A stretch of 64,000 nt of DNA. It comes from a virus (Duplodnaviria; Caudoviricetes). How positions within the stretch are numbered: the first letter of the stretch is position 1; every line of letters begins with the position of its first letter. The position numbers and the translations under genes were made by a program. The notes beneath the pieces were generated by a model. It saw nothing but the letters and a program-made list of their open reading frames with translations, did not search any database and was not told the DNA's origin. Positions 1 through 64,000 of this stretch are shown here, in pieces. The stretch is from the IMG/VR virus record IMGVR_UViG_3300031992_000091, positions 1,086-65,085 of that record; one strand, given 5' to 3'.

Positions 1-2048
1 GGAGGCGCTGTCTTATAGCTAAGAGATCCATCTTCATTAATGATTGGATTTCCTCTTCGCTTGTCCACATAGACAGGGCTCTTTGCCCTAGAGATAAGGG
101 TCGATGCTCCGCCTAGCTCCTTCCCGTTCTCATCTACCCTCCTCTGATAAGAACGTTTTAATTCTGCTATACCATTCTCTTTCTCACTTCTTTTGTAATC
201 AAGATCATGTTTAACAGCATCAATGACCACCATACTATGGCGTACTGCTCTAGCAAGTTCTGAATCAGTAGCACCCCTCAACGTCATGTCTGTAATAAGG
301 TTGGATACAACACCCATCTGCTGCTGCTTGTATCCCTCACTCATTCTCTTATAGTTCTTACCTGCACTACCAGGACTGTCGGGACCGTACTCTGCAGTAG
401 GATCGAATCCCTCGAGACCTTTCAATGGGCTAGTAGATTTAACCTGAGATTTAGGACCAATAGGGATAACCATTACGGTATCACCATCAAAGTCAGCACC
501 AGAAAGTCTTGATGCTACATTAGCATTGATACCGACAGCATCCTTTGCACTAGTACCAATAACCTTTCTGCCTTCCTGGTTCTTATTGTTTACAGTAACA
601 ATGGGGATCTCAAACGTACCGCCATGAGGGTATCTAATGAGAGCTACCTTTTCACCATTCTTATAGTTGGGAGCATAGACTTCATTGTCTTTCATACTCA
701 TCAATGGAAGGATGACCTGATACTTCTGTCTAGGAAGAGCTGCTGCCTGAAGATGCACCGCTGCTGAATCACAGTCTTCTGCAAATGATCTGAGAAGTTC
801 CCTTTTGACAGTCTTGTTTGTAAGACCCATGATGTCATCGAACTCGGCCTTACGATCGCTCATAGTCAGATTGAGCTGCTGATTGATCAGCTTCATGGGC
901 TGCTTACTAAGAAACTGCGAAGGAAGTTTGTCACTGTAATCAGCCCAATCACCTTCTTCAGCACGCTTGTTGATCAATCCAAGTTTCTTATTACCGTGTT
1001 CATCCTCATAGTAATACTGGCCGCCACGTTCCTTAATCAGTGAACCAAATGGATTCTCTCTATCAGGTTTGATCTGCTTAAGAACCTTCTCCATAGGAGT
1101 GCCGGCTTTCTTATTGGTGTTAAATATTACATCGACACCATCAGGCATGTTGTCTCCATAGACAGCCATACCTTTCAGATAGTGTGTTCCGTCAACCATG
1201 ATGCGAACCTGAGCATAGTTGGCTTCACCAAGGTCAAGATCTTTGCAGCCTCTTCGAAGCTCAATGACACCATCTTTCATAGCGCCACCTTCAGGATCGT
1301 CTGCATATCTGATCATAAGTCTTTTAGAATCAAGACTCTCAGGATACTTGAAAGCGGGCTCAATTTTGTTTCCATTATCGACAAGAATCTTGTCAGACTC
1401 TTCAATAGAATGAATATCAAGAGAATAAATGTCCTTGTGTTCTGTGCCAGGAGGGCAAAGAACCTTAAGGACAGTTCTCTTACCAGGATTGGTTACCTGC
1501 TCTACAGATCCGCCATAAACCGGATAGCCTTCGAGCTGCAGCCTGTATAATGCTTCATCAAACTTAACTCTTGATACACCAGCAAACCTTTCCTGACCAG
1601 CACCAACGTCAAGCATACCCTTCTCATCAACGATCTGCTTAAGAAAATCAGCAGTAACCTTAGACTGATTCATTCTTGACTCAGCATTCTCGTTAAGAAG
1701 AGCTCGGACGGACGAGTCATTCTTATAACCCATCTTCCTTGCTATCTCATTAAGAGAGTTGCCTTCTTCTCTGAGGCGTCTTGCTGTTGCTACATTCACA
1801 GATCTACGTTCTTCATTAGCAATTGCTATCTGAACGCGAAACTGTGTGGTAGAAAGATTAAGATTCCTTGCAATATCAGTATCGCTCAATCCTTTACGTC
1901 TGAGATCTTCTACTCTGCTTATGAAATCGCCACTATGCTGGTTAGGGTTCTTACCGCTTCCAAGCGGGTATCTTCCCGATCCTCTGCCAGGAGAGCCGTC
2001 CAACTTACCAACACCGTAATGCATCAAAAAGTCTTCGTTGTGACTCAT
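1..2048 (-). CDS. Single-polypeptide two-barrel (DPBB) RNA polymerase, YonO/cellular-RdRP-like; 3' end lies beyond the window edge
   Basis: Absent from the ORF track because it has no stop in the window. ATG at 2048 overlaps the upstream TGA. Hand translation begins MSHNEDFLMHYGVGKLDGSPGRGSGRYPLGSG. It contains AQVRIMVDGTHYLKG (~1165-1215), LIRYPHGG (RYPH at 624-635) and SRLSGADFDGDT (GADFDGD at 480-500), the Mg-binding DxDGD motif of two-barrel polymerases. Confidence 0.85.
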   Translation of the reverse strand, partial: MSHNEDFLMHYGVGKLDGSPGRGSGRYPLGSGKNPNQHSGDFISRVEDLRRKGLSDTDIARNLNLSTTQFRVQIAIANEERRSVNVATARRLREEGNSLNEIARKMGYKNDSSVRALLNENAESRMNQSKVTADFLKQIVDEKGMLDVGAGQERFAGVSRVKFDEALYRLQLEGYPVYGGSVEQVTNPGKRTVLKVLCPPGTEHKDIYSLDIHSIEESDKILVDNGNKIEPAFKYPESLDSKRLMIRYADDPEGGAMKDGVIELRRGCKDLDLGEANYAQVRIMVDGTHYLKGMAVYGDNMPDGVDVIFNTNKKAGTPMEKVLKQIKPDRENPFGSLIKERGGQYYYEDEHGNKKLGLINKRAEEGDWADYSDKLPSQFLSKQPMKLINQQLNLTMSDRKAEFDDIMGLTNKTVKRELLRSFAEDCDSAAVHLQAAALPRQKYQVILPLMSMKDNEVYAPNYKNGEKVALIRYPHGGTFEIPIVTVNNKNQEGRKVIGTSAKDAVGINANVASRLSGADFDGDTVMVIPIGPKSQVKSTSPLKGLEGFDPTAEYGPDSPGSAGKNYKRMSEGYKQQQMGVVSNLITDMTLRGATDSELARAVRHSMVVIDAVKHDLDYKRSEKENGIAELKRSYQRRVDENGKELGGASTLISRAKSPVYVDKRRGNPIINEDGSLSYKTAP

Positions 2049-2614
2049 TGTTCTTCCTCCCTACGAATATCCATAATTATTCGGTCAAAAGTGATAATCT
2101 TATCCATTACAGGAGCAATGTCCTCCACACCAGGATTGGAAATCAAAATATCATCGGACTGATACAGACGAAGCTCATACTCGATGTCGCCTGGCTTGAA
2201 GTTGTATTCAAGACAAAATAAAGCCGCATAGACGATCAGCTGTTCCATGTGGGCAGGTGTCACACCAGTCTTAAGATCGTGTATGCGGAGAAATCCTTTT
2301 GCATCATTGAACGCAATGGTATCTGCAGTACCGAAACAGTTTGGTGAATAATATAAAATCTGTTCCGGTGTCATCCTGTAGCCGATTGCGTCGTTGACAT
2401 ACATGTTCAACGTTTTTCTCGACTTTGGAAGTTTTTGTCTAAGCTTAATGCACTGAGCAGCGAACGCATGTAACTCTGTTCCCTTCTGAGCCGCAAGAGC
2501 TCTTTTATACGCTTCAGCAACTTTAGCTTCATCATAAAATATCCAGTGATACTTACTGGCTCCAAGAAAGGCGTGTTGCCCGCCTTCAAGATTCGAATGC
2601 CTGTTGAAGTTCAC
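2045..2614 (-). CDS. PD-(D/E)XK nuclease (Cas4/DUF2800-like phage exonuclease)
   Basis: GTELH, FGTADTIAF, IHDLKTG and QLIVYA motifs. Confidence 0.7.
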   Translation of the reverse strand: MNFNRHSNLEGGQHAFLGASKYHWIFYDEAKVAEAYKRALAAQKGTELHAFAAQCIKLRQKLPKSRKTLNMYVNDAIGYRMTPEQILYYSPNCFGTADTIAFNDAKGFLRIHDLKTGVTPAHMEQLIVYAALFCLEYNFKPGDIEYELRLYQSDDILISNPGVEDIAPVMDKIITFDRIIMDIRREEEQ

Positions 2615-2891
2615 TCATAACCTCCTCTCTATTTTCTGGATAGATAAACCTTGAGAATGACATGTCGTTCATTCGGTCAACGTAAATATCTTGGTTTGGT
2701 CGTTTGTTGTTTCGATAATCTCTTTCGCTCTTCTTACATTCCAAGGTAGCCCATTTGTCTCCGTACAATATCAATAGATCCGGAATGCCTTGAATGTGTG
2801 ATGAGTCAAGCTTGGTCACAATAGATCCTGGAAATTGTTGTTCAATATCCTTGATCAATTTTGCTTGAAAGTCACTCTCTCTTCTTCCCAC
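2586..2891 (-). CDS. VRR-NUC domain nuclease
   Basis: ESDFQ...GIPDLLIL...LECKK...Q pattern; GTG start with AGGAG RBS. Confidence 0.8.
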   Translation of the reverse strand: MGRRESDFQAKLIKDIEQQFPGSIVTKLDSSHIQGIPDLLILYGDKWATLECKKSERDYRNNKRPNQDIYVDRMNDMSFSRFIYPENREEVMSELQQAFES

Positions 2892-2969
2892 TCGATACTC
2901 CTTTCTAAATATCCAGAAAAAGAAAAAGGGTTAGGAATTGCTAAAGTCGCAATATATACCTCTTCCCTC

Positions 2970-2995
2970 TCATAAAAGGACCTGAAAATTTTGCG
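2970..2995 (-). promoter_or_regulatory. Phage promoter motif copy P1
   Basis: CGCAAAATTTTCAGGTCCTTTTATGA, identical to the copy at 61889-61914. It lies upstream of the nuclease-nuclease-RNAP operon. Confidence 0.75.
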
Positions 2996-3067
2996 AAGTA
3001 AAAAAGAGCAAAAGAAAAGGCCCTACCGATCTGGTAGAGCCCAAAATGAGTCTGAGAATGGCAATTA

Positions 3068-3427
3068 GTTTTTAGATATCTATTTATTAGCTCTGGCCAA
3101 AAACCCACTTTTTTTTGTAAACTAATATATATTATTATTTTTTTTTATCGCGTATTAACTCTAAATAAAAGTGGGTTTTTGGCCATAAGAGGTTTTTAGA
3201 TATCTAAAAACTAGTAAATCGATATCTAAAAACCCAATTTCGTGGCCATTTTCAAAGTGGGCAAAAGTGGCCATTGGCCACAAAAGTGGGCAGAACAGAG
3301 GGTTTTTAGATATCTATTTACTATTTTCGTTCTTCCGTAAAATTCAATGGTCAAAAAGTTTTGGCCAAAGCCCATTTTTGACCGACAAAAGTGGGCAGAA
3401 AAGAGGGGTTTTTAGATATCGATTTAC
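3068..3427. repeat. Non-coding palindrome/iteron cluster, probable replication origin or RHH-binding region
   Basis: Five GATATC-centred boxes: 3068-3082, the perfect palindrome GTTTTTAGATATCTAAAAAC at 3192-3211, 3214-3235, 3300-3321 and 3406-3427. A 19-bp inverted repeat TGGCCAAAAACCCACTTTT (3094-3112 / 3167-3185) flanks an AT-rich spacer. AAAAGTGGG boxes recur. Confidence 0.7.
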
Positions 3428-3600
3428 TCGTCCAAAAATAACCATAAACGCTCTCTAATGAGCCTCGTAATAGGAATTTTTCTCATCCCGGCAGCCTCTT
3501 TCAGACGTTCGTACTCGCTTTCAGAGACTCGAAAAGGTATCAAATGATCCCTCTTCTCAGAGTCGTTTTTCCTTGGTCTTCCGCCTATGTTTTTCTTCAC
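3424..3600 (-). CDS. Ribbon-helix-helix (CopG/MobC-like) DNA-binding protein, 58 aa
   Basis: Below the ORF-track cutoff. GAGGAGG RBS and GTG start. VKKNIGGRPRKNDSEKRDHLIPFRVSESEYERLKEAAGMRKIPITRLIRERLWLFLDE fits the strand-helix-helix RHH pattern. Confidence 0.65.
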   Translation of the reverse strand: MKKNIGGRPRKNDSEKRDHLIPFRVSESEYERLKEAAGMRKIPITRLIRERLWLFLDE

Positions 3601-3623
3601 ACCAATCCTCCTCAGAATATCAA

Positions 3624-5291
3624 TCAGAGTTCGAACGTCTTAATATGTCCAGTCTTAGAACCCTTGACCTCCATCTTCTTGCCACGAATATCCATGTAGA
3701 TTTCGCCATCTTTGTAGTTCGTAGCAACAATAGCACCACGATCACGGAAGACGTTGTAAGTAGATTTACGGCCACTTCCATTCTCAGAACCATGGTAGTT
3801 ACAGAAAGCAAGAATACATTTGACAGCATCAACGTAATCCTTTGTGATACCATCACGATCGCCATGCCAACGAATCTTCATAACATGACACATGATCTCC
3901 TCAATACGATCCTTGAAAGCCTCAAGCATCTGTCTCTGAGCTTCAACCTGAGCGTCACCACCCATATCAAATATCCATGTACCGTCCACCACAATGTGAT
4001 AGATCATGGACATGTTGTTAATGAAGTGATGTCCTTCTTTTTCCTTCAGCTTCTTAGCGTCAGCCTGGAAGATAGCCTTACACTCAAAGCATCCGATCTT
4101 GATGACGTCTCCAACACTGACGTAAGAATATCCAACACCATGAGCAAGGCATTTAGCAGCTTGTCTGGCAATTCTGTTAGCATATTCAGGCTGATAACGT
4201 CTAACACCGGTTTGATCAGGGAAGTAGACATGACCGACTTCGAACTCATCAAGGATTGCTTTCTTCTCGTCATTGTTCAAATATCCATAATGATCAGAAT
4301 GATCGTGTGAGATGATAACAGCATCGATCTTCTTAACACCGGCAGCCTTCAGTTTCTTGATTGTATCAGTGTGGTTCATTCCGGTATCGACCAGAATGAC
4401 ATGTTTAATAGTCTTGTTATCAGACTCGTACTGGATAAATGCTGTGGCATCACCGTACTTTTCATGATCGCTTTCCCAGAAACGTATCGCCCATACCCTA
4501 ACATAGGGAGGCAAGTCACCCTCCTTTCCTGGTTCAGACGGGTATTTGGGTCTGATTCTACCTTTGATAGGCTTGAAACTCTTACGATAACGTTTGTGAA
4601 CACCGCCATTGTAGTTGCCTGAGATGAAATAATGACCGCCAAGAGCGAATTCAGAATGATTCGGATTACCTTTTTCGTCCTGATAGATGACAATATCACC
4701 AAATTTCAGATCGTCAGATCCAGATTTCCAAGTTCCTTTCTCATTAGCCTTGTCCATAAGGATTTTAGCGCGCTTTCCATAGCCGATAAGATCCAAATAT
4801 CCAGCCTGATAGAAGATAAGATCCAGAAATGCTGTGCACCAGGAGTCTGTCTTGCTCATTTTGGAGTGATTTGTGCCGTGTTTAGCGTTAAAAACATCAA
4901 TGAAGGCATTATAGTTCTTTATGAAGTCGCTGTGAGCCGTTTCAGAATCGATGTAAGGCTTCATCAGATCATAAACTTTCTCAGCTCCATACTTCTCAGC
5001 AGGCTTTTTGTCATGTTCTCCAGGCACTGTGACCATGATTGCCTTAAGAAAAGTGTTTTTATAAGACTTATATGGGTCTTTTAAGTGCAATCCGGCATTA
5101 TGAATATCTTTCAATCGCTTTTCTGCGTTAGATTTGATAGAAAAAGCACCTGATTGGACCTTCCATAATCCATTTATCTGAATTACAGCAGCAGGAAACT
5201 TTTGTGCTCTCACTACAGCGGCAGTTTTTTCAGCATTTGGCCTGTTTTTATACGCTCCAAGCTGAATTTTATACAGAGTTTTTGTGGCCAT
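3624..5291 (-). CDS. Cell-wall hydrolase: SPOR + CHAP-like amidase + metallo-beta-lactamase-fold (ComEC/Pce-like) domain
   Basis: YKIQLGAYK/WKVQSGAFS SPOR half-repeats; SWCTAF...GDIVIY...HSEF...ISGN CHAP-like Cys/His; LVDTG...IISHDHSDH...GGDA...WHG MBL motifs. Confidence 0.75.
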   Translation of the reverse strand: MATKTLYKIQLGAYKNRPNAEKTAAVVRAQKFPAAVIQINGLWKVQSGAFSIKSNAEKRLKDIHNAGLHLKDPYKSYKNTFLKAIMVTVPGEHDKKPAEKYGAEKVYDLMKPYIDSETAHSDFIKNYNAFIDVFNAKHGTNHSKMSKTDSWCTAFLDLIFYQAGYLDLIGYGKRAKILMDKANEKGTWKSGSDDLKFGDIVIYQDEKGNPNHSEFALGGHYFISGNYNGGVHKRYRKSFKPIKGRIRPKYPSEPGKEGDLPPYVRVWAIRFWESDHEKYGDATAFIQYESDNKTIKHVILVDTGMNHTDTIKKLKAAGVKKIDAVIISHDHSDHYGYLNNDEKKAILDEFEVGHVYFPDQTGVRRYQPEYANRIARQAAKCLAHGVGYSYVSVGDVIKIGCFECKAIFQADAKKLKEKEGHHFINNMSMIYHIVVDGTWIFDMGGDAQVEAQRQMLEAFKDRIEEIMCHVMKIRWHGDRDGITKDYVDAVKCILAFCNYHGSENGSGRKSTYNVFRDRGAIVATNYKDGEIYMDIRGKKMEVKGSKTGHIKTFEL

Positions 5292-5445
5292 GTCGTAAAT
5301 TCCTCATTTTTTCAACTAAAAAGTCAACTAAAAAGTTAGCAAAAAAACAAATGGCACAACCAATTACGATTGCGCCTCCGATGTAAACAAACGATACGAG
5401 TATAATAAGCCCGTAAAATGTCAATAAAGTGCCTAATGTAACCAT
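5269..5445 (-). CDS. Small hydrophobic membrane protein (58 aa), possible holin
   Basis: GAGGT RBS and ATG. MVTLGTLLTFYGLIILVSFVYIGGAIVIGCAICFFANFLVDFLVEKMRNLRHGHKNSV lies between the two lysin genes. Confidence 0.55.
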   Translation of the reverse strand: MVTLGTLLTFYGLIILVSFVYIGGAIVIGCAICFFANFLVDFLVEKMRNLRHGHKNSV

Positions 5446-5447
5446 AC

Positions 5448-6815
5448 TTACCTCGACTTAATAAGAATGTTGAACCCGGATTTCCTGGCTCGTGCAGCCT
5501 CAGCATTCAGCAGATCTGTTACACCGTCATAATACTGACTGCGGACACGATAATATCCATCAAATTTCTCGATCTCAGCCTCAAGACCCTTGTTTTTGAC
5601 CTCGTACAGCCTCTTTTTGGCGTTATTTTTGCTGCTGAAAGCGCCGTACTGAATATAATAATTAAGCTCAGCGATGTTTACAGCCTTGGAATTGGCCGAA
5701 AACTTGTCGTAGAACTCCTTACCAGCGCTTGTACGAGCGTTCAGAGCCTTTGTAATACCGGATTTATCGTTATTTACGACCACAGCAGGCCTCTCATACT
5801 CCCTCAGAACGACGTTTGACGCCTCTTTGATGGAGTTTGCCTTGCTGAGAACCTTCATGACATGACTGTAGGCCCCCAGCTCCTCCCAAAGGAAGTCAAG
5901 CTGCATCTTCAGATCATCGATAGAGACCATTCTCTTCTCTGCAAAATATAAAAGCGCCTGCTTACGGCTCCACCAAGTCCACTGTGCAAGACCATAACCA
6001 GCCTTGTCATGGATGAAATTGGCGTATGTGCCATCGTTGACAGCCTTGGTGTAGCTCTTGTCAGTCCAGCCTTCCTTGATCTCGAAGGAGTTCTGAAGGT
6101 TGTTTGGTCTCAAAGCGGATTCACACTGCAGATTACCCATGAGACCAGCAACAGCATAGTCGTTCAAGCCTTTCTTGCTGAGATAATTCCAGATGAAGTA
6201 AGCGCGATCGTCTTCTGTAGGAATATCAATACCGGTCTTAGGGTGCTCGGCGATCTTGTTCTCATTCGGAAGGACTGTCTTACTGAGCTTAGCGTTCACT
6301 TCATCGGCAAACTTACCAAGACGGTTGTACAGCCAGTCGCCAGGGCAAGCCTTAGCAGCAAACCACCTGTGTACGGTGATCACCATCTCGTTGGACTTAG
6401 GCTTGTAGTTCAGCGTGGTCTTCTTGTCGTTAAACCACAGCATTTTGTTCTTGCCATATCGCTGGCAAACATCCACACCAAGAGCGACCAGAGCGTCCCA
6501 GACCTGCTGATTCATTGCGTACGGATGCTTGGTATCGGATGCACACTCGACGGTGATGGCACGGTTGTCGTTCCACGCAGAACTAGTACACCACGATCTG
6601 TCTTCTTCATCCACATAGCCGGCGATCACACCAGCAGTGCCGATGCCATAGTTGGATGAAGCCTGATAAGACGACTTAGCAAAGAGCTCACCACAACGCT
6701 TGGCAGACAGCTGTCCGACCATGCAGTGAGGCGTGAAGTAGATCACTTTCTCAGTTCTCTGCTTGTTACGATTGGGCGACGGAATAAATACAGTTGCAAG
6801 TTTCGAAAAGGACAT
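5448..6815 (-). CDS. Endolysin: Amidase_2 + phage-tail-lysozyme-like domain + SPOR
   Basis: TPHCMVG...SSNYGIG...ITVECA...HRWFAAKACPG (Zn amidase); AGLMGNLQCES...GYGLAQWT...QLDFL...YERP (lysozyme-like); C-terminal YYIQYGAFS SPOR. Confidence 0.85.
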   Translation of the reverse strand: MSFSKLATVFIPSPNRNKQRTEKVIYFTPHCMVGQLSAKRCGELFAKSSYQASSNYGIGTAGVIAGYVDEEDRSWCTSSAWNDNRAITVECASDTKHPYAMNQQVWDALVALGVDVCQRYGKNKMLWFNDKKTTLNYKPKSNEMVITVHRWFAAKACPGDWLYNRLGKFADEVNAKLSKTVLPNENKIAEHPKTGIDIPTEDDRAYFIWNYLSKKGLNDYAVAGLMGNLQCESALRPNNLQNSFEIKEGWTDKSYTKAVNDGTYANFIHDKAGYGLAQWTWWSRKQALLYFAEKRMVSIDDLKMQLDFLWEELGAYSHVMKVLSKANSIKEASNVVLREYERPAVVVNNDKSGITKALNARTSAGKEFYDKFSANSKAVNIAELNYYIQYGAFSSKNNAKKRLYEVKNKGLEAEIEKFDGYYRVRSQYYDGVTDLLNAEAARARKSGFNILIKSR

Positions 6816-6901
6816 ATCTTTCCCTCCAAAAATATAAAAAGGAAGAGAGCCTGCAAAGCTAGCAGACCCTCTTCAACAACGGTAACTTATTTAAATATCA
6901 A

Positions 6902-6973
6902 TCAGTTCCAACTTCCAAGTATGATGCCGACCAGAACACCAGCAAAAAACGCTATACAGTAGTTCACAATCAT
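6902..6973 (-). CDS. 23-aa hydrophobic peptide
   Basis: AAGGAG RBS; MIVNYCIAFFAGVLVGIILGSWN; followed by a terminator-like hairpin. Confidence 0.45.
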   Translation of the reverse strand: MIVNYCIAFFAGVLVGIILGSWN

Positions 6974-6985
6974 ATTGTCTCCTTA

Positions 6986-8536
6986 TTATTTCTTGTCTTT
7001 CCAGATCTTTCGAAGATCTTCTTCATCACAGATAATGATCTTGCCTCCGTTATACCTCACATTTCCGATATGTGAAGTACCTATAGCATGGTTCTTCGGA
7101 TCAAACATACGAACAATTGTTTCTTCTTTCTCATCAGGCCCGATATACATGTAGTCGTAATCACGCCAAGGAACTCTCACAGCATCGCCATACTCGAGTT
7201 TATGCCCCTCCTCGAGCTTAATACCGAAAGCCTTTTCTACAAGATCCCTGTTGACTTCGACATTTGCTTCAAGAGTGCATTCCCAGGCATTACGAGGAAT
7301 GTTTTCTTTGATCTTGATATCAGCATCCCGCACGGCTTTACAGAAATTCTCACAAGCTTTAGAGATTGCCTTGTTGACTCCTTCCATGGTCGTAGAGTCA
7401 AAGAGTTTACCATTCTTCAGTGCCTTCTCGTAATATCTTTTTATGTCTTTATCCGGGATGATTTTAATATCGTAAGGAGCAGCCTTTCTGAAAGAATATC
7501 CGCAGCCACATTTGTATTCGTTGGACTCAAGCGGGCATCCCTCACAGACTCGTCCATAACAGAAATCAGCCAACCAATCTCTCATACGATCGGTTTCTTT
7601 CTGTTCCTGCCATTTCTTATAAATATCAAGGAAGTCTTCTAGATCCATGCCTATGACGTCTTCCATACTTTTACACTCGACGTCAAACTCATTGGGCTGA
7701 GAGTCATTCACATTCTGCAGCATATCCCAGAGATCGGTCTGACCCTGCTCATAAAGCCTCTTGTTCTCGATGGTGAGCTTCTGATACTGCGATGTAAGTT
7801 CGTCAAGCTGCTTTTTCAATTCATCGATCTGAGTAGTAGCTTCGAGGTGTTTTTTAGTCCATGCGTCGAGCTCTTCTTCTCTGGCTTTGAGTTTTTTCAG
7901 CAGTTCCGCTATCCTGGCCTGTTTCTCACCATTGTTCCGCATCCAAATATCACGATCTTCCTTAAGCTGCTCGACCTCGTCTTCAGCGCAATGAGCTCTG
8001 CTCTGCAAATTACCGACCTCTTTCTTAAGCTGCTCGACCTGATCCGCCAGACTGTCAGCACGCTTTAACTGTTCAAGTTTCTGTTTCTCTTCGTGCTTAG
8101 CTCTGCTACGCCAATCATCTCTGCTCTTCGTAAAGTATTTCAGCTGATTTTTAGCATCATCGAGATCTTTCTTAAGCATATCACGCTGGGATTTCAGAAT
8201 ATCAGCGCGCTTTTCCTGTTCGGTCTTCTCATCCTCAAGGTTAATCATCTGACTATGAAGTTTACCGATAACTTTTACATCAGATTCGTGGTCTTTCTCA
8301 AGCTGCTTGATCCGGTTTTTAAGATCGCGGTTCTTACTGCACAGATCAAGATTTGCACCCAGAAGAGTTCCGTTAGATTTCTCCAAAATGTCATTGGTGT
8401 TCTGAAGGTTTCCAATGCAATCGTCACATTCTTTGAACGCTTTATCGATCGGAGAATCCGCATATGGTGAAAAAGTAAAGGTGCCGTTTACAATCGTTTC
8501 GTACAGTTCCTGCAAAGCTTCGTTCTTAAGTTTCAT
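6986..8536 (-). CDS. Hypothetical protein with a long coiled coil and a Cys-rich segment
   Basis: Heptad-rich residues ~50-265; CYGRVCEGC...CGC; AAGGAG RBS. Confidence 0.7.
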   Translation of the reverse strand: MKLKNEALQELYETIVNGTFTFSPYADSPIDKAFKECDDCIGNLQNTNDILEKSNGTLLGANLDLCSKNRDLKNRIKQLEKDHESDVKVIGKLHSQMINLEDEKTEQEKRADILKSQRDMLKKDLDDAKNQLKYFTKSRDDWRSRAKHEEKQKLEQLKRADSLADQVEQLKKEVGNLQSRAHCAEDEVEQLKEDRDIWMRNNGEKQARIAELLKKLKAREEELDAWTKKHLEATTQIDELKKQLDELTSQYQKLTIENKRLYEQGQTDLWDMLQNVNDSQPNEFDVECKSMEDVIGMDLEDFLDIYKKWQEQKETDRMRDWLADFCYGRVCEGCPLESNEYKCGCGYSFRKAAPYDIKIIPDKDIKRYYEKALKNGKLFDSTTMEGVNKAISKACENFCKAVRDADIKIKENIPRNAWECTLEANVEVNRDLVEKAFGIKLEEGHKLEYGDAVRVPWRDYDYMYIGPDEKEETIVRMFDPKNHAIGTSHIGNVRYNGGKIIICDEEDLRKIWKDKK

Positions 8537-8538
8537 AG

Positions 8539-8898
8539 TTATTCTCCTTTCTGAATATCAATGTTGACAATCTTATCCTGTTTAGCCAGATCTTTGAGCA
8601 TACGGTTGATCCAGCCAAATACCATAGACGTTTCCTGGTCATTCAGATTGTGGTCAACACTGAGGTTGTCATAGAAGTTTCCGTTCCAAGCCTCAATATC
8701 GCTGACTCGAACCGCCGGCTCTTCCTCAGTCGCCTCAGTGCTAGGCATGGTATTGCGATCATGTCTAGCGTTCTCAAGAGTGGAATCGATCATCTCGAGT
8801 TTTCTCCCGAGATAGTTGACGTTACGGTTAATAATTTTGAGATTTGTAGAAATATCCTTTAATGCTGCAATCATTTCCCTACTCTGATGATCTGTCAT
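8539..8898 (-). CDS. Hypothetical protein
   Basis: ORF with AAGGAGG RBS, co-oriented with its neighbours. Confidence 0.65.
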   Translation of the reverse strand: MTDHQSREMIAALKDISTNLKIINRNVNYLGRKLEMIDSTLENARHDRNTMPSTEATEEEPAVRVSDIEAWNGNFYDNLSVDHNLNDQETSMVFGWINRMLKDLAKQDKIVNIDIQKGE

Positions 8899-8969
8899 AA
8901 ATCCTCCTTAAATATCAAAAACAAAAGGGCCCACGCTCTTTTCGAGTGTGAACCCCGTGTTTATAGTTC

Positions 8970-9368
8970 CTATCTGGGTATAAATTCCAGACGGAAGCCA
9001 AATGAACTTAATGTTTCTTCCAGTTCCTCCAACGAGGGAACCTCAATGACGATTCTGGCCTTCTTTTTAGCCGGAGCTTCGATCTGTTCTACCGCCTTAG
9101 GTTCATCAACCTGCGCCTCGGTAATATCTTTAGTATCGTCGACAGGTTCAACAGGTTTTACATCTTCAACTGCGGGATGATCCCACAATCCAAAATATTT
9201 CTCCCATGTTTTCCGGTCTGTTTTATGCTTTTTCAGATAAGCCGGGCTACAGTAATTACTTACCATAGCAAGTGAACAGCCAGAAGCTTCGCTAAGAGCC
9301 TTCGATGACCCAAACTCATCACGAAGTTTTCTCGTTCTCGTAACAATGTTTTCCACACAGAACTCCAT
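8970..9368 (-). CDS. Putative HTH DNA-binding protein
   Basis: SSKALSEASGCSLAMVSNY HTH-like segment; own promoter motif and RBS. Confidence 0.55.
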   Translation of the reverse strand: MEFCVENIVTRTRKLRDEFGSSKALSEASGCSLAMVSNYCSPAYLKKHKTDRKTWEKYFGLWDHPAVEDVKPVEPVDDTKDITEAQVDEPKAVEQIEAPAKKKARIVIEVPSLEELEETLSSFGFRLEFIPR

Positions 9369-9406
9369 TTTGTTCCTCCTTGTAAAATATCAATTACCGA
9401 TAGTTA

Positions 9407-9432
9407 CCATAAAGGGCTTTGTGAATTCTGCG
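9407..9432 (-). promoter_or_regulatory. Phage promoter motif P2
   Basis: CGCAGAATTCACAAAGCCCTTTATGG. Confidence 0.75.
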
Positions 9433-9501
9433 AAAAAAGCAAAAGGACCTGCATAGCGTTTTGCTATACAAGCCCTTTTGGGTTAGGTCGTTAACTGTTA
9501 C

Positions 9502-9852
9502 TTACCTGTCGAGTACGATTCTGACATCGTATCCGACCTTAGCCATCAGTGTTACAAGCTGATCGAATTCCGGGCACCTGATTGTGACAGGCAGATTCAG
9601 TTTGTCCAGAGAGTCCTGGTCACCATCACTCTTCTTCTCAGATACCTCGACAGGCCTTTTCGTCTCAAGAGGTCCGAATCTTAATTCGAACGTCTGTATT
9701 GACGGATAATATTTCCCATCACAAATATCAGAGATAAAGTCGTAATGAATACCCATCTGCTCGGACAATTTTCTTCGTCCGCCAGCCCTGTTACAGGCTT
9801 CCTTCACTCTATCCCGCATTTCCTGATGTACCAGTTCTTCATAAGTTGCCAT
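9502..9852 (-). CDS. Putative XRE/Cro-like HTH protein
   Basis: GRRKLSEQMGIHYDFISDICDGKYYPS. The C-terminus resembles that of 8970-9368. Confidence 0.6.
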   Translation of the reverse strand: MATYEELVHQEMRDRVKEACNRAGGRRKLSEQMGIHYDFISDICDGKYYPSIQTFELRFGPLETKRPVEVSEKKSDGDQDSLDKLNLPVTIRCPEFDQLVTLMAKVGYDVRIVLDR

Positions 9853-9887
9853 ACTTTCCTCCTACTACAGGATTAACTGTTACTTAC

Positions 9888-9913
9888 CTATAATAGAAGA
9901 AGTTAGTTTCGCG
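9888..9913 (-). promoter_or_regulatory. Phage promoter motif P3
   Basis: CGCGAAACTAACTTCTTCTATTATAG. Confidence 0.7.
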
Positions 9914-9917
9914 TAAC

Positions 9918-10154
9918 TTATTTCAGATCGTCTTCAAACGGATCGGTCTTTTTTCTGCGGGCGTCAATGGCTTTCTTAATAGCCAGGTAACATTCCGGAC
10001 AAATATCATAGTCAAATACGGTTTTAGTATTACCATTACTAGCGCGATAATAAATCATCATATCGTTAGGCATTGTCTTTTTGTTCACAACATTGATGCA
10101 GCTAAGCCCGTTAAAAAACCCGCCGCAAATATCACACTTCAAAGCTTTACTCAT
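9918..10154 (-). CDS. Small Zn-finger-like hypothetical protein
   Basis: CDICG...DICPEC. Confidence 0.6.
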   Translation of the reverse strand: MSKALKCDICGGFFNGLSCINVVNKKTMPNDMMIYYRASNGNTKTVFDYDICPECYLAIKKAIDARRKKTDPFEDDLK

Positions 10155-10462
10155 ACCTCAGCATCTCCTTCGACTCCTAACGCATTGGCTGTTACTTTGC
10201 TCAAGAGGTTAATACCAGTTTCCTCAGAGCATGTCTTGAGAATATCAAAGCCGTTGTTACCGTCAGACTGCCAAAGTGCCTGAGTTTCTGCCAGAATATT
10301 TACCAGATGATCGAAGTCCATGTTGTATCTTCTACTCAGAGTAAGACAGAATCCGGCATAAATCTTCGGGACCATCTCTCTAATGTGAGCTTTCCAACGG
10401 CGTTCTTGATAAATATAACTATTGTCCTGCTTAGGCTTATGTCTCCTTTCAGCTCTGCCCAT
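10151..10462 (-). CDS. Hypothetical protein
   Basis: ORF with AGGAG RBS; overlapping stop/start. Confidence 0.6.
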   Translation of the reverse strand: MGRAERRHKPKQDNSYIYQERRWKAHIREMVPKIYAGFCLTLSRRYNMDFDHLVNILAETQALWQSDGNNGFDILKTCSEETGINLLSKVTANALGVEGDAEV

Positions 10463-11386
10463 GGTTCTCCTTTCTGGCCACGCTTTTTACAATACCATAG
10501 CATTTCATTCTATGCTCACATTCAACAAAAGTATCACATTTACCAGTACCTAAATATCGTACATGACTATATACTGGCTCAAACTTTGGACAATCCTGAC
10601 AGTAATCTTCAACTTCAAGTTTTATCATCGCTCACCTCAACACAATATTCCAAAACGAGTTAAAAATATCCAGCATTCCAACGCACCATGGAACCAGTAA
10701 GAATGCAAGAAATAAGATCGCTTCAAAACCAGTAACCTGAACGTTGTAGTTATGATCTTTTTTATTCATTCAATCCTCCTTTGCTTTAGGTTCTGCAGCC
10801 TGACAAAACCACTCGTCTGCCGTATAGTCTCGAGGGCTTGTACATCTTGTACGATCTTTACCGTCTCCGTGAAACTTGCAATCGATGCAATAACACGCCG
10901 CTGTTGGAGGTTTATCAAAGCGATGTCTATACTTGTATGTCCATTTAGCTTCGTCTATTGCGTTTGAAATTAAGTCGGCAACGAATTCTAATAATACAAA
11001 ACCTATAGTTATTGTTGTTGCAATTCCAATAGCGGTAAATATATTAGTCATCGTCTTCCTCCTCAGGAAACTCCCACCCATCGTCGCATCCGCCAATGCC
11101 GCAATGTTCTTCATCGAGAGTGATCGTGTCTTTAGTGCAGATGTTATCCTTGCAATAAATGCACTCTTCCAAAAAGCAATTAACTGTTGTCATTCACTCA
11201 CCTCCTTCTCAAATATTCTTCTCCGCCTTCAAGATATTTCTTCCCTTCATCTGTGCGGCACCAGTTCAGATATTCTTTTTTCATATCATCGGTCAGCAGT
11301 TCAATATGCCCAAACAGTAAAAGAAAATAGATTTCCCGATGATACCTAAGGCACCATGTTTTGAAGCTGAGTGTCATTGTTACCAT
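10449..11386 (-). CDS. Cluster of five small hypothetical genes: 10449-10628, 10632-10769, 10770-11051, 11044-11193, 11198-11386
   Basis: Hand-translated, abutting ORFs with GAGG-type RBSs. Several are Cys-rich (YCQDCPKF, CFLEECIYCKDNIC, CYCIDCKF) or hydrophobic. Confidence 0.55.
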
Positions 11387-12315
11387 CGCTCACCCTCATT
11401 GTATTTCGGATCTAAAAGCGGGCTGGTTGGTAAATCTTCAACAGTCTGGCAAATAATCAGCTCCTCAGCATACGGCAAAGTCTCGATCCACTCGCAGAAC
11501 TCATGCCACTCGTCAAGTTTGTGGTTCTTTCTGGCATGGTACATATTGGCCAGAACCTCGTAGTTTAGCATCAGAGTAGCCCGCTGATTGTAGGACGAAG
11601 GAAGAAGCTGGATCATCTGCCACCAATATTTCTTGTCCTTGGTCTGCAGATATAAATCGCGGTAATGATTTAGAACATCACAAATCATTTCTACAAAACC
11701 TGTTGAAGTAAAATACGCTCTATCGCCATCTACAGTAATTGCCGATAGCGCTGGATCTTCTTCAAAGGGAACACTCTTGTCTCCGTTTATAAAATCCTCT
11801 TTGTTAAACAAATGCTCCGTCGAGAAGTCCTCCAGAGTGAACTCCTTAGCATGGATCTTGTGCATTGTGGAGCAGGAATTCCTGACAGTGCCGACCTTGT
11901 ATGTGTCGGCTTCCTTCCACCAGTACATCGGGGCGGTAATATCAACATACACCACGATCATTCTCCGGAACTTGGCCTCATCGGATCCGGCCTTGGCAAG
12001 ATTACTCAGGAGTTTCAGATCGTTGGGACCGATACAAATTCCATCAACGATGGTCACAAACTCAGCCTGCTTACGATCATTCATGGCCCAGGAATATAAA
12101 TGTTCTTTTTCTTCGGGTCCGTCATACATATAGTAGCCGAATTCACTGTCTTCGTCGGAGAATACGGTTTCTCCAAATATGTCATCAATTGTTCCGCAAG
12201 GTTCGTTATCGACCAGCGAGTCACTCAACTCCCACGAATTCATAGGGTTACGAGCTCCTCTAATAGCCGGCACCCATCCAGCAGTGCTAACGTTTTCAAT
12301 CTTGATCATGTTCAA
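11380..12315 (-). CDS. Divergent flavin-dependent thymidylate synthase (ThyX)-like protein
   Basis: AIRGARNP start, KFRRMIVVYVDITAP.YWWKE, SSYNQR...NYEVL...R.H.L.EW..FC resemble phage Thy1-like proteins. The canonical RHR motif is absent. Confidence 0.5.
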   Translation of the reverse strand: MNMIKIENVSTAGWVPAIRGARNPMNSWELSDSLVDNEPCGTIDDIFGETVFSDEDSEFGYYMYDGPEEKEHLYSWAMNDRKQAEFVTIVDGICIGPNDLKLLSNLAKAGSDEAKFRRMIVVYVDITAPMYWWKEADTYKVGTVRNSCSTMHKIHAKEFTLEDFSTEHLFNKEDFINGDKSVPFEEDPALSAITVDGDRAYFTSTGFVEMICDVLNHYRDLYLQTKDKKYWWQMIQLLPSSYNQRATLMLNYEVLANMYHARKNHKLDEWHEFCEWIETLPYAEELIICQTVEDLPTSPLLDPKYNEGERW

Positions 12316-12332
12316 TCCTCCTTTTAAGCATG

Positions 12333-12686
12333 TTAAAATATAAACGAATCTGCTTTGACTCCAAGACGAGTAGCCATCCTCTTACGCTTCTCGTCTATAG
12401 TGTCACCGATCTTAGCGTTGTCGATATACTCTGTGACCTTCCTGAGTTCTCTCAAGGTAACATATACATCAGCCATTTCCTCATGCACGTTGGCAAGCAT
12501 CTCTTCTTCTGTCTTACCATGTACAAGATTCTCTCCACGCAAATATCTTGCAAACTTCTGGCAAGCATAAGACAGCTCTGTAGCTTCTTCTGCCATCATC
12601 TCAAACATAGCCGGCGTACCAATTGCGTCCACCAGCTTGGTTACTTCTCCGTTTTCTTTATTTCCCATTCGTTTCCTTCTTTCCAA
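12333..12686 (-). CDS. MazG-like NTP pyrophosphohydrolase
   Basis: EEATEL...K...EEMADV helical MazG signature. Confidence 0.7.
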   Translation of the reverse strand: MERRKRMGNKENGEVTKLVDAIGTPAMFEMMAEEATELSYACQKFARYLRGENLVHGKTEEEMLANVHEEMADVYVTLRELRKVTEYIDNAKIGDTIDEKRKRMATRLGVKADSFIF

Positions 12687-13099
12687 AATTCATGTGCCGC
12701 TCCAGGATCTTTGTGCAACCTGACATATTCGTCATTCTTAACAGGCTGCTGAGAATATCTTGCTTCGAGAAGATGGCATCCCACAGATCAAGCAGATAGT
12801 TCCAGGAGGCGGCGTGCATACCAGGATGTTCTTTAATTTGTTCATAGATCCATGTTACAGGAATGTATAATTTACAATCCATCGCTTTCCTCCTTCTTTT
12901 CGTATTCATCATTGGTATAGAAGCATGGCCTGTTTGGACCGGTGATCATTGTGTCGGCGTGATTGCTAGATCGGCGCCTACGATCACAAATACCCCATTT
13001 CATTCCAGGGACGGTGTCGAACTTGTTGCAATCCTTACACCTTTTTCTTTTGACAGGCTCCATGATAAGAAATCCAGGTCCTAATTCAATTCTCGACAT
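12658..13099 (-). CDS. Two small hypothetical genes (12658-12912; 12872-13099, Cys-rich)
   Basis: ORF track; co-oriented and overlapping. Confidence 0.5.
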
Positions 13100-13101
13100 G
13101 G

Positions 13102-13875
13102 TTAATCTCCTCTCAGATCAGAATGCGGCGAAATATAAAGACCCTGCCAGCCGTGCTTTTTGTAGTAGGCTTTAGCTTCGGTCTTGTATCTGAACTTCGT
13201 GCAATACTCGATTCCACGAATATAAATACCTTTCTCCTTACACCAGTCGAGATAGGATGTAAAATAGATCTTATCTTCTTTTGATACTCGTTTGTTGTTG
13301 TTAAACAGAACACTCTCCTGAATAACAGTCTTTACCAGATCCTTATGACCGTTCTGGATGAGCTTTGTTACAAAGGAGTCGCCGCCATTGGGCATTACTG
13401 TTAGTCCAACATCGTGAACCAGTGTGTTCATAACCTTGAGAAGTGACTCATATACTGACCATCCTCTAGGAGCAGGTTTAATAAGATCTGCCTTCTCTTC
13501 TCTAAATCCGACCACACACATGTAGTACAGGTCGGTATTGTCAAAATATAAACCTTTGCAGCCGGCTTCCTTGAAGCGTTTTGCCTCGTCAATGAGGTGC
13601 TTCTGCCATCTCTCATCTGTAACGTCGACCCAGTATTCGCCAGGCCATCCAGAATATTTTGCAATTCTGAGATCCTCGAATTCGTCGTAGTAATCACGCT
13701 CCTTCTCTAGAGCACACGCATTTAAATAACCATATACGTGCACTCCTCGTGCCACTGCTTCTCTGACATACTTTGGATCGATGTTGTCAATATCAATCAC
13801 AGCCAGGTCGTTCTTTTTAGATTTTGCTAGAGTCTTGAGTACGTAATCTTCTTCAAGACATATTCTCATTGCCAT
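13102..13875 (-). CDS. Glycoside hydrolase family 114 (endo-alpha-1,4-polygalactosaminidase-like)
   Basis: GYLN...LE.ER...WPGEYWVD...W...GLYFDNTDLY...MPNGG...QESV...IEY. Start reassigned to the ATG after GGAGGG. Confidence 0.7.
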   Translation of the reverse strand: MAMRICLEEDYVLKTLAKSKKNDLAVIDIDNIDPKYVREAVARGVHVYGYLNACALEKERDYYDEFEDLRIAKYSGWPGEYWVDVTDERWQKHLIDEAKRFKEAGCKGLYFDNTDLYYMCVVGFREEKADLIKPAPRGWSVYESLLKVMNTLVHDVGLTVMPNGGDSFVTKLIQNGHKDLVKTVIQESVLFNNNKRVSKEDKIYFTSYLDWCKEKGIYIRGIEYCTKFRYKTEAKAYYKKHGWQGLYISPHSDLRGD

Positions 13876-13889
13876 AAATATCACCCTCC

Positions 13890-14117
13890 TTAAAACTGTT
13901 CACATACCAGCATGTCATCTACCTTGCACTGATACAGATCTGCCAGAATAACAAGGTTGTCGATGCAAGGAATTGCTTTACCACGCATCCATTTATACAC
14001 TGCCTGAGGAGTCTCGAAACCGAAGTGGTTCTGAATATCTTTTATAGACAGATTGCGCTCCAGCCTAAGATCATCGAGTCGTTTGCAAGTTGCTTCCATG
14101 TTAATTCCACAGACCAT
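13890..14117 (-). CDS. XRE-family HTH regulator
   Basis: LSIKDIQNHFGFETPQAVYKWMRGKAIPCIDNL. Start moved to 14117 because the longer ORF-track start runs through a terminator. Confidence 0.75.
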   Translation of the reverse strand: MVCGINMEATCKRLDDLRLERNLSIKDIQNHFGFETPQAVYKWMRGKAIPCIDNLVILADLYQCKVDDMLVCEQF

Positions 14118-14188
14118 AATTACTCCTTTAGCAAAAAAAAAAACTAAAAGGACCATCGCAAATATAACGACAGTCCTCACTGTTAAAA

Positions 14189-14383
14189 TTAGACGTCAAT
14201 CTCGTCCGCCATTTTAGCAAGGCGCTTACCTCGCTTTAATGCCTCTCGAAGCCAGTTGACATTCATCGAGTTTAATCTGAACTCGTGCGATTCTCCGTTT
14301 TCGTCAACAAATTTCAGAATCACATGTCGTCCATTTCTCTCAGTATTAGTGTCAACAAATATTGATCTCCAGTCATGTACCAT
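14189..14383 (-). CDS. Hypothetical protein (cassette gene)
   Basis: Own promoter motif P4 and AAAGGAG RBS. Confidence 0.65.
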   Translation of the reverse strand: MVHDWRSIFVDTNTERNGRHVILKFVDENGESHEFRLNSMNVNWLREALKRGKRLAKMADEIDV

Positions 14384-14421
14384 AATAAGTTCTCCTTTCT
14401 AAACATACGGACACTATTCGT

Positions 14422-14447
14422 CCATAAAGGAGCATGCAAATTTTGCG
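14422..14447 (-). promoter_or_regulatory. Phage promoter motif P4
   Basis: CGCAAAATTTGCATGCTCCTTTATGG, directly after a hairpin plus T-tract. Confidence 0.75.
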
Positions 14448-14503
14448 AAAAAAAAAAGGAGGCAACTCAATTAAGAGCCACCTCCGGGTTGAAAGTTATT
14501 ACT

Positions 14504-14809
14504 TTATCTGATTTCTACCATCCACCGTCTGTGCTCGACTTCGATAGTGACCTCGACCTCAATAGTTCCAAAAGCATGCTCGAGCTGACTTCTAAACACT
14601 TTGTATTCCGGAGTCGATTTGTCAGTCATTTCCATTACTTCCAGAAAATGACCGACTTCGTCTCTGAGAATGACAAAGTACCAGCCATCAGATCTACTGC
14701 GTGCCAGAAGAACACTGAGTTCTGTAAGCCCCATATCTGTTTCCCACAATACTGTGAGCTCCTTGTTAAATAAAGAACTCTCAATCCTAACAGATTTCAT
14801 TGCTTTCAT
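14504..14809 (-). CDS. Hypothetical protein (cassette gene)
   Basis: Promoter P5, AGGAGG RBS and a downstream terminator. Confidence 0.65.
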   Translation of the reverse strand: MKAMKSVRIESSLFNKELTVLWETDMGLTELSVLLARSRSDGWYFVILRDEVGHFLEVMEMTDKSTPEYKVFRSQLEHAFGTIEVEVTIEVEHRRWMVEIR

Positions 14810-14850
14810 TTTTGTTTCCTCCTTTTTTAGAAATATAAAATTAGTTACTT

Positions 14851-14876
14851 CTATAAGGAGGATTGTTTATTTGGCG
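14851..14876 (-). promoter_or_regulatory. Phage promoter motif P5
   Basis: CGCCAAATAAACAATCCTCCTTATAG, overlapping the helicase stop. Confidence 0.65.
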
Positions 14877-16093
14877 TAAAACCTAGTCTCGTTAAACTTT
14901 TTCTTGTCTTTGAGTGCTTTAGCTATTGCCAGATCAATGCCGCTACGAGACTTTAGATGATAGAAATATAAATCTGTGAAAGGCGTATTCATTCTGTCTA
15001 TTCGTCCAGACGCTTGCACCATAACCTTATAGCTGTAGTTCTGAGAGTAAAATATAATAGTGTCTGTCCTGATGCAGTTCCATCCTTCTGCTCCAGCATT
15101 GTACTGTACAAGATAGATCCACCGGTCCCCCTCAGGTATTGGCTGATGCTTATGGCCATTCCACTCAGCAATTTCTAATCTAGGATAGAAATAGTCGCCA
15201 ATGTCTCTGAGAATCTCAAGCTCATAGTCGTAGTTGTAAAATATAATAGCCTTCGGATGCTTCTCCAGGATCTGAAGTAGCATAGTTAATCTCGACTCAT
15301 CCAGGTTGACAATCTTCCTCAGACATTGACAGAACTCGCTGGCATTTTTAATAGGCTCGTTCTCCCAGGGATTCCATCGATTTCTGCAAATATCACGATA
15401 GCCTTGATGGTCGTATTCAACCCAGATGTCTTCGTGATGCTGGATCGTAGGTCGTCTGAAGTCCATGTTAATCAGAATACTATTTCTTAGTCGTTCTAGC
15501 CTGCGTGTACCTAAATATCTTTCTACCTTAAAGAACTTGACATAGCCATTGCGTACTACATGTTCCTGCATAAACTCTGTACGGTTTTTGTAGAAACCAT
15601 TAGCTATGAATACTGGAATATAATCTAGCCAATTGTCTCCTGGTGTGGCTGAAAGCAAAATCCAAAAATTCCCATTGCGGCAAATTTTCAAAAACGATTT
15701 TACCCACTGTCCGGAACCAACGACTCTTTGTTCGTCAAATATAAAGAAGGAATCGGTGACGTTTTCATACTTCTTAATATTGTTCCAAGAATCCACAACA
15801 ACTTTCAGGCCTTCGTATAAAGTTACTTCAGGATTGGTAGTAAGCATGAAGGGACTTAGCTCTTGTTCCCACTCGCAGGTATCACGTTTGCGAGCTGTTG
15901 TAATAATGTAAAGATCCGTAGGGTTTTTCATCTTTACATAGTCATCGGTGTCAAGTTTTCCACCATGTAAAATATAATAATAGGCTAAGGCTGTTCTGGA
16001 CTTACCACTTCCAACACCACCACAGAGAATACAGCCCTTTTTCATCTGGTTAACAGCATCAATCTGGTATTGTCTTAGTGAGATTCCTGCCAT
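14867..16093 (-). CDS. Superfamily 2 DNA helicase
   Basis: LRQYQ Q-motif, GGVGSGKS Walker A, IFDEQ Walker B, LLSATP motif III, QASGRIDR motif VI. Confidence 0.9.
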   Translation of the reverse strand: MAGISLRQYQIDAVNQMKKGCILCGGVGSGKSRTALAYYYILHGGKLDTDDYVKMKNPTDLYIITTARKRDTCEWEQELSPFMLTTNPEVTLYEGLKVVVDSWNNIKKYENVTDSFFIFDEQRVVGSGQWVKSFLKICRNGNFWILLSATPGDNWLDYIPVFIANGFYKNRTEFMQEHVVRNGYVKFFKVERYLGTRRLERLRNSILINMDFRRPTIQHHEDIWVEYDHQGYRDICRNRWNPWENEPIKNASEFCQCLRKIVNLDESRLTMLLQILEKHPKAIIFYNYDYELEILRDIGDYFYPRLEIAEWNGHKHQPIPEGDRWIYLVQYNAGAEGWNCIRTDTIIFYSQNYSYKVMVQASGRIDRMNTPFTDLYFYHLKSRSGIDLAIAKALKDKKKFNETRFYAK

Positions 16094-16632
16094 GACGGTG
16101 CGATAAACCTATAAAAATAATCCATAAAATGTTCTTCTAATACATCAAGCGGTGCTTCGTTGCTATACACACAGTCATAGGGGTATTTATTAACGAGGTC
16201 GTCTGCTTCATTACCATACTCAACGCTCTCAGTACGAGGAGACTTTACGAGAAGCGTTACACAAGGAATGTTACTGATAAAGTTGATGCGGTCTTTGATC
16301 TTCTTGATCTCACCAGGTTCGCGAACGTGCATGATAAGGATCTCGTTGTACGCAGCAACCGGTTTCTCAGCGAACTTATTAAACTGATCAATAGCATACA
16401 TAAAAGGCCCATCGTTATAGTCAGTCCAGAGATCTTTCAAATCGGACAAGAATTTACGGTCTTTAAGATTTTTACCGCCTCCCCAACCAAATATAAGTCT
16501 TGCTGCCTGCTTGACTTTTGTGATCGTCGAAATGCGTTTGGTGGGATAATACTTCTCCAAAATATCGCAGATTGTATCTTTACCACATCCGCCTTTACCA
16601 TTAATGATGATTACAAGTTTTTTACCTGCCAT
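16075..16632 (-). CDS. P-loop kinase, probable deoxynucleoside monophosphate kinase
   Basis: IIINGKGGCGKDT...R.FL...HVREP.E. Confidence 0.6.
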   Translation of the reverse strand: MAGKKLVIIINGKGGCGKDTICDILEKYYPTKRISTITKVKQAARLIFGWGGGKNLKDRKFLSDLKDLWTDYNDGPFMYAIDQFNKFAEKPVAAYNEILIMHVREPGEIKKIKDRINFISNIPCVTLLVKSPRTESVEYGNEADDLVNKYPYDCVYSNEAPLDVLEEHFMDYFYRFIAPSWQESH

Positions 16633-16786
16633 TCTTCTCCTCCTCAAATTTTTCAGGCATTCTTGTTGCTTCTCTGACTGGAATGCTGAGACAAATATTA
16701 CAAGGATTCTCAGTTTCTTTTACATCCTTGTTCTTACATTTGTGACAGTATTCGTCAAACTTTACAATTTTGTATCTATAGTCCAT
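16622..16786 (-). CDS. Small Cys-rich hypothetical protein
   Basis: MDYRYKIVKFDEYCHKCK...PCNICL; GGAGG RBS. Confidence 0.6.
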   Translation of the reverse strand: MDYRYKIVKFDEYCHKCKNKDVKETENPCNICLSIPVREATRMPEKFEEEKNGR

Positions 16787-16929
16787 AGTTCCTCCAAATA
16801 TATAATAAACCTGCTGGTACTTGTCCTTATGGAGGTAGGCAAACAATAAGAAAGGAGGTAATTAATAAAGTTTCAATAACCCGTTAGGGCTACAGGATTT
16901 TCGCAGCAGGTTTATTAGCTAAAATATTG

Positions 16930-16980
16930 AAAAACAAAAAGACCCTGCAAATATCTTTTTATTGATACCGCAGGGTCCGT
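16930..16980 (-). terminator. Intrinsic terminator, representative of a recurring family
   Basis: GGACCCTGC...GCAGGGTC followed by TTTTTGTTTT. Related hairpins at ~6840-6872, 9437-9478, 17566-17612, 30645-30680, 30964-31000 and 31673-31718. Confidence 0.7.
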
Positions 16981-16990
16981 TTGTAAGGTC

Positions 16991-17917
16991 TTACTTAGTA
17001 AACGAATCAAGCCACTTCTTCCAACCATACTTGGCATTTCTGAATGACTTCTCATGCGCCGCCATCGGTCCGTGAACAAGGTCCGCCGTACGTCCTCTAC
17101 GTTTGTACATGAAATCCATGCACATTCCAGTGTACGTAACATACAGCACGAACGTGTTCCAAATCAGGTACCATTTGGCAAGTTTCTTGAAAATATTCAT
17201 TTTGTCCTCCTTATTGGTTTCAAAATAGTTGCTACGTTAATAGTTACCTATAAGGAGGTTTGTTAATTTCGCGAAAGCAGAAGACCCATCGTAAATATCA
17301 CGATGAGCCTCCGCTCAGAATTTTACTCTTCTTCGTCTTCCTTTTTCTTCAGGAATGGAATCTTGATTTTGGGCAGCTCGATAAGCCCGATCTTGACATA
17401 GAGCCAGATACAATAAATTGTGGTAATAATACTGCATACCCCACACATCTTGAAATATCTTCTCCATGTTACCGGTGTGTCAAGCCATTTCTTAATCATT
17501 TTGTTTCCTCCTTATAAAAGTTGATTTGAATTGTTACTTCTATAATGGAGGATGTAAATTATGCGAAAAAGCAAAAGCCTCTGCAAATATCATTTCGATA
17601 CTTACAGAGGCCAGTGCTAATTATTTGTCGCTAATCTTTTTTGCTACGAATTTGTACTGTTTCAGTTCATCAGACCATTGGTCTTTAACAATATACTCAA
17701 AATGCTTCTCACCATGATACCTGGTCTCTCTATCGATGGCGTCTAAGACTTTCCACTTGCCTCGATCTTCTCCTTCGGCATATGCTTCTTTACGAATCTT
17801 TTCTCTTTCAGCATCCTCATGAGCAGACAAGGCAATGATCGCCATGACGGCACAAAAGCCACCAGCAGCATAAGTTACAACGTTTTTGAGTAATCCAAAT
17901 CCAGTTCCGTTTGTCAT
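16991..17917 (-). CDS. Three single-gene cassettes encoding small single-pass membrane proteins (16991-17200, 17323-17499, 17621-17917)
   Basis: Each has its own promoter motif, AAGGAGG RBS, one hydrophobic segment and a downstream hairpin terminator. Confidence 0.7.
17248..17273 (-). promoter_or_regulatory. Phage promoter motif P6
   Basis: CGCGAAATTAACAAACCTCCTTATAG. Confidence 0.75.
17540..17565 (-). promoter_or_regulatory. Phage promoter motif P7
   Basis: CGCATAATTTACATCCTCCATTATAG. Confidence 0.75.
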
Positions 17918-17958
17918 AATAAACCTCCTTTACAAGTTATTGCAAAAATGTTAGTTAC

Positions 17959-17984
17959 TCATAAAGGCCGTTGTTAATGTTGCG
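17959..17984 (-). promoter_or_regulatory. Phage promoter motif P8
   Basis: CGCAACATTAACAACGGCCTTTATGA. Confidence 0.75.
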
Positions 17985-17991
17985 AAGAATA

Positions 17992-18477
17992 TCATTCGTC
18001 CTCGTAGTCGGAATACTTATCAGCCCAAGGAGACGGTTCGAGAGTGACATGCATCTCTTTCAGATAAGCCTTGACCTTCCATTCATTGGTGCGATCATCC
18101 AGCCACCAACGGGGTCTGATAGTCAGATCGACATTTCTGATCTCTGCAGAATCCAGCATACCGACCGTGTTCTCATCCAACTGAGTTCTTACACCGTTTG
18201 AGTAAATATAAACTGCTGCCGGAGGGATGTTGGGGAACGATCTGAAGCTGACAGATACGTCGATACGATAGCGGATTGGATCACCTTCCTCGTTTGGAAG
18301 TTTGGTCTTGACATACCAGCCAATATCCTTCAGTCTGTTGGCCTCGTCCTCGTCATAGAACTCGTATGTGAATTTCCGATCACCTTCTTTATTGAATCTC
18401 GATCCGGCTCCGCTGAAATTGCGAAAAATAATCGTTGCGTTTTCAAAGTTCTCAGGTGCTACAAAATGTTTTTCCAT
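17992..18477 (-). CDS. Probable single-stranded DNA-binding protein
   Basis: NATIIFRNFSG...FN.EG.R.F; aromatic-rich core, acidic tail (DKYSDYEDE), next to the polymerase. Confidence 0.55.
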   Translation of the reverse strand: MEKHFVAPENFENATIIFRNFSGAGSRFNKEGDRKFTYEFYDEDEANRLKDIGWYVKTKLPNEEGDPIRYRIDVSVSFRSFPNIPPAAVYIYSNGVRTQLDENTVGMLDSAEIRNVDLTIRPRWWLDDRTNEWKVKAYLKEMHVTLEPSPWADKYSDYEDE

Positions 18478-18555
18478 AGTTATTCTCCTTTACTAAAATA
18501 TAATTTTGCAAACGACAAGAGGCCATGCTTGTCTTGCACAGCCTCCTGCTTTGTT

Positions 18556-18783
18556 TCACATAACTGCTTTAACAGTGATCGAGCCATTATGTTCTGACTC
18601 GATCGTTACAGTGCCGTTCGTAAATGCAAATCCACGAACGAAATTGTCTACGCAGTCGGTTATCCCTTTCTGATAAGCTTTCTTAGTCTTATCATCAAGA
18701 TATAACTTAGCTGCGCCAACAACTTCAACGCACACCCATACGAACGAAACTACCGCTCCGATCTTAATAAATTTTTTATTCAT
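18556..18783 (-). CDS. Small membrane protein (cassette gene)
   Basis: N-terminal hydrophobic helix; promoter P9; AAAGGAG RBS. Confidence 0.65.
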   Translation of the reverse strand: MNKKFIKIGAVVSFVWVCVEVVGAAKLYLDDKTKKAYQKGITDCVDNFVRGFAFTNGTVTIESEHNGSITVKAVM

Positions 18784-18817
18784 AACTACTCCTTTCTTCA
18801 TAAAGCAATTAACAGTT

Positions 18818-18843
18818 CTATAAAGGAAGTTGCTAATTACGCG
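18818..18843 (-). promoter_or_regulatory. Phage promoter motif P9
   Basis: CGCGTAATTAGCAACTTCCTTTATAG, overlapping the polymerase stop. Confidence 0.7.
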
Positions 18844-21800
18844 GAGAAAGGCATCTCCTCATCTGCGTTTTCTGGAATATTCATATACGGAGCAAGTGGA
18901 TCGTCCGAAACAAACATCTCAAAATCGCCATACTGCGAAATTGTTTCTACGGCATTGTCTACCAGAGAAATATAATAGGATTCGTCTATCATCTGAGATG
19001 CGTCTGCTAAATCCTTTACAATCTCTGCCTCAAGCCAGCGATAGCCTTTGGTTCCAGCAGCAGCATAGAACTTTTCATCTTGTTTCCTATACAAAATCCC
19101 GCCACCATATCCGGGTTTGATCGGGCAGAACGATCCAATACGTCCAACAAACTGGTACGAATGGCCTTCCTCGATCTCCGGTTCTAACCTAGCTTTAATT
19201 TCATCATAGGAAATATCAGAGATGAGTCCCTTCTTATACTTTTGAGTGGCTTTCTCAAGTTCTTTCTCAAACCCAGAAACGTCTGGAAGAGCTTCGTTCA
19301 TGTCCAAATATAACTCGCCCTTCTTGACCTCTTTGGTTTCACACATGTCTGAGAACTTGATCGCCTCATGACTGAAGAGTGTTTTGAATACGTATGGAAC
19401 TGCAAACTGCGTTCCAGTAGCATCCCACTTTCCGTCATGTTTGCAAATATAAACAGCATCATTAACCAGGCACATACGATCATAAGTGGCCTCGTGTTCG
19501 AAGTTGTATCCGTAAAGTTTTCCATAGTCCATGACAAAATCGATAATATCCTGAGTGGCGTTCGGGATCTTGATTGAATCAGTCTTAATATGAGCCACTG
19601 TAAATCCTCGTTTCTGTACCTCATGCTTAAGATTGACCATGAACAAAGCTCCGCGTTTAGCCACAATATTGTCCTTATTACGACTATCACGGAAAGCATT
19701 GTCAAAGAGAGCCGCCGTAAGACCGTATACAGAGTTGATAGCAATCTTCAGAGCTTGGGCCAGATCCTTTGCAGCGCCTTCGTCAGTAAGATACTTAGCA
19801 AGTTTACCACCAAGCATGGTTCTGGCTTTATCGAAGTCTTTGTGCTTGATTGCGATACGAGCCTGCAGAATATCATTGAAACGAGCCGTATACTCTGGTC
19901 CGAACAGCTCTTCTGCAACGATGCTGGATGGATGCATCGATGCGATATCAAGTAAGGCGATATTGAAGTACATTCCGGGCTCAGAATATACATAACCGCC
20001 TTCGCCGACTTCTTCGCCTCTGTAGGTTGATTTACCGGCTTCATATTTGTATCCTGGAAATATAGGTCTGCCTTTGCTATCAAAAAGAGTATAGTATGTG
20101 TCTAATACCTGATTAATACCGTACTTCTTAACGTAGTCTTTATCCCAATCAGACGTATCACCCATATCACGATAATTGAACTGTGACTGCGGGTGTTTGT
20201 TACTACCAAATATAATTTTGGTTGTGAGTCCGTTCGTAGTATCATTAGGAATACTCTCAGCAACATCAGCAAGGATTTCTCGCGCTATGAAATCGGCTTG
20301 TCTTGCTTCAAACACCGCTTCTGTGGCTATTACGTCATTGTCGCAATATTCTGCGACCTTGCTCCAGAGTTCTTCCGGAACAGGCTGATCCCAAGGAAGA
20401 CCGAGTTCCTGATGATGTATTCCAAGCTCAATCTCCCATTTCTTCAGAGATTGCTTCTTTGCACAGAAATCATACACGTCGGTAAAACTAAGATTGTATG
20501 CATTACCGAAGAATGCATCCCTCTTTCCAGATATGATTTTCTGCGACAACTCATACAACTGCATGTTGTTATAACCCATCATCCTGGCATAGATAATGTG
20601 GTTGTCATACCGTCTACAGTTGAATCCGACAAGTTTGAACTGAATGAGATTGTTGATCTGCTCGCTTGTTGGATTGATCATTCGTACAACCTTGTTTTCC
20701 TTACCTTGCTTCTTCCAGTTAACAACGAACAGGTTAGGAAAGACTTCACAATCGTAGAACACCAAAATATCATTCTCGCTGTCTACTGCGTCGGCCTCGT
20801 CTTCGGACTTGAATTTCATCTTTGTAACCAGATCCAGGCATTTCTTACTCTGGTTGGAACTTGATGCGGCAAAGGTTATAATAGCCGGTTTCATGTCAGA
20901 AACATCGTAAGTTACACCGCCATTATAGGCATCTTCCAAAATATGATAGATGAAGTCTACACTCGACGCGGTTGACGAATGAATCTCCTTGTTTAGATTC
21001 TTTATGATTAACTTGCGAATACCTTTTTCGCTCTTAATGACTTTCTCATTTACCACTTTATCTCCTTTCTTGAGTGGTAATCCGCTACTTATCGTCGCTA
21101 TCGAAATATCATTGCAAAGAGTAAGAGTCCTGCGCAAAGAGCTCTTACCGGTGAACACTTTTATCTCGATGTCGTCATCATAGACCCTGCTCAACTTTGA
21201 TACATCGCCGTTGTAAATATAATGCAGATGAATTGCTTTTCCACTCTTGCTAAGCTCTGCATAGGTCTTTGGCCACTTGCTTGCTGCAGCATAATTAAGT
21301 TCGTAGCTCTTTTCTCCTGTCTCTGGGTCTTTGATGTCGAAGTCTATGACAATAAGATTTGGTTCTTTGTCCTGGGTCAAAATATAATGGAGCTTGTTAG
21401 TTTCAAGATCCTTCAGAGTAGTAGTAACTTTGCTCCAGGGCTTAATTGGTGTCTCCTCAGCGTTAGCATACTGAGCAGGACAATCAGAATATAAATCATC
21501 GAAGAGGGAGTGCTGCTCCCTGAACTCCAGCCAGTTTTCATCCTCCTTCTGCTCTGGCTCTTTTGGTGTTTCATTTGCTTCTTCGAATTTTTCCACCCGG
21601 AAATTTTTGTAATAGCTTCTTACTCTTGTTCCGTCTTCAAGTTGGAATCTTTCGAGATACTCCTTGAAGTAGTTTTTAAGTTCCTCTTTGAAGACTCTTT
21701 TGGAATATGGATAGGGAACTCTGGCATCATCGCAGTAGGTTTTGTACATTTCGTACGCAACCTTCAAAGAAACCCCATCGTCTTTTTTAAATATAAGGTA

Positions 21801-22892
21801 TGAATCAAGTACAAAGTTATAGAAATCGTTGGTAGCCCCAAGCATTGTGGTTGGAATATAGTCATCATAAAGATCCGGATTCTCAGAGTAAACTTCGAGG
21901 CAGTGTTGGGCAATAGCACCCAACTCGAAATTAATCTGTTTTATGAGTTTTTTGTATTCCCTGCTTGGGACTTTGTTGCCCGTAGGCGATACGTCGATTA
22001 ATCGTCTGAGTAGACCTGACTTGGCATTCGTGATTCTGACCGGCTCATTAGTGCCTATAAATAGGAAGCACTTGAACCGGTTTTCATAAGGAGATTTGAA
22101 CTTCTCATTAACAATCATCTTGTCATGAGAAACAATACTGTTGAGTCTCGTGTTGTCTTCCAGAGTAGACAGCTTACCCTCGTGGTCAATTGCCACAAGA
22201 GGATTTCCTCTGAATTGTTCCAAGGCGAACGACGCATTAGCCTGTCCAAGAGTTTTTGATTCGAACGAGATGCAATAGTCCTCAAATAACGAATCAATAA
22301 TGTTGAGCACGGTGGACTTACCGGTACCAGCCTCACCATACAGAACAATAAACTTTTGGATGGTCTTTGAATCTCCTGCGACGATAGATCCTATTGCCCA
22401 TTCGATCTTGCGTCGTTCATCCTCAGAATATAACACCGACATCAGCTTGTCGTATGCTTCGATACTTCCTTTTTCAAGCGGGTAGCTAAGCCGCTTTGAT
22501 GCATAATCCTCCTTCTTAGATTCAACGTTGGAAAATATAAGTTTCTCGTCCAGAGTATGGTACGAGTCTCTGAGTTGCTTCTGGCAATATTTATGCCATG
22601 TATCGATCATACCGGTCTGAGCATCCCACATATGCAGGACTTTAAGGTCATAATCTGCAAACTCGTTTTTCTTCTTTTCCAAATATAAGTCAAGCTCATG
22701 GTCAATAGCCTGAAGAACGTCTCCTTCATCGGTTGACCACAAGCCCCTATCTTCCATCCAGACGGCATAAAAATCACCGCCTCGGATCATCAAGTCTGAA
22801 CTCTTTTTTCTCGTCGGTATGATAAACCTAGGATAGATTTCTATAACGCCCTTCTTCTTTCCGGGCCGTGTCGAAATCATGAAAAAGTCCAT
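18837..22892 (-). CDS. SF3 helicase - AEP primase - 3'-5' exonuclease/family B DNA polymerase fusion (1351 aa)
   Basis: GEAGTGKST and VAIDHE (SF3); VIDFD...SKSGKAIHLHY (AEP); FYDCEVF, GFNCRRYD, YCDND (exo I-III); LDIASMHPS, KIAINSVYG, IKTDS (PolB A/B/C). Confidence 0.9.
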   Translation of the reverse strand: MDFFMISTRPGKKKGVIEIYPRFIIPTRKKSSDLMIRGGDFYAVWMEDRGLWSTDEGDVLQAIDHELDLYLEKKKNEFADYDLKVLHMWDAQTGMIDTWHKYCQKQLRDSYHTLDEKLIFSNVESKKEDYASKRLSYPLEKGSIEAYDKLMSVLYSEDERRKIEWAIGSIVAGDSKTIQKFIVLYGEAGTGKSTVLNIIDSLFEDYCISFESKTLGQANASFALEQFRGNPLVAIDHEGKLSTLEDNTRLNSIVSHDKMIVNEKFKSPYENRFKCFLFIGTNEPVRITNAKSGLLRRLIDVSPTGNKVPSREYKKLIKQINFELGAIAQHCLEVYSENPDLYDDYIPTTMLGATNDFYNFVLDSYLIFKKDDGVSLKVAYEMYKTYCDDARVPYPYSKRVFKEELKNYFKEYLERFQLEDGTRVRSYYKNFRVEKFEEANETPKEPEQKEDENWLEFREQHSLFDDLYSDCPAQYANAEETPIKPWSKVTTTLKDLETNKLHYILTQDKEPNLIVIDFDIKDPETGEKSYELNYAAASKWPKTYAELSKSGKAIHLHYIYNGDVSKLSRVYDDDIEIKVFTGKSSLRRTLTLCNDISIATISSGLPLKKGDKVVNEKVIKSEKGIRKLIIKNLNKEIHSSTASSVDFIYHILEDAYNGGVTYDVSDMKPAIITFAASSSNQSKKCLDLVTKMKFKSEDEADAVDSENDILVFYDCEVFPNLFVVNWKKQGKENKVVRMINPTSEQINNLIQFKLVGFNCRRYDNHIIYARMMGYNNMQLYELSQKIISGKRDAFFGNAYNLSFTDVYDFCAKKQSLKKWEIELGIHHQELGLPWDQPVPEELWSKVAEYCDNDVIATEAVFEARQADFIAREILADVAESIPNDTTNGLTTKIIFGSNKHPQSQFNYRDMGDTSDWDKDYVKKYGINQVLDTYYTLFDSKGRPIFPGYKYEAGKSTYRGEEVGEGGYVYSEPGMYFNIALLDIASMHPSSIVAEELFGPEYTARFNDILQARIAIKHKDFDKARTMLGGKLAKYLTDEGAAKDLAQALKIAINSVYGLTAALFDNAFRDSRNKDNIVAKRGALFMVNLKHEVQKRGFTVAHIKTDSIKIPNATQDIIDFVMDYGKLYGYNFEHEATYDRMCLVNDAVYICKHDGKWDATGTQFAVPYVFKTLFSHEAIKFSDMCETKEVKKGELYLDMNEALPDVSGFEKELEKATQKYKKGLISDISYDEIKARLEPEIEEGHSYQFVGRIGSFCPIKPGYGGGILYRKQDEKFYAAAGTKGYRWLEAEIVKDLADASQMIDESYYISLVDNAVETISQYGDFEMFVSDDPLAPYMNIPENADEEMPFSA

Positions 22893-22894
22893 TT

Positions 22895-24033
22895 TTACTC
22901 CAGTTCATTTAGGTATTGCTGCATCTGATACCAGATTTCTTCCTCAAGCATGTTTTTAGTTGGATCGTGCGTAACAAACAGTCCACCAGTACCATCTGGC
23001 TCATACTCTCTGTAGTTGAGTCGATCTATGATCTCTATAATATCAGCGTAATGCTCGTCAAACTTCGAATTGGTCATAGGTTTTAAACCTAGATTATCGA
23101 ACATGACCCAAAACCACTTACTCTGACGATCGCCTTTGTCGGGATCATACATAATATGGTCTTCCATCCTGACCGCTAAGGCGACCATCATTTCAAACAC
23201 ACTGCAAGGTCTGTTGTCAAGCAGGTCCTGAATTGTGTATGAGTCTACACCTTGCTCACGTCCGTATCTGTATCTCAGTTCAATACCGTCTTCAGATCGA
23301 TTACCGTCCTTTGGTATAACAAATATAAAGTCTTGTTCATGCAGAAGAGTCAAGGTCTTTTTATAGACCTTAACCTTTCCGCCATGATCAATCAGTTTGC
23401 ATAACCACTTGAAGTAATCTTTCGAAATATCATTCATTAGTCCTCCACTGTGAAGTGCGGACGTGTCTCGTCAAATGATTCGAAAGTCTGAACGTCTTTG
23501 TAGATAGCATAATCAGTGCATCGTTCGTCGTTTCGAATGAATAGTTCATCAGATCCTTCGTCAAATAACTTTTCAAACCCCTCTCCGAGTAGCTCGTCCG
23601 CATTCTCTATAACGTCATCACGATCATCCGCAAGGACACCGTCAGCGAACAATGTGAGTTCAATAGCACTATAATCTTCGAACTCACTAAACTGATCTGG
23701 CAGAATCTTATACGGCCTGTCGTGTTCAACAACATCGTCTCCACCATAGATGGCAGTCACGGTAGCGTACTCGTTAAGAAGGTCTTTTACGTGTTCCCTC
23801 TTCTCAGGATCTTCTACAGACTTCAGAATTTCATCGTTAGTCCGTCTGATCAATTTCTCGCGATCGTCTTCAACCACCTCTGGCTCATCATTCGTCTCAT
23901 CAGGCTCAGAAGCTGCTTCAGCCTCTTCCTTTTTCTCTGAAATATCATAATTCTTTTTAACATAAGTGATCCCCGCAACAGCACCAAAAACTGCTCCTGC
24001 AACAAATGTCACCAAATATAACGCTTTTTTCAT
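22895..24033 (-). CDS. Two hypothetical genes (22895-23437; 23437-24033, N-terminal TM helix and acidic body)
   Basis: ORF track; abutting and co-oriented. Confidence 0.65.
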
Positions 24034-24087
24034 AATAATTCTCCTTAACTGAATAGCCATGGATAATCAAACAGATCAGCCATCCAA

Positions 24088-25008
24088 TTACCGCTTCCCG
24101 GACGATTTAAGCCTCCGCCTTTTGAGCCTCTCCTCATAGATGTTACCATCAACATTGAAATCGATAGCGTAACCTACAGAATATCCTTTTCTAGGATCGT
24201 TTTCGTTAGGCACATGAACTCTCTTCACTCGGAATTCGACCTTGTTATCACCGAAAGGATTGTACTTATCATAGATCCAGCCATAGACCATACCAGCTTC
24301 TGTATGCTCAAAGCCGAGCATGTCATACACTTCATTCAGAGTGATCTCGCCCTTGGTCTTGAGAATATCATTCGCAAGATTCTGCTGGCATTCAAGTGTG
24401 AATCGAACCATATCAGGAGATCGATCCCACTTATCATTACCTTTGACCAGATACTTGACGAAGTCACTGCGTTCAATATCGTCCACAATATCGTCTGCGA
24501 GAACGGTTTCAAATGTCTCGTTTCCGTCCGCATCGACTGTGGATTCACTGATCTCGCCAGACTTTGTTCCGAAATATAACTTTTCTTCAGCTTCTGTACC
24601 GATGTCATCTGCAACACGACCACGATAGTCCCTGAGAGTCTTTCTCAGACCGGCTGCCGTTGCTGCAAGACCTGCGTTACGGATCTTCATCTCATGGTGC
24701 GCAGAGAAGAATGATACCATGGATAATGCAAACAGACTCGCGGGTCCTGCGAGAAGTCTTGCTCCTGCGACTCCAGTTTTTCCGTATGCAAACAGAATCT
24801 CACGACCTTTCTTAGGATCGTCATCCGGCAGAGATCTTGCTTTCTCGATGCGTACCTTATGATCATCAATAACCTTGTCCAGGCCTTTTCTGGTCTGGAT
24901 GCAAGCTGTAATGATGGCTGCGGCGCTAAATATAACACCCGCAGTCATGCAGATCTCAGGTTTCTTGTGTTTCATAACCTTTTTCAGAGATTTTCCGAGT
25001 TTACTCAT
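24088..25008 (-). CDS. DUF6353-like phage protein
   Basis: N-terminal PE(I)...G....A...AC hydrophobic segment; C-terminal GEITLNEVYDMLG...G...GW. Confidence 0.55.
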   Translation of the reverse strand: MSKLGKSLKKVMKHKKPEICMTAGVIFSAAAIITACIQTRKGLDKVIDDHKVRIEKARSLPDDDPKKGREILFAYGKTGVAGARLLAGPASLFALSMVSFFSAHHEMKIRNAGLAATAAGLRKTLRDYRGRVADDIGTEAEEKLYFGTKSGEISESTVDADGNETFETVLADDIVDDIERSDFVKYLVKGNDKWDRSPDMVRFTLECQQNLANDILKTKGEITLNEVYDMLGFEHTEAGMVYGWIYDKYNPFGDNKVEFRVKRVHVPNENDPRKGYSVGYAIDFNVDGNIYEERLKRRRLKSSGKR

Positions 25009-25019
25009 GTGTACTCCTT

Positions 25020-25628
25020 TCAATCGAGTGCTTCTGCTCTAGGCAGTTTGATCAAATATCCGTCTCTGTCACGAACCACTGAGGCGCTTCTCAGATCGGT
25101 CCAGCCATAACGGTTGTCTGTTGTCTTCCCGGTGATGCCAACCAGATCATAGAAATCAGCGACACTGACCATCTTGTAATCTTGCAGAAGTTCATCCATT
25201 CTTGCAAGAACTTCATCTGCTTCTTCTCGGCTATCGAGTATTACATCGTCATAGTCGTACGATCTCTGTCGTCTGTCAGACTCTCTTGAGCCTACACCAG
25301 GTCGATCATAATAACTCCTGTAAGATACGCGCTCTGCGTTACCTCTGGGTCGGCGTCCACCGTTTTTACCCCAGAGGAACATGTCCAGAGCGTTCGTTAC
25401 CATATCAGAGAATGTCTTCTTTACTGCAGGAACAAGAACGTCGTTCCAAATATAATTTTTAACGGTGCCAGCATCCTCCTGGATGAAGGCGTCCATGAAT
25501 TTTCTAAAACCAGATTTCTTCTTGGACTTTACTGAGCCTTTAGTAATCCGCTCGACCTTCTTTCCAGAAGATTTCTTTTCCTCTGTATCTTTTTTGGCGC
25601 TGTCAGATTTATTTCTGTAATCTTCCAA
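25020..25628 (-). CDS. Hypothetical protein with a C-terminal VSVADFYDLVG...GW domain
   Basis: C-terminal motif shared with neighbouring paralogs. Confidence 0.6.
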   Translation of the reverse strand: MEDYRNKSDSAKKDTEEKKSSGKKVERITKGSVKSKKKSGFRKFMDAFIQEDAGTVKNYIWNDVLVPAVKKTFSDMVTNALDMFLWGKNGGRRPRGNAERVSYRSYYDRPGVGSRESDRRQRSYDYDDVILDSREEADEVLARMDELLQDYKMVSVADFYDLVGITGKTTDNRYGWTDLRSASVVRDRDGYLIKLPRAEALD

Positions 25629-25645
25629 AAATATCAGTCTCCTCT

Positions 25646-26317
25646 CTACTCAAGCCACTCGGCCAAGAAAGTATAGTGAGCGACTGTCTTAAAGATCGTG
25701 CGTCTTACCTTGCTGATGAGGTTATCGCACATCTTGTCAGCAAGTCGTTCAATAGTTTTTCCGAACGAAAGTTCTTTTGTGATCTTCTTCGCCTTTTTGT
25801 CGATAAATTCTTTTACGTCAGCTTCCTTCATAGTTTCATCAACCTTGTCCTTAATGGTCTTTGAAACCTCTTTTACGAAATCATCCTCCTCGGATTTTTT
25901 CAGTTTGCGATATGCCACTACTCCTACCAGAACGATACCGCCAAATATAACAAGTTTCTTAAGTCCTTTACGCATACTAACCTCCTTGGAAATATGTCTT
26001 ATCCGTGCTTATGCCAAAAAACAAAAGGAGTGGTTGTACGTTTTGCACAGCCACTCCAGTTGTTAACCACCCTTATTCAGTTGTCTTGCGAGTTACTTAT
26101 CCTTAACGATCGTAACTCCTTCACCGCGATCTACTTCGGCGTACTTCTTTTTCTTGAAGAGCTTTCTTCCGAGCCCGATCAGTCCTCCCACGATAAATCC
26201 TCCTGCTACGAGGATCAATCCGACGGGAGTTCCATCTGTCTCGTCAGTGTCTTCGGTTGTGACAGTGTCATACGCTGTTGTGACCACTTCAGTTGTTGTT
26301 TCGTTGTTCTCGGGCAT
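25646..26317 (-). CDS. Two small membrane proteins (25646-25975; 26093-26317)
   Basis: Single hydrophobic helices; AGGAG RBSs; terminator between them. Confidence 0.65.
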
Positions 26318-26353
26318 AATAATCTCCTTTCTGAGAACTGAATGTTGATGCGT

Positions 26354-26379
26354 CTATAATATCCGTTGTTAATTGTGCG
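26354..26379 (-). promoter_or_regulatory. Phage promoter motif P10
   Basis: CGCACAATTAACAACGGATATTATAG. Confidence 0.75.
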
Positions 26380-26381
26380 GA

Positions 26382-27161
26382 TTAATGCCGATCTTGATAG
26401 TTATAGGTCGGGCATACATAGAAATCCAGGACTCTGCAAGGATATCCTGCATATGGACCGGATTCTACCAGGATGACATCATCGCCTGGATCAATTTTTC
26501 CGTCTTCAACTCTCCAGCACAGACAATCACCAGGCTGTGTGGTTGGAAGTTTCAATTCGCTCCAATAATCATTCAGAGAAATATACATCTCGTCCAGCAT
26601 TCTGTAGTTGAGCGTTTGAATAGCTTTGTCTACAAATGCCGGATCGGACCAGAAATATCGCTTAGACAGTTCATCATAGAACAAAGCATTTCCTCGTCCG
26701 GTAGAGATAATATCTTCTCCATGCATTGGTGGTTTTCTGTTAACTTCGTTACGAGCCATCTGGGTTCTGATCTCGCCCTCCTTCTTTTCTCCGAGAACCT
26801 CTCTGGCAGCTGATTCATACTGTTGCAATCGGGTTTCATATAGCGAGCAGGCGGTTGTTGCCGCCACTGCCCTCCTTATAGAAATCCTCTGCCCTCCGAT
26901 AATCAGAAAGCAGGCGATAAGAAATATAATGATAGAAGGCAGATAGCATTTCCATGTGGTCTGCACTGTCTCTACCACTGTCAGCTCATCTTTCTTTTCC
27001 TCCTCCTTTTTCTTCTCGATGAGTCTGACTGCCTCCGGTGTTTTCTGCACTGCTCGTATGCCAGCAACAAGAGCCAATCCGATTCCAACACCAGCAGCAA
27101 TCTGCGGTGCTTTTTTAATAAGTCCGGCCCTTGCCAATTTCAACAACGGCTTGATCTTCAT
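26382..27161 (-). CDS. DUF6353-like phage protein (paralog of 24088-25008)
   Basis: APQIAAGVGIGLALVAG N-terminus; YISLNDYWSEL C-terminal motif. Confidence 0.55.
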   Translation of the reverse strand: MKIKPLLKLARAGLIKKAPQIAAGVGIGLALVAGIRAVQKTPEAVRLIEKKKEEEKKDELTVVETVQTTWKCYLPSIIIFLIACFLIIGGQRISIRRAVAATTACSLYETRLQQYESAAREVLGEKKEGEIRTQMARNEVNRKPPMHGEDIISTGRGNALFYDELSKRYFWSDPAFVDKAIQTLNYRMLDEMYISLNDYWSELKLPTTQPGDCLCWRVEDGKIDPGDDVILVESGPYAGYPCRVLDFYVCPTYNYQDRH

Positions 27162-27432
27162 TTCTTTCCTCCACCAAAGTCGCCGCACGCTGTATTAACT
27201 GCGAATGCGACAACGGCCACTCTTACTGCGATATGGAATGCTGCATATGATGCATCACACAGTTTCTTTCTGACCTTAGTAAGCTTCTTCATAAATATCA
27301 GCCCTCCTTCTTGGTGACATTAACCTTATCGCTGATCCCAAGTTTGAATCCAGCAACAAGACCGACAAGAAATGATGCAAATCCGAAGATAAGTCCGATT
27401 ACTCCGCACACGAATCCGATAGTAGTTTTCAT
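27158..27432 (-). CDS. Two 44-aa hydrophobic peptides (27158-27292; 27298-27432)
   Basis: Hand-translated: MKKLTKVRKKLCDASYAAFHIAVRVAVVAFAVNTACGDFGGGKK and MKTTIGFVCGVIGLIFGFASFLVGLVAGFKLGISDKVNVTKKEG; AGGAG RBSs. Confidence 0.55.
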
Positions 27433-27472
27433 AGTTACTCCTTTCTGAAAAATATAAGTGAATGCAAAAAAA

Positions 27473-27547
27473 GAAAGACCTAGTAGGATTCGAACCTACT
27501 TTCTCTACCATTGCTGGTAGCGTCCACCCCTTGGACCGAAGTCTTTC
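27473..27547 (-). ncRNA. tRNA-like RNA (75 nt) lacking an anticodon loop
   Basis: Acceptor-like GAAAGAC/GTCTTTC; D-arm GTCC-AAGGGGT-GGAC; CTACCA-GCAA-TGGTAG; T-arm GTAGG-TTCGAAT-CCTAC. Starts at promoter P11 and ends at a T7 tract. Confidence 0.7.
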
Positions 27548-27572
27548 CATAATAGTCGTTGTAAATTTTGCG
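27547..27572 (-). promoter_or_regulatory. Phage promoter motif P11
   Basis: CGCAAAATTTACAACGACTATTATGG. Confidence 0.8.
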
Positions 27573-27575
27573 CAG

Positions 27576-28226
27576 TTACGGTTTGTCGGTTAACAACTCC
27601 AATTCACAGCAAAGAGCACCGGCTTTTGTTACCTCAGGAAATTGTGACCAAAAGCTATTTAATGTCATTTTTGCATTTACGTTCCTTGGTATTGCCAACA
27701 AATTGGATCTATCGTAATTGTTAACATCGCCATCAAGATGGATTATTATATGACCCTTTGGCTTGCTTCCGTAATTAATATCTTTGAGTCGTTTCCATCC
27801 GGTTTCGGTTTTTACATACGGCTCACCATGAGACTTTTTTACAATAGATCCTGTCGGGTGATATCTTTTGGTGTTTTCTCGAAATATCTCTCTTTTTCTT
27901 TCTTTAGTAACAGTCAGCCCCATTCTCGTGCACATGACTCTTAAACCTTGAATGGATCGATCTTCGTTAAATATCCTGTTGAACTCTTTTTGGCATTTGA
28001 TCCGCCCGAGTTTGGGATAATTATTACGAAGCCATTCTAGCTGTTCTTCTGTGTAATGGTAATTTAATCCAAGTTCCCTATTACAGTGGCATTTGAACGT
28101 GTTATAGCAAATAGATGTGCCGTGTATTTCGTTATAAGCTTTGCACATCTTGCTCCAGTTTTTAAACGATCGCCAGTTATCGATAATCCATTTGTTATCA
28201 TACGTGATAGGTATTCCGGCGCCCAT
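27576..28226 (-). CDS. HNH endonuclease (homing-endonuclease-like)
   Basis: HIIIHLDGDVNNYDRSNL HNH_3-type motif. Confidence 0.7.
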   Translation of the reverse strand: MGAGIPITYDNKWIIDNWRSFKNWSKMCKAYNEIHGTSICYNTFKCHCNRELGLNYHYTEEQLEWLRNNYPKLGRIKCQKEFNRIFNEDRSIQGLRVMCTRMGLTVTKERKREIFRENTKRYHPTGSIVKKSHGEPYVKTETGWKRLKDINYGSKPKGHIIIHLDGDVNNYDRSNLLAIPRNVNAKMTLNSFWSQFPEVTKAGALCCELELLTDKP

Positions 28227-28230
28227 ATTA

Positions 28231-29375
28231 TCATCCTCTAATCAGCTGCATGGCTGCACTATTCTTCAAAGCTTTTGTCTGTGCCGCAAGCTTCTCGGTA
28301 CGAAGAATCAAATCGCCGTTGTTAATCATCTGTTTTGCGATATCAACAATCAGCTGACTCTCTTCGTTTTCAATCTGCCTTTCTTCCGGCGTAAGATCCT
28401 TACGAAGTGTTACTGTAATCCTTTGACCCAAAATATCCTGTAATTCGAGAAGTGTCATATTATCTCCTTTCATAGAAACACATGATCGTACAAATCTACG
28501 GCAACATCATAGGCGACCCGGAACATCATCCCAGATCGCCTGTCAAACATCTTAATAAATTCTGAAACAACAAGAGCCGGATCAGCATCGGTGTTTTCAA
28601 CCTCCTTTATCAAATATAGCACTGTTGTCCGGCTCCACGAATTGTTAGCAATAAGGTCTTTACTATCAACATGTAATGGATCAGGTAGGCCTGCCAAATA
28701 TATACGCATCCGCTTAATAACAAATGCTTTATTCGTCATTCTCCTGTTCATTTTTACTCTCTCGGATCTTGTCAAAGATCTTCTCAGACAGCTCTCTGCC
28801 ATAAACCAGATACATGTTGTCGGTTCGATCTGTATCACCATCGTGGAAGCATACGCTGCCATCCTGATCAGCGTTGTCGGCAATATAGTTCCATTCAGAC
28901 TGCAGGCCTTCTCGATAGTTGAAATATCCGTACATAGCCGTTCCGAGTCCGTACATAATCAGACCAGCACCTTTCATGATTTTGATCGCGGTGTTTTTAC
29001 TGATCTTAAGCTTTTTCATTCTCATCCTCCTTATAGTCCTCATGCAACGCATACGCATCTGCCATAGCTTTTACACCGGCGTCGAATCCCTCTTGATAAC
29101 CTTCTGCGTGTGCTGATCCGGCAAACAGTCCTACACCCACGGCATATGTCACAAGTGAGGCGATTTCTGCGATCCTGAGTTTTCTAATACGTGTCATTTT
29201 TACTTTCTTGATCTTAGGCAGTTTCACTTTCATCGTTATCCTCCTCATACATGATTCTTTTTACTCGCTCATCCAGATCTTCGTCATTTTTCATACCTGC
29301 GATGAGACTCACTACGGTTGCAATTCCACAGATGATTTCTGCTCCGAGTTCGATTGCACCCCATTTCTTTGCCAT
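28231..29375 (-). CDS. Five small hypothetical genes (28231-28458, 28470-28751, 28729-29019, 29006-29233, 29214-29375); the last three carry a hydrophobic helix
   Basis: Overlapping co-oriented ORFs with AGGAG RBSs; starts refined by hand. Confidence 0.6.
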
Positions 29376-29413
29376 TGGTTGCTCCTTTCTGAAAAATATA
29401 AGTGAACGAAAAA

Positions 29414-29471
29414 GAGAAACAGCAACAATCGATTTCTCGATCTAGCCGCAAATAAGCCGTCGCTGTCTCTC
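29414..29471 (-). ncRNA. 58-nt structured RNA (three-way junction)
   Basis: 13-bp closing stem GAGAGACAGCGAC/GTTGCTGTTTCTC and an internal GATCGA-GAAA-TCGATT tetraloop hairpin. Starts at promoter P12 and is followed by T5. Confidence 0.5.
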
Positions 29472-29496
29472 CACAATACCGTTTGTAAATTTTGCG
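29471..29496 (-). promoter_or_regulatory. Phage promoter motif P12
   Basis: CGCAAAATTTACAAACGGTATTGTGG (TTGT variant). Confidence 0.7.
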
Positions 29497-29499
29497 AAC

Positions 29500-29799
29500 T
29501 CAGCCGACAATGTCGTAAGCTGTGAGTTTCAAATATACCATTTTCAGGTCTGTCGGATTGTTGATTATTTTTATGTCGATATGGTGCCCTTTCTGCAGAT
29601 CCCATCCCCATCGATAAGAATATCTATTGCGAGTGCTATAAGATAACGATCTAAGGACTTCATTAAGCGATATGGTGCCGTGCAACTTAAGCAGATCATT
29701 AACATAGATGGTACGGCAATGAATTGTCATCGTTTCAACGTCTTTGTCATGTTTAAAGTCGGCTTCGTACGGAACACAAATTGTAAACTTCTTATTCAT
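29500..29799 (-). CDS. Stand-alone DUF6353-C-terminal-like domain protein
   Basis: GTISLNEVLRSL...WGW. Confidence 0.5.
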   Translation of the reverse strand: MNKKFTICVPYEADFKHDKDVETMTIHCRTIYVNDLLKLHGTISLNEVLRSLSYSTRNRYSYRWGWDLQKGHHIDIKIINNPTDLKMVYLKLTAYDIVG

Positions 29800-30581
29800 T
29801 TTATCCTCCTCACAACGTCACCCAGATCGGTCTCGACCCACTTCCAAGTTTTTGTTTTTCTGTCAAACTTTTCTCCAAATATATGGTGGTATTTTCCGTC
29901 AGTTCCAATCATAGAGACTGTACATGCATATATGGGTTTTGACGCTTTACCTGGGGCCTCGCGCTTCTTAGCATAAGGCAGATCCACGCACAGACACTGA
30001 ATATAACGCTCATTATCGCATTTCTTAGTATTTGCATACCAGTTCCAGTGATCAGAAATCCTGAAAGAATTTGCCGGTTTACCATAATACGTAATTTGAT
30101 CCTCGGTGCCGGTTGGTACCAAATATAAGCTAGAATCGTTGTTGGAAGAGCCAACTACTGTGTAATTTTGAAGTTCGTTGGAAAGTTCTTCGAAAAATGC
30201 CAGGCAAAGCGCCATCATACCTTTCTTATCCATTTTATCCTCCTTATCCGTATTGGAAAAACAGAAGGACTCGCTGTAAATATCACAGTGAGCCCCTCGC
30301 TCAGAAACTTACTTTTCTTCAGGTTTGGTTGCTTTCGTATTAAGTCCTTTAACGCCGAGTCTAACGCGGAGTTCTACAAACTGCTCCGTCGTACAGAACA
30401 ACGTAGCGTTATAGAGTATCTGCTTGACCCCGTTCACCTCGTCAACGTGCTCGTGTAATTTCACGTCTCCATTAACTGCGAACAGATCAGGCAGTGCCCC
30501 ATTCAGATCGCTGTCCTGAATGTTGTACACAGTTTGATACTCGCATTTCTCTTTGCTCAGAAACTCTTTAATCTTACTCAT
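29796..30581 (-). CDS. Two hypothetical cassette genes (29796-30233; 30309-30581)
   Basis: Identical AGGAGGATAAAATG start contexts; hairpin terminator between them. Confidence 0.65.
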
Positions 30582-30614
30582 TTTATCCTCCTTTTTTTAA
30601 AAAGTTATTGGTTT

Positions 30615-30640
30615 CTATAATGCCGTATGTAAATTCTGCG
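30615..30640 (-). promoter_or_regulatory. Phage promoter motif P13
   Basis: CGCAGAATTTACATACGGCATTATAG. Confidence 0.8.
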
Positions 30641-30705
30641 GAGAAAAAGAGGAGACCCTGCAAATATCGCAAAGTCTCCAAGTTTGTAATTCAGACCGAC
30701 GTCAT

Positions 30706-30907
30706 TTACTTCTTGTTAGATTTGTTCCAATCCGACAAGATGCAAACTACGGCGATTCCGATTACTAAAATCGTAAATCCTCCTAATTCCATCCGTCTCC
30801 TCCTTTCAGAATCTTCTCAACAGTAACGCCAGGGCAATAATGCCCACCAACACTATATGCATCAATTGCGGCTGACTAGTCGCAACATACATATCTACAG
30901 GTGTCAT
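30706..30907 (-). CDS. Two micro membrane peptides (30706-30792, 28 aa; 30806-30907, 33 aa)
   Basis: MELGGFTILVIGIAVVCILSDWNKSNKK and MTPVEMYVATSQPQLMHIVLVGIIALALLLRRF; AAAGGAG RBSs; promoter P14. Confidence 0.55.
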
Positions 30908-30937
30908 TTCATACTCCTTTCACTACTATGAACAGTT

Positions 30938-30963
30938 CCATAATGGTGAATGTAAATCGTGCG
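30938..30963 (-). promoter_or_regulatory. Phage promoter motif P14
   Basis: CGCACGATTTACATTCACCATTATGG. Confidence 0.75.
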
Positions 30964-31009
30964 AAAAAGAAAGAGCCCTGCAAATTTTGCCGAGCTCCTT
31001 CGGTGAAGA

Positions 31010-32828
31010 TCACATCAGATCTTTTACGATCCTTTCAAGTTCTTCCTTAGACATCTTTACAGTCATATCGAGATGGAGCGTTACTCCTTCTTCAGAGTCC
31101 TCGATTGCAAGATCGTTGATACCCAAGTCAGCTTTGATACCAGCCTTCTTGGTAACACCGAATGCAATCGCCTTTGATAAAAGGGTCTTCATCCATCCTG
31201 TATTCAATAAAAATCTCATAATTATCCTCCTTTTATTGGAAAATTTATTAGAAAATAGATGTTTCTTCTTCATAATATGACCTGTAATTTTCGCGCTCTA
31301 AATGGGGCAATGATCAAAGCAAGTTTCCCAGGGTTTTCGTTTAAGCGGTTTCATCTTCAATGCCCACATAATCTGTCTGATAGTTACCGTTGGATAGCAT
31401 CCGTTTTTGCAAGGTCCTGCCATCTTTTTGAAGTATTCGAGGAATCCGGGATGTAAATATAAGTCGTTTCTTAAATTGTCGTCTATGGCATTCCACCAAG
31501 TTGATTTCCTATCTTCTCTGTATCTCTGCTGTATTACCGCCAGACCTAAATCACCAATCTTATACAGCGTGCAGGCGTAATACACAGGATGGTCACAAAT
31601 ATAAGTCTCACCATACATCGGGACAGAGATGTCAGGTTTCTCATAGTGGTATCTCATATATACTCCTTTGCGAAAAACAAAAAGCCCTGCAAATATCGCT
31701 TAGATACTTACAGGGCCGGTTGTCGAGTTACCAGAAGCTTAATACTTATTAAAGTCTATAAACTTCTGGACACCTCTGATGAGATTTTTCGCCGTACCAG
31801 AAGCGATCACGCCTCCACTTTCAAGCACCGCCGACCACTTGCCGACAATTACAAAGGTTCCGATCTTGACTGCGTTGGTTGCAACGTCGGCCAAGAGTTT
31901 CGTTTTAAATTCTTTGTGTTGCTGTGCCATCTGCTGCTTACGGAGTTCGTTATCTGCCTGACGCTTCTCGATTTCCTCGATCCGTCTTTGATAGGCGTCC
32001 TCGTACTCGTCATCAGCTTTGGCCTGCTCCATTCTGATTCGATACATCTTGGTCATGTTGTCCACGCATTCAGCGTACTCCTTCGAGTCTTTCGGAAGAG
32101 TGTCCAAATGCTCGAGCGAAGCCGCTACAGCTTTGTCGTACAGCGCTCTGATCTCCTCATTCGCATTTTCCATAAGTTACTCCTTTCATAAATATAAAGA
32201 TTTTCGGTTACTCATAATGGAGCTTGCACATTTCGCGTTTTGACACGAAACATGACCTCAGAATTCTTTGCCAGTTCCTCGGGGGTTAACTCTGTATCAA
32301 GAAACAAATATGCTTCTCCGTCCTGCGTATAGATCAGAATAGTTCCTGCTGTATCAATTGATTTGACCGAATGCACAGTTTCTTCGTATCCTATGTGCAA
32401 CCACACTCCGACCAAAACGCCCACAAGAGCAACAAAAATAAAACACAATGTATCAATTACCATCCATAAATACCTCCTTAAAATGAATTTCTGATTTTCC
32501 CATCCGGAAATTTTTTGGATTCGAAAAAGAAAAACAGCCTTGCAGATATTGTTTTCAAATATCATACAAAGCTGTTCGTCTTTCAGAATACAACCGCTTC
32601 CCTAACGGGGAGCAGGGTCAATGCTTCCATGGTTCTACGGTCGCCGTAAATCATCGGTGTCCATCGACCAGTGATCGTGTACTCGTATTCGCCAGTGTAA
32701 ACTACCTGGTCGGCTACTAATCCAAGCCTTCCAAGAGCAACACCCATGTCATGAGCATAGTCCTGATCAACGACAACCTTAAAGTTTTTAGGTTTCCGTT
32801 TAAACCATTTTAATCCTTTTATTCCCAT
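31010..32828 (-). CDS. Five cassette genes (31010-31219, 31298-31657, 31739-32173, 32212-32463, 32583-32828), all hypothetical
   Basis: Each has an AGGAG RBS; most have a promoter motif upstream and a hairpin terminator downstream. Confidence 0.7.
31270..31295 (-). promoter_or_regulatory. Phage promoter motif P15
   Basis: CGCGAAAATTACAGGTCATATTATGA. Confidence 0.75.
32212..32237 (-). promoter_or_regulatory. Phage promoter motif P16
   Basis: CGCGAAATGTGCAAGCTCCATTATGA. Confidence 0.7.
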
Positions 32829-32859
32829 ATCGTCCTCCTTTTGAAAATAGGGTTTATTC

Positions 32860-32887
32860 CTATAATAGAGGATGTAAATTTGGTGCG
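32860..32887 (-). promoter_or_regulatory. Phage promoter motif P17 (+2 nt spacer variant)
   Basis: CGCACCAAATTTACATCCTCTATTATAG. Confidence 0.65.
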
Positions 32888-32935
32888 AAAAAATTAAGGC
32901 TCATTGTCGATTTTACGACAGTCTCGCCATCCTAT

Positions 32936-33017
32936 GAAAAGGTCAACGGAATCGAACCGTCCACTAGTAAACTAGTCGCGCCCTCATTTTAACAATGCTC
33001 CATACGCTTTCCTTCTC
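32936..33017 (-). ncRNA. Second tRNA-like RNA (~82 nt)
   Basis: Closing stem GAGAAGG/CCTTTTC, T-arm GACGG-TTCGATT-CCGTT, and two further arms (ACTAG-TTTA-CTAGT; GCGT..CATT-GTTAA-AATG..GCGC). Lies downstream of promoter variant P18. Confidence 0.55.
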
Positions 33018-33041
33018 ACATAAGCAGCTGTAAAATGCGCG
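33017..33041 (-). promoter_or_regulatory. Phage promoter motif P18 (short-spacer variant)
   Basis: CGCGCATTTTACAGCTGCTTATGTG. Confidence 0.55.
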
Positions 33042-33061
33042 CAAAAAAAAAGAAGCCCGTG

Positions 33062-33217
33062 TTAACGAGCCTCCTTTCCGTTCTTATAATCATCATAAAC
33101 CTTTGTCATTGTCTCTACCATTTTTTCACCAGGTTTCAACATAAACTTCGGCAGCTCAATGCTGTCCGCATTCATAACTACGGTCACAATTGCTGCACTA
33201 ACCAATGTTGTTAACAT
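33062..33217 (-). CDS. 51-aa cassette gene with a hydrophobic N-terminus
   Basis: MLTTLVSAAIVTVVMNADSIELPKF...; AAAGGAGG RBS; promoter P19. Confidence 0.55.
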   Translation of the reverse strand: MLTTLVSAAIVTVVMNADSIELPKFMLKPGEKMVETMTKVYDDYKNGKEAR

Positions 33218-33268
33218 AATAAAAATCCTCCTTTAACAATAAAAATAAGTTTTTAATGGTTATCTTTC

Positions 33269-33294
33269 TCATAATAGAGTGTGTAAATTTCGCG
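33269..33294 (-). promoter_or_regulatory. Phage promoter motif P19
   Basis: CGCGAAATTTACACACTCTATTATGA. Confidence 0.8.
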
Positions 33295-33307
33295 CAAAAA
33301 AAAAAAA

Positions 33308-33399
33308 AAGAAGGCCTGATGGGAGGGTCTCACTCCATCAGGAAGGTAGTGTCTTTCAACATACTACTATTCCTACAAGCCTCACTTACTTCCTTCTTC
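33308..33399 (-). ncRNA. ~92-nt structured RNA
   Basis: Closing AAGAAGG/CCTTCTT; GTAG..TGTT-GAAA-GACA-CTAC; CCTGATGG..TGAGACC..CCATCAGG. Starts at promoter P20 and ends in a long T-tract; no ORF. Confidence 0.5.
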
Positions 33400-33423
33400 A
33401 TAATACTCTTTGTAAATTTAGCG
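33398..33423 (-). promoter_or_regulatory. Phage promoter motif P20
   Basis: CGCTAAATTTACAAAGAGTATTATGA. Confidence 0.75.
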
Positions 33424-33840
33424 CACTCCACTAAGCACGAAATAGAACTTCCGCCTCCTGTCGTAAAACATGTCTCGTTCACATGGTATACCATACAGAG
33501 ACTTCAGCACCACAAATGTAGTTCCCTCGGTAACAGCTTTGAGAATATAACTGTAAAGCTCTGGATCGGCGGCCATAGCAGACTGCTCAACCATACGCAT
33601 GTAGTCGCTCAACAGTTTCCTCTGAATAGCAATCTCTGCAGTCCGATCGGCTATCTTGGAGGCATTCACTCGCAAAATATCAGTCCCACGAGAAGCCAGA
33701 CCTACCGATCCATCAAGTTCTGCTAACTTCCGTTTCCACTCAGGATACTGCAGAGCAAAATATCTCAGCTCCAGGTATCTATATTTTGGAAGCCACCATT
33801 TGTTAGTTTTAGACAGTTCCTTAGACAAAAAATCACCCAT
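33418..33840 (-). CDS. Putative transcription regulator (ArpU/RinA-like helical protein)
   Basis: Size, C-terminal HTH-like segment (FVVLKSLYGIPCERDMFYDRRRKF) and position ahead of the cassette array. The family call is weak. Confidence 0.4.
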   Translation of the reverse strand: MGDFLSKELSKTNKWWLPKYRYLELRYFALQYPEWKRKLAELDGSVGLASRGTDILRVNASKIADRTAEIAIQRKLLSDYMRMVEQSAMAADPELYSYILKAVTEGTTFVVLKSLYGIPCERDMFYDRRRKFYFVLSGVR

Positions 33841-33919
33841 GTCAGGTCCTCCTTTTGCTGGAGTTTAAACCTGTACATGGGTGCATGAGTACGGTAATTA
33901 TTGTTGGGGCGAACTACCT

Positions 33920-34100
33920 AATTTTCTACACAATTTTTACACAAATATAAGTCTGAAATAGGCTCAAATCACGACCTGAGACCCGCATAAAACCTTACTC
34001 GGACACCTCAGCGTATTACAATGCCTAATTTCATTTCAGTCTATTCTCCTTTAAATATAAGTCTCTCGGATAACTCTACACAGATTTTACACAAGATTCG
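33920..34100. other. Probable attP
   Basis: Tandem TACACA arm-type repeats on both sides (33924-33946 and 34076-34097). They flank a minus-strand RBS + ATGAAATTAGGCATTGTA (MKLGIV, 34017-34034). The site is directly downstream of the integrase. Confidence 0.6.
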
Positions 34101-35236
34101 AACAACTCAACCCCCGCACGCAGGCTCTCGTCCGTGACGTGTACGTACCTGTCCATGGTAGTCTTAATGCTGGCGTGACCCAGGAGCTTCTGTAAGGTCT
34201 TTGGCGGCATACCTCGCTCGATTGCTCTGGTAGCATATGTGTGTCTGAGAGCGTGCATACAGAACCTCTTAATCCCAGCCTCGTCGCAAAGCTTATACAG
34301 ATGCGTGTCATACGAACTGTTCTTTGCAGGCATACCAGTACGCCAGTTCACAAATATAAGTTCTTTCATGTTAAACGACTTGAGTGTGCCTGAGCGCCGA
34401 TCGAGATAGCTCAACGTCTGATCCAGCTTTGGTGATTCTTTCCGTTCTGAATCTCTAACCTCTTGCAAAATATCATACGCCATGGACGTGAGTGGTATAG
34501 TCCTGTAGCTTGACTGAGTCTTTGTCGGACCAGCTCTCCAGACACCGGAAGAATATCGGTATTCCAGAGTCTTGGTAATCGAGAGTGTGTGCTTCTCCCA
34601 GTCTACACAGTCCCAGGTAAGTCCGATAAGCTCGCCTGTACGGAGTCCTGTCTCAAGAATCAGAGTGTACTGTCTGTAGTTGTGTGATCTCTTTGCTGCT
34701 TCAAGAAATCTGGTCTGTTCTTCGATTGTGAGGAAGTGAATATCATCCGGAGACTTCCTCGGTTTGTTTACTTTGATACCTGTGAGAGGATGCTTGTCGA
34801 TCAGATCGTTGTTCAGAGCGGCTTTGAATAGAGTACCCATGGTAATGTAGGTCTGAACGATTGAGCTGGTTGCGTACTGCGGTTCCATCTGATTCAGAAC
34901 CTGCTTGCAGTGCATCGGCTTGAGTTCAGCCAGGTAAATATCACCGATGTACGGACCTACGTTGTAGTGGTAACGCTCTGCGTAGTTTCGTCTGGTATTA
35001 GGAGCCAGGTCGCTGATCAGATTGGTCATCCAGTATTGATACCATTGGTCAACAGTCATTCCTCGTTTTGACTTCGGTTTCTTGTCGAGCTCTTTTAACC
35101 ATGCCTTAGCCTCTTTAACAGTCTTGAAGTAAGAGCCGAAACTCTGTCCGTGCTGTGTGCATCTGGCAAAATATAACCCGTCTTTCCTCTGACAGACACC
35201 TTTTCCAAGTTCCTTTCCTTTTAAATCTTTTCCCAA
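34076..35236 (-). CDS. int: Tyrosine integrase
   Basis: [27 protein letters not shown]. Start reassigned to the TTG after AAGGAGG ([13 protein letters not shown]...). Confidence 0.95.
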
Positions 35237-35269
35237 CGGACACCTCCTTGATAGAGTCCGCCCCGAGCC

Positions 35270-35278
35270 AGTATAGCA
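35270..35278 (-). promoter_or_regulatory. Extended -10 host sigma-A promoter candidate for the integrase
   Basis: TGCTATACT immediately after the terminator at ~35290-35335. Confidence 0.4.
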
Positions 35279-35360
35279 CGGCGGGCGAAAAAATAAAAGG
35301 GACAGTAAACCTTGCGGCAAACCATCCCTTTCATATGACTCTACCACTATACATGAGTAT

Positions 35361-38107
35361 TTAGGTGGTTGGGTCTGGCGTATGAATATAACACCCGTTT
35401 TTAATCGGGTTGCACTGGCTGCTGAACAGTATTGCACCATGCTCAGCGTATGTAGATACTGCTGCACGGCTCATGACCTCATGATACTTGGACTCCCCTT
35501 TAAGACGGGCTTTCTCTTCGACCTCGTCGTAAAGCCAGAATACATCGTGTTCCAACTCGCCAGCAGCAGATTTCCGAACTTCCGTTACGTAGTATTGGTA
35601 CATGTGTTACTCCTTATGCGGTCTGCCTAATCGTTAATTGTGGTGCATAGACGTAATAACCAGACCGGCTTCTTCCATATACAGCCACTGTTGCATTTGC
35701 AGGAATCGCTACACCTGTGAGGTGATTATTCTGAACATGGTTTGTCCACGTTGTATTCTCACTTCCATATGCAGCGCCATTGATGTAAAGCTGAGACCCC
35801 CACGTTTGTGATGTGTTTGACCTTGCACAACTCCAGTAAACGTCATAAATTCCTGCTGTCTCACAAGTTAGCGAAGTGATTGAACCTAATGCCGTATTAT
35901 TCCGTCTTGTAGTCCCTTGTGCGACCTGTGTGTTCATTGACGCACCTGCGGGGGTGGGGACATTGACCGTTACACTGCTATATCCATCAGCGGAATCATC
36001 GGATGCGGAATACGTGCCGTTTGCTGTGATGGATTTGGTTATTAGTGTTGCGGACCCGCCACCACTTGAAGTTTGTTTTTCCAGTTTTAGCGTATGCGTT
36101 CCAGACGTTCTTGCTACTCCGTTTAGTGCCCCGCCACCATAGTTATACAAGCAGAAAGGCTCCCCTGTGCCATCATCCGTTCCGTCAGTAAGACCATGGT
36201 TGCCGATATACCACAACCATCCTTCGTGTATATTTGGGTAGCATGTATATTCTGTTCCGTCCCACGTTACTCGCCACGTTTCACCAGCAACAAAGTAAAG
36301 GCTTGATAATGACGGAATAGAAATCGTTTTGTCAGATGCTGCGGTTATGGAACCATCATAGTATGTTTCATAAGTTGCTCCGCCACCTGAAATCTGTGCT
36401 ATCAGGTCTGCCAAATCATCGCTGTTTGCTCCTGACGGGACAGACACTCCTTTTGCTCCGATTGCAGTTAATGCGGCTGATACATTATCACGTATTCTTA
36501 TAACCTGGCGTCCGGTTGGAGTGCTGTTTAAATATTCTTCTGTGCTTTCATAAGCAGGCAAAATATCACCTCCTTAAATCGCGGCAAGTGCAATCTCGAT
36601 GTCGTTGGTCAGGCTGACTGTTCCTCCGCTTGTGTGTCCTGCGGGAATACTGTATGAGGTAGTTGTCATACCGTCAATCGTGCCAGAAATCGCTCCATTT
36701 TCGGGCATAGAGCCTTCGATCTTGACTGCCGCTCCGTTGCTATTGGAATGTGCAGATGTTCCTGCAAGCAGATTCGCCGCTACTGCATCGTCCCCGGTAG
36801 TATCACCGTAATGTGCGGGAATAGCAGCGACCGTGACTTTACTCAGGACTTTACCTGCTGTGGGAGTGATATCCTGAGAGGATGCGGACGGAGTTGCGGT
36901 CTTTGTCTCCAGTACGATATTTACTGTACCAGAACCGTTGTGCTTACCTTCGGGGACGGTGTAACTCTGATTGTCTGTGGTAGCATCGAGGGTTTTGCTG
37001 ACCGACCCAACGTTTGGCATTGTACCAGGAACTACATTGCCCTCCGCGTCAACTATGATCTTATTGGCGAGTACATCTCCCGCCCCTGCATTGACAGACG
37101 ATACGTCCTGATATGCGTCAGGGATGGGAGCTACGGTTACGGCAGACAGACCGTAGTAGCCAGAATCGGGAGCGATGGATTGCTGTGATTTTGTGGGCGT
37201 TGCTGTCTTACTCTGCAGTGTGTAGTTACCGCCTCCAGACACGCCGGAAACCGTACCGGTACCGTCATGCAGTCCTGCGGGGATCGTGTATGTGTCACCT
37301 TCCTGTACAGTCGCAGTTACTCCGCCGCGGTTTACAATACCGTCAAAAGCATCCGCAAGAGCGGGAAGTTTGTCGGTGGATGTTCCGATACCGAGCTCTA
37401 CAGCTTTTGTGCGGAGTTTGTTTCGTGCCGTCTGTATTCTGGTAATTTCTGTTGCAATACTCATGCTTTTTCTCCTATATAGTCTGAAGTAATGCGGCAA
37501 TATTTCCAATTTCTGTATATACTGCTGCCGCGGAAATCGGGCGCGTATTGTCCTGTTCTACTGCATTGGCTTTTGCCACTGACAGCACGCCAGACTGCGT
37601 TATTTGCAAATCTTCTCCAACGATGATCCCACCGAGCGAAATTGTGGTAGCAGGACGCAGAACCGTCCCGCCCACAACTACCGTCTGCCCAAGTGCTCCA
37701 CTTGCTGTGATATCACCGGACAGGCTTGCTTTGGCAGTTATGTTGCCTGATAAATAGCCTTTTGCGGTAATGTCTTTAGCCATTTACATCACCTCATTTT
37801 TCTCCGTGTTTTCTACCCTGATTTTGTCGGGAATGCCATAAACTTTGTAGCGTTCGCCGTTTGCTACCACATGCATATCGAGTGAGAGCACCTCTCCTGC
37901 GGTAAAGGCAAGGGTCTCTTCTTGTGTCCAGTGATAGGCAAGCGTGTCTCCGCTGATAATCATGTCAGACAGTCCGAGTTCGATTTTCTCTGTTCTGCGC
38001 TTGATAATGAGCGAGACTGCGGAAATATCTGCTACAGAAAAATCGGCAATATCGGAGAAATCGACAATCAGTGACGGAGTCGTGCCTCTTACAATTACAT
38101 CTGCCAT
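35361..38107 (-). CDS. Accessory tail-fibre/adhesin-like gene cluster (35361-35603, 35614-36561, 36574-37464, 37475-37783, 37784-38107)
   Basis: G/T/S-rich beta-repeat proteins: three Y.IPAG.H.G.GTV-type repeats, [20 protein letters not shown]. The 37784 product is BppU-N-like. Confidence 0.55.
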
Positions 38108-38220
38108 GAGTCACCTCCTTAAATTCCGTATGTGCCGATGATGATAAATATCATTGTTAACCTCCTGCCGCGCCGAATACAGCCTTTATGATTTTTGTTT
38201 CTCATTTAAAGTCTGCTTTT

Positions 38221-39531
38221 TCAAAGTGTTTTCAGCCAAGCTGTAATTTTTGGTACATAGTATGCTCGATACCCTGCTTCATTGGGATGGTACCCATCAC
38301 CTTGATTGGTGTAAGCTGTCCTTAACGATGTAACATATCCAAGTGGAGGAACCTCTGTATTGAGGTCAATATAAGGCACTCCCCATTTCTCGCAAGCATT
38401 TTTTGCAATCATATAAAAACTGTTTGTGGCTGTATTGCGTGAATCAAAACCACTTACGCACTTATGAATGAATATATAGCCAATTTTTTTGCCTTGAAAT
38501 CTTTCAAGTGCTGATTTGAGCATTGCTTCAAATGCTCCTGCAAAAGTTGTATCATTCAGTGTTGCAGTATACCCTTCTGAAAGTGTTCCTGCTGAAACTC
38601 CACTGTCCGCATCATTTCCACCACCGTCAAGGATAATATAGTCAGCATCCGCTCTCATATTATTTATGGTTCTGCAAATACAATGCACGTTTTCACTAAC
38701 ATATGCTACAGTTCCACCCCCGACTGCAATGTTTTCATAGGTCATTCCGTTTTCTTCGGCAATAATCTTTCCATATCCACCTGCATAGCCTGCTCCTGCA
38801 CAGATTGAATCACCATTGAAACTGATTGTCTTTCCCCATAACGGATTTTCTTCATTGAAGTCTATAATTTGTGATTTTGTGATTTCTAATCCCTCAATTG
38901 TTTTAACTGTACCATAAGGAATATAAGACGTTGGATATGTGTCAGATTTAACTACCATCAATGAATTAAGCAAGGAAGTAATTTCAGAAAAGCCTATATA
39001 ATAAGCTCCGTAATTATTAATTGCATTATCTGTGATAGTGATTGTTGCAATCCTATGATTTGTGTCATAAGTTGATAGGGTAGTGCCAACATATGTTATA
39101 AAGTTTTTATCAATATCGTAAAGAGGAATAGCATTAGAATTATCATAATATAAAAAGTATGGAGTCAAAAAGCTATATGTGCCACTACCGTTTATTTTAA
39201 TAAATGCATGAAAAGTACCAGCATATTCAGAAACACTTCCATCCCATGGCATAAGCACACTTCCTGAAACAATATCGTCTGAATTAAATAAATTATCAGT
39301 AGGCACCTCAGTGATATCAATCTGCGGAATCTGTGCCTGCAATGTGTCCAGTGCGCTCTTCACTCCACCTGACTGCACGGCGTTAGTGCTGTTTGCCGTG
39401 GGAGAAGAATCAACCCGAGGTCCTACTAGACTGGGGTGAATACGCTTGGTCCCGCCCTCGCCGTTGTCAATGAGCAAATAATCGCCATCGTTATATCCAG
39501 TTTTTTCGTCGTAAGATATAATTCTCCCCAT
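38221..39531 (-). CDS. SGNH/GDSL esterase-domain protein
   Basis: FNGDSI, AVGG, GGGND and DGYHPN blocks I, II, III and V. Confidence 0.8.
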   Translation of the reverse strand: MGRIISYDEKTGYNDGDYLLIDNGEGGTKRIHPSLVGPRVDSSPTANSTNAVQSGGVKSALDTLQAQIPQIDITEVPTDNLFNSDDIVSGSVLMPWDGSVSEYAGTFHAFIKINGSGTYSFLTPYFLYYDNSNAIPLYDIDKNFITYVGTTLSTYDTNHRIATITITDNAINNYGAYYIGFSEITSLLNSLMVVKSDTYPTSYIPYGTVKTIEGLEITKSQIIDFNEENPLWGKTISFNGDSICAGAGYAGGYGKIIAEENGMTYENIAVGGGTVAYVSENVHCICRTINNMRADADYIILDGGGNDADSGVSAGTLSEGYTATLNDTTFAGAFEAMLKSALERFQGKKIGYIFIHKCVSGFDSRNTATNSFYMIAKNACEKWGVPYIDLNTEVPPLGYVTSLRTAYTNQGDGYHPNEAGYRAYYVPKITAWLKTL

Positions 39532-39535
39532 GGTG

Positions 39536-39745
39536 TTACTCCTTCTTATTATACTGGACGGTACTGATGCCCAGGATCACGCCGAGGAAGGTGTCGAGTA
39601 TCGTAATAGTACCTACAATCTGCTCGCCGTAAGGGAACCCCCAGATTCCGGCAAGTCCAAAATATAATGCTCCAAGAGCCGGCAGCAACACAAGCGCTAC
39701 CCATTTGAGAATATCGTAAGCTTTGTCGCTAAGAATTGTTTTCAT
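39536..39745 (-). CDS. Holin (Dp-1/r1t-like)
   Basis: LSDKAYDILKWVALVLLPALGALY...ITILDTFLGVILGIS; two TM helices. Confidence 0.8.
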   Translation of the reverse strand: MKTILSDKAYDILKWVALVLLPALGALYFGLAGIWGFPYGEQIVGTITILDTFLGVILGISTVQYNKKE

Positions 39746-40047
39746 TTAAGACCTCCTTTAATTGGAAGCTTTTCTACTTCTTTCATAATTTTGGTTCCGG
39801 AGCCGTTACCTCCGAGCGTTACATAAGGTTTGTACAGCTCGCACAAAGTGTCGTATTCGTCCTGAGTAATCCAACCACGTTCGATGTATTGCATTCCAAA
39901 AAACACAATTTCGAGGTGGCCGATCCCGATCAGAATATCTCTTTCGGCATCTCTTTTGTCGAACCTGGCATTCAGAAACGCCCACAGGCCAGAGGACGCC
40001 AGAACCGATGTGAATATAGTTAGTATTATTTGTGACCAAAATTCCAT
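39742..40047 (-). CDS. Holin-associated membrane protein
   Basis: N-terminal TM helix and the Y..LGGNG motif common next to Firmicute phage holins. Confidence 0.6.
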   Translation of the reverse strand: MEFWSQIILTIFTSVLASSGLWAFLNARFDKRDAERDILIGIGHLEIVFFGMQYIERGWITQDEYDTLCELYKPYVTLGGNGSGTKIMKEVEKLPIKGGLK

Positions 40048-40066
40048 TCATTTACCCCCCTTTACA

Positions 40067-41392
40067 TTACACCGCTTTGATAATACCGTGCACCGCCAAT
40101 ATCTGAAAATATTGAGTAGCGCCACTATCAGCAGGACCTACTACTCGTTTAATACCTATCGTTGGAACAGAAGCCCAGTTAACGCGGACGCTTGCTATAA
40201 AGGTCTGGCTGGTGCCGTTGTACGTGTAGTCGTAATCACCAACGCGATGCTCTGCTGTGCCCTCACTTCTAATAACTATAACCGTAGAATATATTCTACC
40301 GCAGTGCACTCTAAGAGCCGCGACGTTCCAGTTAGCCAAAGCAGTTACAGCTACTTCAGACCAATCGGTACTGTTCGCAGTAACACTTAGCGTGCCCGAC
40401 CATAATTGACCAACACCGCCTCTAAGAAGATTTGGAATAGCTACAACATCTGCTGAATTTCCATTCGAGTGACTATACAAATACCCTTTAGAGTCGTTTA
40501 AGTTGTAGTACGAAAGCCAACCTGGGATATTGTGAGAATATAACCCAACCCGATCCTTAGAAGCAATCATTTCAACGTCATGCTCTGGTATTGGCATTCC
40601 ACCCGATAAATCTCCAATCAATGCGCCACTACCAGCAGTAACTCGTCCATTAGAATTAGTGCCTGACAAATATGCCAAAACTCGCCCATCATTTGCTACA
40701 ATATTTCCTTGTGTTTCAATGCCTTTAAAACCGTTCCACGTAGATGTACTAGTTCCAGCTCTCAGCACTTCAGCTCCGCTGGCATTGTAAAATATCATGT
40801 TGGAGCCGTTGATAACAATATGAGCCGAATTTGAAGGACCTATCTGAGCAGTTGCGCCAAACTGAGCTATCATAGTTCCGCTAGCGTTGAAAACTTTAAG
40901 TCCCTGAGATGTGATAGTTGATCGAACACTTCCTGCCGGTCCAAGTTCAACGTCGGAACCAAACTTGGCTAATACAGCACCATTAGCACCGATAAGTTGA
41001 AAGTTGGTATCTGTGATAAGAATATGCGTACCAGTCGGGACATTATGCTCATTTAGTCTACCGACGACTAATCCGTCAGCCGTGAGAGTTATGTAAATAT
41101 CGCCAACTCTAGTCAAAGCCGGGTAACTGATGTTACCAATAATAGTCGCTTTATGGTCTTTCATCCGAACCATAACAACGTCATCAACGCCAACCTCAAC
41201 CGTAGTGGTCACCGGCGTTTCAACGGATTCGTCAGCACCATAAAAACGTACAAAAATATCATCCTTACCGGTGCTCTGATTAGGAGTTTTTCGCACCACA
41301 ATAGCATAAAAAGTCATCGCGTCTGGAGAGGTGCTGCCGGAACCATTCACCGCATCAGCAAACGCTTTCAGAACACTATCTTGAAGTTCCAA
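40067..41392 (-). CDS. Tail tip / fibre protein
   Basis: Glycine-rich beta repeats; follows the baseplate genes. Start reassigned to the TTG after GGAGG. Confidence 0.6.
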   Translation of the reverse strand: MELQDSVLKAFADAVNGSGSTSPDAMTFYAIVVRKTPNQSTGKDDIFVRFYGADESVETPVTTTVEVGVDDVVMVRMKDHKATIIGNISYPALTRVGDIYITLTADGLVVGRLNEHNVPTGTHILITDTNFQLIGANGAVLAKFGSDVELGPAGSVRSTITSQGLKVFNASGTMIAQFGATAQIGPSNSAHIVINGSNMIFYNASGAEVLRAGTSTSTWNGFKGIETQGNIVANDGRVLAYLSGTNSNGRVTAGSGALIGDLSGGMPIPEHDVEMIASKDRVGLYSHNIPGWLSYYNLNDSKGYLYSHSNGNSADVVAIPNLLRGGVGQLWSGTLSVTANSTDWSEVAVTALANWNVAALRVHCGRIYSTVIVIRSEGTAEHRVGDYDYTYNGTSQTFIASVRVNWASVPTIGIKRVVGPADSGATQYFQILAVHGIIKAV

Positions 41393-41396
41393 AATA

Positions 41397-42467
41397 TCAC
41401 CTCCAAAGACTAAGCGTGTATACGGCAGTTTCTTCAACTTGGCAGCCAGTTTCGCACTTAATATTCTGACGAATGACTTTAGCTCGTTGGTTGGTTAATC
41501 CTGCTCGTTCATAATTTATCAGCACACAATCTCCAACTCTTACAGGACAGTAACCGTGGGTATACGTTAATGTGTATTCGATGGTTGACAAATTCCTAAG
41601 AGTCTGCTTTGCGTAATCGTCAAGTTGAACTTGTGTTGGGCTTCCAAAAATATCAGGATCTGTTATTCGGTGCATGACCTCTCTACCGCGAGTAACAGTG
41701 GATATGGGACTGTCTGGATCATTGTTAACCACTTTAGAATATACGTAACTTCCGTCTTCTTTTGTATAAATCACTTCGAGAACGTTCGGAATACCATATA
41801 AATCTCTACTAATATCGAAATCTGGTTGTAAAATCGAACTATTGTCATCGTCATATGTCCAGACAGGCTGCAAAGAATTAGCGTCTTGATCTGGTGTAAA
41901 TATAATTCTTCCAAGCTCGTCGATGTCCATACTGTACTGAATACTAGCAAGCAAATCGCTGATAAACGTATACCAAGTATCGTTAAGTTCGGCTACAAAT
42001 GGATAAGACAGCTTATAGTCTTCACCGTCTAATTCGCATCCAACAGACGGCGCTCTAACATTTTTGGACACAATATTTGTAGCCGCCTCTAAAATATTCA
42101 CACCTTGCCCAATGGAATATCCTAGTGGCGGATTCTTTTCCTTTAATTCAAGTAAAGGAGCGTAAGCGTCTAGAGTAATATCTTTTACCTTTCCATCAAA
42201 ACCCTCACCAGTTGTCTGACACAAATATGTACCAATAGGGAATTTCTCTGTAATACGATTCTGTGTTGTAATAAGATATACTCTAATATAAAGTTCTCCA
42301 AGATCAGAAGAGACGTTAAACGAAGCACTGCCACCAGTGTCCGAACTAACGTCTCTCGTGATACTCGAAGAAGTAACAATATCGATTTTTCGGCGATCCT
42401 CCCATGTAGCTGGATCGACCTCGTAATACTCATATGTTTGCTGCATCGAAGCAGTCCAATCAGGCAT
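41397..42467 (-). CDS. Baseplate hub / tail protein
   Basis: Position; C-terminal PVRVGDCV...KV..Q OB-like segment. Confidence 0.6.
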   Translation of the reverse strand: MPDWTASMQQTYEYYEVDPATWEDRRKIDIVTSSSITRDVSSDTGGSASFNVSSDLGELYIRVYLITTQNRITEKFPIGTYLCQTTGEGFDGKVKDITLDAYAPLLELKEKNPPLGYSIGQGVNILEAATNIVSKNVRAPSVGCELDGEDYKLSYPFVAELNDTWYTFISDLLASIQYSMDIDELGRIIFTPDQDANSLQPVWTYDDDNSSILQPDFDISRDLYGIPNVLEVIYTKEDGSYVYSKVVNNDPDSPISTVTRGREVMHRITDPDIFGSPTQVQLDDYAKQTLRNLSTIEYTLTYTHGYCPVRVGDCVLINYERAGLTNQRAKVIRQNIKCETGCQVEETAVYTLSLWR

Positions 42468-44995
42468 TACATTCCTCCTTCGACTCTTGTTACTTCAATT
42501 GTTACAGGTATAAGAAGATTATCGTAATCGTTATTAAACGACACCTCAACACTTGCCCAATAACCTACACCATTAGGTTCCCTGACATAGGCATTCCCCC
42601 TCCAGATCTGCAATCTTCGAAGAGCATAGCGAGTGTTAATATCAGTTGCTGGAATATCGGAGGACCAACTTCCGCTAACGCCAAGTTGTGTCCCATAATA
42701 TGCGACTGGAGCCGAACGCCCAATGTATTCTACCAAGTTTTTATCGATCGCAGTAGATTCCGACACTTTAACATTAAATGGTAATTTCACCATAGAGCCA
42801 GCCCATACTCGTGACGCTAGAGCATCTCCGTCGCCGGAAGGCATGTTAAAATCACTCCACGCCTCGTCCCACTGAATAACTATTCCTGTTTCGCCAACAG
42901 GCTCACCGGGCATATCGTAATATCCAATAGCACCGGTTTCAGTATCAATTCCAACAATACGATACCTGGCATAGTCAAGCGACGGATGAGGATCGACCAC
43001 AACAGTTGTACCTAGATTTTCGATTCCGGTAGCTATCTCCGTAAATCTACCGTCATAGTCTCGTCTGTAAACAGAAAGGACAATACCTTCTATGAGGTTT
43101 TCCTCTTCGTCGACACAGTATGGACGAATATAAGCGCATAATTGTTCCTGGTCAATTCCGATCTCGGCATTTGGCCAAATGTTAGCGTCCGTCCAGTCAA
43201 CAGTAATATTCTGTGATGATTCCGCGGACATGCCAGAACTCATACCTACTTTGACTGTTATTGTGTAACCAACACCGTTTTCGAGGTCTATGTTTCCTGC
43301 ATTGAAGACTCTTTTTAGAACATTATCCTCTTCCGTTTGACCAACGTATTCAGAATATACTTCATCTCCGGCGACCACAGTTTTAGGATTTCCAATAGGA
43401 TCAAGAGTCTCATAAGACTCGTTAGCAATAACTGAAATATGCCAACTGATCGCTCGTTGAATATCCGGATGGGCCGTGGCAGTTAAATAAATAGGAAATG
43501 ATGTAAACGTAAATACCGAACGTTCGGAATCCTCCGCATCGGACACAACGAGTCCAACTGTCGGAGGGGCGTATAAAACCAACGCTCTTTCTGTGGACCA
43601 TGGACTCCAAGCATCCGGAAGAACACCTAATGTCCGTACTCGCCAACGAATAACAGTGCCTTCTGAATATGCGGAATAAACTGCTGTCGATACAACATTA
43701 CCATCTTCGTCCAAAATGCGTTCACCAAGAGCGTCAACAAGTTCTCCCGATGTATAAAGAAACGTTTCATAAGAAAGGTAGCTCGGTTCACCAGGATTTG
43801 GCGATTTGTATGTAGGCGTTTTTGTTTGCCACGCTCCGTCTCCAACCGCAACCTGAACCTCAGCATCTTGCTGTGTTGAACTGTCTTCCGAATTATGAAG
43901 CCAATATAACCGTACTGTATCGCCAACAACTGCCGTAGCAGTTTCTGACCAGGTTGTTGGAGCGGATGGCGCCACGCCAAGAATCAGAGAATATATTGGA
44001 GACCAACCGGAATCACCCTGAGCATTTGTTGCTTTTACACGAAAATACCATGTTTGGCCAGGATCGAGCCCCGTGACAGCCGCTCCAGCATCGTTGACTG
44101 TTAATGATTTTACTTCTGAGGACCGATCAAAGAAAATTTTGTTTACCGTATATTCAAGCGTATAACCAGTTACATTTTCAACCGGTGTCCATACTATGTT
44201 TATTTGATTAAGACTAACAACGGTGTGCTTTGTTATCTTAGTCGGCGCTTTTGGAACTGTAGAAACGTTTGACGAATAATCAGACCAAGCAGACGCATAA
44301 AAAGGATATACGGCTTCGTGTATATATACCTTGCCTACTTTTATGCTTTTAGTTTTTGCAGTCGAACTGAAATACGGTAATCCGTTCACGCGACCCCTAG
44401 CCCTGACTTTATACTGACTTCCGCCAGTTATCTTACATGTATATCGAACGTATTGTTTTGTAACACTAACAATCGGGGTCGCAAAAGTTTTTCTATTATC
44501 CTGTACAATTTCTAACTCAATAGATTCTGTGTTTCTATCAGGAACACTAAGTTCCACCGTAAGTTTGTAATTTTTATCCACACTTATTGTGGGAACACCA
44601 GGTGTAGCTGGAAGGCCAGAGTTTGCAAATTCGTAAGTTTCTGTTGCGGACTGGGCCGTCCAATAAGAAACTGTTGCTGTAGAATTTTTACCCGTTTTCT
44701 TCTCGTAAGTCTTAGAAATCGGTTGTACTGTGCAAGCCACCTTTAAAGCGTTACTGGGGGCCGTGTAAGTAACTCGCACGGACCACCCAGCACTGCCATA
44801 TTCTTCTTCGCTTTCACTGCCAATGAACCATACTCCGTCACCTGTATAATATCTCCAGGTCACCTTGTATTTAGCAGTGTTTCCTTTTTTCCATTCCCAG
44901 GTAGCATATAACAAACGATCGCTCCCGCTTTGTAATCGCACCCGAAGATTGGACACCATATTACCAGTGGTACTAGAAACAATAGTAGGCATCAC
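42467..44995 (-). CDS. Fibronectin type III-containing tail protein with a Dit-like C-terminus
   Basis: Repeated W....YTLEY / Y.FRV.A.N..G.S.WS FN3 patterns. Confidence 0.75.
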   Translation of the reverse strand: MMPTIVSSTTGNMVSNLRVRLQSGSDRLLYATWEWKKGNTAKYKVTWRYYTGDGVWFIGSESEEEYGSAGWSVRVTYTAPSNALKVACTVQPISKTYEKKTGKNSTATVSYWTAQSATETYEFANSGLPATPGVPTISVDKNYKLTVELSVPDRNTESIELEIVQDNRKTFATPIVSVTKQYVRYTCKITGGSQYKVRARGRVNGLPYFSSTAKTKSIKVGKVYIHEAVYPFYASAWSDYSSNVSTVPKAPTKITKHTVVSLNQINIVWTPVENVTGYTLEYTVNKIFFDRSSEVKSLTVNDAGAAVTGLDPGQTWYFRVKATNAQGDSGWSPIYSLILGVAPSAPTTWSETATAVVGDTVRLYWLHNSEDSSTQQDAEVQVAVGDGAWQTKTPTYKSPNPGEPSYLSYETFLYTSGELVDALGERILDEDGNVVSTAVYSAYSEGTVIRWRVRTLGVLPDAWSPWSTERALVLYAPPTVGLVVSDAEDSERSVFTFTSFPIYLTATAHPDIQRAISWHISVIANESYETLDPIGNPKTVVAGDEVYSEYVGQTEEDNVLKRVFNAGNIDLENGVGYTITVKVGMSSGMSAESSQNITVDWTDANIWPNAEIGIDQEQLCAYIRPYCVDEEENLIEGIVLSVYRRDYDGRFTEIATGIENLGTTVVVDPHPSLDYARYRIVGIDTETGAIGYYDMPGEPVGETGIVIQWDEAWSDFNMPSGDGDALASRVWAGSMVKLPFNVKVSESTAIDKNLVEYIGRSAPVAYYGTQLGVSGSWSSDIPATDINTRYALRRLQIWRGNAYVREPNGVGYWASVEVSFNNDYDNLLIPVTIEVTRVEGGM

Positions 44996-47900
44996 GCCCT
45001 CCCTTCTATCTTAGCGGCACGAATAAGCGATCTGACAGCAGACGATACATTACTGCCATCATCGTATGTTACGCCGTTTACATTATAAACATTACCTGTG
45101 TTGCCAATGAGAGCCGACAAGCCATTAATAGCATTAATCAGTGCGCTCATTGTATCATTCTCAGACTGTTCTTTACGACGCTGATCGGCTGTTACGCTTC
45201 GATTAGTATTATCGGCGAGAGTAATATTACCGTTGAACGATAACCGGTCCATATCAGACATCATAGAATACAGTTTTCTAGTGTCATTTTGAATTTCTGA
45301 CAGATCCATTGTAGGAGTTATTGTTGGATCAGTAACAATGTCTCCACTAAGCAAATCTGCAAGCGTGTCAAGGGGTTTCTTAGCAGCAAGCATTACTCGC
45401 TCGGCCATTACTCTAGATCTAGAAGCAGCTTTTCTAGCGTTGTTATCGATACCAATCAAAAGGCCGTTATCAATGTCCTCGCCGATCTTAATAAAGACCT
45501 TAGAAGGCGAATTCGAATCAAGTTTTTTCTTAGCTGCATCAATAGCACCTTTTACAAGACTCTTCGCTTTTTCAGCAATCTGCGACGCTTTAGACATAAT
45601 ACCTTTGGCTAGTCCAGATGCCATATCTTTACCAACTTGTTTCCACTCACCGACCTTATTTTTAATCGCCTGAAGAGCCTTCTTTGCGAGTTTACCGGCT
45701 TCGCTCGCGATCTTTCCGGCAAGACTAATAAGACCCATTATAAGTTTTGAAATAAGCTCCTTACCCATGGAAAGCCATTTAGGAAGATTCTTCTGAATAG
45801 CGGAAATACCTTTAGACAGAAGTTCTAACACTTTTCCAGGAATTTTAGGAGCAATAGCAGCTATACCAGCAACAAGTTTGAGAATGAGATCCTTACCTGC
45901 GGAAAGCCATTTGGGTAAGTTCTTTTGTATCCACTTAACAGCATTACTAATAAATTCGCCAACTTTCTTTACAATGTTGGGACCGTTCTTTGCAATTCCG
46001 GAAACAGCTGCCTTAATGAGTCCACCAGCTTTCTCCATAAATACCGGAGCATTTTGGACGATATACTGAATAGCTTTAGAAATGGCGTCACCGATCAAAC
46101 TAAGAATTTGACCAGCACTATTAATAATGGATGAAATAGCGTTAACAATAGCGTTACCGATCTGACCGGAAATTGCTATAAATTTCTCAATAGCAGATAC
46201 CAGCAAATATAAGCCGGCACCGATCATTAGCATTGCCCCAGCAAAAGCCATTAAAGGAACGATCAATGCTGGGAATATAGCCAGAATAGCAACAAAACCT
46301 ACAACAATACCAATAAACACTATTAATACAGTGCTCAGTGTCGCGAGTCCTGCAGCAAGGCCAGCAAATTGTTCCTCACTTTTTATTGCCGTAAACATTA
46401 ATAATGCCTGGGTAAATATAAGAAGTGCGGTAGATACCTTAATAAACGCATCACCAATAAACGAAGCGGCAATGCCAAACACCATAAACGCTGCACTGAC
46501 GATTAATATATCTGGCGAGATGGCACTCAGCAGTTTGAACGCAATAACCATAGTTGCGACAATAACCACAAGTCCACCAAGACCTTTGCCCAAGTCACCT
46601 ACAGTCATTTTGCCAAGAACTGTTACAACATAAGACAGAACACCGATAACTGCTACAAAAGCCATCAAAGCTGGGATAGCAGTATTCATCAGTATAAGCT
46701 GACCCATAATTGCGGAAAGTTCTCTAAGCGCTATGACCAGTCCAGCTGTTATTAGCCCTATAGCACCAAGACCTTTTGCCAAAGTTCCGAGATCAATAGA
46801 TCCTATTTTGACAACTGCAAACGCCAGTATTAGAATGGCGCCAACAAGAGCAAGCGGTGCAACAATATCGATAACGCCAAAGTTGGTATTACCAATAAGC
46901 TTAAGCGAAGCATCGATAATTACTGCCAAAGCGGTAATAACGCCAAGTCCTTTGGCTATTACGCTTATAGGCAATACACCAATACTTAATACACTGAAGC
47001 ATAATGCTTGAATAGAGGCCATAAATGCAATAATAGCCACTACCTTGGTCGGATCCATTGACGAGTTTCCAATTAAAAACAGACTTGCTGTCAAAACTGC
47101 GCCAAGAGCCAGCACAACACCAAGACCCTTTAACAATACCGCTTTAGGAATAACGCCTAATGCAAGTACAACCATAGCCAGTTCGTTAATGGCTAGTACA
47201 AATGCTATTATTCCAAATATAGCTGATATGGATATGCTAGTTCTTGTAAGTAGTGTCATAGCTGCAATAATTAATGCTGCCATGGCACCTACCACCAAAG
47301 TACCTTTTAGCAAGTTTCCAAGAGGAACCAAGCCGATTAATGCTGCGGTTATTGACAATGTGACGATGGCTAACACAACCGGTATTAATCCAACTATTGC
47401 TGATTTGTTGATCTTTGCAAATCTGATAAACATCAGAGTAGCGACAAGTACGGAAGCAACCGCTCCGACCACAACGATACCTTTAAGAATATTCTTCAAA
47501 GGCGCTAATCCAACCAAAGCAACAGTAACTGCCAGTATAGATATTGCAAAGGCAGTTGCTATCATATGAGCAATAACCGAAGGGTTTATCACCGTAGCGT
47601 ACTTACTAACAATTATGACAACTGCAGATAATATTGCTGCGATAAAGCCGACTGCAACAATACCTTTAGCCAATGTGCCAGCGTCTAGTTTTCCAAGTCT
47701 CGCAACGGTATAACCGAGAATGAATATTGACGCTGCGGAAACAACCATCCCCTTAAGAATAGAACTATCCAGAGACGCGTCTTTCGTGGCCATAGTAAGC
47801 AATTTCATTGTTCCAACCAGTATTGCTGCAATAAAACCAACTGCAACAATACCTTTGGCTAATGTGCCAAGATCCAGTTTGCCTAACTTAGCAACTGTTC

Positions 47901-50900
47901 TGCCGAGAACGAAAACACCAGCTGCAAACGCTAATGGAGCTGCAACGACTCCGGGGTCGATCTTTGCTTTGCCAAGCCCCGTCATAGCTGATTTTATAGT
48001 GTTTTCAAGGAACTTAATAACACCAGCGCCCTTAAGTAACGTCTTAAACGGTAACATTCCAAGAGCTATTACTTGTGTTGCCAGAATGAACACAGCAACA
48101 GCGAATGCCAAAGGCGCAAACACAGCCGATGGTGTGAGTTTAGCCATTCCGATAGCAACCATAGCTACAGCAAGGGCTCTGCCGATCTTGGAAATATTCT
48201 TCTCACCCTTTTTGAGGGTCTCGTCAGGAATGTCTCCAATGAATGCTATTGTTTTAGCGAGCTTATGCAATGCTAACGCAAAGCCGATCGGACCCGCTAC
48301 TGATGCCATAGAAGTGCCTTTTGTTCTAGACAACGCTATAGTAGCTGCGGTTAAAACAAGAGCTACAACAGCTATGGCTTCTTCGGCTGCACGCAATTGT
48401 GTCTTATCAATAGCACCTATTGTTGCAATAGCTTTCGCTATAAGAAGAACTGAAACCGCCATTGAAATAGCGTATTTTGTAGCTCCCCCAAGATCAGAAC
48501 CTTCTGTGGATTTTATCTTACCGAGTGCTATTGCCAATCCGCTAAGAACAACGGCTATTCCAGCAACAACGCCAACAGAAGAATCCAAACGATCTTCTGG
48601 TATGCTAGCTATCATGCTAATAGCTTTAGCAACAAGCGCTATAGAAGCCGCTATTTTGATAAGTGAAGTTGTCTTAGATTCCTGTGCTTTGCCAAACTTG
48701 TTGCCTATACTGTCAAAGAACCCGCCGATACTGTCCGCCATTCCGGAGAATGATTTCGCGAGTTTTATTCCGTTGAATATTCTGGAAACGGTTAAAAGTG
48801 TCTTTGCTGCAAGAAGAAGCTTCTTGAAATCAAGTTTAGCCACGAACATTTCAAAGCGGCCAAAGGCATCACATAAGAAATCAATGCCGGTCGGTATGGC
48901 TTTTTCTTTAAGAAAAGAGAATGCTTTCTTAAAAGCTTCACCTAAATCGATATTAGAAAGGCTTGTCTTAACGTTTTTAACAGAGTTAAGCAGATTGTTC
49001 AAAGGCTTTTCAGAATCTTTGCTTGCCTTCTTAACATCAGATAATCCACCAACACTACCAATAGCTGACGCTAGATTAATAGTTTTACTGTTTGAAGAGG
49101 ATTCAGCCAGTTTTTCAACCATTCCGCTAATGGCATTATGGATAAGCTCTCTGGCCTTATTAAAGAAATTAATAATCTTGCTTACAGATTCATGTTCTTT
49201 CTTTAACGGAATCATTCCCTCAAGAAAGCCGTCTTTCTTTTTCTTGATAATAAAGATTCCGACAAAAGAACTCAGAATGTCTTTTAAGTTCTTAGCAACA
49301 ACCTGATAGAAAGCAAACAGCTTCTGAGCAAAAGTCTGTTCTTTCTTATAGGGTATAAGTCTGCCAAGAATATCTAACGGGGTCTGTTTCTTAATAAATA
49401 ACTTCTTAAAACTGTTTACAATATTTCCGAGCTTTATCCTAACAACGTTATAAAAAGCCATGATCTTCTTTCCAAGACCCTGCTCTTTAGTAAAGTCGAT
49501 AAGTCCGCTAAATATAGAGCCACCTTTGAATCCCTTAAAGAAATCGAAAGAAATGGTTCTTCCTCTTGCGAAGTCATTGATTATTCCCATGAATCCTTGG
49601 AAAGCAGGAATAAGGAATCCTTTTAATTTTTCAACAACTTTGTCTGCTTTTTCGGTGAATTCGTCGAAATTAGTAAATCCAAGCTTCTTTGTAAGCTGGT
49701 TCTTAAGATCAACATAAGCACCTTTCAACTTTCTGAAAGCAGCGGCAACTCTATAGCCGATAAATTCCATAGTGTGCCAGTTGTTAATATATGTAGCAAC
49801 GTATTTGACCGCACTCGATATAACGCCTGACAAGTATCCGATAACATTAAGAACAAAACTCAAAGCGGAGCCAACTTCTTTAAGAACAAAAGAGAGCCCG
49901 GAGAACACATTTTGAATTAATTGTGTCTTGTTCACAAATTCTGCTATAGAACCAATAATAGTTCCAATAACACTAAGAACATTTCCGCCAACCGTTATTG
50001 CATTTGTAACAACGTTAAGTAGAACCGGCAATGCGGAGATTGCCATCTTTACAATAGAATCTCTTACAGATTTAACAACGGTAAATATGCTCTTAAAAAC
50101 GTCGTAAAACTTGTTAAGGCTACCCTCACTAATGGACATCTTATTAACAAAGTTGCCCATAGCTTCGTCAAGCATAACAAGATGGTCCATGGTGATAGTT
50201 ACGCCTGAGAACGAATCACCCCAGGCTTTTCCAAACACCCCTAAAACCTTACCAACGCTCTTAAACAGATTGATAACGCCAGACATACCGTTAGCGATCG
50301 AAAACGTAAGAAGATTACCTGCATCGGTAATTTCCATAGTTTTATCACGCCACTCATTCATTGTACGCTGAATAGTTGCGTTGGCTTCTTCCTCTGCCGT
50401 TGCCGTTTTCTTTGTTGATTCGGCTACTTTATCTGCTGTCTTTTCTGCTTCTTCTCCAGTTTTTTTCGTAGCATCAGTAGCTTTATCAGATGCCTTCTTA
50501 GCTCCTTCACCAGTCTTTTCAACTGATCCGAGAGATTTCTCAACAGCGGCAAGAGTCTTATCCGACAAATCCCAGGTTCCATTAGACAGTTCATGAACTT
50601 TGTCAACGTAAGCCTGAATCTCGTCTGGATCAAAGCCTGCTTTCTTGAGAGAATCCTTTCGATAAGAATCGTTTCCGTAATCACCGTTAATAACAGCTTT
50701 AGCCGCTTCTCTTACTTTACTCCAGTCTTTGGTTATCTCTTCTGCGGCTTTTTTGGTTTCCTTTGAAACACTAGTAGCAGTCTTTCCAAGAGTGCTGCTT
50801 TTTTCAGCAAACTTTTCAAGATGCTGTGCTTCAGTGTCAAACCCTTTGGTATCTTTATCACCGAATATCTTCATCGGAAAGAATTCGGTTGCTTCCCTGA

Positions 50901-52134
50901 TTTTCCCAGTAAATTCGGCAAATTTATTGGTTATATCAACAATGTTTTTAGCAGTAATCGGAGGAAAAACAAGAGTGATTGCATCTTTTAACGGCTTAAG
51001 AACGTTTCCAAAAATATGAAAAACATTCGTAAGACCTTCGATGAGTTTTGCTCTTCCACCAAGGTCTTTCCATCCCTGAAGAACAGTGTTTCTGGCGTCC
51101 GAGAACTTTCCTATGAATCCACTAAGAACATCGTTTATACTCGTCCAAAATTCGGTAGCTTCTTCCATGTTACCGAATATAATTTCCCATGTCTGTGCCC
51201 ATCCGGAACCAACGGCTTCCTTTAGAGCATCCATCATTGCCGAGAATGTTCTTACCTCTGTTGCGGCTTTTGTAGCTCTTGCGCCAACGTCAGTTGTCTC
51301 ATCGGCATATCGTCCAAGAGTGGTGGTAAGAACATCGGTTGTCATCCACTGATGAGCAAGTGAATCGTTAAACCCTTTTGTAGCGTTAAAAGCCTGCGAA
51401 GTTTTACCCTGCATGTCGGTGGTTGTTGAAATATAATCGTCGCCAGACTTTTTCAACGTGCCCAACTCAACAGCAGTTTTAATTAATTCTTCTTTGAAAT
51501 CTTTTGTAGCCATATTGGCATTTTCAATAGATTTCCAGTCAATAAGTTTTACAGAACCTGCCGACAAAGCCTGGGCAAAGTTATACATTGCTCTAGACGC
51601 GTCGTTAGTGCTTGCCCCAGCAAGAGCGGCTTCGTTAGCAATACCCTTAATAGCGTTTACAGATGTTTCAAGGTCAACACCAGCATTAGTAAATTTACCG
51701 ATACTGGCAGTCATGTCTGAAAACGAATAAATAGTTTGGTCAGAGTATTTGTTCAGTTCGTTAAGGTATTTATTTACCTCTTCTAGAGAGGAATGTGAAC
51801 TCTCCATAATGACTTTAAGAGAGTTCATTTTGAGTTCATACTCTTTAAAACCATCGGAAGGCGGATTGAAGACAAATGCATTAGCTATCTTCTGTCCTGT
51901 ATCCACAGCAAGATTGACCATCCTATGACAAATAGTATCCCATATGCCGCCCATTCCGGTGACTTTATCTGTAATCTTTTCAATGTTTGACGCTATTCCA
52001 GAAAGATCAACCTTTCCAAAATTCAAAGCATTTTTAAGATTAGCGATCGTGCTCAAAGAGGTTTGCACGTTCTTTTCAAATGATGCATTATCGAATTGCA
52101 TCTTTACAACGCGTTCGTCAATAGTGTTGCTCAC
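44992..52134 (-). CDS. Tape measure protein (~2380 aa)
   Basis: Very long helical ORF with an N-terminal tape-measure domain, a hydrophobic C-terminal half and the canonical position; GTG start. Confidence 0.95.
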   Translation of the reverse strand: MSNTIDERVVKMQFDNASFEKNVQTSLSTIANLKNALNFGKVDLSGIASNIEKITDKVTGMGGIWDTICHRMVNLAVDTGQKIANAFVFNPPSDGFKEYELKMNSLKVIMESSHSSLEEVNKYLNELNKYSDQTIYSFSDMTASIGKFTNAGVDLETSVNAIKGIANEAALAGASTNDASRAMYNFAQALSAGSVKLIDWKSIENANMATKDFKEELIKTAVELGTLKKSGDDYISTTTDMQGKTSQAFNATKGFNDSLAHQWMTTDVLTTTLGRYADETTDVGARATKAATEVRTFSAMMDALKEAVGSGWAQTWEIIFGNMEEATEFWTSINDVLSGFIGKFSDARNTVLQGWKDLGGRAKLIEGLTNVFHIFGNVLKPLKDAITLVFPPITAKNIVDITNKFAEFTGKIREATEFFPMKIFGDKDTKGFDTEAQHLEKFAEKSSTLGKTATSVSKETKKAAEEITKDWSKVREAAKAVINGDYGNDSYRKDSLKKAGFDPDEIQAYVDKVHELSNGTWDLSDKTLAAVEKSLGSVEKTGEGAKKASDKATDATKKTGEEAEKTADKVAESTKKTATAEEEANATIQRTMNEWRDKTMEITDAGNLLTFSIANGMSGVINLFKSVGKVLGVFGKAWGDSFSGVTITMDHLVMLDEAMGNFVNKMSISEGSLNKFYDVFKSIFTVVKSVRDSIVKMAISALPVLLNVVTNAITVGGNVLSVIGTIIGSIAEFVNKTQLIQNVFSGLSFVLKEVGSALSFVLNVIGYLSGVISSAVKYVATYINNWHTMEFIGYRVAAAFRKLKGAYVDLKNQLTKKLGFTNFDEFTEKADKVVEKLKGFLIPAFQGFMGIINDFARGRTISFDFFKGFKGGSIFSGLIDFTKEQGLGKKIMAFYNVVRIKLGNIVNSFKKLFIKKQTPLDILGRLIPYKKEQTFAQKLFAFYQVVAKNLKDILSSFVGIFIIKKKKDGFLEGMIPLKKEHESVSKIINFFNKARELIHNAISGMVEKLAESSSNSKTINLASAIGSVGGLSDVKKASKDSEKPLNNLLNSVKNVKTSLSNIDLGEAFKKAFSFLKEKAIPTGIDFLCDAFGRFEMFVAKLDFKKLLLAAKTLLTVSRIFNGIKLAKSFSGMADSIGGFFDSIGNKFGKAQESKTTSLIKIAASIALVAKAISMIASIPEDRLDSSVGVVAGIAVVLSGLAIALGKIKSTEGSDLGGATKYAISMAVSVLLIAKAIATIGAIDKTQLRAAEEAIAVVALVLTAATIALSRTKGTSMASVAGPIGFALALHKLAKTIAFIGDIPDETLKKGEKNISKIGRALAVAMVAIGMAKLTPSAVFAPLAFAVAVFILATQVIALGMLPFKTLLKGAGVIKFLENTIKSAMTGLGKAKIDPGVVAAPLAFAAGVFVLGRTVAKLGKLDLGTLAKGIVAVGFIAAILVGTMKLLTMATKDASLDSSILKGMVVSAASIFILGYTVARLGKLDAGTLAKGIVAVGFIAAILSAVVIIVSKYATVINPSVIAHMIATAFAISILAVTVALVGLAPLKNILKGIVVVGAVASVLVATLMFIRFAKINKSAIVGLIPVVLAIVTLSITAALIGLVPLGNLLKGTLVVGAMAALIIAAMTLLTRTSISISAIFGIIAFVLAINELAMVVLALGVIPKAVLLKGLGVVLALGAVLTASLFLIGNSSMDPTKVVAIIAFMASIQALCFSVLSIGVLPISVIAKGLGVITALAVIIDASLKLIGNTNFGVIDIVAPLALVGAILILAFAVVKIGSIDLGTLAKGLGAIGLITAGLVIALRELSAIMGQLILMNTAIPALMAFVAVIGVLSYVVTVLGKMTVGDLGKGLGGLVVIVATMVIAFKLLSAISPDILIVSAAFMVFGIAASFIGDAFIKVSTALLIFTQALLMFTAIKSEEQFAGLAAGLATLSTVLIVFIGIVVGFVAILAIFPALIVPLMAFAGAMLMIGAGLYLLVSAIEKFIAISGQIGNAIVNAISSIINSAGQILSLIGDAISKAIQYIVQNAPVFMEKAGGLIKAAVSGIAKNGPNIVKKVGEFISNAVKWIQKNLPKWLSAGKDLILKLVAGIAAIAPKIPGKVLELLSKGISAIQKNLPKWLSMGKELISKLIMGLISLAGKIASEAGKLAKKALQAIKNKVGEWKQVGKDMASGLAKGIMSKASQIAEKAKSLVKGAIDAAKKKLDSNSPSKVFIKIGEDIDNGLLIGIDNNARKAASRSRVMAERVMLAAKKPLDTLADLLSGDIVTDPTITPTMDLSEIQNDTRKLYSMMSDMDRLSFNGNITLADNTNRSVTADQRRKEQSENDTMSALINAINGLSALIGNTGNVYNVNGVTYDDGSNVSSAVRSLIRAAKIEGRA

Positions 52135-52505
52135 TTGCAAACCTCCTTCCACACGTCATTTAATATTTCGTCAAAAATAGGCTGGATAGCAGGATTAATG
52201 TAATCTCGCCCTTCTATCCAGCCACCAGTTCCAGTCCCATGTCCATATTGCAGTATTATTGCAATAGGAACACCCTGGTTAACATTTCTATTACAAAACT
52301 CAATAGAGACAGAACCGCCATCTCTATTAATTTTGTAATACCATGCTCCAGCCGTATTACCTGTGTCATACGGAGTAGCAGAAGCCAATGCATCAACGCC
52401 TCGTTTTCCGTACTTATCGAGGTCGCTTAGCCCAAAGACTCCTTTTAAATTATTCAGAAAACTAGTAAGTTTTGAGAAATCACCCTTTTGTTCAAAAGAG
52501 ATCAT
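52131..52505 (-). CDS. HK97 gp10-like tail component
   Basis: TPYDTG...W...I.LQYGHGT motif. Confidence 0.7.
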   Translation of the reverse strand: MISFEQKGDFSKLTSFLNNLKGVFGLSDLDKYGKRGVDALASATPYDTGNTAGAWYYKINRDGGSVSIEFCNRNVNQGVPIAIILQYGHGTGTGGWIEGRDYINPAIQPIFDEILNDVWKEVCK

Positions 52506-52508
52506 GTT

Positions 52509-53060
52509 CTACCCCCTAGTTTTATACTTCTGTCTTCTGGCGGCATTAAGAGCACGTCTTTGTGCAGCCATGTCAACGCCTTTTGTCTTCTTTTTGTCGG
52601 GATTATTCTTTTCGGCGCAAACGCGAAGCAAAGTCATCAATTTGTTTAAATGCCAATGCTCATATTCGGAAGGAATGTTGTACGTAGTCATCCAGTAATA
52701 GATAATCTCTGCTGTGATGATTTCTCGTTTTCCGGTACGTCGTTTATTAGTGTCGTTAAACCACGTTGCCGTATTAGAATCACCAATATAATCCATAATC
52801 TCTTTAACATTTTCTTCCGTTATGCAATAAAATAGATTCGGATCAACATTTTCTGTTAGGCACATACATCGTATGTAGTCAATGTTCTGCTCAAAGGTCT
52901 TTTCTTTCCGGTCGTCGTGAAACGGTATGTGCCATTTGGCCTCCCATTTTGAAACCGCGGCGAGACTATGCTCAAGATCTATACTGACTTCGTCAACATG
53001 AATAAATATTTCTCTAACTGGATCCCACAGATCGCGTTCAGGGATTAGCAGGTGTAACAA
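52509..53060 (-). CDS. Tail assembly chaperone 2
   Basis: IIYYWM...IP.EYE.WHLNKL.TL; TTG start with AAGGTG RBS. Confidence 0.6.
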   Translation of the reverse strand: MLHLLIPERDLWDPVREIFIHVDEVSIDLEHSLAAVSKWEAKWHIPFHDDRKEKTFEQNIDYIRCMCLTENVDPNLFYCITEENVKEIMDYIGDSNTATWFNDTNKRRTGKREIITAEIIYYWMTTYNIPSEYEHWHLNKLMTLLRVCAEKNNPDKKKTKGVDMAAQRRALNAARRQKYKTRG

Positions 53061-53493
53061 AATCCATCACCTTACTTCCGGTGAGCTTTGTCTGTTCGGC
53101 AATGATCGCATCGATCTTGTCGGAGGCTTCGCTCTTCTTCACAGATGCTACAATACCATTGATGAATGCTCCCGCCTCATCGGGATGCTCGATGAAATAC
53201 CATACAAATTCATCATAAGCCGCGGACGATCTGAACTCTTTGTAATGACGTTCGTCTTTGTCGAATCCGCCAGAAGGAGTTCTTACGCCGTACGATTCTT
53301 TGATGAACTGCTCGAAGAAGAGATAAGCCTGGTTTGCATCCTTTGTATCGATCATCTTACGAAGTCGATCTTCCCATCCCCCTTCTTCGCTTGCTTCCAA
53401 GCGCATAAGATCTGTTCTGGACATGTTGAACCAAAAAGTTTCCTCTTTTTCTACGCCGAAATAGTCAACATACTTAACTGTTCTGCTAATCAT
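53038..53493 (-). CDS. Tail assembly chaperone 1
   Basis: Position between the major tail and tape measure genes. Confidence 0.6.
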   Translation of the reverse strand: MISRTVKYVDYFGVEKEETFWFNMSRTDLMRLEASEEGGWEDRLRKMIDTKDANQAYLFFEQFIKESYGVRTPSGGFDKDERHYKEFRSSAAYDEFVWYFIEHPDEAGAFINGIVASVKKSEASDKIDAIIAEQTKLTGSKVMDFVTPANP

Positions 53494-53585
53494 TTGGTAC
53501 TCCTTTCAAGTGAAAAAATAAAAGGCTACTCAGATCTCGTCCAAGTAGCCCTAAAAATTCGTTATTTTGAAAAACTAATCTTAGA

Positions 53586-54272
53586 TCAAGTTGCGTCGAG
53601 AATAGCCTTGATAGCGTCGAAGCTAGGAAGGGAAGCATCTGTACCCTGCCCCTGACCTTCACCGGCAATACCATACAGAAGATTCTCGATCTGAGTAAGC
53701 TTGCCTTCCGGGATAGTTGTGGAATCAATAACCATGCAAGCTGTAGGCTGGAATCCTGTAGCAGCAACCGGAAGAGTAGATACAGACCAAGAGAAGGTCT
53801 TCTGCTCAGGACTGTCGTTAATTGTAGAGTTGCTATCCTCAGATGCACCAGCGATGCAATCCCAGAAGATGTGAAGCTTATAGCCGTGGTCGGTACCAAC
53901 GGTATCATTACCGATCATAGTACGATATGCAAGGCCAAAATGCTTATGAGACTGCTGCTTGATAACAGCTCCTGTGCCAACATTGGCTTCACCGATGCAC
54001 TCTGCATACTCATCGGGATAGGTAAATGCTTCGATCGTAAGAGCATCTTCCTCAGGACTCATGAGAATGCCGTATACGATGTTGTCAGCATAGATTTTAG
54101 TAGGCTCCGCGCCGGATGGAGACTCGTTAATAGCTGTGATGCCGCTCCAAGCGACGCCAGCGGCATAGCCACCAGAAGAGTTCATAGGAAACAGAACAGT
54201 GCGATCTACACCTGTCTCCCACAGCTTTTCACCAACTTTGTCCCATACAAGTTTAGGCTTAGTATTAGGCAT
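53586..54272 (-). CDS. Major tail protein
   Basis: KLVWDKVGEKLWETGVDR...AWSG...ESPSGAE...YADN; downstream terminator. Confidence 0.85.
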   Translation of the reverse strand: MPNTKPKLVWDKVGEKLWETGVDRTVLFPMNSSGGYAAGVAWSGITAINESPSGAEPTKIYADNIVYGILMSPEEDALTIEAFTYPDEYAECIGEANVGTGAVIKQQSHKHFGLAYRTMIGNDTVGTDHGYKLHIFWDCIAGASEDSNSTINDSPEQKTFSWSVSTLPVAATGFQPTACMVIDSTTIPEGKLTQIENLLYGIAGEGQGQGTDASLPSFDAIKAILDAT

Positions 54273-54283
54273 AATATTTCTCC

Positions 54284-54601
54284 TTATACAAATAATCTGA
54301 ACACGTCGTGGTTTAAATTGTCAGCGATATAGGATCTGTCATACATAATGTGCGGTATTGTAGAAACCCGTTCGACAATCTCGCTATCAGGATCTCTATC
54401 AATAACCGTAATGGTATAAGACACAGCTTGTTTATAGACAATGTTATCGGCTGACGTATTTTCTATTCTGTTCCGACTATATTGTATAGCCGGATACTTC
54501 ATTTTTACTGACTCTGGGGGTTGAAAATATACATTTCTACTTCCGAGTTTTTCACAAAGAAGTTCGTGTAATGCCAGACGATCATTAATCATCTTCGCCA
54601 T
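54284..54601 (-). CDS. Tail terminator / completion protein
   Basis: NVYFQPP...YPAI.Y motif. Confidence 0.7.
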   Translation of the reverse strand: MAKMINDRLALHELLCEKLGSRNVYFQPPESVKMKYPAIQYSRNRIENTSADNIVYKQAVSYTITVIDRDPDSEIVERVSTIPHIMYDRSYIADNLNHDVFRLFV

Positions 54602-54908
54602 TATACACACCTCCTAATGTCAGAATCAGTCTTGGATACTGCGGTTCTACCGATGTCGCTTTCCATTTTGCGCCCATATATTCCGCATATTTAATACTGT
54701 GAAAGTTTTGATATGCAAAGGGGTCGGCAACGATGCTGAGAGTCATGTTAATATTCAGATCGTCGTTGACTTTACCACCGTTTTCTAAACGGCGTGAGTT
54801 CCTCACGATTTCGCCATAATATTCTCCCTCGGTAATTTTAAGCAAGCTAACACCAGGTCGAATTTCCTCAGTTACACCGAAGCCGATTTTTCCAAAATAT
54901 TTGCTCAT
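54585..54908 (-). CDS. Head-closure / head-tail adaptor
   Basis: Position; KWK.TSVE..YPRLILTLG. Confidence 0.65.
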   Translation of the reverse strand: MSKYFGKIGFGVTEEIRPGVSLLKITEGEYYGEIVRNSRRLENGGKVNDDLNINMTLSIVADPFAYQNFHSIKYAEYMGAKWKATSVEPQYPRLILTLGGVYNGEDD

Positions 54909-54930
54909 TTTGAAATCCCCTTTGATTTAC

Positions 54931-55278
54931 TCAAGTCTCGGAATCGGTCGTTTCTTCCGGAGTAGTATCCACAGCAACCCACTCACCTTCGACAACACCA
55001 AGAACTTTACCATTGTCGGTAGAACTAACCGAAGGAAGCTCCGTTGGTGCATCAATAACATCCCACACTCCATTGGCAACGCCAAGGATTTTTCCGTTAT
55101 CAGAAGCACTCACGGCAGGAAGCTCAAGAACATTAATCACGATGCTTCCTTCTTCGACCGCAGTCTGGAAAGACTCTGCAATCTGAAACAGTAGAGCCTT
55201 CTCGGTCTTTTCGGTGGTCGTCTGCCCGAATGCTGTAAGAATTGCTTTCAGGGCGTCTTTCTTTGTTGTGTTAGACAT
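54931..55278 (-). CDS. Hypothetical head-associated protein
   Basis: Two ELP.VS..DNGK.LGV..G.W repeats; immediately after the capsid gene. Confidence 0.55.
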   Translation of the reverse strand: MSNTTKKDALKAILTAFGQTTTEKTEKALLFQIAESFQTAVEEGSIVINVLELPAVSASDNGKILGVANGVWDVIDAPTELPSVSSTDNGKVLGVVEGEWVAVDTTPEETTDSET

Positions 55279-55293
55279 AGGAGCACCTCCTTA

Positions 55294-57183
55294 TCAGTTT
55301 CCAGATACGGGCTCTTCGATAACGATGAAGGAATACAGACCCATTGTAGCGCCAGACAGACGAGTCTCGATCAGGGAGATCAGCTGGTTGAAGCGGATAT
55401 CGAAATCAGTGAAGTGAGTGATCTCGCCACCCTTTGTGCTGCCGACACCATAGTCTTTCATGTTACCAATGATGCAAAGAAGCTTGTGCTGATTGCCCTG
55501 GGCGTCGGTTCTGATCCGGTTCTTGAACTGCTGTACACGATGGATAGAACCAACGTTCAGTTCGCTTGCCAGCTCGTTAATATTGCTGCGAATTCTGCGG
55601 CCGTTACGATCACGAGCCTGCATGAGTTTGTTGAGCATCCAAGGATCGATGTACATATCAGGAGTACCGGTACCCATGAAATCGATGAATACATCCTGAA
55701 CTGCTGCGATCAGAGCCTCGGTATAGATAAAGTTATCACTGAAGTAAGAACCGGTCTCAGTACCCTGGATCTCAGTACGAGCAGCCTCAATGTCAATGTC
55801 TTTGTGAATTGTGTAAAGATCATCGTCAGTCCAGATAGGACGAATATGAGTAGGATAGATCTTACCCTTTGCACCGTTTTGACGACCGTCGCCAAGCAGG
55901 ATCGCAGTTGCCAGCTCCTGCTCAAGCTGCATACGGTCGATGTTGTACTGCCACTGTACATAATCGAAATCAGTGATATCGATAACGTCATCTCTCTCGA
56001 GCTCGGACTCAACATAGATGGTCTGAGGATCGGTCTCTCTACGCATCAGCTCATAGTTTCCGACGAAATCTTTCTGCTGGCCCTTCTGATATCCTCTTGC
56101 GCGAAGATCATCGTGGTTGCCGTTAACGTTTCTGATGTCAACGTGGCGAGTTCTTACACGGCTGTAAGGAAGCTTGGTTGTTCCGTTAATAATGGAAGAA
56201 ACCCAACTCTGATCATCGGTCAGAAGCTGTGGGGTCTTGGGGCCATGAAGCTGGTATTCAGGAAACAGCCAGGTGATGTTGCCGTCAACGGTAGTATCCT
56301 GATTGAAGCCGCTGCTGGTCAGACCATCGTGAACCAGCTCGAGGTTGTTCTGTGCAAGATAGCCGTTGAAGGTATCTCTGAAGGACGCATTGGTATTCTT
56401 TGCTGAAACAACGATCTCATTGAGATCAGAGTGAGTGAGAACGTCGCCCTGCTGCTGTGCATCCTGATCGAATACGTTGTGTTTCATATTTTCTTTCTCC
56501 TCGTCTTTATCGTCTTTATCACCACCCTCTTTGGCATCTTCGATAGCAGCGCCAACAAGAGCGTAAACGACTTTTTTCTGTTTTTCGTTCATTGTTTCAA
56601 ACACATCTTTGATGGTTTCCTCGCCATCATCGGTGTCTTTTTCTTCGGACTCGGGTTTTGTGTCCTCTTTCTTTGTAGAATCTTCAGCCACTTTCTTCTC
56701 CTTTTCGTCGGCATGATAGAGCTCAAAGTTTTCACCCATAAAAATAACGGCCTCATCGACCGTTTCACTTCCGTCATCGGAATGGGTTACACTTTTCGGC
56801 TCAATGAATGCTCCAGGATTCGCACCAGCAAGAACGATGCTTACTTCGCGGATCTTGCCATGAACAACATCAGAACCATTCTGCTTCAGACGATTTGCGT
56901 AAATAGAAAGTCCAGTAATATCGCCATGTGCAATAAGTGCTTTAGCAAGTTTGCCGTTTTCAACATCCATGTTGAGGTAGCAATTACTGAACACGCCATC
57001 AGGACGATTAATCAGCTCTGCGTGGCCGATAACAGCGTCTAGGTTGTCGTGATCATGGTTGTACACAAGAGGTACTGTTTGACCATCGCAATCTTTAAAA
57101 GCATCTTTTCTGATGATTCTTCCATCGGAGCACAAAACGTCATTGCGAGTTACATACCCGCAAAAGTCAGGTTTCCTCGACAT
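55294..57183 (-). CDS. Prohead protease - major capsid protein fusion (HK97 fold)
   Basis: N-terminal VPLVYNHDH...GLSIY...REVSIV..GANPGA protease, acidic linker, then a capsid domain starting MKHNVFD. Confidence 0.85.
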   Translation of the reverse strand: MSRKPDFCGYVTRNDVLCSDGRIIRKDAFKDCDGQTVPLVYNHDHDNLDAVIGHAELINRPDGVFSNCYLNMDVENGKLAKALIAHGDITGLSIYANRLKQNGSDVVHGKIREVSIVLAGANPGAFIEPKSVTHSDDGSETVDEAVIFMGENFELYHADEKEKKVAEDSTKKEDTKPESEEKDTDDGEETIKDVFETMNEKQKKVVYALVGAAIEDAKEGGDKDDKDEEKENMKHNVFDQDAQQQGDVLTHSDLNEIVVSAKNTNASFRDTFNGYLAQNNLELVHDGLTSSGFNQDTTVDGNITWLFPEYQLHGPKTPQLLTDDQSWVSSIINGTTKLPYSRVRTRHVDIRNVNGNHDDLRARGYQKGQQKDFVGNYELMRRETDPQTIYVESELERDDVIDITDFDYVQWQYNIDRMQLEQELATAILLGDGRQNGAKGKIYPTHIRPIWTDDDLYTIHKDIDIEAARTEIQGTETGSYFSDNFIYTEALIAAVQDVFIDFMGTGTPDMYIDPWMLNKLMQARDRNGRRIRSNINELASELNVGSIHRVQQFKNRIRTDAQGNQHKLLCIIGNMKDYGVGSTKGGEITHFTDFDIRFNQLISLIETRLSGATMGLYSFIVIEEPVSGN

Positions 57184-58435
57184 TTTGATTTTCTCCTTTA
57201 TCTACTGTTTCTTTAGTTTCAGGTTGTTCTTCCGCACCCTTGTCTGTGCTTTCGACCGTATCCACATTCGGGTTGGTTAGCTTATCAGCATTAGGATCGT
57301 TGGACGGTTTCATGCCGATAATCTGTCTCGCCTCATTAGAAGTCATGACTCGGTTTGTGATCATTGTTCCAAGCATTTCAGAAAGCTTGTCAAGAGGAAC
57401 CAATCTAAACTGGTCTCTATAGTAGGCAATTGTCTGCCCTCTGGTTCTAGCATTCTGAGTAAGGAACTTCCTTTTCATCTCATCAGAAATAGCAGCCAAG
57501 ATCGGCTCAATAGTTCTGGTATAGTAATTGAGCATGGTTTCTGGAGTAGCCGTACCATCCATAATCTCCTTGGTTATTCCAAGCTGACTGTAAAGAAGAC
57601 CAGTAAGGAATTCGATCTGCCCAAGAAGCGTGTTGTCCAAAGGACGGTTAAGCTGAAACACATGCTCTGCAGAATCTGTATAAGCTATTCCGAATCGAGA
57701 GTTAGAAAGCTGTTCTTCAATGCTGGCTATGTTCTTTTGTGCTCTGTCTCTAAGGCGATCTCTGCTCGTACCATAAGGCAACTGAATGAGCATGTTGAGT
57801 TTGTCAGAACCATTACGTTCGTCGATAAAATCCAAAAGAGACAGTTTTCGCATAAGACGTTTAGCGGTTGAGTTCGGTTCGTTAACCACCGCATAAAGAG
57901 GATTTTCGACAATAGCGACCATACGCTTTTGGTAAACGACCTCTTCTTTTTTGCCAGTGAATTCGTTGTATAGTTCGACACGAACCATAGACGGATACCA
58001 CTGTACAATTCTACCAGCCCTAATGTTTTCGATCCCGTAGGAGTCGGATTTGGTTGGATCGTCATCTGTAACTATTGGGCAAATAGCGACGCAACCCTCA
58101 TCCATCATGGACGCGACGACATCCTGAATAAACGCTCGGCCTGTCTGATCCAGATTGGCATCCAGCGTTAAACAGTTATTTAATCCTGAGAGAATATCTT
58201 TCTCATAGCGTCCATCTTTATCTAGCTGAACGTGTTTAAGGCCTATAGATGCCACATCTAGAGATATTCTATTAAATACAGATGTGACGATGGATCTATC
58301 GTTTCCTCGTGTGTAGTGTGTTCTATCCGGTCGATGATAATAGGAAGAACCAAAATCGTATTCTGGAGTAGGATCTTTATTGAAGAACGCGTTCCAAGCC
58401 TGTTTGAACCTGGAACCTATTGAAAAGTCCGGCAT
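57167..58435 (-). CDS. Portal protein (HK97 family)
   Basis: FNRISLDVASI, CLTLDAN..QT.RAF, P...I...M..K.L motifs and position. Confidence 0.85.
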   Translation of the reverse strand: MPDFSIGSRFKQAWNAFFNKDPTPEYDFGSSYYHRPDRTHYTRGNDRSIVTSVFNRISLDVASIGLKHVQLDKDGRYEKDILSGLNNCLTLDANLDQTGRAFIQDVVASMMDEGCVAICPIVTDDDPTKSDSYGIENIRAGRIVQWYPSMVRVELYNEFTGKKEEVVYQKRMVAIVENPLYAVVNEPNSTAKRLMRKLSLLDFIDERNGSDKLNMLIQLPYGTSRDRLRDRAQKNIASIEEQLSNSRFGIAYTDSAEHVFQLNRPLDNTLLGQIEFLTGLLYSQLGITKEIMDGTATPETMLNYYTRTIEPILAAISDEMKRKFLTQNARTRGQTIAYYRDQFRLVPLDKLSEMLGTMITNRVMTSNEARQIIGMKPSNDPNADKLTNPNVDTVESTDKGAEEQPETKETVDKGENQNVEET

Positions 58436-58449
58436 TTTGAATTCTCCCT

Positions 58450-59325
58450 TTACTTTCTAGTGGCCTGTTTATAAGCTGTATAGAAACCAAGTATTGATGC
58501 GCCAACACCAGCAAGAGCTCCAGCGGTTTCTATATACTCCATTGTCTTTGATCGCCCAGAATTGTATTGTTTCTTAGCGACGTTGCGAAATGCTTCTTCC
58601 GCCTGGTATCGGTTAACGTAATCTCTAAGTTCTTTCTCCGAGTAATGAGAGAGATCAAGAGACGCTGCCTTTTGCTCAGCCTTTCGCTCATTGGATTTTT
58701 CCATCATGTTGACAATTCCGGTAGAAGCTCCTTTAGTAGCGTCTAAAGCGGATTTGGTCAAGTTTAACCTGGCGTTAAGCTTTTCGTTATACTTGGCCAT
58801 TTTGTTGTCGTATTCGGCTTTCTCGGCATTAAAGTTCTTGTTTTCGTAGTCATAAATGCCTTTAGCTCTATTAAATTTTTGATAAGACTCGGTGCTGGTC
58901 ATAACGTCTTCTGGCACTTTTGGTCGTTCTGGTGCTTTCTTTGTAAAAGCTTCGGGTTTATCCACTTTGTTGTTATTCAACTTGTATAAAGCTGCCGCGC
59001 TACCAGCAATACCAGCAATACCAGCCAATCCAGCAAGTTCTGATACTCGACCTCTACCTGCAGATTTTGTGTTATCACCGGTCATTTGCCTAAATCTGGC
59101 GTTAAGATCATTCGGATTAACAGGCTCATCCGTTGTAGCTCGTTCAACAGTTGGAGTTTTCTTTTTAACAAGAAATCCGCCACGTTCTGATTTGGTGGCT
59201 TTCCTCTGAGCCTTATCAACTCGTTTTTGTCCTAATTTTGTAAGTGATCCGTCCTTATTTTGGAATCGCCTTACACCCCATCGCTGACCTTTAATGCCAT
59301 GATGGTAAAGTTCATCGTAATACAT
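58450..59325 (-). CDS. HHG-tag protein 1 (putative internal head protein)
   Basis: MYYDELYHHGIKGQRWGVRRFQNKDGSLT N-terminus, then a low-complexity helical body. Confidence 0.6.
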   Translation of the reverse strand: MYYDELYHHGIKGQRWGVRRFQNKDGSLTKLGQKRVDKAQRKATKSERGGFLVKKKTPTVERATTDEPVNPNDLNARFRQMTGDNTKSAGRGRVSELAGLAGIAGIAGSAAALYKLNNNKVDKPEAFTKKAPERPKVPEDVMTSTESYQKFNRAKGIYDYENKNFNAEKAEYDNKMAKYNEKLNARLNLTKSALDATKGASTGIVNMMEKSNERKAEQKAASLDLSHYSEKELRDYVNRYQAEEAFRNVAKKQYNSGRSKTMEYIETAGALAGVGASILGFYTAYKQATRK

Positions 59326-61076
59326 TATTCGAATGCCTCTCTGTTCAACTTATATGCCACATAGGCATCCATCATAGCGGCAACAGCATCAATCTTCTGA
59401 TCGTATCGCCGCTTATAAAGTTTTCTGTTACCGTTTGTATCCTCCAAAGTGATACAGTTACCCATCGCAAATTTCATAAGTTCCTCGTCAAACAAAAGAA
59501 GCCGCTCCTCAGCAAGTTTCTTTAACTCACCAAGAGGAACGGATTCTGTACGGGCACCCTGAATCACCTTCTCTATCCCGTAAGGAGAATTTTCTTTTGC
59601 CCAACGCTCTACGAAATCTTTTGCGTTGTATGGATCGTAACCAAAACACCTAACATCATACTGATTGTCATCAATGTATTTGATTAGATCTTCATACACG
59701 TCAATCATGTCAAGAACAGTGCCTGGCATGATGATTAAACTTCCCTCGTCTATAAACTTGTCATACTGCTGACGCAAAGATGGATGAAGTTTGAATAGTG
59801 TATGTTCTGTTATGTAATTGTGTGTCTTTACTCCGAATGACCCATTTTGAAAAGGGAATAGAAATGTGAAAGAACAGAAGTCATCACCCATTGACAAGTC
59901 GCCGCCCATAGCACATGGTAGCTGCCAGAACTCTCTTTTTCGGTGTAAGAGTGTTTCTTCATATGTGAAGAAGTATGTATGACCTTCCGTGGGGATACCA
60001 AATCTCTTCGCCAAGATTTCATTCCTAGCCGAAGGGACGTTTTTCATCTTTTGGACTTCTTCCTGATAGGTCTCATAAGAAACTGTGAGATCGAGATTAG
60101 GGTTTGCTTTAACCCACATGTCCGGATTGTCAACTTCCTTAATATTGTCAAGTTTGTACCACCAAATCGAGACATGAGGATTGTTATACTTACCGGTAAG
60201 AATGTCCATCAGCTCCATCTTAATAGTGTCGCCAATACCGTTTCGGGTCGTTCCTTCTGAACTGGTGGCTAAGATGATATAGTCAGGAGCCAACCCCTTT
60301 GCTCCACCCTGCTGAATAGCGGTAATCGGGTTTTCAGGAAGATCACCAGAAAGCCATTCATCAAGCGTCGCACATTTGACTCTCAGTCCCTGAAGTTTGT
60401 CAATCTTGAGCGGACGAATCTCCAGGTAACTATTAGTAAAGTTGTTCTCGATACCCTTTTTGGAAGAATATAGATGCTTTCTATTCATCCGGTTTCCAGT
60501 AGTGTTCTGAACAGAACCCTGAGTCATTAGCTGGAACACCGGACCTTTAGCTCGTGTAATGGCTGTAGCAAAAGGCTGCATTACTTCCTCAGACTGTTTC
60601 ATTGTCGGAGAGGTAGTTATCTGATGTGTGGTAGATCTGTCTACAACGAGTGTGTAAGCCTGTACGAATGTATCGTATAGTGACTTAGCAGCGCCTCGCC
60701 CCACGATCAAATACTGAATATTGATAAGACGTTTCTTTATTCGCTTTGTGACATAGTGTCCACCGGAACCATCTCCGTTCGGTTTGTATACGCTTTTCTC
60801 AATAAAATAATACCAACCATAAAGTTGCTCTGCCCAAAGCTTAAAAGAAAAGAGGACATGTACGTCCCCTCCATCAGTAAGCGTCATTTCGTTTTCGCAG
60901 AAGTAAATCCAGCCCTCTACAACTGATTCATCATAGTAAATTTTAGGATCATCAATCAGCTTGTCGATCCTATTCATCTCTAGAGAGATTTGTTCATTGA
61001 CAGGAATCTCTCCTCTGATTACGGCATCTCGAAACTCGCCGTAATACTTCGGTACAGCAGTGTTCGATAGTGCCAT
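59325..61076 (-). CDS. terL: Terminase large subunit
   Basis: VGRGAAKS Walker A, TLDEW Walker B, ATSSEG motif III, GGDLS..DD and KIDAVAAMMDA nuclease motifs. Confidence 0.95.
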   Translation of the reverse strand: MALSNTAVPKYYGEFRDAVIRGEIPVNEQISLEMNRIDKLIDDPKIYYDESVVEGWIYFCENEMTLTDGGDVHVLFSFKLWAEQLYGWYYFIEKSVYKPNGDGSGGHYVTKRIKKRLINIQYLIVGRGAAKSLYDTFVQAYTLVVDRSTTHQITTSPTMKQSEEVMQPFATAITRAKGPVFQLMTQGSVQNTTGNRMNRKHLYSSKKGIENNFTNSYLEIRPLKIDKLQGLRVKCATLDEWLSGDLPENPITAIQQGGAKGLAPDYIILATSSEGTTRNGIGDTIKMELMDILTGKYNNPHVSIWWYKLDNIKEVDNPDMWVKANPNLDLTVSYETYQEEVQKMKNVPSARNEILAKRFGIPTEGHTYFFTYEETLLHRKREFWQLPCAMGGDLSMGDDFCSFTFLFPFQNGSFGVKTHNYITEHTLFKLHPSLRQQYDKFIDEGSLIIMPGTVLDMIDVYEDLIKYIDDNQYDVRCFGYDPYNAKDFVERWAKENSPYGIEKVIQGARTESVPLGELKKLAEERLLLFDEELMKFAMGNCITLEDTNGNRKLYKRRYDQKIDAVAAMMDAYVAYKLNREAFE

Positions 61077-61094
61077 TTTGAATTGTTCCTTTAT

Positions 61095-61823
61095 TCAGTT
61101 ATATCTGGTAAATCCTTTATTAGCCGTTCTCTTTTCCGGGTCAAACATTATCAATGGTAAGTCAGCCATGTTTGAAACCCAATCGTTAGGATCGACTATA
61201 GCTCCGTATTTGTTCTGTTTTTTATAGTCCGCTATAACTTCGTCAACATGCTTTGATAATGTATCAGTAACAAATTTATCTAGTCGGTCTCTAGACGTGT
61301 TTTGCTTACTCCATTCGTCAAGCTCGGTATCAAAGTATTTTCCATCAAAGTCCTCGATATAGTCCGATCTAGCTTCTGCATCTTTAAAACGCTTTTCAAG
61401 TTCTTTTCTATTGTTCAAATCGGACATCAAAGTATCCGCGTCTTTACCACCATATTTATTAATAAGATCCTCGACTACTTTTTCACCACGTTTAACGCGA
61501 ACGTCCTGAGTTAATTCCTTTGTATGTTCCCCATACATTTTGTGATAATCAAGAAACAAACCACCTTCGGAACCTAATTCTTGATAAGTTTCTCTGTCTT
61601 TATCGGTAACACTCATATACTGGTGCCCGGTAGTTTGTTTATCATCAGCATTGGCTATGCGATATGCTTTAGTTCCTTTTTCCAGAACAAAGCTATCTTC
61701 ATCACCGTTATCGTCATAACGTTTCTTACCGGCGCTGGTTAATGTTCCATCTTTATTCTGGAATCTCCTGACGCCCCATTTCATCCCCAATATACCGAAA
61801 TGATATAATTCATCTTGTCGCAT
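61095..61823 (-). CDS. HHG-tag protein 2
   Basis: MRQDELYHFGILGMKWGVRRFQNKDGTLT; true start at 61823. Confidence 0.65.
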   Translation of the reverse strand: MRQDELYHFGILGMKWGVRRFQNKDGTLTSAGKKRYDDNGDEDSFVLEKGTKAYRIANADDKQTTGHQYMSVTDKDRETYQELGSEGGLFLDYHKMYGEHTKELTQDVRVKRGEKVVEDLINKYGGKDADTLMSDLNNRKELEKRFKDAEARSDYIEDFDGKYFDTELDEWSKQNTSRDRLDKFVTDTLSKHVDEVIADYKKQNKYGAIVDPNDWVSNMADLPLIMFDPEKRTANKGFTRYN

Positions 61824-61888
61824 GTTTTCTCCAAATAAAAAAAAAAAAGAAGAGAAAGCAGCAATCGCCACTTTATACTCTCTCCCTT

Positions 61889-61914
61889 TCATAAAAGGAC
61901 CTGAAAATTTTGCG
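61889..61914 (-). promoter_or_regulatory. Phage promoter motif P21 (identical to P1)
   Basis: CGCAAAATTTTCAGGTCCTTTTATGA. Confidence 0.75.
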
Positions 61915-61920
61915 TATATA

Positions 61921-62712
61921 TTATCCGACGCTTGTTAGTTTCACTGAATTTTGTGGATCAAGGAGTATGATTGGATAATCAGCAAATCCACTGTCTTCTA
62001 TATCAACAATAGCGTCATATCCAAGTTTCTTATAATGCTCGCTAATTTCATTCATAGTTTTATTATCGGCAAAAGTTTTCTGTAAAAAACTCGCCGCTGA
62101 TTTGTAGTTATCATTAAAAGACGTCTTTTGTGCCGCTTCAATTAACTTCACATCTCTTTTTGACAAATCGGCAAAATATTTTCTTTCACCAAATTCATTC
62201 CGCATTTCATATGACAATGCTAAATCATTGTGCTCATCATAAAAATCTCGAAGACGCTTATCGCCGTATTTACTAAAAACATAGTCTACAACGTTCTTTT
62301 CCGAAGCAACTTTTAAGTCTTTTACAGACTCATAGGTATATAATTTTGTATTAAGACGATCTTTTACATTTATCATGCCTTCCATTGCTAGTTCAGAATA
62401 TCGCTGTTTATCGTCGTACGTTAAACTAGCATATTTTCGATTATGATCAAGCGTTTCCCCGGCATCAGCCCATCTGTTTATAGTAGACCCGCTTTTTATT
62501 AAATCATCATTTCCCTTTGTAATTCCGCTTCGATCGATCTTTAACTGTTTATAGTCAGTTCTATCTTCATATAACATCGACTTTTTATAGTTGTTAACAA
62601 TTTCTTTATATCGTCTTTTACCAGCCTTGGTTAAAGTTCCATCTTTGTTCTGATATCGTCTTATACCCCAGCGTTGTCCGAGAATGCCATGATGGTAAAG
62701 TTCGTTAACCAT
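61921..62712 (-). CDS. HHG-tag protein 3 (paralog of protein 2)
   Basis: MVNELYHHGILGQRWGIRRYQNKDGTLT; true start at 62712. Confidence 0.65.
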   Translation of the reverse strand: MVNELYHHGILGQRWGIRRYQNKDGTLTKAGKRRYKEIVNNYKKSMLYEDRTDYKQLKIDRSGITKGNDDLIKSGSTINRWADAGETLDHNRKYASLTYDDKQRYSELAMEGMINVKDRLNTKLYTYESVKDLKVASEKNVVDYVFSKYGDKRLRDFYDEHNDLALSYEMRNEFGERKYFADLSKRDVKLIEAAQKTSFNDNYKSAASFLQKTFADNKTMNEISEHYKKLGYDAIVDIEDSGFADYPIILLDPQNSVKLTSVG

Positions 62713-63049
62713 TTCTAAAGTCCTGCTCTTCCTGGCATCGCCATTCAAACTCAGCAATAAGCTTTTCTATTGATCCAATAACGGTTCCGCTCTGAGGCGG
62801 GTCAAATACGAGCTTAACTTTGAGATAGACATACGACTTAACACTCTCAAGCCAAGTAGCATCTGACAAAAAATCGGACCAAACAGCAGAGTCATCTGAA
62901 ATAGAGAACCCGTCGGTTGGTCCGATCCCAAGTTGCATAAGAATCATAAACACCGAATTGATGTGCATGATGATGTCGGCATCGAAGTGTGTGTATTCTT
63001 CGGTAATGCCCAATAGCTTCTTAATTGAAGTTAGAATACTTTCATTCAT
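62705..63049 (-). CDS. Head-tail connector (gp6-like)
   Basis: SILTSIKKLLGI...FD..II.HIN......LG...Y.YLKVKL.FDPP. Confidence 0.75.
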   Translation of the reverse strand: MNESILTSIKKLLGITEEYTHFDADIIMHINSVFMILMQLGIGPTDGFSISDDSAVWSDFLSDATWLESVKSYVYLKVKLVFDPPQSGTVIGSIEKLIAEFEWRCQEEQDFRNG

Positions 63050-63068
63050 GTTACATAGTTACCCCCTC

Positions 63069-63500
63069 TCAAGTTAACCACGGACATGTGTCGTTCGGTC
63101 TTCGTTCTACATATACCTCTGGAAGAAGGCTCTCGTCTCCGTAGTGTATTGCATTGTGCGTATCGTGGCTGACGCAGATCAGATACTCTGGATTAAGAAG
63201 CTCCATAGCGTCCTCTCCAGTCATGTCATCGATTGTGAACGGATTCATATGGTGAATAATCACCTTACCAAGAATATCTCTCCCTTCAATACCAAGATCG
63301 CAAGCGCCGTCTCTGACTATTACCTGATCTCGTATTCGTTTCCACTCTGGCGAGCGATAAAATTTCTGGTTGAAATATCGGTCCGCGCCAAAAGTGTCTC
63401 TGCCAACGGCTCCATGTAACTTAAGATAGCGGAAACGGTCTTCAAATGTTGGAAGCTGGATGAGTTCACTATAAGTCTTAATAATCTTCTTCGTACTCAT
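63069..63500 (-). CDS. Packaging-associated HNH endonuclease
   Basis: W..IR..VI.RD..CDLG...IIHHMNP...NPEYLICVSHDTHNAIH; true start MSTKK. Confidence 0.8.
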   Translation of the reverse strand: MSTKKIIKTYSELIQLPTFEDRFRYLKLHGAVGRDTFGADRYFNQKFYRSPEWKRIRDQVIVRDGACDLGIEGRDILGKVIIHHMNPFTIDDMTGEDAMELLNPEYLICVSHDTHNAIHYGDESLLPEVYVERRPNDTCPWLT

Positions 63501-63846
63501 CACCATTCTCCTCATCATCTTCGTTTTCTTTTCCACGATAAAGAGAGAAGCACCGCATCGCTTTCTCCAAAAGTTCTGCATCACGTTTACCGGCCTTAAT
63601 AGCTTCAGCCTGTGCGTTGGCTTTTGCTGTTTCAGCTCTTAGTTTTTCGATCTCAAGCTGGTTTTTAGTCGTACCAAGCTTTAAAAAATGAGTAATGACC
63701 TGCGATGAGGCAGTGCCGTCAATCATTTGTTGCTCTGCTAGCCGGTTGGCTAAATATATCTGTCTATTCTCCCAGGCTTCGGGAGATAAGGCAGGTCTTA
63801 GTTTAACTTCTTGCCCACTTTCAGTAGACTTTTTTCGTCTTCCCAT
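63478..63846 (-). CDS. Probable terminase small subunit
   Basis: First gene of the packaging module; small, helical, basic N-terminus. Confidence 0.5.
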   Translation of the reverse strand: MGRRKKSTESGQEVKLRPALSPEAWENRQIYLANRLAEQQMIDGTASSQVITHFLKLGTTKNQLEIEKLRAETAKANAQAEAIKAGKRDAELLEKAMRCFSLYRGKENEDDEENGDEYEEDY

Positions 63847-64000
63847 TAACTTATCTCCTCTTTTACGTCACCCAAGGGAAGCCCAAACCGTGAAAGAAGC
63901 GGTAGGAGGATTAAGGAACCGCTCAGAAAGGAGTAGTCTGAGCGCCCCTTGGCTGATGTAAAACCAAATATCAAATTTTACCCCCGGAGAAAATATAAAG

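Follow-up and report, generated by a model that had tools for sequence, protein, structure and literature searches.

The window analysed here, a stretch of 64,000 nucleotides corresponding to bases 1086–65085 of a 65,085-bp virus record, carries at its left edge the first part of a gene for a protein that, judged by its predicted structure, is almost certainly a two-barrel polymerase with an intact active site. The explanation that best accounts for all observations, and that we consider probable, is a single-chain, promoter-specific RNA polymerase (RNAP) which uses a 25-nt motif found repeatedly in the same phage genome.

Polymerase Gene, Phage Genome and Protein Family

The reading frame lies on the minus strand, starts with an ATG at position 2048, reaches base 3 and is still open at the edge. 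With this orientation, the piece in the window is the protein's N-terminal portion and the missing part is the C-terminus. In the full record, the ORF occupies 410–3133 (L001:410-3133), where 225 further codons follow beyond the window edge before a stop is reached, and the complete protein has 907 aa. The 682-codon open frame running off the left edge, as described in the initial annotation, was thus confirmed and codes for the first 682 of these residues. A stop shortly past the edge, which would have spoken against the polymerase reading, was looked for in the record and is absent. With regards to the remark that the ORF track had missed this gene, the frame is real, but the omission merely results from the frame leaving the window. 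The genome is of the siphovirus type and encodes a tape measure of 2386 aa as well as a tyrosine integrase, in agreement with the earlier description as a temperate siphovirus. A search for Sigma70_r2 in the whole phage record gave no match.

By sequence, the protein belongs to the family of phage 1706 ORF75, FP_oengus and actinophage proteins (PHROG 4291). The part within the window covers positions 6–679 of the family profile, whose 909 positions compare with the 907 aa of the full protein, and the family comprises 906 clusters at 50% identity (E ≤ 1e-30). Database labels of its members include “RNA-dependent RNA polymerase”, “helix-turn-helix DNA binding domain protein” and, for FP_oengus, “putative RNA polymerase”. 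In RefSeq, ORF75 of phage 1706 is listed without a structural-protein label, though other 1706 ORFs are so labelled. Koert et al. 2021 (bioRxiv 10.1101/842583) already predicted the family to be an RNAP and described helix-turn-helix (HTH) modules at both ends; the catalytic motifs are noted there and in PMC2919709, and neither work contains a promoter. No promoter or biochemical study of the PHROG 4291 family was found in the literature searched, and an earlier description is possible. With the family catalogued and the RNAP prediction made earlier, it is the link to the 25-nt motif that may be new. The coordinates of all features are summarized in Table 1.

Table 1. Polymerase gene, neighbouring operon genes and 25-base motif copies, with positions in the window.
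Feature	Position	Strand	Basis or remark
RNA polymerase gene, codons 1–682 of 907	1..2048	(-)	PHROG 4291 E 4.7e-281; remaining 225 codons and stop left of the window
Two-barrel catalytic core, aa 235–748, of which aa 235–682 in the window	3..1346	(-)	VIA-align, Foldseek
GADFDGD, residues 517–523, metal-binding loop	480..500	(-)	D519, D521, D523 invariant
RYPH, residues 472–475, RxP(H) motif of second (beta'-like) barrel	624..635	(-)	R472, P474 invariant
AQVRI-x7-LKG (AQVRIMVDGTHYLKG), residues 279–293, basic motif of first (beta-like) barrel	1170..1214	(-)	Q280, R282, K292, G293 invariant
N-terminal helix-turn-helix pair, aa 42–143	1620..1925	(-)	HTH profile matches and helices in AF2 model
N-terminal tag, aa 5–32 (DFLMHYGVGK...SGRYPLGSG)	1953..2036	(-)	Partial DUF7211 match, 17.1 bits, E 4e-4 (six-frame genome search)
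Cas4-type exonuclease, gene directly upstream in polymerase operon	2045..2614	(-)	phrog_3953 E 9e-79; synteny kept in relatives
Endonuclease, first gene of operon	2586..2891	(-)	phrog_93
Motif copy before endonuclease–exonuclease–RNAP operon (CGCAAAATTTTCAGGTCCTTTTATG)	2971..2995	(-)	Equivalent site in 66/67 relatives
Terminator-like hairpin and T-run just upstream of the operon's motif copy	3018..3042	(-)	L001 4127-4103
Motif copy	9408..9432	(-)	
Motif copy	9889..9913	(-)	
Motif copy	14423..14447	(-)	
Motif copy	14852..14876	(-)	
Motif copy	17249..17273	(-)	
Motif copy	17541..17565	(-)	
Motif copy	17960..17984	(-)	
Motif copy before DNA polymerase/primase gene	18819..18843	(-)	
Motif copy, weaker, within a gene	25307..25331	(-)	18.9 bits
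Motif copy	26355..26379	(-)	
Cloverleaf (tRNA-like) RNA, closing stem from first base after motif	27470..27547	(-)	Fold z -4.59; 0/200 shuffles fold as well
Motif copy, exact consensus match	27548..27572	(-)	
Motif copy	29472..29496	(-)	
Motif copy	30616..30640	(-)	
Motif copy	30939..30963	(-)	
Motif copy	31271..31295	(-)	
Motif copy	32213..32237	(-)	
Motif copy	32861..32885	(-)	
Motif copy, weaker	33017..33041	(-)	16.6 bits
Motif copy	33270..33294	(-)	
Motif copy	33399..33423	(-)	
Motif copy before head/terminase module	61890..61914	(-)	Identical to that at 2971..2995

Predicted Catalytic Core and Flanking Domains

The AlphaFold (AF2) model of the protein reached a pLDDT of 88.5 and a pTM of 0.82, and its top Foldseek matches were QDE-1 (E 1.7e-9), RDR2 and the RNAPs of Thermus phages P32 (gp64) and P74 (gp62). 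Over model residues 235–748, VIA-align returned Z scores of 15.6 for RDR2, 15.3 for QDE-1, 11.5 for P32 gp64 and 10.4 for Rpb1 (Pol II). Within one catalytic core, the two barrels superpose on solved members of the two-barrel RNA polymerase superfamily, the beta-like barrel coming first and the beta'-like barrel with DFDGD second. The two-barrel fold postulated from the sequence is thereby borne out by AF2, Foldseek and VIA-align, with the DxDGD, RxPH and QxR..KG set intact and all three motifs (GADFDGD, RYPH and AQVRI-x7-LKG) located where the initial annotation had placed them. A search of PDB chains with the window part of the protein gave no relevant match, and the family profile retrieved only HTH matches from the PDB, apart from one without significance (E ~0.9) in which a multisubunit phage RNAP was hit at its beta' subunit. 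The Pfam RdRP model (PF05183) scored 14.6 bits over aa 508–619, which is below its cut-off of 23.8.

In an alignment of 89 relatives that are 45–57% identical, Q280, R282, K292, G293, K324, R472, P474, D519, D521 and D523 are invariant, and with ten such residues the motifs are not a matter of chance. In members of the superfamily, the beta-like barrel is expected to carry invariant basic and acidic residues, equivalents of Rpb2 K979, K987 and D837 (PMC2919709). Candidate counterparts in the polymerase are K292, K324 and D306, which do not vary among the 89 relatives, with D259 and D270 nearly invariant. In the profile–profile comparison, RxPH and DxDGD of the polymerase align with RSPH and DNDGD of YonO.

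The core is flanked by HTH modules, two of them N-terminal and one C-terminal. The latter is of the sigma-region-4/LuxR/resolvase type and exceeds the Pfam cut-offs for HTH_38, HTH_7 and GerE. The N-terminal tag is predicted to be disordered, yet it holds residues that are invariant across the family; a literature search on DUF7211 returned nothing. Delivery of the polymerase in the virion appears rather doubtful. A broader joint reading, which we regard as unlikely, would make the HTH modules the built-in sigma of a self-sufficient single-chain two-barrel RNAP reading a 25-nt T7-like promoter that has hardly changed between phages of Actinomycetota and those of Bacillota. The DUF7211-like tag, which head-module proteins have as well, would bring the enzyme into capsids, from which it would be injected and fire the early promoters.

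A 25-Base Motif Linked to the Polymerase

The motif has the form CGCAnnnTTTACA-N5-TATnATG followed by purines, extends over 25 nt and occurs 25 times on the coding strand of the window and not once on the other. Its copies sit before most of the genes of the phage, usually 13–60 nt ahead of the Shine–Dalgarno sequence (SD) and start codon, and they follow terminator-like hairpins or T-runs. The same architecture recurs in Faecalibacterium phage FP_oengus, Streptomyces phage Bilo (60.6% GC), Lactococcus phage 1706 and Arthrobacter phage CapnMurica. The latter was left out of motif training and contains 11 matches on the coding strand versus 0 on the other, and 80 IMG/VR relatives together have 205 versus 18. 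In 66/67 metagenomic loci, a motif site is located 0.3–2 kb upstream of the polymerase gene. For the reverse test, viral contigs were picked by the exact motif pattern alone and the first 50 were checked: the polymerase is encoded by 29 of them, and by all 15 of those that are at least 90% complete. Furthermore, phages of Actinomycetota and phages of Bacillota have the layout of 25 nt in common. It can be concluded that the genome-wide non-sigma70 motif, to which the initial annotation had pointed, is real and tightly tied to phages carrying the polymerase gene. However, this is at the same time a link with a whole phage lineage that has many genes in common, and the motif could be read by some other conserved factor.

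The sequence directly after the motif bears on the start site. Positions +1 to +7 are 81–97% purine, compared with a background of 56%, and in three phages the base that follows the motif is also the first of a predicted structured RNA. ARAGORN detected no tRNA in the window, CapnMurica or phage 1706 and called only the structured RNA of FP_oengus, which has an odd anticodon loop, so these RNAs are tRNA-like at most. The distance from the motif's end to the ATG is 19 nt in phage 1706. Since the structured RNAs begin right after the motif, the start site is expected at its 3' edge, a position that does not fit sigma-70 geometry. Sigma-70-type sites were found at chance level both around the polymerase operon (11 vs 10.2 expected) and over the early region (22 vs 20.5 expected).

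Proposed Role and Alternative Explanations

It is likely that the polymerase transcribes phage DNA, and the motif is probably its own promoter. In the mechanism we propose, the protein would serve as the DNA-dependent, promoter-specific transcriptase of the phage. Its HTH modules would read the upstream half (CGCAnnnTTTACA) of the asymmetric 25-nt promoter, the A+T-rich TATnAT box would melt, and RNA synthesis would begin at or beside the last motif base and run into the purine-rich initial region. Such a promoter would be laid out like the T7/SP6 type, although the enzyme is unrelated to T7/SP6 polymerases. The polymerase gene belongs to an operon that follows such a promoter, so that the enzyme would feed back on its own expression. 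Should the motif be read by the polymerase alone, this operon would face a bootstrapping problem, for which nothing but the weak N-terminal tag hints at a solution.

In a different scenario, to which we assign a low probability, the two-barrel RNAP is real but the motif is read by the host RNAP, with sigma-A on the TATAAT-like box as −10 and a phage activator or sigma-appropriating factor on the upstream half. In that case, the phage polymerase would have other targets, such as late genes reached by read-through across the genome ends, or it would make primers. T4 MotA/AsiA is a precedent for host RNAP acting with a phage factor at the upstream half. The downstream box comes close to a perfect sigma-A −10 hexamer, and in the actinophages Bilo and CapnMurica it equals the sigma-70 consensus TATAAT, but there is no −35 element at 16–18 nt and the TTTACA box is only 5 nt away from the TATnAT box. 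A −10 hexamer would also put +1 approximately 6–7 nt further in, inside the closing stem of the structured RNAs, which begin at the base right behind the motif. The purine run begins directly at the motif edge. The location of the polymerase operon behind the motif in 66/67 relatives would be easily explained if host RNAP fires first, and two further points agree with such a division of labour, namely that phage 1706 ORF75 has no virion-protein annotation and that YonO transcribes late genes only (PMC5467207). However, the 25-nt layout stays constant between phages of Actinomycetota and Bacillota, and no second conserved candidate promoter motif was found across the family; the octamer T[TG]ATATTT is lineage-restricted.

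We consider it very improbable that the protein acts as an RNA-dependent RNA polymerase, the label given in RefSeq and PHROGs, or as a DNA-binding regulator that no longer polymerises. The database labels name both functions, and in structure the protein comes closest to the cellular RdRPs QDE-1 and RDR2; however, the labels stem from a weak similarity to Pfam RdRP, a family that YonO also matches although it is DNA-dependent (PMC5467207), and QDE-1 uses DNA templates, too (PMC9508822). The presence of three HTH DNA-binding modules speaks for double-stranded DNA, and the invariance of every catalytic residue over the 89 divergent relatives argues against a dead enzyme.

Very improbable, too, is the idea that the motif copies are one-way repressor or regulator sites and that the polymerase link reflects only shared ancestry: the stoperators of Cluster A mycobacteriophages are likewise asymmetric, numerous, intergenic and in one orientation relative to transcription (PMC13313380), and the phage here has an integrase, but the motif is also kept in Bilo, whose record has no annotated integrase (nor is one listed in the stretches of 1706 and CapnMurica that were examined), its conservation extends across phyla while the stoperator consensus differs between related phage clusters (PMC13313380), and it lies after terminator-like hairpins or T-runs, a short distance ahead of ribosome sites, with tRNA-like RNAs and the purine-rich start region directly after it.

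The favoured reading, a phage RNAP with its own promoter, concerns a very large family whose members come from phages of gut, dairy and soil, among them hundreds of SEA-PHAGES isolates, and have candidate DNA-reading domains on the polymerase chain itself. For this family there is now a candidate promoter that is precise and includes a predicted start site; a test would need one protein and a short template made of oligonucleotides. If the reading is true, this would be a new orthogonal transcription system for Gram-positive hosts, and the widespread labels “RNA-dependent RNA polymerase” and “HTH DNA-binding protein” would be corrected.

Comparison with Known Systems

The closest known systems are the proteins of Lactococcus phage 1706 (ORF75), FP_oengus and the actinophages, which are 47–55% identical to the polymerase over the whole length and have the N- and C-terminal HTH modules in common with it. 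In these phages, the gene likewise follows a Cas4-type exonuclease and precedes a small conserved phrog_4303 ORF near the genome end, and a promoter-like motif is present as well. Only host and lifestyle differ, as the phage studied here has an integrase and probably infects gut Clostridia.

To our knowledge, two-barrel single-chain phage RNAPs are few, and studies are limited to YonO, gp66 of the crAss-like phage and the P23-45 enzymes; we know of no defined promoter for YonO. YonO of the Bacillus prophage SPbeta is also a single-chain two-barrel RNAP of a temperate Firmicute phage with the same barrel order (beta-like, then beta'-like with RxPH and DxDGD), and it is DNA-dependent by experiment (PMC5467207). 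At the sequence level, no significant similarity was detected to YonO, which the initial annotation names as an established single-chain member. With hhalign, YonO alone gave no match to the polymerase, and a 34-member YonO profile gave an insignificant one (E 0.017, probability 2.7%) over 83 columns in the RxPH–DxDGD stretch only. YonO has no HTH modules and its relatives end in four invariant cysteines (C799, C802, C816, C819), whereas the C-terminus of the polymerase is formed by an HTH, and its last 400 residues are free of cysteine. Membership in the YonO family was rejected because the hhalign results are not significant.

QDE-1 and RDR2, the best structural matches to the core (360–379 residues aligned, identity of 11–16%), share QxR...KG and DxDGD with the polymerase, but they have different flanking domains, no HTH modules and a role in eukaryotic RNA silencing. 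The non-virion RNAP of the Thermus P23-45 type (P23-45 gp64; solved for P32 gp64 and P74 gp62) is another single-chain two-barrel RNAP from phages, with a Z score of 11.5 over 367 aligned residues. P23-45 gp64 and gp96 have their own promoters, and the P23-45 non-virion RNAP recognises its own motif (PMC10770324). However, enzymes of this type have ~590 aa without HTH extensions, and their promoter is different and GC-rich. The P23-45 phage also has a second, virion RNAP fused to the tape measure, whereas GADFDGD is the only DxDGD in the window, and no second polymerase of this kind, fused to the tape measure or otherwise, was found there. Finally, the single-subunit RNAPs of T7 and SP6 offer an analogy only, with an asymmetric promoter of ~23–25 nt that has a specificity region and, directly adjoining +1, an A+T-rich box, and with an initial transcript rich in purines, but they have an unrelated right-hand fold and read the promoter by a specificity loop and not by HTH domains.

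Full-length polymerase gene and genomic context

The frame described in the initial annotation was recovered, together with its three motifs at the positions annotated: 682 codons on the minus strand, starting with an ATG at 2048 and extending to base 3. As it is still open at the edge, the window contains the polymerase's N-terminal portion. In the source record (65,085 bp, IMG/VR; rated complete by CheckV), of which the window covers bases 1086-65085, no stop follows shortly past the edge; the frame continues for 225 further codons before it terminates, resulting in a protein of 907 aa, which matches the 909 positions of the family profile.

Nearly all genes lie on the minus strand, including terminase, portal, a protease-capsid fusion, tail genes, a helicase, two lysin genes, and a primase-polymerase of 1351 aa. 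The tape measure protein contains an endolysin-like stretch at approximately aa 456-553, and no polymerase motif was found in it. Relatives with 66% identity are located on Lachnospiraceae bacterial contigs of more than 400 kb, and some IMG/VR relatives carry a provirus flag, so that the designation as a temperate siphovirus is reasonable.

The polymerase gene follows an endonuclease and a Cas4-type exonuclease gene. The order endonuclease, exonuclease, polymerase, small ORF, and genome end is kept in Bilo (Streptomyces) and CapnMurica (Arthrobacter), with some insertions in phage 1706, and its core is kept in the prophage-order record of FP_oengus. The small ORF (75 aa, phrog_4303) directly after the polymerase gene is clearly conserved in all five phages, the window phage included, and keeps its position in phage 1706 (orf76), Bilo (gp58), CapnMurica (gp88), and FP_oengus, making it a candidate polymerase partner. 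Many of the 80 IMG/VR relatives have their contig end 300-450 nt past the polymerase gene, which places the gene at the physical genome end; once the genome ends join, transcription from the polymerase operon might continue into the head genes. Between the lysis genes and the candidate promoter of the polymerase operon lie four GATATC repeats, which could be a regulatory or replication element, and two small ORFs without a PHROG match.

Coordinates of the features discussed (window positions unless a record is named)
Feature	Position	Strand	Remark
GADFDGD	480-500	minus	aa 517-523
RYPH	624-635	minus	aa 472-475
AQVRIMVDGTHYLKG	1170-1214	minus	aa 279-293
phrog_4303 ORF	L001 (full record):146-373	minus	left of the window
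Small ORFs	3424-3600, 2941-3108		
Four 23-nt repeats	3066-3428		centred on GATATC, ~106-124 nt apart
Tyrosine integrase	34076-35467		
Tape measure protein	44992-52152	minus	2386 aa
Head-module ORFs with N-terminal DUF7211 tag	58450-59325, 61095-61826, 61921-62712	minus	ELYHHGIKGxRWGVRR..., flanking terminase
Octamer T[TG]ATATTT	e.g. 2153, 9392, 13883, 25636, 41399	minus	second strand-biased element
tRNA-like cloverleaf	27547 downwards (27470-27547)	minus	GGUUCGAAUCC loop, z -4.59
FP_oengus tRNA-like RNA	L002 (FP_oengus):2935-3006		motif 2910-2934; odd anticodon loop; ARAGORN call
CapnMurica tRNA-like RNAs	L087 (CapnMurica):23302-23385, 23396-23480		two cases

Predicted structure and family membership

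An AlphaFold2 model based on an alignment of 89 relatives (45-57% identity to the query) reached a mean pLDDT of 88.5 and a pTM of 0.82. The top Foldseek matches in the PDB were QDE-1 (E 1.7e-9), RDR2 from plants, two RNAPs of Thermus phages, P32 gp64 and P74 gp62 (E ~2e-5), and P23-45 gp96; next came the largest subunits of cellular RNAPs. VIA-align returned RDR2 (Z 15.6, 360 residues, rmsd 4.7), QDE-1 (Z 15.3), P32 gp64 (Z 11.5), and Pol II Rpb1 (Z 10.4), all mapping to model residues 235-748. Together, these matches support a two-barrel fold. The residues Q280, R282, K292, G293, D306, K324, R472, P474, D519, D521, and D523 are invariant in the alignment. With this predicted fold and an intact catalytic set, the initial reading as a phage-encoded two-barrel RNA polymerase is supported.

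Around the core, the model contains two HTH modules (aa 42-143), a small alpha/beta domain, and long helices C-terminal to the core. A further HTH at the C-terminus (aa 869-907) exceeds the Pfam thresholds for HTH_38, HTH_7, and GerE, and falls just short of the one for Sigma70_r4_2. The first ~40 residues are modeled as disordered, yet comprise the invariant H10, G12, S24, G25, R26, G30, and G32. This N-terminus (DFLMHYGVG...SGRYPLGSG) is a partial version of the DUF7211 tag D-E-L-Y-H-H-G-I-K-G-x-[RK]-W-G-V-R-R, scoring 17.1 bits (E 4e-4), compared to 38.5, 29.2, and 19.8 bits for three head-module ORFs. The tag was likewise found in ORF7 of phage 1706, twice in Bilo gp6, and in an FP_oengus ORF between terminase and portal; ORF7 is annotated as structural, while the phage 1706 polymerase, ORF75, is not. 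The tag is possibly a capsid-loading label, and it might be speculated that the first polymerase molecules come from the virion.

The polymerase belongs to phrog_4291 (E 4.7e-281), labeled 'RNA-dependent RNA polymerase', and an exhaustive HMMER search (E <= 1e-30) yielded 906 clusters at 50% identity. Using tblastn, relatives with 47-55% identity were found in 250 phage isolates of Arthrobacter, Gordonia, Streptomyces, Lactococcus, Curtobacterium, Rhodococcus, Microbacterium, and Faecalibacterium, with annotations that range from RdRP and putative RNA polymerase to HTH DNA-binding protein and hypothetical. Ruprich-Robert and Thuriaux (2010, PMC2919709) included a phage 1706 protein among five YonO-like families that are distantly related; its gene is ORF75, situated at the right end of the phage 1706 genome. 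In Koert et al. (bioRxiv 10.1101/842583), the FP_oengus and actinophage protein is presented as HTH-flanked, with a DxDGD motif and an HHpred link to Pfam RdRP. The authors regarded it as possibly an RNA polymerase and as a signature gene of a phage supercluster that spans Actinobacteria and Firmicutes hosts, and mentioned neither promoters nor motifs. A biochemical study of the family was not found in our literature search. The gene adds a new member to a previously catalogued family of predicted function.

The comparison with YonO suggested by the initial annotation yielded no significant sequence similarity. The family profile did not match YonO alone, and against a 34-member YonO profile it reached an E of 0.017 at a probability of 2.7%, the alignment being confined to LIRYPH...ADFDGD with LRSPH...FDNDGD. 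YonO relatives carry four invariant C-terminal cysteines (C799, C802, C816, and C819 in YonO numbering, alignment A2), which look like a zinc ribbon, whereas the window polymerase has its HTH there. Pfam RdRP scored 14.6 bits, under the cut-off of 23.8, and sequence searches of the PDB gave no significant match.

A strand-specific motif in phages encoding the polymerase

Repeat search and scanning revealed a 25-nt asymmetric element, CGCAAAATTTACA-N5-TATTATG, with 25 weight-matrix matches on the coding strand and 0 on the other, confirming the non-sigma70 motif noticed earlier. A hairpin or T-run usually precedes the copies, which typically lie 13-60 nt upstream of SD and start codon; the gap of 5 nt between the two hexamer-like boxes does not correspond to sigma-70 spacing. 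Matches of sigma-70 type remained at chance level both near the polymerase operon (11 vs 10.2 +/- 3.1) and in the early region (22 vs 20.5 +/- 5.3), and the phage itself encodes no sigma region 2.

Corresponding elements were found in FP_oengus (CGCGAAAAATaCAGnnTCCTTTATG, 14 copies, all coding), Bilo (60.6% GC; CGCAcGTTTTaCatGGCTTATAATG then AGACCCCTAC, 6 coding vs 0), and phage 1706 (CACAAGTTTTACA-N5-TATAGTA; 6 copies at 9 bits with 2 on the other strand, 4 coding vs 0 at 11 bits). CapnMurica, left out of matrix building, has CGCAagAATTACA-N5-TATAATG (11 vs 0). Across 80 IMG/VR loci (relatives 48-99% identical), 205 matches shared the strand of the polymerase gene, compared to 18 on the opposite strand. 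Where the upstream sequence was long enough (67 loci), a site lies 0.3-2 kb upstream of the polymerase gene, ahead of the nuclease-polymerase operon, in 66 cases. As a control, 50 kb of SPbeta gave one match per strand. In reverse, scanning IMG/VR for the exact pattern CGCRNNNTTTACANNNNNTATWATG returned more than 107 stretches. The polymerase is encoded in 29 of the first 50 contigs, among them every one of the 15 with a completeness of 90% or more; the other 21 are fragments (13-82% complete). The association of the motif with phages carrying the polymerase gene is tight, cross-phylum, and strand-specific.

The octamer T[TG]ATATTT is likewise strand-biased (80 coding vs 0); its copies fall almost entirely within 2-41 kb and are sparse in the structural module. 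Many are intragenic, and some lie between SD and ATG. It recurs in FP_oengus (40 vs 0) and the 80 IMG/VR relatives (642 vs 116), and is lacking in phage 1706 (5 vs 20) and Bilo (0 vs 0).

Predicted start site and proposed mechanism

Three lines of evidence point to a transcription start at the 3' edge of the motif. Over 188 distinct sites, the seven bases 3' of it are 81-97% purine vs 56% background; in three distant phages, the closing stem of structured, tRNA-like RNAs begins at the first base 3' of the motif, only the one in FP_oengus being called as a tRNA by ARAGORN; and in phage 1706, no more than 19 nt separate the motif end from the downstream ATG. Host RNAP with a phage activator could use the TATAAT-like box as well. 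However, a sigma-70 -10 hexamer puts +1 approximately 6-7 nt further downstream, and thus inside the stems of the structured RNAs, which makes this alternative rather unlikely.

We favor the polymerase itself, which is probably DNA-dependent given its three DNA-binding modules and the precedents of the YonO and P23-45 enzymes (PMC5467207, PMC10770324); that it is an RdRP, as its PHROG label says, or a dead enzyme appears very improbable. In the proposed mechanism, its HTH modules would read CGCAnnnTTTACA, and the enzyme would melt the TATnAT box and start RNA at the motif edge. Its expression would be self-reinforcing, since a copy of the motif precedes its own operon. Regulator sites of the stoperator type are the least credible explanation of the motif. 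The main weakness of the polymerase-based mechanism is that the motif is associated with the entire lineage as well as with the polymerase.

Possibly new are the candidate promoter, kept from Actinomycetota to Bacillota phages, and the start site predicted for it. The candidate promoter shares with T7/SP6-type promoters a specificity region, an A+T-rich box abutting +1, and a purine-rich start, a resemblance that is an analogy of layout and not homology.

Follow-up and report, generated by a model that had tools for sequence, protein, structure and literature searches.

The window analysed here, that is, the whole stretch of DNA examined, comprises 64 kb of the 65,085-bp genome of a phage of rumen Lachnospiraceae. 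At its left end lies most of the gene of a 907-residue protein with a GADFDGD signature, and 21 copies of a short motif stand on the same strand (Table 1). The initial annotation had described these copies as CGC-N17-TTATRR, nineteen with identical spacing and two that differ by two nucleotides in either direction. A position-by-position check bears this out: 18 of the 21 listed positions match the exact pattern, and those at 29471, 32860 and 33017 deviate as variants. Below the copy at 61889 no further one is found down to about 34076. A megablast search with 20 kb returned no match among deposited phages.

Table 1 Features of the window, with motif copies in order from the polymerase operon to the structural operon.
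Feature	Position	Strand	Remarks
RNA polymerase gene, first 682 of 907 codons	1..2048	(-)	extends 675 bases past the left edge of the window
Leader hairpin and U-tract from the probable +1 of the polymerase-operon promoter	2915..2971	(-)	
Predicted late-class promoter, endonuclease-exonuclease-RNA polymerase operon	2970..2995	(-)	
Predicted promoter	9407..9432	(-)	after terminator; last copy ahead of the lysis block
Predicted promoter, 116-aa gene	9888..9913	(-)	
Predicted promoter, 64-aa gene	14422..14447	(-)	after terminator
Predicted promoter, 101-aa gene	14851..14876	(-)	at the end of the helicase gene
Predicted promoter, 69-aa gene	17248..17273	(-)	after hairpin
Predicted promoter, 58-aa gene	17540..17565	(-)	after terminator
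Predicted promoter, one-gene cassette	17959..17984	(-)	cassette absent from a related strain
Predicted promoter	18818..18843	(-)	at the end of the 1351-aa primase/polymerase-like gene
Predicted promoter, 74-aa gene and replication block	26354..26379	(-)	
Predicted promoter, tRNA-like RNA	27547..27572	(-)	top score (40 bits); acceptor-like stem from position 26
Variant copy, closed hairpin RNA of 60 nt	29471..29496	(-)	TTGT for TTAT, same spacing
Predicted promoter, 90-aa gene	30615..30640	(-)	after terminator
Predicted promoter, short ORF	30938..30963	(-)	after terminator
Predicted promoter, 69-aa gene	31270..31295	(-)	
Predicted promoter, 144-aa gene	32212..32237	(-)	overlaps the last codons of the upstream ORF
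+2 variant, 81-aa gene	32860..32887	(-)	CGC 2 nt further upstream
-2 variant, RNA with T-arm-like element	33016..33041	(-)	5-nt instead of 7-nt spacer; 18 bits by weight matrix
Predicted promoter, 51-aa gene	33269..33294	(-)	directly after terminator
Predicted promoter, RNA-only unit	33398..33423	(-)	about 90 nt, ending in a T-tract
Leader hairpin and U-tract from the probable +1 of the late promoter	61835..61890	(-)	dG -19.2, z -4.1
Predicted late-class promoter, head/packaging/tail operon	61889..61914	(-)	probable +1 at about 61890

A pattern search of the window returns 19 exact matches, all of them on the minus strand, which agrees with the earlier statement that the copies lie on the coding strand. 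Shuffled sequences average 1.82 matches, with 6 at most, and none of 100 shuffles reaches 19. One exact match, at 25306, is missing from the initial list and is probably due to chance: it is located inside an ORF and scores 9 bits, while shuffles reach 11.5 bits. With the C of CGC taken as position 1, a weight matrix built over positions -1 to 29 finds 20 sites scoring 26.7–40.3 bits (20–38 bits in leave-one-out scoring) and no match of at least 8 bits on the opposite strand of the whole 65-kb genome. The same motif is recovered by an unseeded motif finder applied to intergenic regions.

The placement of the copies is equally constrained. Twenty of the 21 motif centres fall into the 8.3% of the sequence that is non-coding (binomial P = 5e-21), and the start codons of protein genes mostly follow motif position 25 at a distance of 33–53 nt. 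A hairpin with T-tract precedes 10 of the 21 copies, nine of them within 23 nt according to a terminator scan and the tenth (17248) as read directly. Many co-oriented copies stand upstream of genes and are unlike the host consensus, as is characteristic of promoters for a phage RNA polymerase.

Within the motif three elements can be distinguished, spaced about one turn of DNA apart: CGC at positions 1–3, AAATTTACA at 5–13 and YWTTAT at 19–24, followed by purines at 25–27. Where would transcription begin? The tRNA-like RNA of the window phage starts at motif position 26, and so does the one of Faecalibacterium phage FP_oengus (ARAGORN start at 2935). Five of the six folded RNAs close at position 25, and the sixth, located after the -2 variant, does so within 1–3 nt. 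The claim that the 5' stem begins at the last bases of the motif is thereby upheld, as the closing stems of the downstream RNAs begin at position 25–26. When pairing is forced, the free energy stays level as far as position 25 and from there drops by about 1 kcal per nt in the downstream direction; this profile has a knee at position 25 and no sharp peak and is to be read as supportive only. We infer that the start is the purine at position 25 or 26. Counted from there, TTAT would span roughly -4 to -1, TTTACA roughly -17 to -12 and CGC roughly -24 to -22; the earlier estimate of -5 to -2 for TTAT agrees with a start at position 26, and -4 to -1 with one at 25. In three rumen metatranscriptome runs the phage is represented in parts only, by contigs of 150–300 nt with a depth of 2–7, and one of these short, low-depth contigs (33264–33506) spans a motif copy.

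Two copies stand out. The motifs at 2970 and 61889 agree in all 26 bp, and each is followed by a leader hairpin with U-tract. Among 21 such late-class leaders, taken from the window phage and 18 related loci and lying before the polymerase operon in 19 cases, 20 have a hairpin that begins at position 25–26; their sequences are unrelated and the shape is kept. The leader of the structural operon looks like a promoter-proximal terminator or attenuator. For the RNA-only units, in turn, the motif is the sole candidate start signal. Rfam and ARAGORN searches of the window gave no match.

The GADFDGD sequence lies at 480–500 of the window (residues 517–523) and corresponds to the DxDGD metal-binding loop of a beta'-like barrel. 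The protein matches phrog_4291 over its full length (E = 0), and D519, D521, D523, Q280, R282, K292 and G293 are invariant among 92 diverse homologues. Sequence and profile searches against the PDB yielded no polymerase match better than E ~1, and only a fold search was successful. Using an AlphaFold model (pLDDT 84.5, pTM 0.75), Foldseek ranks QDE-1 first (E 2.5e-9), next gp64 of Thermus phage P32 (4.5e-6) and gp62 of P74, and then RDR2 (1e-5), P23-45 gp96 (3.7e-4) and cellular beta' and Rpb1. By the fold of its predicted structure the protein is a single-chain two-barrel polymerase, in line with the original assignment of the GADFDGD gene as an RNA polymerase. Its nearest solved relative, QDE-1, is RNA-dependent and can use DNA templates as well.

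The polymerase appears to carry two helix-turn-helix modules in its N-terminal part and a similar third one at the C-terminal end, which resembles sigma region 4 or LuxR-type domains. Residues 869–907 match HTH_38, GerE and Sigma70_r4_2, and weaker helix-turn-helix matches are found at residues 81–117. The family is large, with 906 clusters at 50% identity (E below 1e-30), and occurs in 250 deposited phage genomes, including those of Arthrobacter, Gordonia, Streptomyces, Lactococcus, Faecalibacterium and others, where its members are labelled 'HTH DNA-binding protein' or 'RNA-dependent RNA polymerase'. In the literature searched, no enzymology of this family turned up. Neither a sigma factor nor a second polymerase was detected among 30 proteins scanned.

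Does the motif travel with this enzyme? The initial annotation had suggested co-occurrence with the GADFDGD gene as a check, and motif searches among relatives recover the element in the same register across two bacterial phyla. It is found in all four distant polymerase-carrying relatives examined in full. De novo searches give 14 copies in FP_oengus, 9–11 in Lactococcus phage P078, 11–13 in Lactococcus phage 1706 and 10 in Arthrobacter phage CapnMurica, with none on the opposite strand in any of them. The aligned consensuses share ACA at 11–13 (only CA in FP_oengus), a TATAAT-like block at 19–24 and purines at 25–27. Of these phages, 1706 and P078 have been described as virulent or lytic (PMC4110766), and the part of CapnMurica that was fetched has no annotated integrase or repressor. 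Closer to the window phage, 22 of 26 IMG/VR relatives (45–99% polymerase identity) possess a copy about 950 bp upstream of the polymerase gene, and the other four have no match of at least 12 bits; the copy at 2970 has a counterpart in the corresponding location even where polymerase identity is as low as 45%. De novo searches of the IMG/VR loci L013–L033, which are short and have few intergenic regions, returned only T-tract/RBS motifs or spurious two-copy motifs, and no more than two or three copies are present in the prophage-like relative of locus L031. Four genomes of candidate hosts (Lachnospiraceae/Butyrivibrio, 3.0–3.4 Mb) contain 2–8 matches each versus 4–10 for a reversed control, three of the matches falling into phage parts, and a control pattern with one extra N gives 11. 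The motif is therefore at chance level in these genomes and is not a host signal.

These observations point to one reading: the motif is a putative promoter recognized by the phage's own 907-residue RNA polymerase, to which we assign a probability of roughly 80%. It rests, among other evidence, on the presence of the same signal in all four fully examined polymerase-carrying relatives. The initial annotation had already favoured a promoter of the phage enzyme, and each computational test that was run speaks for it.

Other explanations nevertheless have to be weighed. Positions 19–24 could serve as the -10 hexamer for the host holoenzyme in a sigma-70-type promoter with a -10 box only, while CGC and TTTACA would bind a phage activator, possibly the 907-residue helix-turn-helix protein as a transcription factor. 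Indeed, P078 and CapnMurica have TATAAT and 1706 has TATAGT as the hexamer, 12 of 20 window sites (NATTAT) combine A at position 20 with T at position 24, and for Vardy, a Gordonia phage of cluster DJ, a 50-bp motif has been published as containing a sigma-70 -10 box (PMC9671010). By sequence alone, a host -10 reading is conceivable for the sites of P078 and CapnMurica and for these 12. Between TTTACA (8–13) and the hexamer, however, there are only 5 bp, and not the 16–18 bp required by a -35 box, so that a pair of -35/-10 hexamers with the proper spacing is not seen, and the essential A at -11 is absent from eight window sites and from nearly all FP_oengus sites (CTTTAT). A sigma-70 start 6–8 nt downstream would moreover truncate the tRNA-like genes and leader helices that begin 1–2 nt after the hexamer; with a start this close to the TATAAT-like box, a sigma-70 enzyme would not fit. 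The pattern is also absent above chance from host genomes, and a role as activator alone leaves the invariant catalytic residues of the 92 homologues unexplained. The window shows no excess of sigma-70-like sites (22 versus 20.5 and 35 versus 39 expected). We consider a host promoter unlikely. For the integrase, neither a phage-type nor a sigma-70-type promoter can be recognised, which is a point against the phage-polymerase reading.

Even less can be said for an asymmetric operator, stoperator-like or regulatory, at which a phage DNA-binding protein blocks or tunes transcription. The stoperators of Cluster A mycobacteriophages are co-oriented with transcription and intergenic, features that the present copies recall, and the phage has an integrase as well as an RHH-like gene beside an iteron array. 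This alternative of the initial annotation is nonetheless highly improbable, because the motif array is kept in phages described as virulent or lytic (1706 and P078, PMC4110766), and in CapnMurica, and appears to drive RNA-only units, for which it provides the sole candidate start. In addition, the motif is tripartite and 26–29 bp long versus 13 bp, its copies immediately follow terminators, and there are no enriched sigma-70-like promoters to regulate; the copies do not match repressor-bound asymmetric sites tied to lysogenic immunity. Could the repeats be boundary sequences for the shuffling of cassettes by recombination, with no role in transcription? Contigs of a related strain join exactly at motif edges (17569 to 17988, 33042 to 33299 and 27572 to 28489), and the 32-bp repeat of cluster AU has been interpreted in this way (bioRxiv 10.1101/2020.01.10.891226). 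Recombination needs similarity only, though, and leaves the strict co-orientation, the fixed distance to start codons, the register shared across phyla and the stems at a fixed motif position unexplained, which makes it a very doubtful sole function. Cassette exchange is an expected by-product of repeated promoters, and the roles of boundary and promoter are compatible, not exclusive.

If the motif is the promoter of the phage polymerase, the helix-turn-helix modules may recognize the upstream elements in double-stranded form, all from one face of the DNA, and the A/T-rich block beside +1 would melt. Nineteen copies would then serve short promoter-gene-terminator cassettes with early, replication and lysis genes together with four RNA-only units, and the two identical copies with purine-rich leader hairpin and U-tract would govern the polymerase operon and the structural operon of 27 kb. 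The polymerase would thus be under its own promoter, a positive-feedback arrangement, and its leader hairpin may provide regulation.

Some further observations hint at a virion location. The 1706 homologue is named a structural protein in a GenBank note, on which the virion association rests. All through the family a disordered peptide at the N-terminus is kept invariant (H10, G12, S24–R26, G30, G32); it is similar to the DUF7211 tag that three head-module proteins of the window phage carry. The polymerase gene and the structural operon stand under exactly the same promoter sequence, and sigma-70-like promoters do not stand out in the window. Polymerases packed in the virion and injected are familiar from N4, crAss-like phages and P23-45. 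It is conceivable, and we propose it only tentatively, that a packed and injected polymerase transcribes the entire genome without the host polymerase, its three sigma-like modules reading the three-element promoter with its 10-bp spacing, and that lysogeny, or its absence, depends on whether its self-activating operon fires. If true, a very large group of phages of Actinobacteria and Firmicutes would be independent of the host polymerase.

A defined promoter with fixed register and predicted +1 makes the enzyme testable in vitro. The promoter reading also explains intergenic repeats already noticed in actinophage genomes, permits the annotation of transcription units, small RNA cassettes among them, in hundreds of phages, and could provide a compact orthogonal polymerase-promoter pair for Gram-positive hosts.

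How does this compare with known systems? The 32-bp repeat of Arthrobacter cluster AU very probably represents this element, which was recovered with unchanged register from CapnMurica, a member of that cluster. For the Gordonia DJ phages, the 50-bp motif may be another instance, judging from the sequence features reported: DJ phages carry the same polymerase, and TATAAT is described inside the motif (PMC9671010). Published readings of relatives' copies are limited to a 'boundary sequence' or a sigma-70 -10 motif; the cluster AU and Vardy papers never mention RNA polymerase or tie the repeat to a polymerase gene, and we found no description of the motif as the promoter of this polymerase in the literature.

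Thermus phage P23-45 has two polymerases, gp96, which is part of the virion and fused to the tape measure, and the non-virion gp64 (PMC10770324). It is likewise a siphovirus with a phage-encoded single-polypeptide two-barrel polymerase, and there, too, a motif search revealed a promoter motif that is specific to the phage and accompanies the enzyme in related phages. Unlike here, where the promoters are predicted from sequence, it has two motifs, one AT-rich and one GC-rich, mapped by ONT-cappable-seq and ChIP-seq. The Thermus polymerases belong to a different family without sequence-level match to the 907-residue protein, which in contrast has fused helix-turn-helix modules and a single motif class for early, middle and late genes. 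YonO of the Bacillus prophage SPbeta transcribes one late operon from one mapped start with an undefined promoter sequence (PMC5467207). It, too, is a single-chain two-barrel enzyme, a DNA-dependent RNA polymerase with a DxDGD loop from a temperate phage, but shows no helix-turn-helix fusion in Pfam, whereas the window phage has about 21 predicted promoters genome-wide.

In promoter logic the closest parallel is given by T7, T3 and SP6. Their promoters are compact, extending from about -24 to +3, with an upstream specificity part, an A/T-rich stretch at -4 to -1 and a purine start, and occur in many co-oriented copies followed by terminators. The motif follows the same logic with an unrelated enzyme: T7 polymerase has a right-hand Pol I-like fold instead of two barrels, and its gene is read by the host enzyme, whereas the polymerase gene of the window phage lies behind its own predicted promoter.

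The pattern CGC-N17-TTATRR, with position 1 at the C of CGC, matches 19 times, each time on the minus strand that carries all genes of the phage. Shuffled sequence would give 1.8 matches, and none of 100 shuffles reached 19. The initial annotation had counted 19 copies of fixed spacing and two variants differing by 2 nt, which we recover as 18 exact matches, a TTGT variant at 29471, a +2 variant at 32860 and a -2 variant at 33016/33017. One extra exact match (25306) lies inside a gene and is probably due to chance, its 9 bits falling within the shuffle range. A weight matrix spanning positions -1 to 29 places 20 sites at 26.7–40.3 bits (at least 20 on leave-one-out) and the -2 variant at 18 bits, while no score reaches 8 bits on the opposite strand of the whole genome. 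The same motif is recovered from the intergenic regions by an unseeded expectation-maximisation motif finder. Information peaks at CGC (1–3), AAATT (5–9), CA (12–13) and TTAT (21–24), with purines at 25–27, and the motif is therefore composed of three elements about 10 bp apart. Non-coding DNA makes up 8.3% of the sequence and holds 20 of the 21 copies (P = 5e-21). For most protein genes the start codon follows 33–53 nt from position 25. Ten copies stand directly behind a long hairpin and T-tract (nine by scan, with 17248 read directly).

The window covers bases 1086–65085 of one contig of 65,085 bp. The phage is of the siphovirus type, with terminase, tape measure, endolysin and tyrosine integrase among its genes; its DNA is found in sheep gut (rumen-type) metagenome runs, and near-identical polymerase genes are carried by a Butyrivibrio genome bin and IMG/VR contigs. 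The GADFDGD frame forms the first part of a 907-aa protein that aligns with phrog_4291 ('RNA-dependent RNA polymerase') over the full length. Pfam recognizes only helix-turn-helix domains in it, strongly at residues 869–907 (HTH_38, HTH_7, GerE, Sigma70_r4_2) and more weakly at 81–117. Its AlphaFold model (pLDDT 84.5, pTM 0.75; residues 1–39 disordered) finds its best fold match in QDE-1, followed by Thermus phage P32 gp64 and P74 gp62, plant RDR2, P23-45 gp96, and cellular beta' and Rpb1. By these matches of the predicted model, the protein is a single-chain two-barrel polymerase, a view to which HHpred also led in a preprint (10.1101/842583). That work calls the polymerase a signature gene of an actinophage supercluster and of Lactococcus and Faecalibacterium phages, and does not address promoters. 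The family comprises at least 8000 word-indexed homologues, with 906 representatives at E < 1e-30. Across 92 diverse homologues D519, D521, D523, Q280, R282, K292 and G293 are invariant, as are H10, G12, S24–R26, G30 and G32 of the N-terminal peptide. A scan of 30 further phage proteins turned up neither a sigma factor nor another polymerase.

Does the motif travel with this polymerase? A copy lies about 950 bp upstream of the polymerase gene in 22 of 26 IMG/VR relatives, whose polymerases range from 99% down to 45% identity, and its sequence drifts as the polymerase diverges; the other four show no match of 12 bits or more. De novo searches recovered the motif in all four polymerase-bearing full genomes examined: Faecalibacterium phage FP_oengus (14 copies, none on the other strand), the Lactococcus phages P078 (9–11) and 1706 (11–13), and Arthrobacter phage CapnMurica (10). 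Their hosts belong to two phyla, and G+C runs from 33.5% (P078) to about 49% (CapnMurica). Aligned on one register, all consensuses share ACA at 11–13 (only CA in FP_oengus), a TATAAT-like block at 19–24 and purines at 25–27. Three phages have CGC at positions 1–3; 1706 has CAC there and P078 has TTT.

The TATAAT-like block raises the question of a host signal. Four Lachnospiraceae/Butyrivibrio genomes of 3.0–3.4 Mb hold 2–8 motif matches each, the level of a reversed-pattern control, three of them in phage parts of those genomes, and the window shows no excess of sigma-70-like sites. The start site provides a further distinction. As initially proposed, stems begin at the end of the motif: in five of six RNAs folded downstream of copies the closing helix starts at position 25, and these five end before a T-tract. 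In the sixth, behind the -2 variant, the helix closes within 1–3 nt of position 25. For a tRNA-like RNA behind 27547 the energy has a sharp optimum where the acceptor-like stem starts at position 26, and the 5' end of the FP_oengus tRNA-like gene, as placed by ARAGORN, is position 26 of its copy. Leaders of the polymerase and structural operons were also folded, two from this phage and the others from 18 related loci, FP_oengus and CapnMurica among them; in 20 of 21 the hairpin begins at position 25–26, a placement kept although the sequences are unrelated. One related locus (L031b) has a short proximal hairpin only. Upstream of position 25 the forced-pair energies stay level, and downstream of it they decay. 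A sigma-70 enzyme reading 19–24 as a -10 box would begin transcription near position 31 and truncate these RNAs, and the inferred +1 is therefore placed at position 25–26. Co-occurrence, placement, absence as a host signal and the inferred start together support the initial reading, and we put the probability that the motif is the promoter of the phage polymerase at roughly 80%. The family it would serve is a hitherto uncharacterised one carrying helix-turn-helix modules.

In the resulting map, 18–19 copies between 33398 and 9407 would drive early, replication and lysis genes and four RNA-only units. Copy 2970 would serve endonuclease, exonuclease and polymerase and then, across the genome end, the first packaging-region genes, an order that is contiguous in a related contig (L010); the polymerase would thus stand behind its own promoter. 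The identical copy 61889 would drive the 27-kb structural operon. Both late-class copies carry a terminator-like leader, which suggests that they may be controlled by attenuation or antitermination. The co-oriented tyrosine integrase at the end of the structural operon has no recognisable promoter of either type, and no CI-like repressor was found among the proteins scanned. GATATC-centred and AAAAGTGGG/TGGCCA repeats form an array flanked by a 58-aa RHH-like ORF and by the promoter of the polymerase operon; the array may regulate this promoter or serve as an origin.

Further features (window positions unless stated)
Feature	Position	Strand	Remark
DUF7211-like N-terminal peptide (ELYHxGIxGxxWGxRR)	59221-59313		head-module protein
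DUF7211-like N-terminal peptide	61719-61811		head-module protein
DUF7211-like N-terminal peptide	62611-62703		head-module protein
9-mer in terminator hairpins	31696, 30667, 30283, 17590, 17298, 16954, 14165	minus	7 copies, loop and 3' arm
Tyrosine integrase	34076-35467
Repeat array	3068-3600
tRNA-like RNA	27473-27549
tRNA-like RNA, FP_oengus (L028)	2935-3006		positions in L028

Both tRNA-like RNAs lie directly behind a motif copy and have aberrant anticodon loops; ARAGORN reports that of FP_oengus as tRNA-??? and calls no tRNA in the window. The 9-mer ATATTT[AG]C[AG] is confined to the coding strand, where it has 16 copies; seven of these make up the loop and 3' arm of terminator hairpins such as GATATTTGCAGGGC, behind which a T-tract follows. 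The 9-mer is similar to the promoter's AATTTACA segment and could signal sequence-specific termination or pausing. The DUF7211-like peptide could be a capsid-targeting tag. Residues 1–35 of the polymerase (disordered, invariant; LxHYG...SGRYPWGSG) resemble it weakly (Pfam E = 0.08). A GenBank note to gene 106 of the ReqiPoco6 record terms gp75, the polymerase homologue of 1706, a 'structural protein', which hints at polymerase in virions.

A literature search of limited reach found no published definition of this family's promoter. Among single-chain two-barrel polymerases, P23-45 has two, with mapped promoters (PMC10770324); for YonO a single start has been mapped and the promoter left undefined (PMC5467207). 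In cluster AU phages the repeat has already been described, under the name of a 32-bp 'boundary sequence' (10.1101/2020.01.10.891226), and the 50-bp motif 'with a sigma-70 -10' of DJ phage Vardy (PMC9671010) is probably the same element; neither paper linked it to the polymerase. Joins in the contigs of a related strain (DNA run X3) coincide exactly with motif 5' edges (17569/17988, 33042/33299, 27572/28489), so that whole promoter-gene-terminator cassettes have been deleted or replaced. The limits of cassettes are therefore set by promoter copies, in agreement with the 'boundary sequence' described for the cluster AU phages.

Follow-up and report, generated by a model that had tools for sequence, protein, structure and literature searches.

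What is a stretch of phage DNA that reads like a tRNA gene with its anticodon loop replaced by a tetraloop: a tRNA, the remains of one, or an RNA kept for some other task and, in that case, for which? The stretch in question lies on the minus strand of the window, by which we mean the whole 64,000-nucleotide sequence that was analyzed and that makes up almost the whole of a 65-kb IMG/VR virus record. The phage is siphovirus-like and temperate, with an integrase, a terminase, a tape measure protein and a fused primase–helicase–PolB, and its DNA was matched in sheep-gut runs. The tRNA-like unit sits within an accessory-gene region rich in small cassettes. The HNH endonuclease gene upstream of it (27576–28226) is missing in relatives and is therefore a mobile insertion. 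An attP site is an unlikely reading of the locus, the integrase gene being 6.5 kb away and the same unit preceding different genes in different phages.

When read directly, minus-strand positions 27473–27548 contain the tRNA look-alike that an earlier, sequence-only reading had described, with its D-arm GG, its T-loop and its GCAA cap, and RNAfold returns the same cloverleaf: together with its U-tail, the unit folds into a four-way junction with a minimum free energy of −30.8 kcal/mol (z = −3.25 compared to dinucleotide shuffles, one of 200 of which folds as well). The parts of the unit and its surroundings are given in Table 1. The closing stem, first described as 7 bp extendable to 9, comprises 9 Watson–Crick or G–U pairs (27539–27547 with 27473–27481), or 10 if G27548–U27472 is counted, and the length of the unit is 76 nt, not 75, once its first G is included. 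The three extra nucleotides that had been placed before the 3′ strand turn out to be one extra U (27482), located between the T arm and the 3′ closing strand and lacking in the relatives L001 and L002, plus two nucleotides that pair with the UU of the 5′ strand. More specifically, the architecture of the unit combines (i) the elements of the tRNA elbow, i.e. a UUCRANY T-loop with the G53–C61 pair and a GG in the D loop; (ii) a D-arm stem (GUCC...GGAC) preceded by CG (27537–27538) where U8 and A9 are usual, so that the U8/A14 core contacts are absent; (iii) a single G between the D-like arm and the sealed arm, and a variable stretch of 5 nt; (iv) a G–C pair at 3:70; and (v) an end devoid of a free discriminator and, as the earlier reading had noted, of an encoded CCA, the stem continuing directly into U7.

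Table 1. Features of the tRNA-like unit and of its surroundings (window coordinates)
Feature	Position	Strand	Basis
Promoter-like box, 27 nt: CGC-N-AAAT, TTTACA (27560–27565), 5-nt gap, TATTAT (27549–27554)	27549–27575	−	
tRNA-shaped RNA body, 76 nt	27473–27548	−	RNAfold cloverleaf; match to model R1; conserved in 8 relatives
5′ strand of the closing (acceptor-like) stem	27539–27548	−	RNAfold; paired from base 1 or 2 behind the box
D-like arm, 4-bp stem and 7-nt loop containing GG	27522–27536	−	Direct reading; RNAfold
Sealed 'anticodon' arm, 6-bp stem and GNRA tetraloop GCAA (27511–27514)	27505–27520	−	RNAfold
T arm, 5-bp stem (sixth pair possible) and canonical 7-nt T-loop (27488–27494)	27483–27499	−	Direct reading; RNAfold
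3′ strand of the closing stem	27473–27481	−	RNAfold
U7 tract directly 3′ of the closing stem, terminator/attenuator-like	27466–27472	−	Direct reading
Short leader with Shine–Dalgarno sequence, no box	27433–27465	−	Repeat families D7–D10
Gene for a 44-aa single-helix membrane peptide, first downstream	27298–27432	−	Identical in L001/L002
DUF6353 gene (phrog_2152), second downstream	26382–27188	−	Homology

The possibility of a genuine tRNA or tmRNA was ruled out by the ARAGORN and Rfam scans. ARAGORN called neither kind of gene in the whole window (0 genes), RF00005 (gathering score, 29 bits) matched nowhere, either in the window or along the complete 65-kb genome, and no Rfam family matched the unit at gathering thresholds; a permissive scan of the unit returned tRNA-Sec alone, with 16.9 bits and an E-value of 0.92. 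By ARAGORN and RF00005, the phage is thus without any real tRNA gene. Where a tRNA has a 5-bp anticodon stem and a 7-nt loop with U33 and a purine at position 37, the unit has a 6-bp stem and a 4-nt loop, and it cannot decode. An overlapping 74-aa open reading frame was likewise rejected as a gene: its frame is not conserved in L001 and L002, relatives differing in frame or length, and the stretch is therefore non-coding.

The RNA body is conserved in L001, L002, L412, L417–L419, L422 and L423. Among the window-type variants retrieved from viral and metagenome contigs, the five further sequence variants of the window lineage keep 99.3% of the pair cells. The loop of L419 is GUAA and so remains a GNRA tetraloop, and L422 carries a compensatory change from C–G to U–A in the stem of the sealed arm; three other stem changes in the lineage are wobble-compatible and one breaks a pair of the outer stem. 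In L001 and L002, a C–G pair of the D arm has become U–G. Altogether, pairing is kept in five of the six substituted stem columns and in four of the five substitution events, one being the compensatory double change, although, with so little variation among the six variants of the lineage, this falls short of significance (77 of 500 shuffles score as high).

The unit is directly preceded by a box made up of CGC, an A-rich run, TTTACA, five variable bases and TATTAT, which stops one base before the first stem nucleotide. The homology between the window and L001/L002 begins precisely at this box. The stretch from 17.5 to 33.4 kb of the window holds about 13 minus-strand copies of it, and related loci contain 185–194 unique copies, each of them followed either by a ribosome-binding site and a gene or by a structured RNA. 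We infer that the box is a promoter, albeit an unusual one. TTTACA and TATTAT are only 5 nt apart; the core of the Shine–Dalgarno sequence starts 1–5 nt after TATTAT in 29 of 77 gene-type units, and in the RNA units pairing begins at the very next base. Elements beginning so close to TATTAT rule it out as a sigma-70 −10 element from which transcription would start 6–8 nt downstream. The layout instead resembles that of the promoters of single-subunit polymerases; none of the open reading frames searched was recognized as coding for a phage RNA polymerase or a sigma factor that might read the box. The claim that the unit has its own promoter is thus borne out as regards a recurrent adjoining box (about 13 copies in the window and about 190 in related loci) and has to be amended as regards sigma-70 geometry.

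The 'own terminator' also calls for qualification. A stem of 9–10 bp followed at once by U7 has the sequence features of an intrinsic terminator and may act as one. Since the downstream genes for the 44-aa peptide and DUF6353 lack a box of their own, the U-tract cannot be an efficient terminator: either it is leaky or the unit is co-transcribed. Sheep-gut metatranscriptome contigs X10, X19 and X21, which as contigs cannot show transcript starts or ends, lie on neighboring genes and not on positions 27433–27572.

Well over 100 viral contigs show the same succession of box, tRNA-shaped RNA and U-tract or terminator. Scanning viral contigs for the box followed by a T-loop yielded at least about 86 loci at which the box leads directly into a tRNA-shaped sequence, behind which come a pyrimidine run and then a U-tract. 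A scan of species genomes placed the family in prophages of Hungatella hathewayi, Enterocloster lavalensis, several Lachnospiraceae and an Oscillibacter. No relative of the unit or of the family was found in GenBank phage records, and exact-motif scans of viral contigs with the 3′ half or the window-type D arm brought up only two near relatives; used alone as a query, the 16-mer arm gave about 100 chance matches. With 39.6–51.8 bits, typical members of the family score above the gathering threshold of the Rfam tRNA model. ARAGORN reports many as tRNA-???, reading 'anticodons' of 2 or 4 bases, and others as tRNA-Stop, tRNA-SeC or tRNA-Pyl. No Rfam family other than the generic tRNA accounts for these elements, and literature searches on the family, on DUF6353 and on tRNA mimics or decoys returned nothing specific. 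A 2023 catalogue of viral candidate RNAs, which may include the family, mentions tRNA-like candidates and highly expressed RNAs in phages of Lachnospiraceae and Blautia (PMC10690425).

The plan shared by the family was parsed from 55 unique members. The box is followed by a purine leader of 2–13 nt (mostly 2–5), a 7-bp acceptor stem, a UA linker, a canonical D arm (GCUC...GAGC), a hairpin instead of the anticodon arm, a variable loop of 5 nt, the T arm, the 3′ strand of the acceptor and a trailer that base-pairs with the leader. In 51 of the 55 elements, pairing includes the very first base behind the box. Leader and trailer pair at 193 of 212 positions, against 168.8 ± 4.6 after permutation (maximum, 183), with 144 Watson–Crick pairs against 88.5 ± 8.2 (maximum, 114); the pairing thus goes beyond what a purine/pyrimidine composition yields. 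No member encodes a CCA (0/55), and 47 have at least six U in the 9 nt after the stem, most of the others having a separate hairpin terminator nearby.

If the family is under selection for its fold, its helices should covary. We built a covariance model, R1, from 34 members, leaving out the lineage of the window. In the resulting alignment (66 matches, 63 distinct sequences), which is biased towards structure because it was fitted to the model, standard pairs occupy 96.3% of the cells of the 63 distinct sequences, compared to 76.7% with shuffled partners, and double changes occupy 243 cells, compared to 54.6. None of 500 shuffles reached any of five covariation measures, sliding the partners lowered pairing to 48.5% at most, and double-change pairs are present in all four helices. 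MAFFT and RNAalifold alone recovered only the D and T stems, owing to register shifts that were overcome by giving the structure by hand and using the covariance model; note that strong covariation of the T stem was already apparent in the raw MAFFT alignment that preceded the model. As the first sample had been chosen via the T-loop, a second sample was anchored on the box and the D arm only: the T-loop reads UUCRAnU in 55 of its 57 unique elements and UCCGAAU in the other two.

These data bear on the question of whether the unit might be a tRNA pseudogene in decay, or what is left of a tRNA and serves just as a convenient terminator hairpin. Such an origin would explain why the window copy lacks U8, has a shortened D loop and is missed by tRNA finders, and a second T-loop unit of the window (32937–33016) does look degenerate, with an R1 score of 15 bits and a fold z-score of −0.3. 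Decay is, however, at odds with the pairing that persists in the substituted stem columns of the window lineage, including one compensatory double change, and with the family-wide covariation of four helices around a conserved T-loop, so that we regard this explanation as most unlikely. The family members and the window unit are maintained tRNA-derived RNAs, not decaying tRNAs, and the unit itself is a real tRNA-like non-coding RNA, for whose maintenance the earlier reading had argued from its intact stems.

How the window unit relates to the family is less straightforward. R1 matches it over its full length with 34.9 bits (E-value about 1.7e-7), a score that ordinary host tRNAs also reach (30–63 bits), and L001 and L002 with 38.8 and 40.6 bits; true family members score 45–84 bits. 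In a control on two host genomes, the prophage copies scored 75.7 and 81.6 bits, and tRNAs of many isotypes 30–63 bits. The resemblance of the unit to the family model thus exceeds chance, but, given the scores of host tRNAs, the match shows tRNA shape and not family membership. Membership is suggested instead by the sequence context and layout: the unit has the box and the downstream gene family in common with the others, is paired from its first base onwards, carries a sealed arm and runs into a U-tract. The D arm typical of the family (UA linker and GCUC...GAGC) is absent from the window unit, and only L131 and L415 have a D arm similar to that of the window. We read the unit either as a diverged member or as an independent capture of a tRNA into the same cassette.

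The arm that replaces the anticodon arm behaves differently from the rest of the molecule. In a survey of 45 unique arms folded with maximal pairing, loops ranged from 3 to 17 nt, the commonest size being 6 nt (15 arms), with nine tetraloops, and no arm displayed the canonical 5-bp stem with a 7-nt U33/R37 loop (0/45); the arm of L189 becomes Glu-like if its stem is held at 5 bp. Arm length varies from 10 to about 31 nt across the family, and the arms are nonetheless genuine hairpins, with a median z-score of −3.5 compared to shuffles. Two members with a canonical D arm, L382 and L394, share both the GCAA loop and the four closing pairs with the window arm. In the L113 subgroup, inspected by eye, 7 of 14 arm sites are variable, compared to about 4 of 58 body sites. 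The sequence-only reading had named normal 7-nt loops in the homologs, with no covariation in the GNRA form, as the observation that would speak against it; what we found instead is a shift from GCAA to GUAA, a compensatory pair and, in most relatives, loops other than the normal 7-nt one.

A conserved elbow next to a fast-evolving arm, as in the L113 subgroup, is what one might expect of a decoy for anticodon nucleases or other tRNA-targeting defense enzymes, and an accessory-gene region full of small cassettes would be a fitting place for it. Yet the arm offers no anticodon loop to recognize or cut, and mimicry of a specific isotype was rejected because the best-scoring host tRNAs belong to many isotypes (Phe, Lys, Val, Thr, Asn, Arg and Ala). 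As the present evidence also contains no link to any defense system, we consider a decoy very unlikely. The variable arm also brings to mind antisense immunity RNAs of the P1/P7 C4 or P4 CI type, which are tRNA-like, are processed by RNase P and have loops that pair with a nearby phage transcript, and phage regulatory RNAs that are RNase P substrates have a precedent in C4 RNA (cited in PMC4919922). However, the longest match of an arm to its own locus (±3 kb) is on average 7.59 nt, against 7.68 nt for unrelated loci; complementarity near the own locus being no higher than to foreign loci, an antisense target there was rejected. Moreover, the 4-nt GNRA loop of the window arm has nothing free to pair. 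We see hardly any likelihood in an antisense role.

What lies behind the units raises a more serious alternative. The main downstream gene families are phrog_10740, which encodes a 105-aa protein (23 unique loci), and DUF6353 (phrog_2152; 8 loci, a count that excludes the lineage of the window, where the gene for the 44-aa peptide intervenes); other downstream genes encode a ssDNA-annealing protein, a methylase and a ligase-like domain. Distant homologs of DUF6353, 25–32% identical to that of the window, lie directly behind tRNA-like units of the family in other phages. Since they lack a box, the downstream genes can be transcribed only if the polymerase reads through the U-tract, or through the additional terminator. 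The link of the units with DUF6353 was also put to an unbiased test, which failed, the alignment being too divergent for a locus search and genome matches being few: DUF6353 was detected at E ≤ 0.001 in 3 of 301 genomes of the order, two of which passed the cut-off of the family, and the one independent DUF6353 locus, G061, has no box within 1.5 kb.

The units could be purely cis-acting 5′ modules of the downstream mRNA, i.e. an attenuator or insulator, a stabilizer of the 5′ end or a cutting signal for RNase P and RNase Z ('tRNA punctuation'), the released RNA being without a role. Here and at most family loci, the unit stands 20–30 nt upstream of the ribosome-binding site of box-less genes, its 5′ end is paired from the first nucleotide, and the genes that follow are diverse (phrog_10740, DUF6353, annealing protein, methylase, ligase-like). 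In addition, the same slot can be filled, between the same flanks, by an RNA that is not tRNA-like, the three-way junction at 29401–29472. Two observations weigh against a purely cis-acting module: some units stand alone, with the next box or a separate terminator directly after them (in L120 and L193, the next box follows a few bases after the U-tract), and a mere terminator or stabilizer would need neither a conserved T-loop nor the GG of the D loop. Because such stand-alone units exist, we lean towards an RNA product rather than a purely cis-acting module, which we consider rather unlikely.

The three-way junction is one of several sibling RNAs behind the same box that are not tRNA-shaped, whose ends likewise close, beginning with the first base, into a stem that leads into a run of U. 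The sequence of its closing stem is shared with many tRNA-like members, and its downstream leader is the same as that of the 27473–27548 unit (the leader at 27433–27465 is 92% identical to the one behind the neighboring RNA unit, at 29378–29413). The window further contains a stand-alone 92-nt RNA (33296–33399) followed by a run of 14 U, and elsewhere the slot behind the box is filled by another RNA, about 110 nt long and conserved among other phages. Units come and go as cassettes, since a related phage from another gut sample lacks both the second T-loop unit (32936–33026) and the HNH gene. A bolder interpretation would be that the phages run a dedicated small-RNA system: transcription would begin, from an unusual promoter, with the first base of the closed stem; a tRNA body, folded, modified and shielded by the tRNA machinery of the host, would be the scaffold; and what used to be the anticodon arm would hold a fast-evolving payload. 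These RNAs would act in trans on host factors, for instance in counter-defense, with the sibling closed-stem RNAs behind the same box as trans-acting partners; we deem this system, siblings included, distinctly improbable.

The explanation that we prefer and consider probable, although by no means certain, is that the unit is a diverged member of the family, whose tRNA-derived, non-decoding small-RNA cassettes lie in the early or accessory regions of temperate phages of gut Clostridia, and that it would work as follows. The first nucleotide transcribed would be the first G behind the box or one adjacent to it. Closing stem and U7 together would act as an intrinsic terminator or attenuator that stops a fraction of the transcripts, and termination would release an exonuclease-resistant, tRNA-shaped RNA of about 76–83 nt, while transcripts that read through would retain the unit as a module at the 5′ end of the 44-aa peptide/DUF6353 operon. 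The RNA would then act via host factors able to recognize a tRNA body, among which RNase P, RNase Z and further tRNA-binding proteins come to mind; action through proteins or ribozymes of this kind is probable because selection keeps the elbow and not the loop of the arm. Its role, the weakest step of the scheme, might be that of a stabilizing or processing scaffold, or that of a titrating mimic.

So far, non-decoding tRNA look-alikes such as mascRNA, YrlA and the viral tRNA-like structures have been isolated curiosities. In the present case, they make up a large family with covarying helices, carried by temperate phages of Clostridia that are abundant in the gut; some of these phages are prophages of strains that can be cultured (H. 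hathewayi and E. lavalensis). One practical consequence is that tRNA-???, tRNA-Stop, tRNA-SeC and tRNA-Pyl calls made by ARAGORN in gut viromes can be artefacts of such elements, which bears on claims of suppressor tRNAs and recoding. Another is that a box whose geometry departs from sigma-70 rules, together with the architecture of box, closed-stem RNA and U-tract, is now exposed and can be tested in culturable lysogens.

The closest known relatives in shape are the phage tRNA genes covered by RF00005, with which the units share the cloverleaf, the GG of the D loop and the T-loop, typical members even passing the gathering score; unlike these genes, the units have no 7-nt anticodon loop, free discriminator or CCA, and their ends are zipped over 9–10 bp. 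The tRNA-like domain of tmRNA also combines an acceptor and a T arm without an anticodon, as does the window unit. tmRNA, however, has a G3–U70 pair, ends in a free CCA and contains pseudoknots as well as an mRNA-like part, whereas the window unit has a G–C pair at 3:70 and ARAGORN found no tmRNA. YrlA, a bacterial Y RNA, has a tRNA-like domain and a Ro-binding helix, is bound through Rsr/Ro60 and is encoded beside rsr; RNAs of this type also occur in some phages. Like the window unit, YrlA contains an acceptor/T/D-like module without a usable anticodon, but the unit has neither the Ro-binding helix nor an adjoining rsr gene (its neighbors are the genes for the HNH endonuclease, the 44-aa peptide and DUF6353), and no Rfam match. 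The engineered 'tRNA scaffold' reportedly devised by Ponchon and Dardel for recombinant RNAs, in which an arbitrary hairpin replaces the anticodon arm, uses the tRNA body as a chassis with a swapped arm, much as the family does, although it is artificial and the window arm is a minimal GNRA hairpin.

Two further comparisons concern recognition by the tRNA-processing machinery. CI of phage P4 is a phage regulatory RNA and a substrate of RNase P. The same holds for C4 RNA of P1 and P7 (cited in PMC4919922). Both are small phage RNAs recognized by this machinery, as the window unit may be; in contrast to C4 and CI, which pair with nearby targets, the arms of the family do not show such complementarity. 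RNase P and RNase Z also act on tRNA-like modules of other RNAs, and it is by these two enzymes that the tRNA-like mascRNA and menRNA are cut from MALAT1 and MEN-beta (PMC4919922). mascRNA and menRNA are eukaryotic and stem from the 3′ end of a long non-coding RNA, whereas the window unit is 5′, behind a box, and has a U-tract. In both cases, however, a non-decoding tRNA shape is joined to another transcript and, if the analogy holds, recognition by tRNA-processing enzymes is the likely logic of the arrangement.

The promoter-like box that precedes the tRNA-like unit is a recurring motif, with about 12 more minus-strand sites between 17.5 and 33.4 kb of the window. Within the box, the TTTACA and TATTAT elements are separated by 5 nt only, and the ribosome-binding site or RNA stem that lies downstream begins 1–5 nt past TATTAT; because of this short gap and early onset, the geometry of the box is incompatible with the −35/−10/start spacing of sigma-70 promoters. 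The phage ORFs searched included no recognisable polymerase or sigma gene as a candidate reader of the box.

Several other RNAs of the window are listed below; the three-way-junction RNA and the closed-stem RNA lie behind this motif. The three-way-junction RNA has the closing stem of many tRNA-like units of the family (box-preceded closed-stem cassettes in phages and prophages of gut Clostridia), and the leader downstream of it is 92% identical to that behind the window's tRNA-like unit; the unit resembles the tRNA-like cassette carrying another cargo. The closed-stem RNA, whose 14-U run is directly followed by the next box, is a stand-alone RNA unit without a gene. Outside its T arm and hairpin, the second T-arm unit shows weak tRNA likeness (fold z −0.3; 15 bits with R1, a covariance model built from family members other than the window's lineage, under which ordinary host tRNAs score 30–63 bits), and it is missing from the related phage in gut sequencing run X3, where position 32935 is joined to 33027. 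Several related phages also share a structured RNA, ~110 nt long and conserved, that has a closed stem and a U-tract; L112, the one of its four tabulated loci that was scanned, gave no Rfam match.

Features of the window and of related phages (L numbers, contig loci)
Feature	Position	Strand	Remarks
DUF6353 genes, two tandem paralogues	24088-25023; 26382-27188		
Box at the tRNA-like unit	27549-27575	minus	
Further box sites (examples)	33415, 33286, 33033, 32877, 31287, 30955, 30632, 29488, 26371, 25323, 17557	minus	
HNH_3 endonuclease gene	27576-28226	minus	directly upstream of the tRNA-like unit's box
Three-way-junction RNA	29401-29472	minus	behind the same box type as the tRNA-like unit; fold z −3.75
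Second T-arm unit	32937-33016	minus	canonical T arm; 5-bp hairpin with 4-nt loop
Closed-stem RNA, about 92 nt	33296-33399	minus	followed by 14-U run
~110-nt structured RNA	L112, L160, L196; L382:160-285		behind box in L112, L160 and L196

Regarding the neighbouring genes, the HNH_3 endonuclease gene is a mobile insertion, since it is missing both from the near relatives L001 and L002 and from the X3 phage (joint 27572 to 28489). The DUF6353 paralogues number three, in tandem, in each prophage examined (G001:C1:3344712-3350147 and its equivalents in bacterial genomes G002 and G003), and small single-helix membrane peptide genes often lie upstream of DUF6353 genes.

A separate, unrelated T-loop-bearing group in metagenome contigs (L408, L411, L413, L416, L420, L421, L424 and L425), matched by a degenerate pattern only, has a D-arm-like sequence resembling the window's, a long, GC-rich middle part and no box. 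Finally, ARAGORN calls family members (L112, L117, L121, L125, L143, L195 and others) tRNA-Stop(tta), tRNA-SeC(tca) or tRNA-Pyl(cta). The members so labelled have loops without U33 or irregular stems, and under these labels, surveys of recoding in gut viromes could take them for suppressor tRNAs.
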